NCBI GenBank assembly: GCA_013239625.1
Contig: MU053588.1
Coordinates: 3,066,799-3,130,798 of the forward strand
Source of the DNA: Lama guanicoe
Lineage: Eukaryota
DNA: 64,000 nucleotides
Reading direction: 5' to 3'
Numbering within the stretch: the stretch's first letter is position 1; each line of letters opens with the position of its first letter. This document shows positions 1-64,000 of the stretch, piece after piece. Both the position numbers and the translations under genes were made by a program. A model generated the notes under the pieces. That model did not search any database and was not told the origin of the DNA. It saw only the letters and a list, made by a program, of their open reading frames with translations.

Positions 1-1579
1 AGGACGCTAAGTGAAGTGTCCAGCCCTCCTGGTCTATTTTCTCTCCAGACCTCAGAGAAACCTTTGCAGCAAGCACACACCATATAATTTTACTGTCATG
101 AGCCTGATGTGAGCCCCTAAGTGCCACTGAGGGAGGGAATTATGGATCATGTTATATAAATATGTGACCACATATGCAAAGATGAACATTTCCAGGTACA
201 GTTGGTTGAATAATTTACAGACTCTAGGTCAGAAGTACATGACTTGCTTTTGACAACCTCGCCCTCCCTACCTGGTCTTTTGTCTGTAATCTCTTCTGAA
301 ATAAGAGAGTAAGGACCTTGTTATAAATTTCATGAAATAGAGAAGTGTACACATCTCCTGTCACCAGGCTGTTGAAGCAATGACCCTGCACTCAACTTCC
401 TTAGTGTTACTATCTTGGGATTTCAAAAATGAGATTTCATCAGTCCCTTCCTTGGAGGGGCTATTAAATAACACTCAAAGGGAAACAGCAATTTACCCAA
501 AATACAGAGGCTGGAAGGAAACTGACAAGAACTAGTCCTGAAATATTCACAAAAATACCAAGATCTGGTGCTGCTGGTGCAGGAGGGCAAGGTTGTTTAA
601 GGGAGTGATAGGCAATAAATGACAAAAGAAAAGGCAAGGAGCACTCTAAAACTCAGGGAAGACTAAAACAAGAGTTAATTCAATTATCCCTCAATTATTA
701 CACAGCCAGTTATCCCTAAAGCCTCTCTGTGGGTCTCACTAAAAGACCCAGGACATAAGAAAATGCTAACAGACAGGTGAAATAACTTATAGAAGCGTGG
801 GAACAACTAGTCAGGAATTGCTGGGGAAGATTTCACGAAAGAGGTAGAATTCGGGTTAGACCTTTGAATGGTTAAGTCTTAGGGAAACAGAGACAGAGAA
901 ACACCAACACAGAGAACCATGTGTCAGGCATTACTGTAGATGCAAGTTTTGAAAAGGATTTCAGAAATGAGAATGGGTTTGCATATGTTATTTTATTTAC
1001 TCCATTCAACCACTGTATGTGGTTATTTCATAGGAGGATGCTGATCCTCAGAAAGATGAAGTAACTTGCCAAGGTCAGTGGCGGATCTGGAATTAGAAAG
1101 TAGGTATGTCTAACTCCAAACCACTGAGAAAGGAACACAGTATGTTTAGGGAACAGGAAGGAGTAGGGACAGCTACAGAGGAAAGACAATTATGAAACAG
1201 GGAATTTAAGTAAGCTTGCAAAAGTGGAACCATGTTGCACAGCCGTGGAAATGAAACAGAGACATTTGAAATTGATCCTGTGGTGAAAGAAGAGCCACTG
1301 AAGGTTTTGAATAAGGGAGTAACCAAAGTGATGACTTGAGCAAAGACCAAACAAGATGGTGGTGAAAATGGGAGTTCTGGTTCCTAAGCTACAGAGATGC
1401 CACTATAATAGTAAAGGGGGCCACGTGATTTAGTGCAGCAAGAACTGGACTGAGAGTGAGAAACTTGGGTTTAGATGTAGAAAGCTAAGTGACAGAAGTC
1501 ATGTTCTCTCTCTGGACTTCAGTCTCTTCCTCCATAAACTGGGTGAAGTGAGAGTTAATCTAAATGATCTCTAAGGCTT

Positions 1580-1700
1580 TGCCACTCAAAGTGTGATCCA
1601 CCAACCAGCAGCAACAGCATCATCCAAAAGCTTATTCGAAATACAGAATCTTAGGCTCCACCAGAAGAATCATATTAAAGTTTGAGACACTTCTCTAAAG
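1580..1700. mobile_element. MER5A-like fragment (paralog about 50320-50615, interrupted by a SINE)
   Basis: ctcaaagtgtgatcc..accagcagca.cagcatca...gcttatt.gaaat.cagaatct. Confidence 0.6.
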
Positions 1701-1860
1701 TGTCTTCCAGTTCTAAAATGCAATAGTTTCAGACTCTATCACTTCACAGGAGAGAAAAAAAAAAAGTTTATCTAGTCACTTCACCTGTGCCCTTTTCCTA
1801 ATAATGCTAACCTCATCTCTGATTTGCCCACATCTGAGTAGTCTTGGGAGATACCAATGG

Positions 1861-1882
1861 GGCAGTGCTGCCATCTTGTGGC
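1861..1882 (-). promoter_or_regulatory. CTCF-like motif GGCAGTGCTGCCATCTTGTGGC (paralog 50791-50812 altered)
   Basis: Resembles the consensus TGCCACCTAGTGG. Confidence 0.5.
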
Positions 1883-2159
1883 AAAAATCAGTAAATGCCC
1901 TTTTCTCACCAATTAAGGGGCTGGGAGGGTTGGCTCTTGCATCAAACATCTCCACTTACTAAACATGACTCATTTCAGAGACTTTAGGAAATGGATTCAA
2001 AGACAGAGGAGAGGCTGTCCTTGAGTGCTGGGTAATACTTGTGGGGCTGAGGGGAAGGTTAACAAGGAAGTCCTCCCTGGAACCCTCCAGACAGGAGTGA
2101 GAAAAGGTGGTGTAACTTTGTTCAAGCCAAGAGGAGGGAAGAGGCAAGACATAGATTCT

Positions 2160-3077
2160 TATGGGGTTCTGGCTTCTTTTTTTTTTTTGAGCTTTGCTCT
2201 TTTATTTTTTTTTTATTGGAGTACAGTCAATTACAATGTACTAATTTCTAGTGTACAGCACAATGTCCCAGTCATGCATATACATACATATATTTGTTTT
2301 CATAATCTTTTTCATTAAAGATTATTACAAGACATTGAACATAGTTCCCTGTGCTATACAGTAGAAACTTATTTTTAATCTATTTTTATATATAGTAGCT
2401 AACATTTGTAAATCTCAAACTCCCAAATTTACCCTTTCCCACCGCCTTTCCCTGATAATCATAAGATTGTTTACTAAGTCTGCAATTCTCTTTCTGTTGT
2501 GTAGATGAGTTCATAGTGTCTTTTTTTTTTTTTAGATTCACATATGAGGGATATATGGTGTTTTTCTTTCTCTTTCTGCCTTTCTTTCACTTAGACTGAC
2601 AATGTCCAGGTCCATCCATGTTGCTGCAAATGGCATTATTTTACTATTTTTATGGCTAAGTAGTATTCAATTGTATAAATATACAACAACTTCTTTATCC
2701 AGTCAATGTCGATGGACATTTAAGTTACTTCCATGTCTTGCCTATTATATATAGTGGTGCTGTAAACATTGGGGTGCATGTATCTTTTTGAATTAGCGTT
2801 CCCTCCGGATATACACCCAGGAGTGGGACTGCTGGATCATATGGTAAATCTATTTTTAGTTTTTTGAGGAATCTTCATACTGTGTTGCATAACAGCTGCA
2901 CCAAAGTACATTTCCACGAGCAGTGTAGGAGGGCTCCCTTTTCTCCACACCCTCTCCAGCATTTATCGTTCATGGACTTTTGAATGATGGTCATTCTGAC
3001 TGGTGTGAGGTGATACCTCACTGTAATTTTGATTTGCAATTCTCTGATAATTAGTGATATTGAGCATTTTTTCATGT
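2160..3077 (-). mobile_element. LINE-1 3' fragment (about 0.9 kb), copy-1 specific
   Basis: Poly-T at about 2177; ORF2 C-terminus ([28 protein letters not shown]). Degenerate TSD aagacatagattct (2146-2159) / aaggcatagcttct (3078-3091). Absent at the paralogous site near 54200. Confidence 0.9.
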
Positions 3078-4666
3078 AAGGCATAGCTTCTGTTTGCTCA
3101 TTCTTACCCTCTCGGTTTTGGATTGTTCTTGCCTATGGACGTGCTGGAGAGTTGAACATAGACTTTGCTACTACAGAGTTTATAAAGCATCTGCAGGCGG
3201 CAGGCACTGTGCTAGACAGTGGAGACTGTCCTCGATTTGAAGGCTCAGACTCAGTCTGAGCTTGGTCTGATATAACCCACTGATGTGGCTCCTACATGGA
3301 AAATTCTAACGAATTCTTCCTGAGGTGCCTGTCCTCAGGAAGCTCAAGTCTAGCCAGGGAGATGACATGCACTTCATAAAACCTAGGGATGTGGTGGAAC
3401 CAAATTTCAGAAGTGACGGGAGTTCACTGTGGACTGTGAGTAGGTCAAGGGACTCTGGGTTCGGTGGAACCGGGGCTGGGTCTCCAGGGTGGGGTTGGAT
3501 TTGTGCTGCTGGAGGGCAGAGCAGATGGCATGGAGCTAATTGGGTGGGGACTTTTGAGGCAGGGGCTGTTTATTGTTCATTTTTATGTTCCTGAACTTGA
3601 GTAGGGCCTGGCACTTTGGGAGTGCTCTGTAAATGTTTGCTTATTTGAATATTTTGTAACACTTTAACTAGGCCTGCTATGTCAGAAAGCATGTGAAAGT
3701 GCAGTCCAGTACCAAAAAGGAAATTTTTCTGACAGAAGATCACGCACACGTGGAGCTGAGGGGGTACTTTGCTTTCCCATGGAGTCATTCACCAGTCAGG
3801 TGTAGTAAGTGCTGATGTTCTGTACCCCTAACGTTTGCTCCAAGTAGTATCACCTCCTCCTTTACCCTTGGGCTGTTTCCAAACAAGGTGTGATGCCAAG
3901 AGCCTCAGCAGCCTGGGCAATCACCTCCCCTGCTGCGGCTGCTGTTTCTCAGACCCTCTGGGACCTGAAGCCTAGAGGGTCTTCCACCAACCCAGTTCCC
4001 TCTCCTTTAGGCAGGAGCCCTTAGGCCACGGCCACCTTCCTGACCAACGAGGAGGCCTGCTTTGACCCAGTGCTCCAGGGCAGGGTTTGGGGCAAGAGAG
4101 AAGAGCCTCTCCTCCTTGGTCCTCTCTGCTTCCCACCTCACGTGGCCACAGAATTCGGGGAAATTGTAAACAGCCAGGACGCGGCAACTTCCCAAACAAC
4201 AACACTGCTGTTGCAAGGATGAGAGTGGGGAAGACAGAGGGGAAACAGACCGTGTCCTCCTCTCTTTGCCAACCTTTAGCACTCACTTTCCTGCCAGATA
4301 CTAAGCTAGAAAATGTCACTCGGTATAAGGAAATTCAAACAAGCAAAAAGACTTGGGGAAGAAATCAAAGCATGTTGGTAGGCAGGGAGGCAGGAAGAAA
4401 GAAGGGAGGGAATGAGTTATGCTGCCAAGTTATCAGTCACCCTCTCATGTTCTTAAGAATGCTTCATTTCTTTTGTTTGGCCAGTTTGACCTCCCAGATT
4501 CCCATAAAGCACATGATCCAACTTAACTGTTACCTAACAAGGCCAGGGTAACTTATCCGTTCTCACCATCTAAAGAGAACACTGGCCTGGGATTAAAGCG
4601 CAGACCTTCTAACTGGGAACCTTCCACACAGTCTTCAAGTGACCTACCACAGCACCAGCAGTTGAA

Positions 4667-4745
4667 ATGAAAGTTCTAATCTCTTCCCTCCTTCTGCTGC
4701 TGCTACTAATGCTGATGTCCATGGTCTCCAGCAGCCCAAATCCAG
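4667..4745 (+). CDS. CXCL17: CXCL17 copy 1 exon 1 coding part (signal peptide), phase-1 donor
   Basis: ATG at 4667; [26 protein letters not shown]; donor g|gtaaa at 4745/4746. Confidence 0.95.
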
Positions 4746-7700
4746 GTAAAAAAAGATTAAATTTTTTTGAAAGGGATAAAGGGTGGGAGAAAATGTGGCA
4801 AAACAGAAAAGAGCATGACCACACATGCAGTAAAATGTAGCCTCTTCAGGCTACAGGAATGAGGAGCAAGTTAGCCTTTCTCTGGGCCTGTTTCCTCATT
4901 CACTGATTTACAAAAAGGAAAGAACTGTACATAAATCCAAAGAGGGTTGTGAGAGTTAAAGGAGCCAGCGTGTATGAAAGTGTCTGGAACTGTACCTGGT
5001 GGGAGAAAAAATAACTGCTCCTCCAATATTTGCTATCTTACCTCTCCCCCAATCCTTGTTCCAGAGAGTAATTTCCCCAGGGAAATTACTGGTGGCGGTG
5101 GTGGCAGGATGTTGAAGGCAATTGTACATCTGTAGACAATAAGGAAGTCCTCGATTATATTCTAACAATTTTTACTATGATTACACAGTAAGGTGATAAA
5201 CTAGAAAAATCACACCACCAGGTAGTACCATGTTTGAAGCTGTAGCCACACCAAGCCCTGTTTGAACAGCTCACCTATGGGAAGCAGACCTTGGGTTAGG
5301 GGTTCTGAATTGGCGCCAGCCTTCACTACAGCCCAAGTGGCCAGGCCCTTAGCAGTACAACTGTGCAGAAGGGACCGATCCCCATGTGTGCTGCCACTTG
5401 AGGGAAACATCTCTCCAAGGGCCACTTTGAAATGAAATAGCTTTGTAACATACTTAGCATCGACTCGTGGTCCTAAAATCAGGAGTTCACCCTACTCCAT
5501 CCCAATTTCTAACATCCCCTCCATTACAGAGAGAGCTCTCTGGAAGCTGCTGGGCCCCACAGCCTTAGGGCCTAGAACACCCTTCTGGAAGGGAAAGCTT
5601 TTCCACCACCAGGACTGACACCAAGGCTAGAGTCCTCAGCCTGGATTCAAAGCTCCAGCCACAGCTGCCTTTCCCGTCCACCCCTCCTCGCACTAACCAG
5701 ACCTCTGGGCTCCACTCAACTAGACCTCGGGCTGTTCCCGAGCTGGTCCTGTGCTTTCCCACCAGCTCAACTTTGCTCACACAACCTGCCCAAAACCACC
5801 TCCTCCCCAGCCTCCCTTGACTCCACCCAGGACCAGATATGAGCTCTCCCTCATGTGAACAAGCTTAGCCCTAACTTGACTCTCTCTGCACTTTTCATCT
5901 TCTGCCTTAAGTTGAGGTGTTGGCGTGCATCTCCCACCCCCACCCCTGCCCTTCTATCTGCAGCCTCCTCATTGGCACAGACTGGTGTATTGTTTCCACA
6001 TCGCTCACATTATCTGGCACAGTGCTCAGTAAATATTTGCTAAGTGAAAAAATAAAGCCTCAGATTTCTACGTTCAAATGTTGCCTTTAGAAAACTCGAC
6101 ACCTGGGTTTCATAGCAGCTCTATTGACATTAGGGATGGATAATTCTTTGCTGTAGGGGTGCTGTTCTATGCATTGTAACCTGTTTAGCAACACTCACCT
6201 GGCCTCTACCCACTAGAAGCCAGTAGCAGCCTCCCCCCTACCTCCTCCCAGTTAATACAGCCAAAAATATCTCCAGTCATTGCCAAACTTCCCCTGGAGG
6301 AGGAAACCACCCCCTAGTTGAGAGCCGCTGCTTTATACCAATAATCCCTACACATGGAGAGATTTTTTGACTCCCAGGAATTTCAGAATCAAATTTGAAT
6401 TCAGGGCAACTGCAATCCAAATCCTGGCTCCATCACTTACTTTGAAACCCTGGACAGGATGCTTAAAATTTTTGAACCTCAGTCTTACTATCTTAAAATG
6501 AATAAAATACCACTTAGTGAATACAACTGCTGTGAAGACTAAATGACTGATCATACGAGCCTAGCAAGAGTTCAATAAATGTAACTGAGTAAAACAGCTA
6601 AAGTAGTTCTAAGGCACAAGGGCGACAGGTTGGGGAAAGCGCACTCCGCCGCCAGGTGGCACAATGACAAACCACGTTGGTTCCGTGATGCCCGGGCTCA
6701 ATCCTTGTTTCCCAGGCCAGCATAGTTTGCAACACAGGACCAAGTCTGGAGGAAGGAAGTAATACTCCTTCAGCCCCCAGAGAAATTTCTCAGAATAAAA
6801 TCTGATCCTACCTTATCTCTTTAAAAGAAAAAACACATACATGTTTAATATGCTTTTTACAGGGGAGGGGGGGAAAATGAAATCGGTAAGAAGCGATGAC
6901 AATGTTAGGAAATACATCACTTACAATAATAGAATACACATTACTTATAAGATTATTTATAACTTATAAAATGACCTGTACCAACAGCACCTACGTGTTA
7001 AACAAGCCTTTGTGGCAGGCTGTCCTCAGCACTTCACATGTATGACACCTCATGTGTCCTCACAGAAATCTAATGTATTTTTTTAACTTTTCATTTCTCA
7101 GACTTAAATATTGTTGTAAAAATAATCAGAGTTCCAATATATCCTCCATCCAGATTTTTTTCAAATAACACCAGACATAACCATAATACAATTATCAAAA
7201 CCAGAAAATTAGCAATGATACAATACTACTAGCTAATGCACAAATGTTCAGAGTTTGTTAATCATCCACTGATGTCCCTTTCCCGGTCAGAATCCAATCC
7301 AAGATCCTACACTGAAGAAAGTTATCATCTCTCCTGGTCTCCTCCAATCCAGGGCACTTTCTCAGAACTTCCTTGTCTTCCATGACCTTGACACTTTTGA
7401 GGAGTACTGTCAATTATTTTACAGAATGTCCCTCAATTTGGACTTATCTGATGTTTCCTCATGATTAAATTCAGATTATGATTTTTGGCAAAAACACCAC
7501 AGAAGTGATGTTTGCCTTCTTGGTGCAACACATCAAAAGACCCACGTTAACAGTATCTTTTGTTACAGGTGATGTTAAGTTTGAACACTGCTTAAGGCAG
7601 TGTCCATAAAGACACTGTTTTCCCATTGAAAATAATAAGTATCTTCTGGAGAGACACTTTGAGCTATGCAAATAGCCTGTTTCTTCTAATCATACTTTTG

Positions 7701-10700
7701 CCAATTAATTTTGAAAATCATTGATGATTCTTGCCTACAACAAGTATTACTATGGCCTTAGCCAAATGGTGATTTTCTATTTCCATCATTCCTTCTAAAT
7801 TTATCAAGTAGGATTCTACTATAAGAAAGAGCTATTCCTTCTCCCCTTTATTCAGGTATTCAATTACTAGTTTACATAAGTAAATTCTCAGGGATATTTG
7901 TGTATTATAATTTATTACTATCCTTATTTATAATGTTGTTGATATTGTCCCAAAACTGGCCACTGAGAGCCTCTTCAGATTGACCTCTGCATCATTTTGA
8001 CAGATCGGGGTTTTTTTTTAGCAGTTTTTGACTTTCTGATACCATAAGATGTTCCAGGCTCATCTTCTGCTTTCCTTCCCTGTCCTTGGAGTCAGCCATT
8101 TCTCTAAGGAGCCCTGGTTCCTTTAATGATATACACAAACCTTGGGCACAAAGGTATTACCCATTGCTATTAGGGCTATTGCATCTAGGCCCTCTGGTGG
8201 ACACAGCGAAGAAACAGATGTATGTACACACATACCAATATACTTTTTTTAGCCCCATTTTATGAATTAGGTAAATGGGGCACAGAAGAGTTAAGCAACT
8301 TGTCCAAAACCACAAAACTAATACACAGTGGAACTGGAAAGTCAAAATAACAACAGAACTACCACAAAAACTAACAAGTGGAAGCTACTTCTTTACATAT
8401 GCCAAAGAGCAGAAAGCAATAAGCCAAATAGCCCAGCACAGACATTTACTTTGGGAAATAATCAGAAGTCTGCAATAATAACCACAATAATAACCATCAT
8501 GTACAGAACACCTCCTTGGGCACTGGACCACACAGTAGTTCATTTACTTCTAACAGCTCTGCAAGGTGGATACCAATACTCTCTCTTTACAAATCAGAGA
8601 ACCAAAGACCAAAGAAGCTAAGTGACTTCTCCAAGACCACATAGTTAAGTGACAGAGCAAGTAGTTGACTCCTAAGTCTGTCTGACATCAAGTCCATGCT
8701 ATTCCACCATATCAATATTTTCCAAAACTGATTTTAGTTAGAACATAAATTAGCTTTCACTTTAATAGTTATATGTTTATTTTAATGCGTGTTAGAAAAA
8801 AGCTAAGCATGTATCAAACCCACAATCTCACAGAAAATATTGCATTGGATGAAGCTTTTATGTAAATCAAATTTGTTTAGAGAAGAAGTATGAACTAAAT
8901 AGTTTAAGAGGTGGTACAAGCTATAGCAAAAATTGCAAAGGCAGTTCAAAAATGTCTGATGTTTGTTTTGTGGGACATAATACTATATTAACATGCAGCT
9001 TCATTTTCAGTTACACCATAAAATTAGGGTCATGCAGGGCTGCAAAAAGAACAACAGACTAAGAGTCTTAAACCTGGATTTTAGCTCCAGATGAGTCATC
9101 TTTACCTTTGTGAACTTGGGCTTTTCATTTGCTTTCTCTGGGTCTCAGTTTCCTTACCTGGGGGGGAAAAAAAGAGATAGTGATTTAGTTAATTTGTATA
9201 ACCCTTTTAAAAGCAACTTAGTAATTAGAATAATTAGAACCAGAGTTCCCTCTGGTTCTAATATTCTGTGGCTTTACGCTGGAACCAGAAATGGAGGTCA
9301 GGTGAGAGTAAAATATTAGAAAAGTTTAGATGGCAGGGGCTATGCCTGTTGAAATTACTTTAACACCACTCAAAACAGCACATGAGAACAATCTGGAAAC
9401 CAGCACTTGGAGAAATGACGCAACACCCTCCATCTGTGTGGCAGAAAGGGCACGAGTCTGGGAAATAGGGGAGTTGGATGGAGCCAGATGCTGCTCTAAG
9501 GGCCCTCTCTAGACAGCCTGTCTGTCTGCTTATCGCAGAAACATAAATGTGCCTATGATGTGTCAGGAGCCGTGTAGCTGAATGACTTCTGAGCCACTGG
9601 TTCAGAGTCCAGGGAAGGAGGTGGATTTTTAGTTTGCTAGCACTGCCACCACAAAATACCACAGACCGGGTGGCTTAAACAACAGTAATTTATTTTATCA
9701 CAATTTTGGAGGCTAGAAGTCCAAGAGCAAGTGTCAGCAAACTTGGTTACTCTGGGGACTCTCTCCTTGGCTTACAGATGGCCATCTCTTTACTAGTTCC
9801 TCACCTGGTCATTCCTCTGTGCGTGTAACATACCTGGTGTCTTTCTCTGTGCCCAAATCTCTTCTTTTTTTTTTTTTAACACTTTTTATTGAGTTATCAT
9901 CATTTTACAATGTGTCAAATTTCAGTGTAGAGCACAATTTTTCAGTTATACTTGAAAATATACATATTCATTGTCACATTTTTTTCTCTGTGAGCTACCA
10001 TAAGCTCTTGTATATATTTCCCTGTGCTATACAGTATAATCTTGTTTAGTTATGCTACATTTTGAAATCCCAGTCTGTCCCTTCCCACCCCCTTGGCAAC
10101 CACAAGTTTGTATTCTATGTCTATGAGTCTGTTTCTGTTTTGCATTTATGTTTTGGTTTTTTTTTAGATTCCACATATGAGCGATCTCATATGGTATTTT
10201 TCTTTCTCTTTCTGGCTTACTTCACTTAGAGTGACATTCTCCAGCAACATCCATGTTGCTGCAAATGGCATTATGTTGTCGGTTTTTATGACTGAATAGT
10301 ATTTCATTGTATAAATATACCACTTCTTCTTTATCCAGTCATCTGTTAATGGACATTTAGGCTGTTTCCATGTCTTGGCTATTGTAAATAGTGCTGCTAT
10401 GAACATTGGGGTGCAGGTGTCATTTTGAAGTAGGGTTCCTTCTAGATAGATGCCCAGGAGCGAGATTCCTGCATCATATGGGAAGTCTATTCCTAGTCTT
10501 TTGAGGAATCTCCATACTTTTTTCCACACTGGCTGCACCAAACTGCATTCCCACCAGCAGTGTAGGAGGGTTCCCTTTTCTTAACAGCCTCTCCAGCATT
10601 TGTCATTTGTGGATTTTTGAATGATGGCCATTCTGACTGGTGTGAGGTGATACCTCATTGTAGTTTTGATTTGCATTTCTCTGATAATTAGTGATATTGA

Positions 10701-13700
10701 ACATTTTTCATTTGTGTTTCTTCCTTGGAGAATTGCTTGTTTAGGCCTTTTGCCCATTTTTGGATTGGGTTGTTTGTTTTTTTTCTTATTAAGTCATATG
10801 AGCTGCTTATATATTCTGGAGATCAAGCCTTTGTCAGTTTCATTTGCAAAAATTTTCTCCCATTCCATAGGTTGTCTTTTTGTTTTACTTATGGTTTCCT
10901 TTGCTATGCAGAAGCCTGTAAGTTTCATTAGGTCCCATTTGTTTATTCTTGCTTTTATTTCTATTGCTTGGGTAGACTGCCCTAGGAGAACATTTTTGAG
11001 ATGTATGTGAGATAATGTTTTGCCTATATTTTCTTCTAGGAGGTTTACTGTATCTTGCCTTATGTTCAAGTCTTTGATCCATTTTGAGTTTATTTTTGTG
11101 TGTGGTGTAAGGGAGTGTTCTAGCTTCATTGATTTACATGCTGCTGTCCAGTTTTCCCAACACCATTTGCTGAAGAGACTGTCTTTATTCCATTGTATAT
11201 TCTTGCCTCCTTTGTCAAAGATGAGTTGACCAAAAGTTTGTGGGTTCATTTCTGGGCTCTCTATTCTGTTCCATTGGCCTATATGTCTGTTTTTGTACCA
11301 ATACCATGGTGTCTTGTATACTGTAGCTCTGTAGTATTGTCTGAAGTCTGGGAGAGTTATTCCTCCAGCCTCTTTCTTTTTCTTCAGTAATGCTTTGGCA
11401 ATTCTAGGTCTTTTGTGGTTCCATATAAATTTTACTATGATTTGTTCTAGTTCTGTGAAATATGTCCTGGGTAATTTGATAGGGATTGCATTAAATTTGT
11501 AGATTGCCTTGGGCAATGTGAACATTTTAACAATATTGATTCTTCTAATCCAAGAGCATGGGATATCTTTCCATTTTTTAAAGTCTTCTTTAATTTCCTT
11601 CATCAGTGGTTTATAGTTTTCTGTATATAATTCTTTCATCTCCTTGGTTAGATTTATTCCTAGGTATTTTATTACTTTGGGTGCTATTTTAGAGAGGATT
11701 GTTTCTTTACTTTCTTTTTCTGTTGATTTATCGTTAGTGTAAAGAAATTCAACTGATTTTTGAACGTTAGTCTTGAAACCTGCTACCTTGCTGAATTCTT
11801 CGATCAGCTCTAGTAGTTTTTGTGTGGACCTTTTAGGGTTTTCTATATATAGTAACATATCATCAGCATACACTGACACTTTTAACTCTTCTTTTCCAAT
11901 TTGGATCCCTTTTATTTCTCTCTCTTGCCTGATTGCTGTGGCTAGAACTTCCAAGACTATGTTGAATAGGAGTGGTGATAGTGGGCAGCCTTGTCTTGTC
12001 CCAGATTTTATGGGAAGCTTTTGAGTCTTTCACTGTTGAGTACTATGCTAGCTGTAGGTTTGTCATATATAGCTTTTATTATGTTGAGATATGTTCCCTC
12101 TGTACACACTTTGGTGAGAGTTTTTATCATAAATGGGTGTTGAATTTTATCAAATGCTTTTTCTGCATCGATTGAGATGATCATGTGGTTTTTGTCCTTT
12201 CTCTTGTTGATGTGGTGTATTACATTGATTTATGTATGTTGAACCACCCTTGTGTCCCTGGGATGAACCCCACTTGGTCATGTTGTATAATCTTTTTTAT
12301 GCGCTGTTGTATTCTATTTGCTAATATTTTGTTGAGGATTTTGGCATCTATGTTCATCAGTGATATTGGCCTATAATTCTCTTTTTTGGTAGTGTCTTTG
12401 CCTGGTTTTGGTATCAGGCTGATGGTGGCTTCATAAAATGAGTTTGGGAGTATTCCCTCCTTTTCAATCGTCTGGAAGAGTTTGAGAAGGACTGGTATGA
12501 GTTCTTTGTATGTTTGGTAGAATTCCCCAGTGAAGTCTTCCGGTTCTGGACTTTAATTTGTAGGGAGGTTTTTTATTGCTAATTCAATTTCATTTCTAGT
12601 GATCAGTTTGTTCAAGTGGTCAGTTTCTTCTTGGTTCAGTCTTGGTGGACTGTATGCTTCCAGAAATTTGCTCATCTCCTCTAGGTTATCCATTTTGGTT
12701 CCATATAGTTCTTCATAATATTCTCGTATAATATTCTGTATTTCTATTTTGTTTGTTGTAATTTCTCCATTTTCCTTTCTTATTTTGCTAATTTGTGCTC
12801 TCTCTTTTTTCTTCTTTGTGAGTTTGGCCAGAGGTTTGTCGATTTTATTTACTTTTCCAAAAAACCAGCTTTTGGTTTGGTTGATTTTTTTCTATGGTTT
12901 TTTAATCTCTGCTTTATTTATTTCCTCCCTGATCTTTATTATTTCCTTCCTTGTGCTGCCTTTAGGGGTTTTTTGCTCTTCTTTTTCTAATTCTTTTAAA
13001 AGCTGCTTGGTTAGATTGTTTATTTGAGATTGTTCTTTTTTGAGGAAGGCCTGTATTGCTATAACATTCCTCTTAGCAGTGCCTTTGCTGTGTCCCATGA
13101 ATTTTGTGTGGTTGTGTTTTCATTTGTCTCAACGTATTTTTTAATTTCAACTTTAATTTCATCATTGACCCATTGGTTTTTTAATAGCATGTTGTTTAAT
13201 CTCCATGCTTTTCTTTTTTTCTCCTTTGTTTCTCTGTAGTTGATTTCTAGTTTCATGGCATTGTGGTCAGTAAAGATGCTTGAGAAAATTTCTGTCTTCT
13301 TAAAATTGTTGAGGCTTCTTTTGTGCCCAAGTACATGATCGATCCTAGAAAATGTTCCATGTGCACTTGAAGAGAATGTGTATCCTATTTGGGGGAGGGG
13401 GTGTAATGCTCTGAAAATATCCACCAAATCTAGTTTTTCTATTGTATTATTTAATTTTTCTGTTGCCTTATTTATTTTCTGTCTGGAAGATCTGTCTAGT
13501 GATGTTAATGCAGTGTTAAAATCTCCGACAATGATTGTATTCCCATCAATATCCCCCTTTATCTCTGTTAGTAATTCTTGTATGTACTTAGGTGCTCCTA
13601 TATTGGGTGCATATATATTAACGAGTGTAATATCTTCATCTTGTATCACTCCTTTAATCATTATAAAATGTCCTTCTTTATCTTTCTTTATGGCCTTTGT

Positions 13701-16700
13701 TTTAAAGTCTATTTTGTCTGAAATCAGTACTGCAACACCTGCTTTTTTGGCTTTTCCATTTGCATGGAATATCCTTTTCCATCCTTTCACTCTCAATCTA
13801 TATGTGTCCTTCTCCCTAAAGTGGGTCTCTTGTATGCAGCATATTGAAGGTTCTTGCTTTATTATCCAGTCTGCCACTCTACATCTTTTGACTGGAGGAT
13901 TTAGCCCATTAACATATACAGTAATTAATGATATATGTGTTTATTGCCTTTTTGAACTTACTTTTGCAGTTGCAAAATTTCTTCTTCTTATAAAAATTTC
14001 AGTCAGACTGGATTAGAGCCTACCATAAGGGCCTCATTTTAACTTAATGATCTCTTTAAAGGCCCTATCTCCAAAAACAGTCATTCTGACTTATTAAGAG
14101 TCACGGCTTCATTGAGTTTTAAGGGGACACAGTTCAGTCCACAACATACTTCAAACAACAAACTGTAAGTGTAATTGGGCAATGAGAGAGCTGCATTCGA
14201 ATGCCATGGGGAAACAGGTGAAGACATAATCAATTCTGACAGGAAAAATCAGAAACTCTTATTCAGAGCAGGCATTATCTGGGCCCAGCTCTAGCCCCAG
14301 AATCTCTATAAAACATCATACTTGATTATCATACAAATATTTTAGGTATGACAAAGTGGAAAAAGATAGCATTAGGTGATAAGACAGCCTTGAATAGAGG
14401 CCTAAAGGGGCAAGGATTTGTTCCAGAGGAACAAAGATAAATATTGTCTTCTTATGGTTAAACTGCAACTATGGATTCAAATACAACCAAACATGGAGGT
14501 CAGGTGAAGTTCCTGACTGCCTTATGGAATAATCTACTCCTTGCTCTCATTCCTAAGTCTTGAGGATTTTCATGTGTGTAGAGGGGATCTTAATGGAGGG
14601 AGGTTGTAAGGTCTTGATTAACCCTTACCTCTTTTGGCCTCTCTTCTATCCAGAAGCTGTTCCTTCTTCCCCTACCTCCAGCCTAGCTTTTCTCTAGGCC
14701 ACACTATAAACCTCAATTCCTTATCCATTTAAAATACTTCTCTCCTGAAGTGCCCTAGGATCCCTGAGTATAAAAGGAAAAGAAATGGAGCTGCGCTGAC
14801 CTAGGCAGCACAATGATGGGGGACGGTTTCTTTTGGCCCCTTCCCTTTCCAGTGCCTGGAAGTGACCTGTTTCCTTCTGACAGGGGTCGCCAGAGGCCAC
14901 AGGGACCAACGCCAAGCTTCTGGGAGGAGGCTCCAGGAAGGCGCCCAAGAATGTGACTGCAAAGGTCAGTAATTCAACATCGACAACAGCGATGCACCAT
15001 CAAGATCCCAACTCACTCCCTTGAGTCCGTCTGAGACCAGTGCAGATGTTACCTGATTTGACCTCACCCTTTCCCCTCTCCACCAGCCCACCACATGCAG
15101 CACCAACACTTATTTTCTTCCTGAGCCTCAGGCAAGAGCTGAGGCAAGGGCTCCAAGGTCCAGGGGAGAGCTGCCTGAATCTCTGGCTGCCCAAACCCCC
15201 TTTCCCTTTTTACCCCCAACAATCTAGGGCTGTCTTCCAAGTTCTTCCTGGATCCTCTTCTCAATCTTACTTGACTCACAGGTAAGAATGGAATCAGAGG
15301 ATCAAAATGACTTGCTTGAAGTAAAGCAGCCACTAAAAGGCAGATACCTCGGTCTTCCTCCTCACTTTTGGGTCTCCCTAATGATACCCTCATGCCTCTT
15401 CCAGATCTGCCACCAAATTCTTGCCCATACAGGTCAGGAAAAACAACCTAGAAACCCTGGTGCTCATAGAACTGGATATGGTCACTGTTCTTGTTGACCC
15501 TTTGCCACACCCACTGCAGTATGAGAAACAACTGGGAGGCGAGGAAGATGCCAAGTGAAGCCCTGACCTCAAACATATTAACCCTCCTAAGCAGCAACCC
15601 ATTTATTTCAGATTGGTTCCTGAGAGCCTCTGAAAGAAAACTCATGACAGTGCCCCGGCTGCCAAAGAAGCCATGTCCCTGTGATCGTTTCAAGGGCAGG
15701 GTGAAGAAAACCAGTAAGTTGGAAAAGAATGACCTTCCTTAAACTTGGTCACTCTGTGGAATCAACTAGGGATGAAGCAGGTGTTGAAAAGAGACAAGAG
15801 AGATGAAATGGAGACCAGGATAAGCACACACCTCAGCCCTTTCTACTCAATGTCAGCTTGTAACAAAATAGGAAGAGCAAGAAGAGCATAATACAAGTTT
15901 CCTAATACTAGAAAGGCTTATGGTAATGCCTTCATTTACAAGGCTATTGTTTATCAAGGCGGAGGGAGATGGGGCTGCTGGAGACCTGGTCATTGATCTC
16001 TGACAATGACACCATTGTCAGTGTCAAACAGTATTTGATTCTTCCCTATTCTAGCCATTATTAAATATCATATAAAAAGAGATTAGCAAATGAAAAACTG
16101 ATTGAAAGTATGATATTTTCAAGAATGGGATAAATCAAGATCTTTATATTACTGTTGATGGAAGTAAAATATAATTTTGTAGTACCTACCACAAACTTAA
16201 ATGTTTCCCTTTTAACCATAATCTTGCTTCAAGAAATCTTTAGTATAGAATATGAGCATTGGTACTCAAAGGTATATGTACAAGAATATTAATTATAGCA
16301 GTATTTGTATTGACAAAAAAAAATAATGTTCATCATAAAAGACTCATTGTGTGATCATTTTGCAATATATGCAAATATCAAATCATTATGTTGTACCCCT
16401 GAAACTAATATGTTATATGTCAATCATACCTCAGTAAAATATATGTTCATCAAAAGAAAACTGGGCAATTCATAAGTTGTCAAAGATAATTGGGCAGATA
16501 ATTATGTGTTAATTAGAAAGATATTCACCACATATTAAGTGAAAAAAAGATGCAGAGACCCCCTACTTCAAACTCATCACAAAGATAAATTTCAGGTGGA
16601 TTAAAGATATAAATTTGAAGGACAAACTTAGAAGGAAATATAGGAGAATATATTCATCACCCTGGGGTAGAAAAGTATTTCTTAAACAAGTTACAAAAAT

Positions 16701-18111
16701 ATAAGTCATAGAGGAAAAGATTAATAAATCTGACTTCACTGAAATTAAGAAATTTGGTCAGTAAAAAAAAAGAAGACAATCTACAAAGTAGGTGTAATGT
16801 CTGCAACGTGTATAATCGACAAAGGGTTAATACTCAGACTAGATAAGGAATTCCTATAGATCAATGAGAGGAAGGCAGGCAACATAACAAATAGGCAAAA
16901 GCCTTGAATAGGCACTTCAGAGACAAAAAATAATCCAAATGGCTAATAAACGTGTGAAATGCTACTCAACTTTGCTAGTAACTGGAAAAATAGGAATTAA
17001 AGCCAAAAAGAGATCACTCTACATTATAAGATTGGCAACAATTTAAAAGTCTGACAATATCAAGTATTAGTAAGAGTAGAACAGAGAAAAATCTCACCTC
17101 CTGCTAATGGGAGTGTAAATTGGTATATCACTTTAAAAAAGTGCTGGTAGTTATCTACTAAAGTTTAAGCTCTGTGACCAAGCAATTCCACTCTTAGAAG
17201 TATACTGAAAAGTAACACGTGTATATACTGCAGGAGACATGTACAAGAATTTGATGGCAGCACTGCTCATAACTACCCCAAAATGAAATTTGGAGAATGA
17301 ATAAATAGTGGTATATTCAAATACTATATATTTGTGAAAATGAACAAACATGAAACAATGTATACAAATCTTACCAGCAAAATGTGGAGTTAAAAAAAAG
17401 ACAAGAGAATGGTTGCAGCATGATTTCATATACATAAGAGTTTCAAAAAAAAAGGCAAAATTAAATTATTTAGGAGCGTATACCTAGAGCGTATAACTAT
17501 AAAGGAAAAAAAAGTAAATGCCTACTGTAAAAGTCAGAATTACTTCTGTGAGGAGAGGGAAGATAATGATCAGAAAAGGAGGATGGTTGCTGACAATATT
17601 CATTTCTAGGCCTGAGTAGTAGTTTCATGAATAGCTTCATTGTAACTATTTATTGAACTGTACATGTAAATTTTTACAGGTTTCCACAGTTGCATGATAT
17701 TGTACAATAAGAGATTTGTTAAAGTACAGAGACAACAAAATGAATAGTATAAACTCATTTTTGTTTCTTAGAGTAAACTATTATGTTTATATACAAATAG
17801 GTACAGAGGACTAAAGCAAACTATTAGCAATAGTTCTGTGGGGTGGGGAGTGGAGGCTGGGATGAGGGATGTCCTTTAACTTTTTACTGAATATTTTTTT
17901 ATTTTAATTATTTCTACTGGATAAGTATACTTTTAACATTTTAAAAACTCTCATAAAAATTAAATTTTAATAATGTGTTTAACATTAGCCTCTCCCTTTT
18001 CTTTTTACCCTAGAACACCAAAGACACCACAGGAGTCCAAACAAGCACTCCAGAGCCTGCCAGCAATTTCTCAGACGATGTCAGCTGGCAAGCTTTGCTC
18101 TGCCTTTATAG
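4667..18111 (+). CDS. CXCL17: C-X-C motif chemokine 17, intact copy 1. Exons 4667-4745, 14884-14964, 15612-15713, 18014-18111; 360 nt = 119 aa + stop
   Basis: Manual splicing gives [119 protein letters not shown]. This matches recalled human CXCL17 in length, 6 Cys and C-terminal FALPL. All introns are GT-AG. Confidence 0.96.
6105..6330. mobile_element. MER20-like hAT DNA transposon (duplicate at about 56697-56922)
   Basis: ctattgacatt..ggataattctttgctgt...ctggcctctacccactagaagccagtagca...ttgagagccgctg. Confidence 0.75.
6649..6662 (+). promoter_or_regulatory. CTCF-like motif CCGCCAGGTGGCAC (duplicate at 57241-57254)
   Basis: Close match to the core consensus within a locally CpG-retaining patch. 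Confidence 0.55.
7080..8240 (-). mobile_element. Old L1M (L1MC-like) 3' fragment
   Basis: Typical degenerate L1MC 3'UTR text (gaatgtccctcaatttggacttatctgatgtttcctcatgatt). Confidence 0.6.
9630..14150. mobile_element. MaLR (MLT1-like) LTR interrupted by the L1 (parts 9630-9864 and 13975-14150)
   Basis: ttagtttgctagcactgccaccacaaaataccacagaccgggtggcttaaacaacag...gggacacagttcagtccacaaca; contiguous in copy 2 at about 60590-60893. Confidence 0.75.
9865..13974 (-). mobile_element. 5'-truncated LINE-1 (about 4.1 kb, almost all of ORF2, frameshifted) in CXCL17 intron 1
   Basis: Endonuclease ([20 protein letters not shown]), RT (YADDM) and C-terminal ORF pieces; poly-T at 9865. TSD aaat(c/t)tcttct at 9855-9865 / 13975-13985. 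Empty site at about 60725. Confidence 0.96.
14884..14964 (+). CDS. CXCL17: CXCL17 copy 1 exon 2 (81 nt)
   Basis: ttctgacag|GG GTC GCC AGA...TGT GAC TGC AAA G|gtcagt; encodes the CxC (CDC) motif. Confidence 0.95.
15612..15713 (+). CDS. CXCL17: CXCL17 copy 1 exon 3 (102 nt)
   Basis: tttcag|AT TGG TTC CTG AGA...AAA ACC A|gtaagt; DWFLRA...CPCD. Confidence 0.95.
16100..17720 (+). mobile_element. Old L1M fragments in CXCL17 intron 3 (paralog about 62830-64000)
   Basis: A-rich degenerate ORF2 3' end and 3'UTR. Confidence 0.65.
18014..18111 (+). CDS. CXCL17: CXCL17 copy 1 exon 4 coding part
   Basis: ccctag|AA CAC CAA AGA...[40 protein letters not shown]. Confidence 0.95.
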
Positions 18112-18437
18112 GAGCTCTGACAGCCCACCCTTCTGATGAAACATTCTCAGTCAACAAGACAGTGAGCACACCTAGAAGATGCTTTTCTCCCACCCCAAAC
18201 TCCCAATCCCTGTCCCCACTCCCTATCATTCCAGTATTCTCAAAAAACAAAACAAAACAAAACATTTTCCCCAAGATTATTCATTCCTCTAGTGCTTTCT
18301 TCCCTTGACAGCCTTTTCCTGTGGCCTCTCCTTACCCAGGCTGATGCTTAATTACCTGAAAGAAGCCAGGAATCTCAGGGTTCTCAGCTGGACCCACCTG
18401 ACCTTAAATACAACCAGGCAAATAGCAGACAGAAGTC

Positions 18438-18443
18438 AATAAA
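18438..18443 (+). terminator. Probable CXCL17 polyadenylation signal AATAAA
   Basis: AATAAA about 330 nt after the stop codon and before the LIPE testis exon. Confidence 0.65.
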
Positions 18444-19199
18444 TAATTTAAATATAATAGGTCAAAATCATTTCTTTCAATGGGGTCTGGAAACTTATAT
18501 TTAATCCAGACGACTCACTTTAACCTGTTCATTCCAAACTCAACCTGATTCTACACACACCTCTCCCCAACATCATCCTCCCTCTCTTTCTACTGCCCAA
18601 TGTGTTAATTCTCTCACTCACTCAACAAACCTTTCTGAGGGAAGAGTTATGTGGGGCAAAGAAGTTAAAGCAATGAGTCAGACAGTGTATTACTAAAGAT
18701 AATATAGGTTTAAAAAAAAAACTAGTAAAGTTTTCTAGCCTGTAAAATGCCTCCAGTATTCATCATCATCATCATCGTCATCGTCATCATTAATAGTCGT
18801 TGGACTCCATGAGTTTCCAGTCTCCTACAGAAGACATATATGCAGAGGCATAGTTCAAGGCTAGAAAGATGGTGTGGAAGATCTCAAATGCAACTGAAAA
18901 GAGCTTCAAGCTATAATAATAGGAGGATGTCTTTTTCTATAACATGAAAGTAAAATAAACAGAAGGATATATAAAGAAATTAAAGTGGTAACCATTTGAA
19001 AGAATGAATAAAGAGAGAAAAAATTACAACAGGGTAAATCCTGCTTCCCCCTCTGACCCTTTCCTCAAACATCAGAGGAGACTAGAAAAGGATCATTCCT
19101 CCAGAATCATCCCTTGTTTCATTAAGCTGAAACAAATGACTAACTTGGGATACTGGCCTTATTTGAAGAAACATTTTAACTGAGTAGTGAGTTGGGCCT

Positions 19200-20362
19200 A
19201 CTCTGGTAGGAGACCACTGGGCACTCAGCCTCCTTTTGTTCCCAATCCCTCCTCCCACAGCAGGAGGCACAGAAGTATTTCACTTGGCACAGGAGTGGGG
19301 GACCAGCAATGGTTAGCCCAACTGTCAGTTGTCTTAAAAAGGAAGAGCAGTGATGCCAGGATGAAGAAGTGGAACCCAAAGGGAGGTGCCACCATAATCA
19401 ATCAGTGAGGGATCTGTGACAAAGGAGCAAGAAGCCTGGGAGCTCAATGTCTCCTGTGAGCAAAATAATAACAGTGGAGCCAGGTTCTAAGACAGTATCT
19501 AGGCCTGACTGGGAACCACACCAGACACCTATCACCTGGCCAGAGTCTGGGCCAGAAAAGACACCCACAGCCTAGACAGCATCTGAGGCTCAGTAGGGAC
19601 CCAATACGTAACAGGAGCCTGCTTTACAGCAAGGACCCATCACTCAGCAGGAGCCCTTTGCCCAGCATGAAGCTGAAGCCCAGCAGGAAACTCAAGAACA
19701 ACAAAAATTTACTTTGCATAAGGAATTTCTTGCCCCATAGGAGCCTGCAGCAGAGCAATCACCTCCTAACTAAAGGGTGCCCTTCAGGAAACAGGAAGCT
19801 GCCTCATAGCACACACCTAGTTCAGAAAAAGAATTTAGAACTCAACAGGAGCCAGAATTGAGAGAGGGACCTGTATACAGAGAAGCTAGGGCCTGGCCCA
19901 GTAAAGCCACCTCTAGCTCAACAAGAAGCTAGATCAATACCTCTGGCTCAGCCTAGACTTGGACCGCAAAATGATCTACCTGCCCAGACTAAATTTATGT
20001 TCCAAGAGAGACAGTGACAGTCAGACCCTAGGCCCAGTACAAAACTCCAGCCCAGGGAGCCAAATCACAAAAGGAATCTTTGGCCAAGTGGAGATTTCTA
20101 TCACGACCAAACAAACTATCCATATAGCAAATGGCCTCAGAGCAGAAGACACTTCTTGAATGAGTCAGATTCTGGCATAGATTCAGCTTTGGGGTCCGTG
20201 TTAGAGTCAGATTCGCCAGCCAAGGTGGGTGGAACAGTGGCCCAGGGAATGAAGCTGGCCTTCGGGGGAAACCTGGTTACGAAGTGATGTCAGGGTTCGG
20301 TGGGACGCCAGTACCCAGGAAGAAAACCAGCAGCCAGAACCCCAGACACTACCGGAGCACAG
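19200..20362 (+). pseudogene. LIPE: LIPE (hormone-sensitive lipase) testis-specific first exon, pseudogenised
   Basis: From GTG at 19474 it reads (V)EPGSKTVSRPDWEPHQTPITWPESGPEKTPTA*, versus human MEPGSKSVSRSDW...GPEKTPIA. In-frame stops at 19573, 19594, 19609, 19738 and 19771. It ends at CACTACCGGAGCACAG|gtgagt (20362). The 5'UTR from about 19200 resembles the recalled human testis HSL mRNA. Confidence 0.92.
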
Positions 20363-21329
20363 GTGAGTTTAGCTTCCAGGAAGGGAGCCTCCCACGGATG
20401 GTCATTCATTCCCTCAAGAAGAACTAAGACCTCCAGAATGTCAGGTTAGCTGAGGTCCTCTCTCAACAGTCCTGCCAGACACAGGTCAACAGCCCCATTT
20501 GATAGAGGAGGGAGCTGAGGCCTAGAAAAGAAGGATTTTGCCTGAGGCCGGGCAGTTAGGGCTGGCCAAGCCAGGATACTCAGCCAGGCTCTGACTCCTT
20601 CCCCTGCACTAGGCTGCCTCCCCCGCGGGAATCTGGGAGAAATCAAACAGAAGCTGTATGGGTCTCTGCGCGAGGGGCCAATACTCATTCCTGGGTCCCA
20701 GAACTCTCTGAGCACCACTCTGGGATAGGCACTGGGTGGGCACCTGCACACCTTGCTGAACGTAGACGCTTACCCTCGGGCAGTTCCCACGCGGGGCAGG
20801 CCGAAAATCGGGCAGGAGCGACCTTTGAGCTCTCTGGGTTGCCCAGTGGGCAGGAAGACACTCGTTTCCCTGACAGCCTTCCCCTCAGCCGAGGGGGAGC
20901 TCCAGTCCCGCCAGGACCATGGCCTCCTGTTATCATCTCAGGAAGGGGGAGCTGGGAGAGGGCGGGGGCTCCGCCAATGTCCAGGCAAGGTCAGGGCCGC
21001 GTGCAGGAAAGAGTTGGGGAAGCGGTGTGAGCGGGTCGTGGGCCCAAGACTCCGCTGGCGCCAGCACTCCTGCCCCTCCTCTGAGGCCGGCAGTGATGGC
21101 CCCCGGGTCCAGCCTCAGGCCTTGAACTCCTCCTCGAGACTCAACGGTCCTGTTCTGCACACGGGGGGCACGCAAGTTCTATCCATGGAAGGTGGGTGAC
21201 GGTGGTATAGCCTGAGGCGGGGAAAACAATGCTGCGCCAATCCAGAAACTGAGGCGCTGAGAGGCCAGCTAATCCAAAGACTGGTAATGCAGGTCTCAGC
21301 CCAGAGGCCTGCCGGAAGGGCTAGGACGG

Positions 21330-21789
21330 AGGAGAGCGTCGTTTGTGTCTCAGTGCTAGGGCTGGTCATGTGCTTAGGAGGGCGGAGAGGAGGGGCGGGG
21401 TGGGAAGAGAGGATTCCAGATCTGCTATTTCCGGCCTTGACGGTGTACAGCTGTTTCTCTAGGCCTCCCGAACCCAGTCTCAAGGGACGCCCTCACCGCA
21501 GCGCCGCCACAGCCAAAGCCGCCTCTTCCGGACAAAGACACTTGAATGTGTGCGCTTGCGCAAGCCTCTAGCCTCCTCGGTTTCCCGCCTTTTCCCAGGC
21601 ATGCGCAGTTCCCGCTGCCGCCTCTCTTCCGAGGGGTTGCACCCAGTTTGAGGCTATTGCTATGGCGCTGAGCTTTATGTAACCACCTCTCTTCCGTTCT
21701 ATCCGGGAGGGAGAGTAACGAGGTAAGAACTCCGAGAAAGAGAGCTATAAGAGAACTAGAAGACAGAGGGCAGGGAAAAGGCGGGAACG

Positions 21790-21835
<46 letters not shown>

Positions 21836-22030
21836 AAGGGACAACAGGAACGAACACACACGGACGCTAAGGGACAACCCGCTGTCCTTCAGGGAGGGCG
21901 AGGTACGTTCTATGGGATCCCTACGTGGGAACGTGAGTGGGAAGGCGAGGCTGAGAGCCAACACGTGAGAAATCTGGGCTTTCAAGGCTTCCCTGGTAGG
22001 GTGACCCCCGCGGAGTCTAGTTATGTCCAA
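21330..22030. promoter_or_regulatory. CpG-rich promoter-like region within the LIPE 5' region
   Basis: High CpG density; GC box ggggcgggg near 21392; NRF1-like TGCGCTTGCGCA at 21551-21562 and GCATGCGCA at 21599-21607; ETS CTTCCGG at 21525-21531; strong donor GAG|gtaag at 21722. Confidence 0.7.
21791..21832. repeat. (CA)n microsatellite, about 21 units
   Basis: Directly visible. Confidence 0.97.
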
Positions 22031-22112
22031 AAGACGGATTTTACCGGTCATTAGCTAGTGGTGGCGGGGCTCAATAGGCCAGCAGTTATGCCTCACAGAA
22101 GACATACAGACA

Positions 22113-22293
22113 GAAACCTCTGCTTCACTGTATCCCTTCAGGCAGCAGCCTATGGGGTGTGGTTGCAGATGGCATCATGGCAGCCTACCCCGTCCCAGTG
22201 CTGCAGTCTACCGCCTCTCCCTCTCACCTCTGAGCCTCATGGACCCCCTGCTGCCCCTCAGCGTGCTCTCCAAGTATGTCAGCATCTATGCTG
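22113..22293 (+). pseudogene. LIPE: LIPE exon fragment (3' part of the exon carrying the catalytic serine; adipocyte exon 6), frameshifted
   Basis: NLCFTVSLQAAAYGV / DGIMAAYP / SLMDPLLPLSVLSKYVSIYA lie in different frames (two 1-bp deletions versus recalled human). Donor G|gttagt at 22293. Confidence 0.9.
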
Positions 22294-22530
22294 GTTAGTC
22301 CCACACCCACAAACCTGGGGGCCTGGGGGTGCTGGGATACCTGTGTCTTTCGGGGACAAGGACTAGAGACCAGCTGTCTCCTTGGGTTTGAAGGAGTCAT
22401 CTCCTTGTTCCTACTGAAGCGATCAGAGAGATTCTTCGGTCTCTAGGGGCATGGATGCCTGAGGTTCTGCGTGTTGAGACTGGACACAGAAAGAGAAAAG
22501 ACCAACTCAGCCCCCTACATACATTGACAG

Positions 22531-22713
22531 GTGGGGAGACCGAGGAACACTCCTACTTGGACCAGAAGGCGCTGGGCATGACGGGGCTGGTGCGGCGGGA
22601 CACAGCCCTGCTCTTCCGAGACCTCCGCCTGGGTGCCTCTTTATGGCTTAACTCCTTCCTGGAGCTGAGTGGGGAGTGGGCACAAGTTCCACATGAATTT
22701 GGTGCCCATGCAG
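22531..22713 (+). pseudogene. LIPE: LIPE exon 7 homolog with a 7-bp duplication frameshift
   Basis: gacag|[51 protein letters not shown] matches human [45 protein letters not shown] is duplicated at 22667-22680. Donor CAG|gtgaat at 22713. Confidence 0.92.
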
Positions 22714-24349
22714 GTGAATGGAGCCCTTTCCTCACACACCCATCCACGGTGACCAGGAGGGACAGCCTGGCACAACAAAAGCCCTGGAGGAGGAAAGGGG
22801 GTGGGCCTCGGGCCCTCAGAGAAACGGAGATCACCTTCCTGGCTCTGCCTTATAACTGTCCCAGGTTCCTACCAAAAGGCCTTGATTTTCCATGACAGTC
22901 CATATCCTAGAAATTCCAAGACTTCTGGTCTTCCAGATCAGGTCAGTGTCCCGGGAACTGTAAGATTTAGCTTTCCAAACAGCCTCTCCGAGAAAGGCAC
23001 CCTGGGAAATGATTCAGAAGGCCTGCCACAGGTTCTTATTTTTAGCCCCAAGAATGCCACTTGAATCCCTTGGCCCCTCAGATGGGAGTCCCACCCTATT
23101 AGAGTCTTTCCAGACTTTTAACAGAGGCACATGGGGAAATACCCCACTAGGGGCTGGCATAAGAGCCTGAGGTGGACAGACTAGACAAACCTTGAGAAGT
23201 AGAGGAGATTCCCATCCGTAGGTCTGGGGGAGGCCCCTCAGGCAGACAAAAACCACTTCCATTCAAGGATCTTCTTTTTCCTACCACTTTTTTTTTTAAC
23301 ATTTTTAAAGATTTTAAAGCACAGTGAACTCAACTCATTTCCTATCTAATAAATCAACAGTATTTTCTGGGTAGTAGGAACTGCACAATCAAAAGTAGAT
23401 AGCATTCCAATTATTCAGAAAATTATTTCAATCGAGTGTGTTTTAAATTGTATTTAATTTTTGGATATTCCAATGGATACAAATAAATACACCCCAAAAC
23501 AATTTAAATGGATTTGAATTTTAGGTACGTGGACCATTGAGCACTGGGGGTTTCCTGACAAAGGTGACAAGAGCAGTTCTTGGAGACACACACACCAGTC
23601 TAGCTCCCTACTATACCAGGTACTGGCTGGTTGCTGGCTGACGTGGGCAAGTCACAGTATCTATGAGCCTTGCTTTGCTCCTCTGTGAGATAGGTACAGT
23701 AAGAATCCCTGCCTTATAAGGTTGTTTTAAGGTCTGCATACACCTATTTGTGTATGCAACCAGCACAATACCTGGCACACAGTAGGTGCTCTTAAAAGGT
23801 GCTGGTCTCCTGACTGGCTGTGCCCTGTGACTCTAATCAACAGTTCTGTTCCAGGGACCTTCTGGGGCACAGAGCACCTGTGCAGTTATTCTTACATTGT
23901 CTTGCATTTTGCCTTCATGGATTTATAAAAACAAATGAAAACAAGCTGGAAAATGTAGGGTCCTGGCCCTAGTGGTAAGCAGCATGGGTCTGATAAAGTT
24001 AATGTATATCCCGTCTGGAACAAGAAGGACAGCTTTGCAATATGGAGAGAAAATCCTCCCAAGATGCATGTCCAGGTAAAAACCTGCAGCTGAGCATGCT
24101 GGCAGGTCACACGTCAGTTCAGCACTGTCCAAGGTGGGAGCCCCTCTCTTCAATTGGCTGTTGAGTAATTGAAACAGGAGAGTCCAAATTGACATGTGCT
24201 GTAACAGTAAAATACACACCAGATTTCAAAGATTTAGAATTGAAAAAATTTTGTAAAATACCTCATTAATAGTTTTATATTGGTTGCATGTTGAAATTAT
24301 GTTTTATACAATATAAAATTTATCTGTTTATTTTTCCTTTTTAAATGTA

Positions 24350-24760
24350 GTGTATTAGTTTGTTATGGCTGCCATTACAAAGTCCCACGGACTGGGTGGC
24401 TTTATTGTCTTACAGTCCTGGAGGCCAGAAGTCCAAGATCAAGGTATCACTAGGCTGGTTCCTTCTGAGGGTTATGAAGAAAAATCTGTTCCATGCCTCT
24501 CCCCTAGCTTCTCGTGATGTTCTGTGGTTTGTGGCAGCGTAACTTCAGTCTTCACATGCCATTCTCTCTGAATTTCTGTGTCCAAATTTCCCCTTTTCGT
24601 AAGGACACCAGTCATATTGTGTTAGGGCCCATCCAATGAGGTCACCTTAACCAGTTATGCCTGCAATGACTCTATTTCAAAATAAGATCACTTTCTGAGG
24701 TACCGGGGTTAGGACTTCATATTTGGGGAGGGAGGGACACAATTCATCCTATGATGTAGC
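24350..24760. mobile_element. MLT1-like MaLR LTR nested in a MER-type DNA element
   Basis: tgtattagtttgttatggctgcc...ggaggccagaagtccaagatcaagg...taaggacaccagtcatattg...gggacacaattca. Confidence 0.75.
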
Positions 24761-26067
24761 TACTAGAAAACTAACTTACAATTGCCTGTTCAGCTTGCCT
24801 TCATTTCAAATGGACAGAATGGGCTAGGTAATCAGTTAAACAGCTGTGCCTGTTGACCTGATCCAGCTGAGGCTGTCAGGAAGTGTATATCCATGTGTTC
24901 CATGAGTACTTGAGGGGGATTTGTTACATGATCTAGCACTAGAGGTCCAGCATAGGACAGCTGGCCAAAACACCGTTCCCCCTCCCAATGCACTTGCAGC
25001 TTAGTGAGGGAGGCAGAAAACAGCCAGTTACCACTCAATTGCTCAGTGGCACAGTGGGTTAAGTGCTATGACAGACAAGTCCAGGTGTGGTGGTATAGAA
25101 CTTTACTTTCACCTGGTGCTTCTGGAAATCAGATATGGTTAGGAACTCGCCCACCCTTCTATGTCCTCTATGTCCAGAGAAATGGCTTCAAGGAAACTCC
25201 CTTCCCTGTATGACTTAGATGAGACTTGAGTTGGCCCCATTTACCCATGACAAGGTCAGACACAGAACCTCCCCCCGACCCTGCCAATTTCGCATTCTTT
25301 GTCTCATGAATGAGCTCTGGTCTAATTCACAGAGCAGCAGGAGCTGTGAAGAGAGCAGACAGGAGACACCATTGTCTGACATAAGTTTTGGACGATCACA
25401 TGGCATTTCCTGCCTCAGCTCTTTCCACTCATCAGTCGTGACATTGATCCCTCAGTGTCTGTAAGGTCCCAAGGAAGCAGCAGTGCTCAGTGTTAGTGAA
25501 GAGTGTGTGATATGCCCATTGGTTTAATGACACGCTGTGGCCTACACCTCCCTACACACAGGATTTTTAGCTAACATTTTGTGAGTACTCTCATCTTTCG
25601 TGTGTTCAGACACTATGCTAAGCCCTTTAAACACAGTATCTAATTTAATTTTTACCAAAGCTCTATGAAGTAGACTATTAATACACTCGCTTTTAAGATG
25701 AGAGATTCACTGAGCAAAGGATCCTAAATGACTGGGCCTCAAGGCTGCAGGCTCCCAGCCATTTCCCCCAGTACCCAAACCTGTGGCATAATGTCTGGGC
25801 ATGTGTCCAGCCCACACTGCCCACTGTGCCTGGAACCATCCACCTCACAGTGACTTGGGTCCTGGGGTTGGCTCCAGGTCACCACTCCATCCTGCCACAT
25901 CCTCCAAGTGAGGTTCTTCCCAGGGGAGACCCTGATGTCTGTCCCAGGAGCTTCACTCCTGAGCAAACCTAAAGAGTATTTGAGGGCTGGTGGTTGTGGC
26001 AGTGGAAACACTTGCATTTGTCTCAGGTGATGGAAAAGGTCAAGGTGAGCGTAAAGAGGAGCATGAG

Positions 26068-26080
26068 TGCCCTCTAGTGG
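26068..26080 (-). promoter_or_regulatory. CTCF-like motif TGCCCTCTAGTGG
   Basis: Core consensus match between the LIPE remnant and the CEACAM remnant. Confidence 0.5.
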
Positions 26081-29000
26081 ATTGTTTCTGCTAGAAGCAG
26101 AGCAAAGAGGGCCCTAGAGAGTTCAAAGATTTAGGGCTGACCCTGGACAAAGGGCACAGAAGGAGGTATATTAAGGGTGATTAACTTATGGCTGATTGTA
26201 CCTCGCCAGCAGGAAGACTGTTTTTTTTTCCAAAGGGAATAACCACAAATCAGAATGTCAGATGAGGGAAATTCTGTAGACACTACATAACAAATCTATA
26301 TTCGATGTCATTTGACAGTCTACTCTGATGTCCTTACCATCTTTAGAGGGACTTAGCAATGAATGCAAATCACTGATATCATTTAGAAGATGTATTAAGA
26401 AGAAAATTAAGTCATAGGAGCTTCTCTTTTTTTTTTCAGAATCATATACATTGGCATCATTAAGTATGAATCTACACCCCAGAAATTGACTTGGTTTGTG
26501 ACAGGCAGTGTCAGGTCTCATTCCCAGCACCTGTGGGCTGACAGCACCTGCCCCCCAACCCTGGGCCCCTCTTGGAACCACAGGAGGCTTTGATGCTCCC
26601 TCATTAGGAGAAGAGGAGGATCTTTTTAGTGTTCTCACCCTACACCTGTCCCCACTGATACTTAAATTACTGACGACTATTTCTGATCTTCCTCCATCCC
26701 AATATTGTGACAGACCCAGGAGATGCCTTCTGCTCATGGTTCTGAGGGAAAGCTCTCAAAAGCAGTTTCCTTCACCACCCTGAGCAGACCTCCACTCTGA
26801 GTGTCATCATCATTACCCAGCATCACTTAGACACTTTTTAGGGAGCCAGATGCTTTCCAACTCTTAGTGGGAAATGTGACTCTCTGTGTACAGGGGTGAG
26901 TAGTAGAAATGGACAAGAAGAAATCGCATTAGTGTTCCCAGAAGATGATCTAGATGAACTCATGAAAGCCTAAAAGTATAGCGGAGTCCACATGAATCAA
27001 CATTCCCACACTCAGCATGGATGGTAGTCAGCCTTCACCATTTCCTTAAGCGCTAAACTACAAGAAGTGACATTAACAATGAGCTAGAGAATAAAACATG
27101 CATCACAGTTATTGATAAAACCAAAACAGTTATTTTTCTTAAAAGAGCATTCCAGTGTATTATGTTCATTTTTATAATGATGTAAGAGGGCCCTTGTGTC
27201 AACAGGCTATCTACAGTTTTGTAACCTAGAAAACATTACTACCCTTTTCCCCTTTAAATCTCAAAAACAAAACTAGAGGTTACTCCTGGGCCCTCTCTCA
27301 GATCCAAAGCCCTGTGACCAGCAGCAGGATAAGCTGAGGCTCTGGCTCCCTGGTCCTCCAGACAATGGCGAAGCCATTGTTCTGTTCCCCTCCACCCCTG
27401 AGCTGGCACTGTACCATGAAGTGCCTGCATCCATGGGAGCTGATTGGCTGATGCAGTTCTCCTATGGTTGCCTGAGGGTCCCTTACTCTTTTTGTGGCTC
27501 AATCTAAACCACCACCAGAACCCTTTGCCTCTAGCCCTGTCCAGAGATATCGGAAGTTCTGGAAGCCGAATCCCTACTGGAACGCACCAATTCCAGGCTC
27601 AGATCTCATGGGCAGCTCCTGGGAGCACTTCATCCCAACTTCTGGCCCTATTCCCTAAGTATTTAGTGAGGTGTTGTGTTCAGTTGGCTCCAGCTGCCCA
27701 GAGCAAGTGGACTTTCTTGCCAGGGAGGCCATGCTGAGGCCTCAGGCAACAGGAGGACAAGAGATGGAGGTCTGTTGACAAACACTCTTTGAAAGCCGGG
27801 CAGTGAGAGCAGGAGGCAGAGCCAGGTCGAGACACATCCCTGATTAGGCTCTGATGGGAAATGTGTTGGTATCTTGTGCCCAGGGGTCCCTCTGAACAGA
27901 AGCCTCTGCTCCAGCTACACTGTCTGGGAGGATGAGATGGAAGCCAGGCGGGATATCCAGCTGTCCGCATACTCTCAGTAATAGATCCTCGATAAACGTG
28001 TGTAGAATGGATGAGGGAAACCACACAATGGAAGCCTATCCCCCCACTCTAGTGTGACACCTAGGAGTCAGAGAATATTCCCTGCAGACACAGGGGCACT
28101 GGCATCAGCCTGGGAGGAGACCTGTAAGCGCCCGTGGCTGTCCCAGATGAACCTTCATTCCTTGTAGAGTCAGGAAGGAGGACAGGGGCCTCCTGTGATG
28201 AGTCAGATCCCCATTCATTTCCAGAAAATCACATCCCCTCCCATCTCTACCTCGTGAGAGACTCCTAGTCTCCCTGGAGGGCCTGAACCAGCAGCCTGAG
28301 TCCCTCCCCTTCTCACAGAGACCTGATCTAACACAAACTCTGGATCCTTCCTCCCATCTGTGTCACTGCAGGGGAGGAGGGAACCCCAGTCTGATCTCAA
28401 AGGATTCACGGGCAACTCTTCATCCCAAAGTTCCCTGATGTATGGGGATATCTGGCTATGGTCCCCAAAGACATCTCAGCCACCCAAGGCATCCAGGGGA
28501 AGGAGGGAAACTTCCCTTGCAGGATAGAACAGGGGAACCCAGCATCTGCAGTTGCTCCATCTCAGAGGGACTAGGGTCGCATGGGGACCTTCCTTCCCCT
28601 AACAGAGGAACCCACAGGCTCCCCTGACTGAGTCTCCAGGTAGAGCTGCCCCAGGTCCTGGGCCCTGTGGGGAGGCCAAAAGCAGATAACTGACAGGGAT
28701 GCAGATGACTTGGGTGTAGCCCCCAGTGCTGAGAAGGAAGGAAGCACAGGACCCTCTGGGGTCAAGCCACAGACCTGCACCCTTTCCCAGCAGCCTTAAG
28801 AGACCCCTCACCGGGCCCTTCCTTTGAAGCCTCAGGGACAGAGAGCTCCTCCTGAGGCACACGTTCACCTAGGTGGACAATTCTGCCACTGAATCAAGAG
28901 TCCCCTGGACAACACCCATCCTCTCCCTGGGCTCACTCTGCACTGGGATGGAGTCGGAAAGCCTGGGGACCCACAGTGACCAGGACCCAGGCTGACAGGC

Positions 29001-32000
29001 CCCCTAGCCTGGAGTCCAGAGCCCACTTCTGCCTGGTGCTCAGGGCCAGCTTACACCCTTTGGAGCCTGGTCAGCACACCTAGTGCAGCCCCTGACACTG
29101 GACCCAGATCAGTTCATACCCTCCAGGGAGCGACATTGGGCTGTAGAGACAACAGGAAATCAACCTGTGAACTTTGCTTTGGCTCAGCAGTTGGGGAAAG
29201 AGCCTGATTTCCATCCCTCCCTGTAACGGGCCCTCCTGGGCTCTTCCTATGTGCCTGCTCTCTCCTACTCACTCCTTCTGGGGGCCTAGGAGCGCCCTAC
29301 TATGCCAGGTCCCACTCCCTGCCTGGTGCCACCCATGGGAAAGTTCAAGGTGACCACAGGAAAATCAGCCAGGCTGAGGACATAGGGCCCAGTAACGTCA
29401 GGGAAAACAAGGACAGTTTCTGAGCCAAGTTCAGTGAACAGACAAGGAGGGAGGATCTCCCTGAAAACGCCCCCAGGACCAGGGAGCCCAGAGCCACCCA
29501 ACCTCCCAGTTTCCCAGAACACACAGAAAACCTTGCCCTTCACACCTGGGAACTGCAGCAACTTCTACACCCACCCCTGGGTCTCTGTTCCTGGAAACAG
29601 ACACAGGCAAAGGTGGAGGTCAGGACCTTTCACCGGATATCACTCAGCTTGCTCCTTTCCTCTGTGTGTTGGGTGGGGTGAATTCTATTCACACACACAG
29701 GACTGACAGGCCTAGACTGTGCCTCCATCCCCCTCTGCATTACATCTTGTGTTAGGGTTTGAAATTTTAGTGCAGGACACACACAGTGGAAACAAAATTC
29801 AAAGGATCAAAATTCAGAATCCGGACCGTGAAAACATCCTATGCAGAAAGAAGGACCAGTCTGATGGGAGTAACTCATCAGAGGGAGATGAGTCTCAGAC
29901 CAACCTCCTGGACCACTCCCTGTGATCAGGACGCTGAGGAAGACACTGTAGGACTCAGTAGGGGCCTGGCCTGAGGGCCCCCTGGGATCCTAACAGAGAA
30001 GATCAGCCCCAGGAAGCCCCTCCCCAGGCCCTGTCCCAGGGCTCCTGACTCCAGAGACCCTCGAGCACCTGTGTCACTGTTGGGTTTTGGCCTCTTGGGA
30101 AAGGCTAATTGGAAACAATGATTTCCCAGCTGCCTCAGTCACCAGGCATCTGAGCTGGGGCTCAACCCCAAGAGACACATCTGAGCAGAGGTGGACCCTG
30201 GTCCTTCACCTGAGACTCAGCATGGAAAGCAAGATGGGCTAGGTCCCCAGGCAATTAGCCAACCACCTTGAGGACTGAGGAGACTCCAGAGGAAGGTCAG
30301 CATCCCAGGGAGGAACAGAGGAGAGAAGATGCTCCTGGCAGCTCCTCACCCACCAGGGTGCAGCCCAGGGAGCCCTCTCCTGTGGATGCAAATGATAGAT
30401 GCAGTTTTTTGGTCAGCTCCTCTATGCCCAGCTTATGTCAGTTAATTATGAATTATTTAAAGTTAACATACAGACAACATGGCAAGGCTGAGACCATTTA
30501 CCATTTATCCTATTCTACAGGCAAGAAACTGAGTTACAGGGGGATACAGTCACTGAATCAGAGTCACACAGACATGACTAACCAATCAAAGTCATGCCTA
30601 GATCACAGTCCCAGCCTCCCCTCGACCCCAGGGGCCTTACTGAACATCTATGGACCCAGAAGCCAGCTATTGCTCTAGATCATTTCCACCTGGGCATCCC
30701 CAGCTCAGAAGGAGGTGCTGGTGTGGAAAGTGAAAGGAAATGGAAAATTAGTTACTTATACCAACAATCAGAGTCAGTGAAAGGAGAGTCCAGGCCTGCC
30801 CCTGTCAGGCAGCTAATGCACAGGCTCCTTGTCCTGGATTAGAAATCAAGCATTTATTTCCTAATGTGCTGGGTGTCATTCTCACTGGAGTAAAATGGAA
30901 AGGACTTGGTTTCCTCAATCCCCAGTCTATTCCTGCAACCAGCACAGGGCCCAACAGGTAACAAATTCTCAATCTCTCTGTGATGAAGGAAGGGTGGAAT
31001 AAATAAGAATGAATGAATGATCTATAATCTCTTCAGACACTGGAATCTGCATGCAGAGTCCTAGGAGGTTTTGGCCACATCTGTTCCTGTCTCTCCAGGG
31101 ATGGGACCCATATTCCATCCTCTGACCATCTGCCCCTAAAGCAGGATGGGAGCCAAGTCTCACGATGACTGTGAGGCTGCTTGGCCATGGGAGGGTTGCC
31201 AGGGTGACATGGGTCCTGCTTTAGGCAGCTGTGGGACTCTTGGATCTTTGAATCTGTGAAATCACTTGTAACCTCCACTTTGAAGTCACTCGTAAATGGA
31301 CATTTCTCACTCTCTCCGCTCCTTCCGTGTCTCTCATCTTCTTCCTCCTTCATTCCAGCTGGGACTGGTTCTGCTCAGAAAAGAGCCCCCACCCTTAAGC
31401 CCTCCACAAATACTCCCGCGAACGGCTGACTGCCCTGCTCCCGTCCTGCTAACGCCTGTGGCCAGGCCCACTCTCCCGGGCAATAGGAAAGGACACAGAA
31501 ATCAGTGGGAGCAGCAGCCTCTGTGAGGCTCCAGCCTGAGCCAGTTTCCCCAGGTCACCAGGAGAGTGAACTTCTGCTTTGCCCTGGTCCAGGGCTCTTT
31601 CCCTCCATGACACCAACAAGTGGGGCATGTCACTTGAGAGTGATATGCCACCCCTCCACCTACTCTCTACATGACTCAACCAGGGAGTCAAAGGCAGAAG
31701 GATAGGTCTGCAGTGGCTCACAGGCTCACTTCACCTCTTTGACTTGTGACTCACATCCTCACCCTGGTGTGAGGCTCCCATTCCTCCCAGTGGTTCTCGA
31801 GACTTCCTGGGGGGCAGGGAGGGGAGGTGGCTGACAGACACTGTGCCTATACCATTGTCTGTGTGTCCTAGTGATGGCACCTTTATCATAGGAAAGGGAT
31901 GCTCTCCGACAATGAGATACCGGAGCCACTGTCCTTTCACTTAGCCTCTGCCCAATTCGGACAAGTTTGATCAAACTCCAGTTGTGTTTCTTGATGCAAA

Positions 32001-33199
32001 AAGAAAAGAAAGCATGTCACATGCCTGTATTGCCCTCCTCCTCATTTGCCTGACTGTCCACAGAAATTGGTGACAGGGACCTCTTCTCCTAAATTTATTA
32101 ACATAACATGTATCATTTCTAGTAATTTAGATCATTCCTTCCTTTATAAAACAGAGACTCAGACTTCTGCTGATCAATTCTGAACTTTAACAGGACTCAC
32201 ATGTCTCTACCCAGGTAGTTCCTGATCAAACCACTTTAGCATCTTCCTTTGATCATAATGTGATCCTGACTGGACTGCAGAACTTGGTCTAAGACCTTAC
32301 AGAGGTATTCCTCAGAAACAGGTCTTAGATCTTTGGGGCATTAATAATTATTCTCACATATTCTTTCAGAATTTAACTTCTACTCAGATTTCTACCTCAT
32401 AATTGCCAAAAACAGGTGGTCAATGAGGCCCAAATTTTATGCAAGTTCATGGTCCCTCACTTTCCACAACTCACCCTGTCTGTATTTGCTGTCTAAGAGT
32501 ATTCAGGAAAGATTGACATGGTCCTCATCTGCCCTTAACAATGGGAGAAGAGACATTAAAGACCCAGGGTAGAGATTCTGGTTCTGCTGCCAAAGACAAT
32601 CATCTCCTGCCTGTCCCCCTCATGGCCCTGCAGACTGAATACTGAACTGAACGCCAGACTTGCTTCTGGTCTTCCTGTGTGTTATTTCTGCTCAAACACC
32701 CAGTACCAAACACCCATGCTGCTTGGTCCTCTCAAGGTTTAAGGACCATGAGATGGTCCATCATTACCCATCTCCAGGGTATCTTGGAAATCGGGGCCTC
32801 AGTGAAAACACATCCCCACCAGGCAGTGTAGGTCTGTGCAGCTTGAAGGGACTCAGGACCCACACGTTCCAGGTGAGCACCTCAAGGTCGGTCAGGCAGT
32901 CACCATGTCAGTGAAAAACCAGGAGAGGAAACAGGCGGTCTCACCTCCCAGGCCTAGGTTTCAGCTATCAACGCTGATACTTAATTGACACTTGAGGAAG
33001 CCTGTGCTTCCTCCCAGACATAGAGCACATGTTCAGTGAGCTCAGAGTTTCATGCATTTGTCTTGTGATACACAGACCTGCCTTATTCTTTAAGGACTCA
33101 GCTTGGCTTAGAGGTTAAGAGATAACGACTTTGATTGAAGATGCTTTTGGAGGAATCAAAGGTATAAAACAGGCAATGTTTTCTCTGTTATCTTCACAG

Positions 33200-33478
33200 C
33201 AAAGTTACCCACACCTGTCGTCACCAGAAACAACTCCAACCCCATGGAGCACGAGGACACGGTAGTGTTAACATGTGAACTTGAGACTCAGAACACCACC
33301 TACATGTGGTGGATCAACAATCAGAGCCTCCCTGACAGCGCCAGGCTGGAACTGTCCAAGGACAACAGGACTCTCACTTTACTCCATGTCACAAGGAATG
33401 ACACTGGACCTTATGTGTGTGAAACCCAGAGCCCAGTGAGTGCCGGCCGCAGTGACCCATTCACCCTGAACGTCCTCT
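33200..33478 (+). CDS. CEACAM IgC-like A1 exon (279 nt, phase 1-1), open
   Basis: cacag|CA AAG TTA CCC...; KLPTPVVTRNNSNPMEHEDTVVLTCE...TYMWWINNQSL...LSKDNRTLTLLHVTRNDTGPYVCETQSPVSAGRSDPFTLNVL; T|gtgagt. Confidence 0.95.
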
Positions 33479-34348
33479 GTGAGTAATCTCTGTTCCTATG
33501 TGGCCCAGGTAGCCTGCCCGAATCTACACAGCCAGAGGCCAGGCCACACCCACTCCTCTCAGGTCCAAGTACATGGACCGTCACCCGTGGATACCAGGCT
33601 GGCCATGACTTCCTGGCCCAGGCAAATCTGGCAGGCCTAGCCTTGAGCCAAGACTGGGAGGGAACAGCTGCTCCTGTCTTGAGAGGCTCAGGATCACCAT
33701 CCTGTGATGGGAGAATCAGGTTAATGTCTCAGACTTAGGATGAATGAAACTGAGGGGTGGTTGTTGTTGGGGATTTTAAAAACAAGATTGTTCCTGGCTC
33801 AGAGGGATATATAACCCCTCTACAAACCAGGAGACTGGGTTGGGCCATCTTTATTCCCTAATAAATTATTTAACAAGAATTAAATTCCTCTCCTACTTTA
33901 TGGAAAGTTCCCTTGGCCCAGACATGCACAGAGCTGGCAAGCCTGCCTTCCCCAACATACATGGAAGTGAATATAAGGAAGGGGAATTGAATTTTTTTAA
34001 AGTCAAGAAAATTCTAGAAAAAGGTCAATGAAAGTTAATGAAAAACTCCACTTGATAAGGAGGATGCTAGACATATGGGCTGAGAAGCGGTTCCTGGTGC
34101 TGATACTACAGAGATGTTCATGGAGACTGGCCAGGGGTCATCCGGGGGTGTCTGGGTTTCAGAGAGGAAGAGCAGTCTCCTCCTCACAGATTATCACTGA
34201 AGAGAGACCCACAACCTTGTTCACAGAGTCAGGGCCATCCTCTAGGTCACCTCCACAGAATTCACTGGACCCCAGGAGTGGCTGAGATCTCTGAGGAAGG
34301 AGTGCGGCCCCAGGCCCCAGACCAGTCACCTCCTCTGTTTCTTCGCAG

Positions 34349-34627
34349 ACCCAGTGGCACAGCCCTCCATCCAAGCCAGCAACACCACTGTCACAGAACA
34401 TGGGGATACCATGTTCCTGACCTGTCTTACAAATGACACTGGGATCTCCATCTCCTGGCTCTTCAATGGCCAGAGTCTATTGCTCACAGAGAGGATGAAG
34501 CTGTCCCAGGGCAACAGCACCCTCACCATACACCCTGTCAGGAGGGAGGATGCCGGGAATTATCAGTGCCAGGTCTCCAACCTGGGCTATTCCAGCAAGA
34601 GTGACGTCCTCAGCCTGGAAGTGAAAT
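34349..34627 (+). CDS. CEACAM1-type A2 exon (279 nt, phase 1-1), open
   Basis: cgcag|AC CCA GTG GCA CAG; PVAQPSIQASNTTVTE...LTCLTNDTGISISWLFNGQSL..TERMKLSQGNSTLTIHPVRREDAGNYQCQVSN; T|gtgagt. Confidence 0.95.
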
Positions 34628-34859
34628 GTGAGTGACCACTTGCCCCGTGCTGCAAGTGGGAGGACTACCCTACCAGTGGGTGCAAATTAGATACAGGTCA
34701 CAGGGCGAAGAATATCAAATAAGAGACCATTATAGTAAATAGAATGGCATCACGGATAAGAGCTCAGTCTCTAAATCAAATATACCTAATTTCTTATCCT
34801 GCATTTGGCATTTTAGTGTGATCTTTCACAAGATTCTTCCTTTTTCCCTGTTACCATTT

Positions 34860-37550
34860 TTAATGGGTAAAATATACATAAAATATAATTTTAACGATTT
34901 TAAGAGTATAGCTCAGCAGCATTAGGTATATTCATACTATTGTGCGATCATTAACTCAATCCATCCAGAACTTTTTCACCTTACCATACTAAAACTCTGT
35001 ATCTATTGAACAATAACTCCCCCTTCCTGCACCCCAAACCCTGGAAACCACCATTCTATTTTCTTTGTCTCTGTGAATTTGACTATTCTAGTTATTTTGT
35101 ATAAGTGAAATCTTACAATAATTGTCCTTTTGGGTCTGATTTATTTCACTTAGCATTATGTCTTCAAGATGCCATCCATGTTATAGCGTACCAGAATTTC
35201 ATTTCCTTTAAAAGCTGAATTATATTTCCTTGTGTGTATATATATATATACACACCATATTTTGTTCATCATTCATAGGTTGATTGCTTTTAGATTATTT
35301 CCACCTTTTGGCTATTGTGACTACACTGCTTAAACATGGGTTTAACAAACATCTGTTCAATCTTTTGAGCACATACCTAGAAGTAGTAGAATTGTCAGAT
35401 CAAATGTCAATCCTTTGTTCAACTCTTTGATGAACTCCCATACCATTTTCCATAATGGTTGCACCATTTACATTCCCACCAGCAGTGCACAAAAGTTCCA
35501 ATTTTTCCACATCCATGAAAACACTTGTTGTTTTCTGGTTTTTCTTTTTTTAATAGCCATCCTAAACAGTGTGAAGTGATATCTTACTGTGGTTTTGATT
35601 TGCATTCCTCTAATGATTAGTGATGTTGAGCATCTTTTCATATCCTTATTGGCAATTTGTATATCTTCTTTGGAGAAATGTCTCTTCAGTTCCTTTACCC
35701 ATTTTTAAATTTGGTTGTTGTTGTTGAATTGTAATAGCTCTTTACATATTATGGATATTAAGCCCTTATCAGATATATGTCTTGCAATTAATTTAGCCCA
35801 TTCTGTGGGTTGCTTTTTCACTTTGTTGATAGTATCCTTTGATGCACAAAACTTTTTAATTTTGATGAAGTCCAATTTATCAGTTTTTTCTTTCTTGCCT
35901 GTGCTTTGGTTTCCTATCCAAGAAAGTATTGCCAAATCCAAAGTTATGACGCTGTCACTCTCTGTTTTTCTTCTAGTTTTATCTCTAACATTTAGGTCTT
36001 TGAGTCATTGTGAGTTACTTTTTTGTTTGTTTTTGTATATGGTGTTAGGTAAAGACTCAGCTTCATTCTTTCATGTAAATATCCAGTTTTCCCAGTTTCA
36101 CTTGTTGAAAACACTCTCTTTTCCTCATATAATGGTCTTCACACCCTCATCAGTGTCATCTGACTATATATGCAAGGGTTTATTTCTGCCCTTTCTATTC
36201 CATTGTTGTGTTTGTCTGTTTTTATGTTAGTACCACACTTTTGATTACTCTAGCTTTGCAGCAAATTCTGAAATCAGGAAGTGTTAGTCCTCCCACTCCT
36301 TTTTTCCACGTTGTTTTGGCTATTGGGGGACTCCTAAAATTCCATATGAATTTTAGGGTTGATTTTCTATTTCAGAAAAAAAAAAGCCATTGGGGAATTT
36401 TGACAGAGATTGCAATGAATCTTAGATCACTTTGGATAGTACTGTCATCTTAATAATATCAAGTCTTCCCATCCATGGGCATGGAATGTCTTCCGATTTA
36501 TTTATGTCTTCTTTAATTTCTTTCAGTAGTGTTTATTTATAGTTTTTCAGTGTACAGATCTTCTACCTCTCTGGCTAATTCCTAAGTAGTTCATTCTTTT
36601 TGATACTATTGTAAATAAAATTTTCCTGATTTCCTTTCTGAATGTTTCATTGTTTATATATAGAAACAACTAAATTTTACCTGTTGATTTAGTATCCTGC
36701 AGCTTTGCTAAATTAGTTTATTAGTTTTAACAGTTTTGTGGGGAGTCTTTAGGGTTTCCTGCACATAAAGTTGTGTCATCTGCAAACAGAGATCATTTTA
36801 TTCTTTTCCATTTTGGATGTCTTCTATTTCTTTTTCTTGCCTAGGTGCTCTGGGTAGTACATCCAATACTATTTTGAATAGAAGTGGGAAAAGCAGGCAT
36901 TGTTGTCTTGTTCCTGATCTTACAGGAAAAACTTTCAATCTTTCACCATTGAGGATGATGGTTAGCTGTGGGTTTTCTATATGTGGCCTTTATCAAATTG
37001 AGGTGGTTTCCTTCTTTCCTTGTTTGAGTGTTTTTATCATAAAAGAATGCTGAATTTTGTCAAATGTTTTTATTGATTTAACTCCTTACTTTACATGTAT
37101 GTTCATATTTTCTATTTCTTTGTGACTGCATCTTTGTAGCTTTTCTTTCTAGGAATTTGCCTATTTCATAGAAGTTATCCAATTTGTTGGCATATGATTA
37201 TTCATAGTACTCTTATACTTCTACTATTTTTGTAGAATTGGTACTAATGTTCCCATTTTCATTTCTGATTTTAGTAATTTGAATCTTCTCTTTTTTCATT
37301 AGTCAATCTAGTTAGAGATTTGTCAATTTTGTTAATCATTTTGATGAACCACATATTGGTTTTATTGATTCTCTCTACTGTTTTTCCATTCTCTAATTTA
37401 TTTATCTCCATTCTAATCATTATTACTTCCTTCCTTGTGATATATTTGGGTTTAGTTTGGTTTTTTCCCTCATCCCTTAAGTTGTAAATTTAGATTGTTG
37501 CTTTGAGATCTTTTTTTTTCTTAATACAAGCATTTATAATTACAAATTCT
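34860..37550 (-). mobile_element. Older LINE-1 (ORF2 3' half plus 3'UTR) in the CEACAM A2-TM intron
   Basis: ORF 35705-35941 (DKLDFIKIKKFCASKDTINKVKKQPTEW); T-rich L1 antisense text. Confidence 0.88.
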
Positions 37551-38864
37551 TGCCCAAGAGTCTTAACTTCTCCGAGGCTCAGATTGCTCAACAGAAAGCT
37601 GCAATAAGAGTACATGTTTCATGGTATTGTTTCACAGATTTACTGTAATATCCAATTAGACCCTTAGCAAATACACACACAGAGGAAATTTTCCATAAAT
37701 GTTAGCTGCTGATATTACTACTATTATCATTAGGCTCTATAAAATCAGGGACTCCTCACTCTAAGGCCCCCTCTTATTAGCCATTTGACTTCTGGTTTTT
37801 CACCAATGTAAGCCTGTTTTTTCATCTGTAGAATGGAAATAGTGTCTATCTGACAGGGTTATTATATGAATTAAATGAGAAATGGGAAACATGTAGCACA
37901 GAGCCTGGCACATAGTAAGTACCTCTTAACAGTAGCAACTCCAGCATTAATTTTCATCTTGAGTAGAATGGTGAGGCCAACCAAAATTAAAAAGAAGAAA
38001 CAGAAGCAAAAGGTATTATACATATTTAGGGAGGAAGGCGTAACACAAATGACCAATGGGACGTGTTACTGACTAACTATGGGAGAGAAAAAAAGGAGTT
38101 GAGTGCAACGTTTCATATCTAGTATGTTGGTTTTCATCCCATGAGATGCAGCCAAGATAGGATTAGACATCAAGACATTCATTGCCGAAAATGCCCGTGA
38201 AGGAAAGCGGGGCAGGAGAGGGAGGAAGCTGGCAGGGTCCTCAGACCATGATGTATATCTGACTCCTGAGAAAGAGAAAGGGAAGGAAGGAAGTTTTAGA
38301 TTACAGTGCAGCTTTAGAGACTGTCTGCAAGGCTGGTGGGAAGTGCTTGAACTAAAGTCACTCATCACAGAAAAATCATTTCTCACAGAATTGGGGTTGA
38401 TTTCATAGCCCTGCTGGGAGCCCGTGGGAAGGGGAGTCTCTGTGTACAGGGGTAGTGCACTCAGAGTTCCATCAGTTAAGTCCCCACCACAAGACACCTG
38501 AGAGGCACATGTGCATGGATGATGCTCAGGGAAAGATGCAGCCATGAAAAGGTGAGAAGTCATAATATACAAAAAAAACCGCCATCAATCCTTCTTACAT
38601 TTCTAAAGGCTTCAAAAATATCCCAATGCAGAAAGGCCAGGATGGAACTGAGGCAAATCTGATCACCAACCTAGACATACAGTCAAAGAGAAAAGAACTG
38701 CAAGGATATAGTTGGCTAATCCCCTCACAGCAACCTCCCACAGAAAATTTACTCCTTGAAGAAACAAGTAGAGATTTTTTTATACTGAGAGTTGTTTCCC
38801 AGAGCACTTCCCACTGTAAAACAACGTCACCTTCATTCACTGTCCTCTTTTCTCTCCATGACAG

Positions 38865-38994
38865 ATGATCCAACACAAGGAAGTTCTTCTGGCCTCTCAG
38901 ATGGTGCTATTGCCGGCATCGTGATTGGAGCCGTGGCTGGGGTAGCTTTGATAGCAGCCCTGGTGTATTTTCTGTACGTCAGAAAAACTGGAAG
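38865..38994 (+). CDS. CEACAM1-type transmembrane exon (130 nt)
   Basis: gacag|AT GAT CCA; DPTQGSSSGLSDGAIAGIVIGAVAGVALIAALVYFLYVRKTG; AG|gtatga. Confidence 0.95.
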
Positions 38995-39715
38995 GTATGA
39001 TGCCTTTCCTCTCGTTCCACTTTCTCCAAGGCTAACTGCCACGCTTGGGAGAGGGAAGGAGACGTCATCTCTGTGTCTGGCCTGGATCTGCTCCTCGTTC
39101 TTCCTAAAGCTCTGCTTCCCACCACTAATTCCTGCGGGTCTCTTCTTCCCTGGTCTTCATGCTTCCCCTTCCCCACTCTCTCTTGGACATGGTTATTCCC
39201 ATCCCCATCTGGTTTAGAGGGGTGAGAGCCATTATGTTCTTCTGTCTCCAGTCAGGGAAGCCAAGATCCAAGAAGGAAAACTAATGAGGAAATGAAAGGA
39301 GAAGCAGAAGGAAGGGAGTCACATGCCCAGTGGACAATAGTAGCAGGAGGGGACTGGGGGATAGGACAGGAAGAGAACCTAAGAAAAGCAGACACAACCA
39401 AAGGCCTCTTAGGCAATAAATAAAGTGAGAAATAACCAGCATCTTCCTACCAAAGGGGAAAGGTGTCAGGGTAGAAACAGGCTCAGAAGCAGTTGTATAG
39501 GTCACCCAAAAAGTGAAGGGCCAGCAAACAGGAAACAAGTAAACACTAGCAGGGATCATACATAGATTGAAGAAGGACGGCCTGAGAGGAAAGAGTACTG
39601 ACCAAGGAATAAATGAACACTGAGGAGCCCCAAGGGATCACGCTGACAGTGTCCTTCCTAATTCAAGGAGCAAAGATCCTATGCCTGGGAATAACAGCAT
39701 CTGGTATTTATTTAG

Positions 39716-39768
39716 GGCAAGTGACCAGCATGATCTCACACAGCACAAATCCTCAGACTCCAACCACA
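39716..39768 (+). CDS. CEACAM1 cytoplasmic exon Cyt1 (53 nt)
   Basis: tttag|G GCA AGT GAC CAG CAT GAT CTC...AAC CAC A|gtaagt; ASDQHDLTQHKSSDSNH; the 53-nt size is characteristic. Confidence 0.92.
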
Positions 39769-40443
39769 GTAAGTAAACCCACTTACCCAGTGAGAGCTGG
39801 TATGTTCTACCATGTGCCCTGCCCTAGCAGGGAATCCTGGATTTCCAAATGATCCATACCTTCTGAATTTTCAGAGGGTATCTCCATGTCCCAACCTTAA
39901 GTTGACATAGATCCTCGCACGCTTCCTACTGCAAAAGCTTCCCCTGAGACACAGCACCGGAAAAGAAATTCACTCCCCCTAGGCCAGGCAAGCCAGCAGG
40001 CCATGAGATGGTCATGTTTCCAGAAGCCATTTTCATCCTTAATCCTTCCCCCTCTGGACTCTTTTAGGGATGTGGGCATCTCCTTTGGTGAGACTTTCCC
40101 TGCCTTTGGTGCTCTGGGTGCTGTCGGCCTCAATGTCCCTCCCTGCCACTTAATCCTGTTGCTGAGAAACGCATGGGCAAAACTCAGGCCTTGTGAACTT
40201 GAAGAAATCTTCAGAAGTGAACTGAGGCCTTCTGCCCCTCCTTGGTCTACTGCCCTGGGGTCTGGACCACAGGCTGAGGGAAGTGAATTCCTTAAGTGAT
40301 CATGGGCCACCTCCACAGCCCACCTTCCCACCAACTGTCACCTCCTTCAGCCAGAAGTCACAACAGCTTAGGAACACCACGTTCTGAGGCCATATGTGAG
40401 CTCTGCATTTTCATGGGTTGGTAACTCTCTTTTGCTTCCCCAC

Positions 40444-40475
40444 GTCAGGGACATTCTGACAACTCGCCCAGCAAG
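40444..40475 (+). pseudogene. CEACAM1 Cyt2 exon (32 nt) with acceptor AC in place of AG
   Basis: cttccccac|GT CAG GGA CAT TCT GAC AAC TCG CCC AGC AAG|gtaagc; QGHSDNSPSK is homologous to human QDHSNDPPNK. Confidence 0.85.
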
Positions 40476-41496
40476 GTAAGCACAGCCAGTTTCACCAGCT
40501 CATTTTCTTATGGAAATATCTCTGTGTAGAATGTGTTATTCATGAAGACAATATAAGATCCACTCTGGGTCAAAGTTCCTCACTTCAGAACAAAGAAGTA
40601 TTGGTTAATTACTTCCGCAGGTCTACATCACTGCAAGAATGTGGACTTGAATCCTAGCCATGACCTTGGGCAAGTAACTTAACTTCTTTGATCCTCAGTT
40701 TTGTCATCTGTAAAACTGGCATGATGCTTACCTTGAAGAGAAGTTCAAGGAATTAAATATTATAACAAATGTAAAGCAACCAGCACAATATCCAGCACAA
40801 GGAAGGCACTGGCTTATCCTCCCTCCTCTGCCTCCAATCTGACCCTGCTCTTACTGTGAAATGATCATTTCCATTCTAATGGCTCTGAGGTCTTAGTTCC
40901 TTTACTGAATTTTTCTCATCTTAACCTTCAGTAAAATATACAATATACTAAAAAAGTGCTTAAACCGTATTTTAACAATATAACTCTTCACAAGTTATAC
41001 AACCCATGTAAGCAGCATCCAAATTGATAAATAAAATAATGTCATCCCCTCACCAAAAAAAAGACCCCACCAAAAAAGACCTCCAGGTGTTCAGGTGCTT
41101 CCCTTCAAAGAGTAACCATTATCCTCACTTCCAATGCACTGAATTAATTTTACCTGATTATGCTCTTACATAAATGAAAAACATATATGTCCTTACATGT
41201 GTCTGGCTTCTTTCATTCAAAATTGTTTCATGAGATTCATCCATATCACTGTATGCTTTTGTGGTTCATTTATTCTCACTGCTGTATCATCGTATTCCAT
41301 TGTAGAATTTCACAATCTATCTCTCCTAATAATCATTCAACAGGACATTAGCAAGCAGAGATAATGAGTAACAAAAGCCCTCCTCCTAAGCCAAAAGTTT
41401 CAAAGTGCTGAAAGCATTTGGTGCGGAATCACAGTAGACAAGATGAGGGCCTGGCCTGTGACATTGACTCAGTTGACCCCTGCTCCTGCCTTTCAG

Positions 41497-41616
41497 ATTG
41501 ACAAAGTTGCATATTCTTCCCTGAACTTCAATGCCCAGGAATCAAAGAAACCAACTTCAGCCTCTCCATCCTTAACAGCCTCAGAAACGGTTTATTCAGA
41601 AGTGAAAAAGAAGTGA
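41497..41616 (+). CDS. CEACAM1 Cyt3 exon with ITIM (VAYSSL) and ITSM-like motif (TVYSEV)
   Basis: tttcag|ATT GAC AAA GTT GCA TAT; IDKVAYSSLNFNAQESKKPTSASPSLTASETVYSEVKKK*. Confidence 0.93.
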   Translation: MDKVAYSSLNFNAQESKKPTSASPSLTASETVYSEVKKK

Positions 41617-42213
41617 TGCAACCAGTCCTGCTCTCTGTACTGCTGACTTATTCCAAGCTCCTCCTCCCCATCCCTAGGAGATCCCTTTACCCTCAGGGAA
41701 AATGGGAGGAGTGTCTTCCCCACCCTCCCTCCCTTAACCCCCTAATGAGGCTCCTCCAGGCTGCCTGGTCACAGCCCCTTACTTCAGTGTTAAGAGATGA
41801 AAGGTACATCCAGGAGGAGGTCTGTAGGAAACAGACCTTTGTCATTGAAATCTGGCAAAGCAGACCTTGGGAGAGGTTGCCAGAACCTCTGCCCCTCCCC
41901 TTTTCCTGACCTAGACCGCTTTTAAACTTGCCTATTCAGAACACATTTATCCCTTCCCACCTCTCCTATCCCATTGGAGTCTAAAGGAACAAATCTAATA
42001 TGGAGTCAGATTTGTTCTTCCCAATTATGTATCTAGAAGCAACAGCCTGCAGCTCCAAACTGCCTGAAAGAAACTGCCTATCTTCCTCTGGGAAAGAAAA
42101 TGATTTCATGAGCAAAATATCTCCCACCCTTTCATTAGGGAGAAATCACACTTCCCACACAGAGGCTCCAGTGAATCAGATGCAGCAATACAGCTTTCAT
42201 TCCCAACAGTCCC

Positions 42214-42735
42214 TGTAATAGAAAAGAACAAATCTGACTCCATATTAGATCTGTTCCTTTGGTTTTAACCCTGTGCTCTGTTTCCTAGTCTTAGTCTTGC
42301 TGGTTCAGCACCTTTTGTGAAGGAATGTTGCCTATAGCCTGAAATATAGAGGACAGCCTAGTCTTAAGGCTCTGATCTTGAAGGATATTAACACTTTTCC
42401 ATTCATATAAAGATACCAAGTTGCAGAACAGAAAATAGTATTTGTTTTGTTCGAGGTTTACAGGGACACTGTGACCTAACCCACGTGGACAGCTGCAAGA
42501 ACAAAGGATTCCGACACCAAGAAGTTTGCAACAACCAAGCATACCCCCTTCCCCATTTTAGTATAAAAGGAGCCTGAATTCTGACTTGGGGAAGATGGTT
42601 CTCCAGGACATTAGTCTGTCATCTTCTTGTTTGGCCAGCTTTCCAAATAAAGCCGCTATTCTTTGTCCCAGCACCTCGTGTCCTGATTTATTGGCCTCTC
42701 CTGCAGCGAGCAGAATGAGTTTGGACTCAGCATCA
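42214..42735 (+). mobile_element. ERV solo LTR, sense orientation, in the CEACAM 3' region
   Basis: Starts TGTAATAG; TATAAAA at 42562-42568; AATAAA at 42646-42651; U5-like end ...gagtttggactcagca. Confidence 0.75.
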
Positions 42736-43999
42736 CCACCACTGCTTCCTCGGCCCTTGTTCTTTGGTTTCCCAGACTCGATACCTCACCACAGCCTGTT
42801 GATTCTTTTTTAGCATCTCTCAGTTATGTCCTTCTCCCCATTCCCATACACCTAAATAACCCCTGCCCTCAAGACCTCTGCTGGAGGTACTGCTTGAATT
42901 CTTGTCTTTGGTCTCTCTACTGAAATCTTCCTTGCACACTACTGCCTCATTACTTTCCTAAAAACTGGTTCACTGTCCCACCCAAGAACCTACAGTGGCC
43001 TCCCCTGGCCTATCAGGCAAGTTCAAATTTCTTCCTCTTAACTAAAATTTCTTACTTTCTTTCCCACTACTCTCTAGTTTAATTCCTCCATTCTGATTAA
43101 TAATTCTGCCCTTCTACCCAATATACACACAGACTTCTTTGTCCCAGTAACACGCCTGAAAACAAGTACCACACAGGGTAATGTTTTCTCACAGAAGAAC
43201 TTACCCACAAGAGTCATCACAAGCAACGACTCCAACCATGGGGAGGACAAGGGCCTTGTAGCATTAACGTATAAACCTCAGATTCAGGACACAACTGCCT
43301 TGTGATTGAGAATCTTTTTCTGATGCCGAATTTATGTGTTCATGAAATCCTTAGGGAGCACCTACTGTGCTACAAGTCTCAGTATTAGACCCTATGAAAT
43401 ATGCAGAAATGAGAAATGCAGGGCCCTTACCCCAGGGAACATAAAGCCTAAGACAAGAGATAAGACATGAAAAATTATTATAATACAAAAATAGCAATGG
43501 AAAATGCCACAAGAGAAGACAGTGAGAAAGCTAATGGGAAATATGGCTACACAATAGAATGATTGGGAAAATTATAGAAACAACTGGAATTCAGGCCCCA
43601 CCTACAGATTCCACTTAATTGGCCTAGGAACTGGTAATTTTTTAAAGCTTCCCAGATGCTCTTAATCGGAATGCAGTCAGAATGGAGAATTTCTGGTATA
43701 ATAAGTAGGATGGAAGCCTTAAAGCAGTGGGTTTTAGCTAGTATAAGTCAGAATTACCTAGGGAATATTTTCAACATTTCTAAGAGGCCTATAAACCATC
43801 GCTGAAGAAACTGATACTATGTCTGGAGTGAGATTTGGGCTTACATATTTTGAAAAACTCACAGGTGACTCTCACATGTGTTCCACGTTAGGAAACACTG
43901 ACCTCAATCATAGGTAGGACTGAAAAACTCAGGAGTTCGGAGGACGCTCCATGAGATGGACATGAGGATGAATAATCTATTTCACAGGCACAGAGAAGT

Positions 44000-44700
44000 A
44001 CTCAAAAAGAAATTTTTGGCAAATTTCTCAGCTTTAAATGACTGATGATACCAACGGTTGTGAGAATGGGAAACAGCTGGTATTCTGACATATTGCTGGT
44101 AGAAACATGAAATGGCACAACCATTTTGGAAAAGTTTGACGTTTTCTTATAAAGTGTGCTTATACAGTTCAGCAATCCCACACCAAGGTATTTACATAAG
44201 AGAAATGAAAATAGATAGCCACACAAAATGTTACACATGAATGTTCATAGCCACATTATTTACAATAGCCAGAAAGTGGATATAACTGAAATATCCATAA
44301 ACATGTGCATAGACTGCATCTCCATACAATGGAATACTAAATAGCAATTTTTTTTAAAAAAGAGTACAAACTGCTACTAGAACAAGATGGCTAGGTCTCT
44401 CAAACATTATGCTATGCAAAAGAAGCCAGACACAAAGGAGTACATACTATATGATGCCATCTTAATAAAGTTCAAAAATAGACAATAATAATTAATGGTG
44501 TTAGAATTCACTATAGGGAGTGGAGTTAGCTCAAAAGGTGCACACAGGAGCTTTTTGGGCAGATGGAAAATATTCTATATTTCAATTCAGGTGGTGATTA
44601 CATGGGTGTGTACAGTAACCAAAAATCAAATTGTACACTTAAGATAAGTATGCTTTTTAATGGATTTTAATTTTATCTCAATTTTCAAAAATAAAATAAG
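44000..44700 (+). mobile_element. L1MB-like 3' end
   Basis: cagcaatcccacac..aggtatttac...tgaatgttcatagc...aaaagaagccagacacaaa; A-rich tail. Confidence 0.75.
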
Positions 44701-44719
44701 CAAAGAAGCAGCTAACTCA

Positions 44720-45235
44720 ATCTATTAGTTATTCTGTATTCATTCTGTACTTTTGCAAAAAAAAAAATTACCACAAATTTAGTGGCTTAAATCAACACCT
44801 ATTTAACAACTCACAGAATTCAGTTCCTTGAAGTTATTAACACCCAGGTCCCCGTTGCCCTAGTACAAACACTCTCAACTACTAGAGAACCTCCTCAGGT
44901 GCTAGGCATGAGGTCCCCTTCCATCTCAGTGAGGGAAAACATCCCTTAAATCGAATCCCTCTTTCACTTCTAATCTCTCTGATTTCCCCTTCTGAGACCC
45001 ACTGGGAAAAAACTGCCTGCTTTTAAAAACTGCCTGTGATTACATTAAGCCCACTTAGATCATAGCTCTTTTTATTCAATTCAAAGTGAACTGATAGTAA
45101 CCCAATTACATCTGCAAAATCCTTCTTGCTACATAAGGTTAACACATTAACAGGCATGATTCCTTATCTTATATTCACAGCCCAGGATTAGGAGTAAATC
45201 TTGGGACACCATCTTAGAATGCTGCCTACCACAGC
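44720..45235. mobile_element. MLT1-like MaLR LTR
   Basis: aattaccacaaatttagtggcttaaa...aattacatctgcaaaatcc...ccatcttagaatgctgcctaccaca. Confidence 0.65.
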
Positions 45236-48200
45236 AGCATATGAAAGCTACTCATGCTCTCAGACAGAAGGTCCTTTAAGATCCTTGTTTTGAAGAAATA
45301 AGAAAAAAAGCTAAAGCTAGTCAGTTCAAACTTACTTCATATTTTGAGACTAAGGACAAAAAAACAGATAAGAAAGCAAGGGCCCACTTCCTGCTAACCT
45401 GTAAATCTGAGCCACAGGTGCTTCATTGTCCTCAAACCTTTAGTAATGTTCACAGGCAATGACAGTAGCTAGCTTCAAAGTTAACCTGTAACTAAAGTTA
45501 TCAGAAACCAAAAGTCATCCCAGCGAACCAACCAAAAGCGACAGTAAGGCTGCACTAATTCAACCAAGACATTTTATAGACTTCTGATGACTGATTCATT
45601 CAACATCATTTATTGAGGATTTACTCTATGTCAAGCACTAAGCCACTTGCTGAGAACAACATGATGATTATAAAATAAAGCCCTTTTTGGATCTTTATTG
45701 AAAAAATTATACTACAAAAAGTGGGGGAGACATAAAAAGAAATAAAGGAGTAAAGAAAAATGGGAAGAGGAGGAAAGTGAAGAATTATGAGACAATTGCC
45801 AAAATTCAAGCATTGAATATTTTATGATACTGAGGAAGTATTACTTTTTAGTGTGATAGTGTTACTGTGACTATGTTTTTTTAAGAATCGTATATCTTAG
45901 TAATACAGCTGAAATATTTACAGATGAAATGACTTGATAACTAGGATTTGCTTCAAAATAATCCAGGTTTGAAGAGGGCAGTGGATGGGATAAGACTGGT
46001 CATGAAATGGTAACTGCGAAGCTACATGATGAGTACACATAGATTCATTGTATTGTGAGCTTTACTTTTGCAATGATTTGAAATTTTCCAGAATAAAGAA
46101 GTCCTGCTCTCCAGAAGATTATAACACAAATCAGATATTCCAACAAATAGAATGCTAACAAGTTAAACAAAATATACACAAAGCCCTAGTCATGCTCAGA
46201 GGATAGTGACTGCCCCGGGAGTCAGACAAAATGTCAAAGGAGCATCTCCCCTGACCAGAGTTTTAAGGAAGTCCTCCAGGCAAAAAGGGCAGGCAAGCAG
46301 CTACAAAGGCATGTGGATGTGAAGCCGCAGAGCTTCTGCACACTCTTTGGACGACTTACTAGAGGCCGTGTTACCTAAGAGCACATGTTCTAGGGCCAGA
46401 CCAGCTGTGCTGGAGTTCCTGCTCCTGGGTCTCTACTGTGAGACTTCAGACAAGCTATTTGCAATGTTTCTGTGCCTCAGATTCTTCACCTACAAAACAA
46501 GGATAATAATAGTACATACTTCACAGCGCTGTTGTCAGGCGTCAATGAGTTAATCCATGTGTAAAACATTTAGAACAATAGGTGAACAATAAACGCTAGC
46601 TGTTAGCGATGGAAGCAGCATCCCACCCCACAATACCACACATCATGAAAATCTCATCTACTCTCTACTTGTTGTTACCTTCTTTTGGTTAGACTGTACA
46701 CCTGTAAAGTAGGAACCACGTCCACTGAGCGCTACAACCCAGAACCTAGCCTACGGCCATGCCGAGATGAGGCACCGATCAGTCAACTCTTCTTTCAGGC
46801 AGCAGGGCTAGGACCACCAAAAGTCTCTGTCCAGCTTCCTCTTTATTCCCCCATGGATTAGACCCTGAATTCCTACAATTCTTTGGCTCCCTTTAGTTTC
46901 CTTCTTTGTTTGCACCTCATCCTTTACTCTGCTCTAGAGATGTCCATTCACTAATGGTCCCCACTCTGGCAGGTAATACAATGCTTCCCGTATCTCTCGC
47001 CTCACAGCCTTATTATCTAAACAGACATTGCAACACTAAAATCTGCAATTAATAAAGGGTAAAAGGAAGATGAATATCTCTAGGCTATTGGCCTCATATC
47101 CTTTAGTGAGAAGCAGACTCCTCTGGAGAGGAGAAAAGCAAGTGAAATGGCAGTCAAAACATAAAGTCTTCAAACATATCCCCACTGTTGAGGAGATCCT
47201 GTAAATACATTGGTATAATCAGCTAACATCTCACTGGGGTTTGGGGGTTTTCAGGAACTGCTGGGAAGGAGAGGGAATCACAATGGCCAGGGAGACCAGC
47301 TTTGTGTTAATTTTTGCTGTGCAAACTAATTCCTTTTCCCCCACTAGTAGACATCCTAATTTTTCCCCAGGAATAAAGAGGAAAAGAGGAAGAGTATATA
47401 AAGATCCAGAGCCTGAGAACTGAGAAGATACAAGACCACAGACGGATACAGACTCTAAAGATGAAGTACGAAGGTCAGATGCAGGTCTCTCTCTAATCTC
47501 AACTCTCTGCCCTGAGCAGCAATGTGGGGCTGGAACACGATCCTGGTCTCCCCAAGAGCAGGAAGTGCTGGTTGAACGTTAACTAACTACCCAGGAGCAG
47601 AAGGAAATGGAGCCCTCTGACGTTCCTCTCCCTATACATTCTCCCCAAGTTTCCTCTGAGAAGAGGACAATTCAAGGCTACATTCCCAGCCCTAGGATTT
47701 GATGGCTCTTTGCCATGTAAAATGAGGGGAAGGGATCACAAAGCAGAAATGGGACACTGGAAAGGACAGACTAAAAAGAGCTGCTTAAGCATGCTGTGTT
47801 TAAAGGTCAAAGTCTTGTGAAGCATGCCAACATCCCTCCCCTGCCTGGGCTCTCTATGATAATGAGGCTTGCCCTGTGACTGGAGCCCCAATGAACCCAG
47901 AACTCTTCTTGCTTGGAGACCAGAGTAACAAAGGAAAAGGGAAACTGGGAACAGGAAGACAAATAAAAACAAGTGGAGTGACAGGACCCCTGAAATACTC
48001 AGTGTGATTACAAGGAAGTGAAACTGGTCTTCTTGTTGGGCTCAGACAGGTTCTGAGAGCAACTCTACACGATAAGTAACTAAAATATTTTCAGTAATGA
48101 CAGAACTTTGGAATAAATGCATAGTCACCATGGACAACTACTTTTAAGGTGTCCAGATTTATCTGGATATGATATACTTGTAAAAGGAATCCTATAACTC

Positions 48201-48792
48201 ACATGAGCCTCATAACTTTATTGTTTTAACTACATAGCAACAAGGAACAGTTTAATTCAACCAAGAGTTTGAAGAAAAAGGAAAAAGCAACAATAAAGTA
48301 GGAATGTATATGGTGGCAGAGATGTGTGAAGAAGGAAAAAGAAGAGCCAAGGAAAAGAGTAATACAAATGAAACAATAAATTCCCATCATAAATACAGAG
48401 AAGGAAGCAAAGTATTACTTATGGCTAAAATCAGCTAATAGGCCCACTCCTCCAACTGAACCTCTCTCACTTCCATTAAACTCAAGAAGGGCTTTAGTGC
48501 CCTATACTGGAGTGTGAGACTTTGTGCATTTATTGGCTAGTTTACATTAGACAGAGAAATTTGATTAACATCAGTTCTTCAAAGAATCAGCTATAAAACT
48601 TGCCTATCACTAAATTAACAAATTTAAGAGCAAGAGTTATTCAAAGTGTTTCATGTCTGTGAGCTTATTCTCTAAGGCAACCTCTCTTCTTAAGAATTCT
48701 AAGGCCTCTATATGACCCAGAAATTCCACTCCTGGGTTTATACACAGGAGAAATGAAAATATATGTCCACACAAGAACTTGTTTACAAGCTT

Positions 48793-50251
48793 GGAGGGAG
48801 ATCAAGACGGCAGAGTAGAAGGATACAGAGCTCATCTCCTCTCATGACATATTAAAACTACATCTATATGGTGAGCAATTTTCACTGAAAACAAACTGGA
48901 GACTACTATCTAAAAGAATTAGGAAAAAATAACAAACAAAGGCAGAAGAAAGGAAATAATATTATCAGAGAGGAAATAAATAAAATTGAGAAAACAATTT
49001 TAAAAGTCAATGAAACAAAGAGCTGACTTCTTGAAATGATAAACAAAATTGAGAAACCTTTAGCCAGGCTCATCAAGGAAAAACAAGACACGGACACAAA
49101 CTTTAAAATATGAAGTAGAAAAAGAGAAATAACAACTGGTATCACAGAGACATAAAAAATAAGAAAATACTATGAACAATTATATGCCAAAAAATTGGAC
49201 AACCTAGAAGAAATGGATAAACTTCAAGAAACATACAATCTTCCAAAACTGAATCAGGAAGAAATAAACAAGCTGAACAGACCGATCACTAGCAGTGAAG
49301 GTGAAGTTGTAATAATAAAAAAAAATTTCAGCAAAGTCCAGGACAGCTTCACAGGGGAATTCTACCAAACACATAAAGAAGAGCTAACACTTATCCTTCT
49401 CAAACTATTCCAAAACAATTGAAGAGGAGGGAACAATCCCAAATTCATTCTTCAAGGTCACCATTACCCTGACACCAAAACCAGACAAAGACATTATGAA
49501 AAAAGAAAATTACAGGCCAATATCTCTGTGAATATAGATGCAAAAACTCTTAAAAAATACTATAAAACCAAATTCAACAATATATTAAAATGATCACATA
49601 ACATGATCAAGTGGGATTTATTCCAGAGATGTAAGGATGATTGAACATCTGCAAATCACACAATGTGATACACATTGTTAACTAAAGGAAAAACAAAAGT
49701 CACATGATTACCTCAATAGATGCAGAAAAAGCATTTGACAGTCAACATCCATTTATGATAAAACTCTCATCAAAGTTGATATAGGGGTAACACAACTCAA
49801 CATAATAAAACCGTTTATGACAAACCTCTAGCTAACATCATACTTAATGATGAAAGCTGAAAGTGTTTCCTCTAAAATCAGGAACAAGACAAGGATGCCC
49901 TACTCTGGCCTCTTCAACTTAACATAGTACTGCAAGTCCTAATCACAGCAATCAGACAAGAAAAAGAAATATAAGGCATCCAAACTGGAAGGGAAGAAAT
50001 AAAACTGTCACTATTTGTAGATTACATTAAACTATATGTAGAAAACCCTAAAGTCTCCACCAAAAAACTGTTAGAACTAATAAATGTAAAGTTGCCAGTT
50101 ACAAAATTAATATACAGAAGTCTGTTGCCTTTTTTATATATAAATAATCAACTATCAGAAACAGAAAGCAAGAAAACAATCCCATTTCAAATTGCATAAA
50201 AAAATAGAATAAAATACCTAGGAATAAACTTAACCAAGGATGTGAAAGACC
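48793..50251 (+). mobile_element. LINE-1 with a 5'UTR start joined to internal ORF2, 3'-truncated
   Basis: gggagatcaagacggcagagtagaagg..gagctca (L1 5' end-like), then ORF2 (MDNLEEMDK..YNLPKLNQEE). Confidence 0.85.
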
Positions 50252-50388
50252 CTTCAGTCTATCTTCATTCATAAACTAAAGGAAGTAAGAATTAATCCAA
50301 ATGACCTCTAAGGCTCTCCTACTCAAAGTGTGGTCTACCGCCCAGCAGCAATGGCATCATCCAAAGGCTTATTAGAAATGCAGAATCT

Positions 50389-50517
50389 GGGGGAGGGTGT
50401 AGCTCAGTGGTAGAGCGCATGCTTAGCATGCACAAGGTCATAGGTTCAATCTCCAGCACCTGTTAAATAAAAAAATAATAAATAAGTAAGTAAACCTACA
50501 CACCTCCCCCCAAAAAA
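50389..50517 (+). mobile_element. tRNA-derived SINE (camelid Vic-1-like), copy-2 specific
   Basis: ggggagggtgtagctcagtggtagagcgcatgcttagcatgcac with A/B boxes; perfect 15-bp TSD agaaatgcagaatct at 50374-50388 / 50518-50532; empty site at about 1640. Confidence 0.92.
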
Positions 50518-51435
50518 AGAAATGCAGAATCTCAAATCCCAATAGAAAAATCAAATTTGTATTTGAACAAGTTACTCAGGTGAGCTGTTAGCACATCAAA
50601 ATTTGAAACACTTCTCTAAAGTGTCTGCCAGTTCTAAAATGCAATGGTTTCAGACTCACCTCAACTCAGTCACTTAGCAGGAAAAAAAAAAAAAGTTTAT
50701 ATAATCACTTCATCTGTGCCCTTTTCCTAATCCTAACCAGAGCTCTCAGATTTGCCCACACCCCAATAGTGTCCTCAGAAACATAAGTGGGGCAGTGCTG
50801 CCACCTAGTAATCATGATAGTACATGCACTTGATCTTAACCATTCTCACCTGAAAAGGAGGGGGAAGGTTGTCAGAGGGGGTGAAGTCCAAGTCAGATCA
50901 GATAAGAGAATCACAACCGCCCACAATGACTGGAAGTAACTGTCAGACAGACAGGAGCTCACGTCATAGAATAATGTCACATTTCAAAGGGCAGTTTTAT
51001 AATACCTAATAAAATGTGGTATTAGTGGGAACCCTGGGTTCCAAGCCAAGCTCTAGCCTTGTAATCTTCAAGAAAAAAAATCACTGTGACAGTTATTTTC
51101 AGACATCCAGCCCCTGCCTGAACTCCATCAGTAAACCTGTAATTTTCCAAGGAAACTTAATTTACTCTCACAGTTCTTTCTTATCCTGAGTCAAAATGTG
51201 TCTGATGCAGATTTACCATGCCTACTCCTATTCTCTGAAGGCATGGAAATAAGTCTAATAATAACTTTTCACACAATAGACCTTCAAATACTTGTGAACA
51301 GCCACCACATGTCCCTCTATCTTTCCTTCAGCCATTCCAAAAATGACATATTCTCAAGTTCCCTCCCTCTCCTGTTACTTTCTGAAGGTCAAGTGAAGTG
51401 GGTCAACCATAGCAGAAACGCCAAATTCTGGGACT

Positions 51436-52047
51436 GTTAGTGAATATATGGACCCCAAATTGGAAACCCCATCAGATGTGCAGGCAAGGCCCGCACCCCT
51501 AAAGACGTGTGGGTCCTTGCCTGCCAACTGAGAAAGAATTCTCAATAGAGGCAGAGGGACAAAATGGAAAAGACAGCTGCTTTATTGCTCAGAGAGAAGA
51601 AGGAAAAAAAACCCAAAACACTCGAGCAGGGAGCTGTCAGCCATGTAGCCGGTTGAGAGAACTCCAGCTCCCGATCGTGCTGAGGGGTGTTTATTGGAAG
51701 GTTCTGTCATCATTGCCTTCACTTTGGTGATGTCAATCATCTTCTATTACTGGCTCTTTCTTCCCGTGGAGCTCAGCCCTAAAACAGAAACTTCAGTGGA
51801 AGAAAGAGAACAAAGAGATACTGGGTGGGGGGAAAGAGAGAGAGATACTGGGGTATTTCCTCAGGAGCAACGCAACAGTTGTAGGACATAAATTGTCTCT
51901 TTGTATGGCTATGCCCTTGGAACCAAGGAGCCAGCTGCGGGATGAGAGAAAATGTCCTGTTTTTAAACAGCCTGGTATTTTCTCCCCTTGTTGATAGCCA
52001 ACCAGGGTCGGTAAGCCTGTCTAGTCAGCTCTCTCAGGACTGTTTCA
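51436..52047 (-). mobile_element. Probable ERV solo LTR, antisense
   Basis: Begins tgttag and ends ...tttca; minus-strand AATAAA (tttatt at 51581); relatively CpG-rich; boundaries uncertain. Confidence 0.5.
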
Positions 52048-52949
52048 ACCACAGCAACAGAGCCACAGGACGACCCACGTCCCCATTCTGAGCATTTTAC
52101 CTGTATTTAGAAAGACAAATTCCACATCAGCTGATATGAGGAGACAGGGTTCTCCTACTTCTGTTGCTGCTCAGACATCCCACACCTGCACGGGTGTATA
52201 CTTTTTGTTCAGTTTTTTAAAAAAGAAGTATTTATTAGAGCCTGCTATGCACTATGTGCTGGAAACACAAGGATGAATCAGACCTGGTCCCCGCCCATTG
52301 AGGTCCAGGTATGGAGGGAACCCAATTCAAAGACAGAACATAGCACTTAAGTGAGAAAACATTTTGATAGAGGTAAACATAGACCTTGGGCCCATCTTGT
52401 CAACCCCCTGTGAAAGTGGTCCACTCTGGGTTTTCTGGGTTCTAGTTTTCCTCATTTCAAGCTCAAAGTGAAAAATAAAAAGAATGCAAGTGTACCAGAT
52501 GGCCCTTTTTGCAGTCATGGCTGAATCATACACTTCCCTCTGGATAGTTGAAAATGTTGGTGGGCTCCCACTTCATTCTGAATGTCCTCTTTCTCATACT
52601 AGAGCTCACCACACATGCACACGCAGCAGCCAGGCAGCTGCACACTAACAGAGATTCCAGCAAGTCAGGAAACTTGAGTTTTACTTCCCTGGCTTTGAGG
52701 CTGACTGAGATGTTGAACAGCTCATGTAAACTCCCTGAGCTTTCATTTCCGATTCTGTAAAACAGAGCAGTTGGACTAACTCTCCATGGGTCTCTGTGTG
52801 TAGTGAGCGCTCCTCAGGAAAGCATCACATCTTCCTCTACTCGGGAGCCACCACCCACAGATACCAGGTATACATCAGGGATTCAGTGCTCACTGAATGA
52901 CTGTTCATAGAGCAAAGGGAAGCATAGGATCAATCAACAAGTATTTTTT

Positions 52950-53097
52950 TAAGCTTTTTTTTTTTTTAGTTTTCTTTTTTGCGGGCAGTAGGTGATTAGG
53001 TTAATTTATTTATTTTTGGAAGAGGTACTGGGGATTGAGCACAGGACCTCATGCATGCTAAGCATGTGCTCTACCACTAGAACTATACCCTGCCCCC
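52950..53097 (-). mobile_element. tRNA-derived SINE (Vic-1-like)
   Basis: Reverse complement of the same head (gcatgctaagcatgtgctctaccact); TSD caatcaacaagtattttt on both sides. Confidence 0.9.
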
Positions 53098-55258
53098 AAT
53101 CAACAAGTATTTTTGAATGTCTACTAAGTACACTGTAAACTGTTTCTCCTATGATCCCCTTACCTCCTTACAAAGGGGGACCTTATAAGTCATAAAGACT
53201 GTGTTGATGCATACAATGTTCTCAAGATGAGCTCTAAGTCGTTCTCAATGTCAGCAAGAGAAGAATCTGTTTGTATTGTGAGTGTTTTTATATCAATGGA
53301 CCTGAGAGACCCAAAGCCCCTTCTCATGGAAAAAAGAAAATGACACCCCATTCCAAGTCCATAGGGGGGAAATCTGATGGAGTGAACTGACAGGGAGCCA
53401 GGGCCTGGCAAGAGTAGAGGGGTAAACAGACTGAGGGGACCTGGAAGAAGGTGTGAGGAGGAACTCCCTGATCCTGAAGCTGACATGGAGTAGACTGGTA
53501 GACGATGGGATGGGAAAGCAAAGCTCCCCCTCAGTTCCATGTGTGTGCGTGATATTCTGTCAGAAAAATTTCCTTTCTGGTACTGGACTGCACTTTCACA
53601 TGCTTTCTGACATAGCAGGCCTAGTTAAAGAGTTATGAAATATTCAAATAAGCATTTACAGAGTACTCCCAAAGTGCCAGGCCCTACTTAAGTTCAGGAA
53701 CATAAAAATGAACAATAAACAGCCCCTGCCTCAAAAGTCCCCACCCAATTAGCTCCATGCCATCTGCTCTGCCCTCCAGCAGCACAAATCCAACCCCACC
53801 CTGGAGACCCAGCCCCGGTTCCACCGAACCCAGAGTCCCTTGACCTACTCACAGTCCACAGTGAACTCCCGTCACTTCTGAAATTTGGTTCCACCACATC
53901 CCTAGGTTTTATGAAGTGCATGTCATCTCCTTGGCTAGACTTGAGCTTCTTGAGGACAGGCACCTCAGGAAGAATTCGTTAGAATTTCTCATGTAGGAGC
54001 CACATCAGTGGGTTATATCAGACCAAGCTCAGACTGAGTCTGAGCCTTCAAATCGAGGACAGTCTCCACTGTCTAGCACAGTGCCTGCCGCCTGCAGATG
54101 CTTTATAAACTCTGTAGTAGCAAAGCCTACATTCAACTCTCCAGCACGTCCATAGGCAAGAACAATCCGAAACCGAGAGGGTAAGAACGAGCAAGCAGAA
54201 ACCATGCCTTGCCTCTTCCCTCCTCTTGGCTTGAACGAAGTCACACCACCTTTTCTCACTCCTATCTGGAGGATTCCAGAGAGGACTTCCTTGTTAACCT
54301 TCTCCTCGGCCCCACAAGTATCACCCAGAACTCAAGGCCAGCCTCTCCTCTGTCTTTGAGCCTATTCCCTACAGTCTCTGGAATGAGTCAGGTGTAGTAA
54401 GTGCTGATGTTCTGTACCCCTAACGTTTGCTCCAAGTAGTATCACCTCCTCCTTTACCCTTGGGCTGTTTCCAAACAAGGTGTGATGCCAAGAGCCTCAG
54501 CAGCCTGGGCAATCACCTCCCCTGCTGCGGCTGCTGTTTCTCAGACCCTCTGGGACCTGAAGCCTAGAGGGTCTTCCACCAACCCAGTTCCCTCTCCTTT
54601 AGGCAGGAGCCCTTAGGCCACGGCCACCTTCCTGACCAACGAGGAGGCCTGCTTTGACCCAGTGCTCCAGGGCAGGGTTTGGGGCAAGAGAGAAGAGCCT
54701 CTCCTCCTTGGTCCTCTCTGCTTCCCACCTCACGTGGCCACAGAATTCGGGGAAATTGTAAACAGCCAGGACGCGGCAACTTCCCAAACAACAACACTGC
54801 TGTTGCAAGGATGAGAGTGGGGAAGACAGAGGGGAAACAGACCGTGTCCTCCTCTCTTTGCCAACCTTTAGCACTCACTTTCCTGCCAGATACTAAGCTA
54901 GAAAATGTCACTCGGTATAAGGAAATTCAAACAAGCAAAAAGACTTGGGGAAGAAATCAAAGCATGTTGGTAGGCAGGGAGGCAGGAAGAAAGAAGGGAG
55001 GGAATGAGTTATGCTGCCAAGTTATCAGTCACCCTCTCATGTTCTTAAGAATGCTTCATTTCTTTTGTTTGGCCAGTTTGACCTCCCAGATTCCCATAAA
55101 GCACATGATCCAACTTAACTGTTACCTAACAAGGCCAGGGTAACTTATCCGTTCTCACCATCTAAAGAGAACACTGGCCTGGGATTAAAGCGCAGACCTT
55201 CTAACTGGGAACCTTCCACACAGTCTTCAAGTGACCTACCACAGCACCAGCAGTTGAA

Positions 55259-58200
55259 ATGAAAGTTCTAATCTCTTCCCTCCTTCTGCTGCTGCTACTA
55301 ATGCTGATGTCCATGGTCTCCAGCAGCCCAAATCCAGGTAAAAAAAGATTAAATTTTTTTGAAAGGGATAAAGGGTGGGAGAAAATGTGGCAAAACAGAA
55401 AAGAGCATGACCACACATGCAGTAAAATGTAGCCTCTTCAGGCTACAGGAATGAGGAGCAAGTTAGCCTTTCTCTGGGCCTGTTTCCTCATTCACTGATT
55501 TACAAAAAGGAAAGAACTGTACATAAATCCAAAGAGGGTTGTGAGAGTTAAAGGAGCCAGCGTGTATGAAAGTGTCTGGAACTGTACCTGGTGGGAGAAA
55601 AAATAACTGCTCCTCCAATATTTGCTATCTTACCTCTCCCCCAATCCTTGTTCCAGAGAGTAATTTCCCCAGGGAAATTACTGGTGGCGGTGGTGGCAGG
55701 ATGTTGAAGGCAATTGTACATCTGTAGACAATAAGGAAGTCCTCGATTATATTCTAACAATTTTTACTATGATTACACAGTAAGGTGATAAACTAGAAAA
55801 ATCACACCACCAGGTAGTACCATGTTTGAAGCTGTAGCCACACCAAGCCCTGTTTGAACAGCTCACCTATGGGAAGCAGACCTTGGGTTAGGGGTTCTGA
55901 ATTGGCGCCAGCCTTCACTACAGCCCAAGTGGCCAGGCCCTTAGCAGTACAACTGTGCAGAAGGGACCGATCCCCATGTGTGCTGCCACTTGAGGGAAAC
56001 ATCTCTCCAAGGGCCACTTTGAAATGAAATAGCTTTGTAACATACTTAGCATCGACTCGTGGTCCTAAAATCAGGAGTTCACCCTACTCCATCCCAATTT
56101 CTAACATCCCCTCCATTACAGAGAGAGCTCTCTGGAAGCTGCTGGGCCCCACAGCCTTAGGGCCTAGAACACCCTTCTGGAAGGGAAAGCTTTTCCACCA
56201 CCAGGACTGACACCAAGGCTAGAGTCCTCAGCCTGGATTCAAAGCTCCAGCCACAGCTGCCTTTCCCGTCCACCCCTCCTCGCACTAACCAGACCTCTGG
56301 GCTCCACTCAACTAGACCTCGGGCTGTTCCCGAGCTGGTCCTGTGCTTTCCCACCAGCTCAACTTTGCTCACACAACCTGCCCAAAACCACCTCCTCCCC
56401 AGCCTCCCTTGACTCCACCCAGGACCAGATATGAGCTCTCCCTCATGTGAACAAGCTTAGCCCTAACTTGACTCTCTCTGCACTTTTCATCTTCTGCCTT
56501 AAGTTGAGGTGTTGGCGTGCATCTCCCACCCCCACCCCTGCCCTTCTATCTGCAGCCTCCTCATTGGCACAGACTGGTGTATTGTTTCCACATCGCTCAC
56601 ATTATCTGGCACAGTGCTCAGTAAATATTTGCTAAGTGAAAAAATAAAGCCTCAGATTTCTACGTTCAAATGTTGCCTTTAGAAAACTCGACACCTGGGT
56701 TTCATAGCAGCTCTATTGACATTAGGGATGGATAATTCTTTGCTGTAGGGGTGCTGTTCTATGCATTGTAACCTGTTTAGCAACACTCACCTGGCCTCTA
56801 CCCACTAGAAGCCAGTAGCAGCCTCCCCCCTACCTCCTCCCAGTTAATACAGCCAAAAATATCTCCAGTCATTGCCAAACTTCCCCTGGAGGAGGAAACC
56901 ACCCCCTAGTTGAGAGCCGCTGCTTTATACCAATAATCCCTACACATGGAGAGATTTTTTGACTCCCAGGAATTTCAGAATCAAATTTGAATTCAGGGCA
57001 ACTGCAATCCAAATCCTGGCTCCATCACTTACTTTGAAACCCTGGACAGGATGCTTAAAATTTTTGAACCTCAGTCTTACTATCTTAAAATGAATAAAAT
57101 ACCACTTAGTGAATACAACTGCTGTGAAGACTAAATGACTGATCATACGAGCCTAGCAAGAGTTCAATAAATGTAACTGAGTAAAACAGCTAAAGTAGTT
57201 CTAAGGCACAAGGGCGACAGGTTGGGGAAAGCGCACTCCGCCGCCAGGTGGCACAATGACAAACCACGTTGGTTCCGTGATGCCCGGGCTCAATCCTTGT
57301 TTCCCAGGCCAGCATAGTTTGCAACACAGGACCAAGTCTGGAGGAAGGAAGTAATACTCCTTCAGCCCCCAGAGAAATTTCTCAGAATAAAATCTGATCC
57401 TACCTTATCTCTTTAAAAGAAAAAACACATACATGTTTAATATGCTTTTTACAGGGGAGGGGGGGAAAATGAAATCGGTAAGAAGCGATGACAATGTTAG
57501 GAAATACATCACTTACAATAATAGAATACACATTACTTATAAGATTATTTATAACTTATAAAATGACCTGTACCAACAGCACCTACGTGTTAAACAAGCC
57601 TTTGTGGCAGGCTGTCCTCAGCACTTCACATGTATGACACCTCATGTGTCCTCACAGAAATCTAATGTATTTTTTTAACTTTTCATTTCTCAGACTTAAA
57701 TATTGTTGTAAAAATAATCAGAGTTCCAATATATCCTCCATCCAGATTTTTTTCAAATAACACCAGACATAACCATAATACAATTATCAAAACCAGAAAA
57801 TTAGCAATGATACAATACTACTAGCTAATGCACAAATGTTCAGAGTTTGTTAATCATCCACTGATGTCCCTTTCCCGGTCAGAATCCAATCCAAGATCCT
57901 ACACTGAAGAAAGTTATCATCTCTCCTGGTCTCCTCCAATCCAGGGCACTTTCTCAGAACTTCCTTGTCTTCCATGACCTTGACACTTTTGAGGAGTACT
58001 GTCAATTATTTTACAGAATGTCCCTCAATTTGGACTTATCTGATGTTTCCTCATGATTAAATTCAGATTATGATTTTTGGCAAAAACACCACAGAAGTGA
58101 TGTTTGCCTTCTTGGTGCAACACATCAAAAGACCCACGTTAACAGTATCTTTTGTTACAGGTGATGTTAAGTTTGAACACTGCTTAAGGCAGTGTCCATA

Positions 58201-61200
58201 AAGACACTGTTTTCCCATTGAAAATAATAAGTATCTTCTGGAGAGACACTTTGAGCTATGCAAATAGCCTGTTTCTTCTAATCATACTTTTGCCAATTAA
58301 TTTTGAAAATCATTGATGATTCTTGCCTACAACAAGTATTACTATGGCCTTAGCCAAATGGTGATTTTCTATTTCCATCATTCCTTTTATAGTTAGTAAC
58401 AGAGATTCTACTGTAAGAAAGATCTGTTCCTTCTCTCCCATTTATTTAGGTATTCAATTATTTATTTATATAAGTAAAGACCCAGGAATATTTGTGGACT
58501 ATAACTCATTACTATCCTTATTTACAACGTTGCTCATATTGTCCCAAAACTGGTACCTTTTCGACATGTCAATTCTTTCGCAGTTCCTTACTTTCTGACA
58601 CCAAAAGATGTCCACCTTGTACTTCCCTTCCCCAGCCCTGGAGTCACCCATTTCTCCACAGAGACCTGGTTCCTTTCATGGGACAATGATACTCACAAAC
58701 CTTGGGCACTAGGTATTGCCCATTGCTCCTAGGTGCTACTGCGTCTAGGCCCTCTGGTGGACAGAGCTAGGAAACAGATGTATGTACCTACACTTGTGTA
58801 CTATTTTTAGCCTCATTTTACAAATTATGTAAATGAGGCACAGAAAAGTTAAGCAACTTGCCCAAAATCACAACACTAATATGTAGTGGAACTGAGAAGT
58901 CAGAATAATAATAGATCTACCCCAAAACCTAACAAGTGGAAGTAACTTCTTTACAGCAGAGAGCAATAAGCCTAACACTCCAGCATAGACGCTCACTTTG
59001 GGAAATAATTAGAAGTCTGTAGTAAAATCCAAATAATAACCATCATATACTGAAAACCGTACTTGGGCACTGCATCCACAGTGGCTCATTTATTCCTAAC
59101 AACTCTGCAAGGTGGATACCAATACTCTCTCTTTACAAACCAGACAACCAAAGATCACAGAAGCTAAGTGACTTCTGCAAGATTGCATACATAATTGACA
59201 AAACAAGCAGTTGACCCCAGGTCTGTATGGATGTAAAATCCATGCTTGTTCCACTGTACCACTATTTTCCAAAACTGATCTTATGTAGAACCTAAATAAG
59301 CTTCAACTTTAATAGTCATATGTTTTAATGCATCTTAGAAAAAAATCTAAGTATCAAATATGTAATCTCACAGAAAATATTGCACAAATGAAGATGTTAT
59401 GTAAATTAAATTTATTTAAAGAAATAAAGTATGACATAAATAACAATAGAGGTGGTATAAGCTATAGCAAAAATCATAAAAGTGTTCCAAAAATGTCTGA
59501 TGTTTGTTTTGAGGGACATAATATTTAGTAACATGCAGTTTCATATTCAGTTACACCATGAAATTAGGGTCATGCAGGGCTGCAAAAAGAACAACAGACT
59601 AAGAGTCTTGGACCTGAATTTTAGTTCCAGATGAGTCATCTTTACCTTGGTGAACTTGGGCTTTTCACTTGCTCTCTCTGGGTCTCACTTTCCTCACTTG
59701 AAAAAAAAAGAGATAGTGATTTATAATTAGTACAACCCTTTTAAAAGCAACTTGGTAATTGTATAAAGAAACATAAAATTGTTCTTAACTTTTGTCCCAG
59801 TAATTCCACTTGGGAAATCTTCCTCAAGGCACAAATGCAACATTTGAAAACAGTTACAAGCACAAAGAAATGTATCGATATCCAAAAATAATATAATCTA
59901 AATATTCAGCAATGAGAGAACAGTTAAATAATCTGAAGTGCATATACTTGGGAGTATATAATTCTGTCATGAGTGTTGTGAGACAACACAAGAACAAGCT
60001 TATAAAGTGAACAAAAAGAAATTTGTTCACATGGTATGGTTATCATTACATTGAAAATTTATATACAGGAAATGTACTAAAATTCCAACAGTTGTTAACA
60101 GTAAAGATTTTTTATTTGTACTTTATAAGTTTTCTCTAATAAAGTTACATTGCGTTAAAAAGAAAAAAGAAAAACATCTCAATGAACTGGTACCACTAAT
60201 AATCTCCAAGATGTCGTCTGGCTCTAATATTCCGTGCCTTTTCTCTGGAACCAGAAATGGAGGTCAGGTGAAAAATATTAGAAAAGCGTAGATGGCAGGG
60301 GCTATGCCTGTTGAAATTACTTTAACACCACTCAAAACAGCACATGAGAACAATCTGGAAACCAGCACTTGGAGAAATGACGCAACACCCTCCATCTGTG
60401 TGGCAGAAAGGGCACGAGTCTGGGAAATTGGGGAGTTGGATGGAGCCAGAAGCTGCTCTAAGGGCCCTCTCTAGACAGCCTGTCTGTCTGCTTATCGCAG
60501 AAACATAAATGTGCCTATGATGTGTCAGGAGCCGTGTAGCTGAATGACTTCTGAGCCACTGGTTCAGAGTCCAGGGAAGGAGGTGGATTTTTAGTTTGCT
60601 AGCACTGCCGCGACAAAATACCACAGATCGGGTGGCTTAAACAACAGTAACTTAATTTCTCACAATTTTGGAAGCTGGTCATTCCTCTGTGCGTGTAACA
60701 TGCCTGGTGTCTCTCTGTGTGCCCAAATTTCTTCTTATAAAGATTCAAGTCAGACTGGATTAGAGCCCACCATAAGGGCCTCATTTTAACTTAATGCTCT
60801 CTTTAAAGGCCCTATCTCCAAAAACAGTCATTCTGACTTATTAAGAGTCACGGCTTCATTGAGTTTTAAGGGGACACAGTTCAGTCCACAACATACTTCA
60901 AACAACAAACTGTAAGTGTAATTGGGCAATGAGAGAGCTGCATTCGAATGCCATGGGGAAACAGGTGAAGACATAATCAATTCTGACAGGAAAAATCAGA
61001 AACCCCTATTCAGAGGAAGCATTATCTGGGCCCAGTTCTAGCCCCAGAATCTCTATAAAACATCATACTTGATTGTCATACAAATATTTTAGGTATGACA
61101 AAGTGGGAATAAGATAGCATCAGGTGATAAGACAGCCTTGAATAGAGGCCTAAAGGGGCAAGGATTTGTTCCAGAGGAACAAAGATAAATATTGTCTTCT

Positions 61201-62434
61201 TATGGTTAAACTGCAACTATGGATTCAAATACAACCAAACATGGAGGTCAGGTGAAGTTCCTGACTGCCTTATGGAATAATCTACTCCTTGCTCTCATTC
61301 CTAAGTCTTGAGGATTTTCATGTGTGTAGAGGGGATCTTAATGGAGGGAGGTTGTAAGGTCTTGATTAACCCTTACCTTTTGTCCTCTCTTCTATCCAGA
61401 AGCTGTTCCTTCTTCCCCTACCTCCAGCCTAACTTTTCTCTAGGCCAGACTGTAAACCTCAATTCCTTATCCATTTAAAATACTTCTCTCCTGAAGTGCC
61501 CTAGGATCCCTGAGTGAAAAAGGAAAAGAAATGGAGCTGCGCTGACCTAGGCAGCACAATGATGGGGGATGGTTTCTTTTGGCCCCTTCCCTTTCCAGTG
61601 CCTGGAAGTGACCTGTTTCCTTCCGACAGGGGTCGCCAGAGGCCACAGGGACCAACGCCAAGGTTGGTCTGGAGGAGGCTCCAGGAAGGCGCCCAAGAAT
61701 GTGACTGCAAAGGTCAGTAATTCAACATCAACAACAGCGATGCATCATCAAGATCCCAACTCACTCCCTCGAGTCCGTCTGAGACCAATGCAGATGTTAC
61801 CTGAGCTTTCCCCTCTCCACCAGCCCACCACATGCAGCACCAACACTTATTTTCTTCCTGAGCCTCAGGCAAGAGCTGAGGCAAGGGCTCCAAGGTCCAG
61901 GGGAGAGCTGCCTGAATCTCTGGCTGCCCAAACCCCCTTTCCCTTTTTCCCCCAACAATCCAGGGCTGCTTTCTAAGATCTTCCTGAATCCTATTCTCAA
62001 TTTTACTTTACTCACAGGTTAGACTGAAATCAGAGAGGCAAAATGACTTACTTTAAGTAAAGCAGCCACTAAAAGGCAGACACCTAGGTCTTCCTCCTCA
62101 CTTTTGGGTCTCTCTAATGATACCCTCATGCCTCTTCCAGATCTGCCACCAAATTCTTGCCCATACAGGTCAGGCAAAACAACCTAGAAACCCTGGTGCT
62201 CATAGAACTGGATATGGTGACTGTTTTTGTTGACCCTTTGCCACACCCACTGCAGTATGAGAAAGAGGCGAGGAAGATGCCAAGTGAAGCCCCGCCCTCA
62301 AACATATTAACCCTCCTAAGCAGCAACCCTTTTATTTCAGATTGGTTCCTGAGAACCTCTGAAAGAAAACTCACAACAGTGCCCTGGCTGCCAGTGCCCC
62401 TGTGATCATTTCAAGGGCAGGGTAAAGAAAACCA
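55259..62434 (+). pseudogene. CXCL17: CXCL17 copy 2, frameshifted. Exons 55259-55337, 61630-61712, 62341-62434; exon 4 expected beyond the window
   Basis: Exon 1 is identical to copy 1. Exon 2 is 83 nt (+2). TGA at 62350-62352. Exon 3 is 94 nt (-8). Confidence 0.92.
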
Positions 62435-64000
62435 GTAAGTTGCAAAAGAATGACCTTCCTTAAACTTGGTCACTCTGTGGAATCAACTAGGGATGAAGCA
62501 GGTGTTGAAGAGACAAGAGAGATGAAGTGGAGACCAGGATAAGCACACACCTTAGCCTTTTCTACTCAATGTCACCTTGTAAGGAAATAGAAAGAGCAAA
62601 ATATAATTCTCTTAAGACTAGAGAGGTTTAGCAAAATTCTTTAATGATAGAATGCCATTGCTTATCAAAGTGGACAGAGACAGGGTTGTGGAGACCTGGT
62701 CATTGATCTCTGACAATTACACCAGTGTTGATGTCAAATAGAACTTGATTCATCCCTAGTCTAACTGTTTAAATGTCATAGAAAAAGTAACCTGGCAAAT
62801 GTTAAACTGATTGATACTATGATATTATCAAGAATAAAATAAATCACTGTTGATGGAAGTAAAATACAATTTAGTAGTAATTATCAAAAACTTAAATGTG
62901 TGTTCCTTTTAACTAGTAATCTGGATGCTTTAAGATCTCTACTATAGAATACTAGCATGGATACTCAAAGATATATGTACAAGAATACTAATTATAGTAG
63001 TATTTGTATTGACAAAGAAATGAAAATTTTAAATGTTCATCATTAACAGACTGACTGTGTGATCATTTCACAATGTATAAAATACCAAATTGTTACGTTA
63101 TGCACCTGAAACTAATATAATGTTATATGTCAATTATACTTCAGTTTAAAAATTTCATCATAAGCATATTGGGCAATTCTGCTGTTGTCAAAAATAATTA
63201 GATAGATAATTATGATTACTGATTGGAAAGATATCCACAATATACTAAGTGAAAAAAAGGTGCAGAGGCCCACACCCATTTCAAACACACCACAAAAATA
63301 AATTTCAGTGGATTAAAGCGACAAATTTGAAAGACAAATTTATAAGGGAATGCAGAAGAATATTCATACCTTGAGGTAGGAAAGAATTTCTTAAACAAGG
63401 TACAAAAAGTATGTCATAATGGAAAAAATTAATAAATCTGACTTCATTGAAATTAAGAAATTTGGCCACCAAGAAGATAAAATGACAATCTACAGAGGAG
63501 GGGTAATGTCTGCAACATATATAATCGACAAAGGGTTAATATTCAAACTATATAAGGAACTCCTATAGATCAATGAGAGGAAGGCAGGTAACACAACAAA
63601 TGGGCAAAAGACTTGAACAGGCGCTTCAGAGACAAGAAATCCAAATAGCTAATCAACATGTGAAATGGCACACAACCTTACTAGTAACTGGGAAAACATG
63701 AATTAAACCCAAACAGAGATCACTGTACATGATCAGATTGACAACAACTTTAATTAATGTGTGACAGTACCAAGTGTTGGCAGAGAGCAGAATAAAGAAA
63801 CTCTCATCTTCTGCTAATGGAAGCATAAAGTGGTAAATCACTTGGAAAAAGTGCTGGTGGTTTTCTACTAAAGTTTAAGCTCTGTGACCAAGCAATTCTA
63901 CTCTCAGATGTATACTCAAAAGGAATCCATGCTTATGTACACTGGGAGACATGTACAAGGGTTTCATAGCATTGTTCATAAGTACCCCAAACTGAAAAGT

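Follow-up and report, generated by a model that had tools for sequence, protein, structure and literature searches.

A probable camelid-stem tandem duplication of CEACAM1, CXCL17 and 5' LIPE, followed by decay and gene conversion

A 64,000-nucleotide stretch of the genome of the guanaco, Lama guanicoe (contig MU053588.1), hereafter the window, carries an intact CXCL17, a LIPE remnant, a headless CEACAM1 and a frameshifted second CXCL17, in that order and all on the forward strand. A single tandem duplication on the camelid stem, followed by decay of copies and ongoing gene conversion, is the probable explanation of the locus. Its gene order, decayed genes and strata of differing identity are directly seen, as is its presence in both camel tribes. 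The order and strand agree with the original prediction made from the letters of the window; CXCL17 lies at 4667-18111, the LIPE remnant at 19474-22713, the CEACAM1-like gene at 33200-41616 and the second CXCL17 from 55259. The human order and strand are LIPE-CXCL17-CEACAM1, according to the available part of PMC8726699. The gene features of the window are as follows.

4667-4745, 14884-14964, 15612-15713 and 18014-18111, forward strand: exons of CXCL17 copy 1, intact, 360 nt, with AG/GT sites
19474-20363, forward strand: LIPE testis exon T1, pseudogenised, with GTG for the start, the donor GT kept, 4 frameshifts and 9 stops
21000-22050, no strand assigned: CpG-rich stretch, CpG observed/expected 0.57-0.76 vs 0.0-0.4 elsewhere in 19-34 kb
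22068-22293, forward strand: remnant of LIPE exon 6 that retains its donor, has no acceptor left and has a destroyed catalytic serine motif
22531-22713, forward strand: remnant of LIPE exon 7, in phase 1, with both AG and GT preserved
22714-33199, no strand assigned: junction region; homology to LIPE intron 7 runs to about 22,845, followed by about 10 kb that lack LIPE exons and a CEACAM leader or N exon
33200-33478 (A1), 34349-34627 (A2) and 38865-38994 (TM), forward strand: Ig and TM exons of the headless CEACAM1
39716-39768, 40444-40475 (acceptor AC) and 41497-41616, forward strand: cytoplasmic exons of the headless CEACAM1
55259-55337, 61630-61712 (+2 nt) and 62341-62434 (-8 nt), forward strand: exons of CXCL17 copy 2, a pseudogene whose exon 4 lies beyond the window

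The protein of CXCL17 copy 1 is identical to alpaca XP_072823152.1 at 119/119 residues, and Pfam PF15211 is matched on exons 2-4. CXCL17 is described as a ligand of GPR25 that has four exons, adjoins LIPE and has Xaa-Pro-Yaa at its C terminus (bioRxiv 10.64898/2026.05.18.725876, available part), and copy 1 shares all of the features listed: besides four exons and LIPE as its neighbour, it has the signal peptide, the cysteines and the Xaa-Pro-Yaa end. The camelid locus differs in possessing an extra frameshifted copy and in that the working CXCL17 adjoins a dead LIPE after duplication; the words camel, alpaca, hippo and duplication do not occur in the available text of that preprint. In copy 2, with its 83- and 94-nt exons, the frame is lost past residue 37 and meets a stop at codon 58.

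The frameshifts and stops of T1 and the destroyed serine motif of exon 6 support the prediction that a dead LIPE adjoins the intact CXCL17, and the dead T1 exon is 74-76% identical to camelid T1. In LIPE, exons 6 and 9 encode the Ser-Asp-His triad and exons 1-4 the N-terminal domain (PMC9754850); exons 1-5 and 8-9 are absent and the serine motif has decayed, leaving neither the triad nor the N-terminal domain. Matches to LIPE residues 299-718 and 854-1072 were not found anywhere in the window. The CpG-rich stretch is probably the LIPE upstream promoter region, and a deletion has joined it directly to exon 6. A search of 20.3-22.3 kb for LIPE exon A coding sequence, using 11 isoform N-termini, gave weak low-complexity matches only. 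One possible trace of exon A near 20,940-21,010 was not relied on. LIPE homology stops near 22,845 and CEACAM1 exons then follow, as they do in camel models; LIPE exons 8-9, a CEACAM leader and an N exon were not found in the junction region.

A CEACAM leader and IgV-like N exon were also not found in the six frames of the whole window, using a profile built from 95 of 137 CEACAM-like proteins. The exons that are present match alpaca models at 85-91/92 (A1), 90/92 (A2) and 43/43 (TM) residues. The ITIM-bearing tail is not reached in frame, given the AC acceptor of the second cytoplasmic exon: the last exon is itself intact, and both AG-conforming routes past the AC acceptor end at codon 328 or 330 of 376. 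The first cytoplasmic exon matches full-length camelid CEACAM1 at 17/17 and headless models at 12/17, and a full-type exon in a headless copy needs recent conversion, a third unit or mixing in the assembly. The DNA at 28.0-29.6 kb presumably resembles CEA-family upstream DNA and that at 29.65-33.2 kb the N-A1 intron, so loss of the leader and N exon would be a later deletion. The idea of a breakpoint inside CEACAM1 intron 2 is weakened by the roughly 10 kb between the LIPE remnant and A1. Metagenome contigs were considered as carriers of mammalian CEACAM1 DNA and rejected, as 3 loci of 65 candidate stretches showed 26-30% identity and belonged to unrelated Ig proteins.

LIPE and CEACAM1 each occur once within the window, so it is from gene order and database proteins that we infer their duplication. 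The two copies of the surrounding DNA are colinear and directly oriented on one molecule, except for a 0.9-kb inversion, and align in the following segments.

1517-1914, forward strand: leftmost inter-copy homology, to 50252-50844; old stratum, 83-84% identity, K2P 0.18-0.20
1945-3780, no strand assigned: inverted segment of copy 1, vs 53510-54411; reverse-strand BLAST matches of 89% and 96%
53510-54411, no strand assigned: copy-2 counterpart of the inverted segment
3794-7794, forward strand: identical block with CXCL17 proximal upstream DNA, exon 1 and the start of intron 1; 4,001 bp, zero mismatches vs 54386-58386
54386-58386, forward strand: second copy of the identical block
7795-9226, forward strand: old stratum in intron 1, to 58387-59760; 84.7%, K2P 0.173 +/- 0.013
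9867-13981, reverse strand: 4.1-kb LINE-1 insertion in CXCL17 intron 1 of copy 1, with L1 ORF2-like frames
13982-15800, forward strand: young stratum with CXCL17 exons 2-3, to 60729-62519; 96.6%, K2P 0.035 +/- 0.005
15801-17288, forward strand: old stratum in intron 3, to 62520-63997; 84.2%, K2P 0.180 +/- 0.014

The 4.1-kb element, which we take to be a LINE-1, is absent from copy 2, where an empty site is flanked on either side by similar words. The inverted segment of copy 1 is interrupted by a 3' fragment of an L1 (about 2160-3077). Inter-copy homology ends at 1517/50252, beside an L1, and the common CEACAM1-to-CXCL17 spacer lies outside the aligned DNA; a counterpart of 1-1516 was not found in 41.6-50.3 kb, nor one of 50.8-53.5 kb in 1-41.6 kb. 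The inversion of about 0.9 kb 5' of CXCL17 and about 3 kb of inter-copy DNA at 96-97% identity went unmentioned in the original prediction, which had proposed an old 50.6-kb duplication with an offset of 50592 and with unconverted parts 80-85% identical. Its estimates of age and identity hold, with old strata at 84.7% (1,206 sites) and 84.2% (1,246 sites). The offset is exact for the identical block and fails as a general one (range 46,709-50,966); a unit of 50.6 kb is likewise not recovered, as offsets vary between 46.7 and 51.0 kb and only 10,563 bp of copy-1 DNA can be aligned to copy 2. Co-amplification was an overstatement, since each gene has one dead copy here and a gain in dose is not seen.

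Adjacent blocks with K2P of 0.17-0.18, 0.035-0.038 and 0 meet at sharp edges. The A2 exons of full and headless CEACAM1 in alpaca show 0/91 residue differences from each other and 2-5 from the four camel copies compared; A2 is thus closer within than between species, less cleanly so among camels, and the TM exon is likewise closer within species. Judged from the sequence, gene conversion between the copies is indicated by the younger tracts, at 96-97% and over the 4,001 bp of 100% identity, and may have produced the identical block. It is possible, if the lesser probability, that this block alone is an assembly artefact, a collapsed consensus of two near-identical tracts placed twice: its edges are sharp, its length is round, and zero differences in 4,001 bp correspond to under about 170 kyr at an assumed substitution rate. 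However, the 96-97% strata carry real differences, which argues that conversion does act here.

The phylogenetic position of the dead T1 bears on age. In a tree without pig or ruminant sequences, from which 5 of 18 chosen proteins were dropped, it clusters with camelid T1 (support 99/98), and placement outside camelids plus whales, an alternative chosen once the first tree had been seen, is rejected (p-AU 0.0098). The tree puts the dead LIPE T1 on the camelid stem, at about 35-40 Mya, a date that would mark the last exchange and not necessarily the duplication. The oldest strata (K 0.17-0.18) fit about 40 Myr at an assumed rate of 2.2e-9. A duplication that pre-dates camelids, in a stem artiodactyl or earlier, and is common to hippo and whales, with conversion having reset the T1 exon, is rather unlikely. 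It would accommodate two CXCL17-like models in hippo (112/118 identical), two CXCL17 fragments on two scaffolds of a narwhal draft, which agree in exon 3 and differ in exon 2, a donkey LIPE-like model composed of the same exons 6-7, and a residue at the end of exon 7 that by eye is nearer the rhino state than that of camel, pig or whale, a weak sign at a CpG site. The T1 tree with its AU test and the age of the oldest strata speak against it, however, as do the horse-specific residues of the donkey fragment, which therefore looks independent, and a report that in cattle no CEA gene other than CEACAM1 lies between TGFB1 and LIPE (PMC7042247, available part).

A working LIPE and full-length CEACAM1, predicted to lie outside the window, are borne out by database proteins of alpaca and all three Camelus species, and headless models stand beside full-length CEACAM1 models in alpaca, dromedary, Bactrian and wild camel. 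Among the cluster members listed, 3/25 start with the LIPE remnant (two Bactrian, one wild camel). Between 87 and 93% of the words of 19.4-29.0 kb occur in 15 of the 24 sequencing runs listed (5 organism labels, 7 studies), a measure of presence and not of adjacency. Two RNA runs hold 0.20 of these words, a share that diverged camel DNA would equally give. In dromedary, the GenBank accessions run LIPE (KAB1273811), one model, headless CEACAM1 (KAB1273813) and CXCL17 (KAB1273814), an order that hints at two units and makes the predicted longer array an overstatement; alpaca RefSeq numbers (LIPE 138-141, full CEACAM1 142-145, CXCL17 152, headless 154) deviate from the predicted order. An array of three or more CEACAM1-CXCL17-LIPE units with the window as its middle is unlikely. 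The joining of a headless-type A1 to a full-type cytoplasmic exon would fit such an array, and hippo, with two intact CXCL17-like genes, suggests that the locus does expand; the three-member camelid CXCL17 cluster, however, has one full-length protein per species, and a single dromedary accession falls between LIPE and the headless CEACAM1.

Under a single camelid-stem duplication, for which we infer the flanks, the number of units and the breakpoint positions, a tandem event roughly 35-40 Mya would have taken in CEACAM1, CXCL17 and LIPE from its 5' part as far as intron 7, giving the order CEACAM1 > CXCL17 > LIPE(5') followed by CEACAM1 > CXCL17 > LIPE. The breakpoint would have cut the first LIPE short, with exons 1-5 lost afterwards, the second CEACAM1 would have come to lack its leader and N exon, and the second CXCL17 would have been frameshifted, leaving one working copy per gene, divided between both units. 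Neighbouring copies may have kept converting each other, which would place tracts with 84%, 97% and 100% identity side by side and keep the exons of the dead CEACAM1 open.

In both camel tribes, gene models and sequence predict in-frame splicing of LIPE exons 6-7 to CEACAM1 A1-A2-TM. The chimeric frame starts at 22239 and comprises 326 open codons, with AG/GT at each joint to the first cytoplasmic exon. The same N-terminal frame is present in Bactrian and wild camel models, which implies that it has stayed open for at least 16.3 Myr, the date used here for the split of the camel tribes (PMC12127551, available part). The fused frame is probably without function. On a broad reading of low probability, the CEACAM1-CXCL17-LIPE border would be a recurrent duplication point among hoofed mammals, namely camelids, hippo, narwhal and donkey, with a camelid LIPE-CEACAM1 fusion expressed for more than 16 million years; the LIPE promoter would drive constant Ig domains and an anchor, with the ITIM tail where the acceptor is intact and with no ligand-binding domain, and in testis or fat the product might be a modulator blind to ligand, or a regulatory RNA.

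It is very unlikely that the junction created a working chimeric gene, exon 6 > exon 7 > CEACAM1 A1-A2-TM-tail under control of the LIPE CpG promoter, with a role as RNA or protein. An in-frame splice path of 326 codons between parts of two genes exists, CpG-rich DNA lies directly upstream, the N-terminal frame matches Bactrian and wild camel models, and at the end of exon 7 a pair of indels, sized by eye, offset each other and preserve phase. However, Ig exons are compatible in phase 1 by default, conversion alone can keep such exons open, the camel models are predictions, and the alpaca and dromedary models begin differently. The LIPE-derived residues differ at 8/78 between window and camel, against 1/77 in working LIPE, and so appear relaxed and not conserved; a convincing signal peptide was not found in the frame (hydropathy peak 1.38 vs 2.35 for a true leader), and the AC acceptor would cut off the ITIM tail at codon 328-330 of 376.

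That the whole structure is an assembly artefact, with two haplotypes or paralogs wrongly joined, is extremely improbable: the full-type cytoplasmic exon inside the headless copy would fit it, yet 16% divergence and copy-specific insertions rule out an allelic duplication, and a wrongly assembled 22-33 kb junction is unlikely, since the same joint between LIPE remnant and CEACAM1 exon recurs in Bactrian and wild camel models that come from other assemblies.

The camelid locus represents ordinary birth-and-death evolution in a case not described before. At HBD/HBB of laurasiatherians, tandem paralogs reportedly undergo interlocus gene conversion and form chimeric fusion genes. The two systems share mosaic identity with sharp edges and paralogs more alike within than between species; here, in contrast, one partner per pair is dead, and the two genes fused in camelids, across a duplication junction, are unrelated and not paralogs. 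Lineage-specific CEACAM1 duplication with concerted evolution has been described, in the available parts of the papers, for CEACAM32/33/35 of cattle (PMC7042247), CEACAM28 of dog (PMC2110893), 27 mammals (PMC2832619) and Ceacam2 of mouse (PMC8726699). In common with those cases, CEACAM1 founds tandem paralogs accompanied by gene conversion and pseudogenes, and artiodactyl CEACAM1 lacks a B exon, with A1 followed by A2 here too. The camelid unit differs in including the non-CEA neighbours CXCL17 and 5' LIPE, and its paralog in lacking the N domain, the main basis of those studies as far as their available text goes. A camelid paralog of this kind is unmentioned in the available parts of these four papers, and CXCL17 has zero occurrences in the CEA-family papers checked for that name. 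No paper on a camelid or ungulate duplication of this locus was found, and supplementary tables or figures may mention one; CEACAM, CXCL17 and LIPE are absent from the text of a South American camelid CNV preprint and from the available part of a pan-camelid comparison (PMC12127551), and none of six locus terms occurs in the text of a horse CEACAM paper.

The duplication accounts for odd camelid annotations, namely the headless 'CEACAM1-like' models and the fused LIPE-CEACAM1 models, and gives two mapping positions to short reads and primers for camelid CXCL17 exon 1 and CEACAM1 A1-TM. With similar extra copies in hippo, narwhal and donkey, it can be tested whether expansions of the CEA family break at this border repeatedly, and the fusion transcript, if true, would be a new camelid gene. 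The locus provides a dated example of a living copy and a dead one that appear to go on converting each other, so that working CXCL17 and CEACAM1 could receive damaging changes from their neighbours.

Self-comparison of the window shows that 1.5-17.3 kb and 50.3-64.0 kb, the left and right CXCL17 regions (copy 1 and copy 2), are homologous in direct orientation, with 10,563 bp of copy 1 aligned to copy 2 in total. The block 3794-7794 matches 54386-58386 over 4,001 bp with zero mismatches at an offset of exactly 50,592, and offsets outside this identical block range from 46,709 to 50,966, mainly because a 4.1-kb L1 in intron 1 of copy 1 is absent from copy 2. No partner was found within 41.6-50.3 kb for bases 1-1516, nor within the first 41.6 kb for 50.8-53.5 kb. 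The original prediction was a 50.6-kb tandem duplication; duplication of the CXCL17 region is directly seen and the 50,592 offset is exact for one block, but a 50-kb unit is inferred from gene order. The copy-1 CXCL17 consists of four exons bounded by AG/GT sites, and its product agrees with alpaca CXCL17 at 119/119 residues and with that of Camelus at 118/119, which identifies the window as New World camelid DNA. In copy 2, exons 2 and 3 measure 83 and 94 nt, versus 81 and 102 nt in copy 1, and a stop falls at codon 58.

Approximately 0.9 kb upstream of CXCL17 lies in opposite orientation in the two copies. This inversion, in the regions 1945-3819 and 50845-54411, immediately precedes the CXCL17 promoter region. 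Copy 1 lacks 2.7 kb of copy 2 there and contains a 26-bp word in two places, as an inverted, diverged version and as the opening of the identical block. The layout suggests a deletion-inversion in copy 1, with conversion reaching its edge. Two short SINE-like copies (50389-50478 and 53006-53096), in opposite orientation and 80% alike, are both missing from copy 1.

The following features lie between the two copies:

19474-22713, forward strand: LIPE remnant, comprising the next four features
19474-20363, forward strand: LIPE testis exon (T1), retained and decayed, with 4 frameshifts and 9 stops
between T1 and exon 6: CpG-rich stretch, retained
LIPE exon 6: retained and decayed, serine motif destroyed
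LIPE exon 7: retained
33200-41616, forward strand: headless CEACAM1, with open IgC (A1, A2) and transmembrane (TM) exons and three cytoplasmic exons

No counterpart of alpaca LIPE residues 299-718 and 854-1072 was found within the window. In human, 16 kb separate T1 from the downstream exon 1 (PMC9754850), whereas T1 and exon 6 are 1.7 kb apart here, so that by analogy with the human spacing roughly 20 kb was probably deleted between them. At the end of exon 7 (22660-22713), the loss of one base offsets a small duplication and the donor phase is kept; Camelus models share this altered tail. Homology with an unspliced LIPE fragment stops at 22,844.

Among the 120 proteins listed of 230 matches (383 candidates), seven from camelids share 95-98% identity with the A2 exon, the best other species reaching 79%. 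A leader or N exon was not found in six frames using a profile from 95 of 137 CEACAM-like proteins; gene layout in the CEA family would favour later deletion of both near 29.65 kb over loss at the breakpoint. All four annotated camelids have both headless and full-length CEACAM1 models, which supports the anticipated presence of a complete CEACAM1 elsewhere than the window copy. Window A1 is identical to the alpaca headless model at 91/92 residues and to the full one at 85/92, and in three models annotated in the Bactrian and wild camel assemblies this LIPE exon 6-7 remnant likewise comes first, followed by CEACAM1 A1. Together, this recurrence, the coexisting CEACAM1 forms and the A1 match provide good indirect support for the LIPE/CEACAM1 junction as real. 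Of 24 sequencing runs listed, 15 (5 organism labels, 7 studies) contain 87-93% of the words from 19.4-29.0 kb, which reports presence and not adjacency.

The first cytoplasmic exon (39716-39768) is of the full-length camelid type (17/17, versus 12/17 for the alpaca and camel headless models), which would imply another recent exchange, a third unit or mixing in the assembly. The acceptor of the second (40442-40443) reads AC instead of AG, so the protein would terminate ahead of the ITIM; the exon behind it is present in alpaca and camel headless models, and the change may be confined to this guanaco or its species. Towards the 3' side lie two arms of about 34 bp, a near-perfect inverted repeat by eye, approximately 205 bp apart (41985-42260), then LTR-like sequence to about 42,740 and a decayed CEACAM A-type exon piece (43156-43309), 70% like the start of A1.

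LIPE, CXCL17 and CEACAM1 are consecutive on the same strand in human (PMC8726699). A single tandem duplication with an end in LIPE intron 7 would give the order CEACAM1 > CXCL17 > LIPE(5') followed by CEACAM1 > CXCL17 > LIPE, which predicts a full CEACAM1 left of the window and a working LIPE right of it. Dromedary accessions (LIPE KAB1273811, headless CEACAM1 KAB1273813, CXCL17 KAB1273814) fit this order, as do the consecutive numbers of full CEACAM1 and CXCL17 in wild and Bactrian camel; the RefSeq numbering of alpaca departs from it, and accession order is weak support for gene order. One copy of each gene has been lost, the survivors being distributed between the two units, so that dose is unchanged and the proposed co-amplification of the three genes gives way to birth and death.

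Divergence between the copies falls into three adjacent strata: K2P is 0.17-0.18 in CXCL17 introns 1 and 3, 0.035-0.038 near exons 2-3 as well as in part of intron 1 and of the inversion, and 0 in the identical block. Conversion between copies would produce such unequal strata and would have kept the Ig exons open; A2 is identical between alpaca full and headless models, and these differ from camel copies at 2-5/91 residues. At a mammalian substitution rate, a K of 0.175 corresponds to about 40 Mya and zero differences over 4 kb to less than approximately 170 kyr, so the identical block would result either from conversion in the very recent past or from collapse to a consensus by the assembly, the latter being judged rather unlikely. 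A tree of 13 working T1 regions and the dead window T1 (5 of 18 chosen proteins, from pig, sperm whale, narwhal, meerkat and sloth, were left out as T1 was short or unrecognised) places the dead T1 as sister of alpaca and dromedary T1, with support 99/98. Its placement outside camelids and whales, an alternative chosen after the first tree was inspected, is rejected (p-AU 0.0098). The branch point falls midway, with 0.11 on either side, between the divergence of artiodactyls at 55-60 Mya and that of camels and llamas at 16.3 Mya (PMC12127551), giving about 36-38 Mya. This date marks the last exchange between copies, and the duplication itself may be older. The old strata and the T1 branch both uphold the predicted old age.

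From 22,239, an open frame of 326 codons joins LIPE exons 6-7, A1, A2, TM and the first cytoplasmic exon with AG/GT at every joint. A read-through transcript is plausible, as exon 6 now adjoins CpG-rich upstream DNA. This setting, and the occurrence of the frame in camel gene models, would favour a functional fusion gene; however, the LIPE-derived part differs from camel at 8/78 residues versus 1/77 in working LIPE, the N-terminus is a poor signal peptide and the tail is truncated in the guanaco sequenced, making such a gene improbable.

A CXCL17 protein search (8 matches of 9 candidates, plus a cluster look-up) yielded two CXCL17-like genes in hippo, identical at 112/118 residues, and two draft fragments on separate narwhal scaffolds. 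A LIPE search (176 matches of 201 candidates) yielded, among the 120 matches listed, a donkey LIPE-like model of exons 6-7 with horse-specific residues, on a chromosome equal in length to the one carrying the donkey CEACAM models. CEACAM1 is reported as the only CEA gene between TGFB1 and LIPE in cattle (PMC7042247). For the hippo, narwhal, donkey and camelid copies, repeated events seem more probable than a single one common to all, and the extra copies in the first three may mark a border at which duplication has recurred.

Duplication of CEACAM1 in particular lineages, with concerted evolution, is well documented (PMC7042247, PMC2832619, PMC2110893, PMC13212111), and no description of a camelid CEACAM1-CXCL17-LIPE duplication was found in the main texts searched. 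The duplication is real and apparently undescribed, and of an ordinary kind: probably two tandem units, with reciprocal loss of genes between them and conversion still under way. Its potential importance rests on the fusion frame and on possible recurrence among hoofed mammals.
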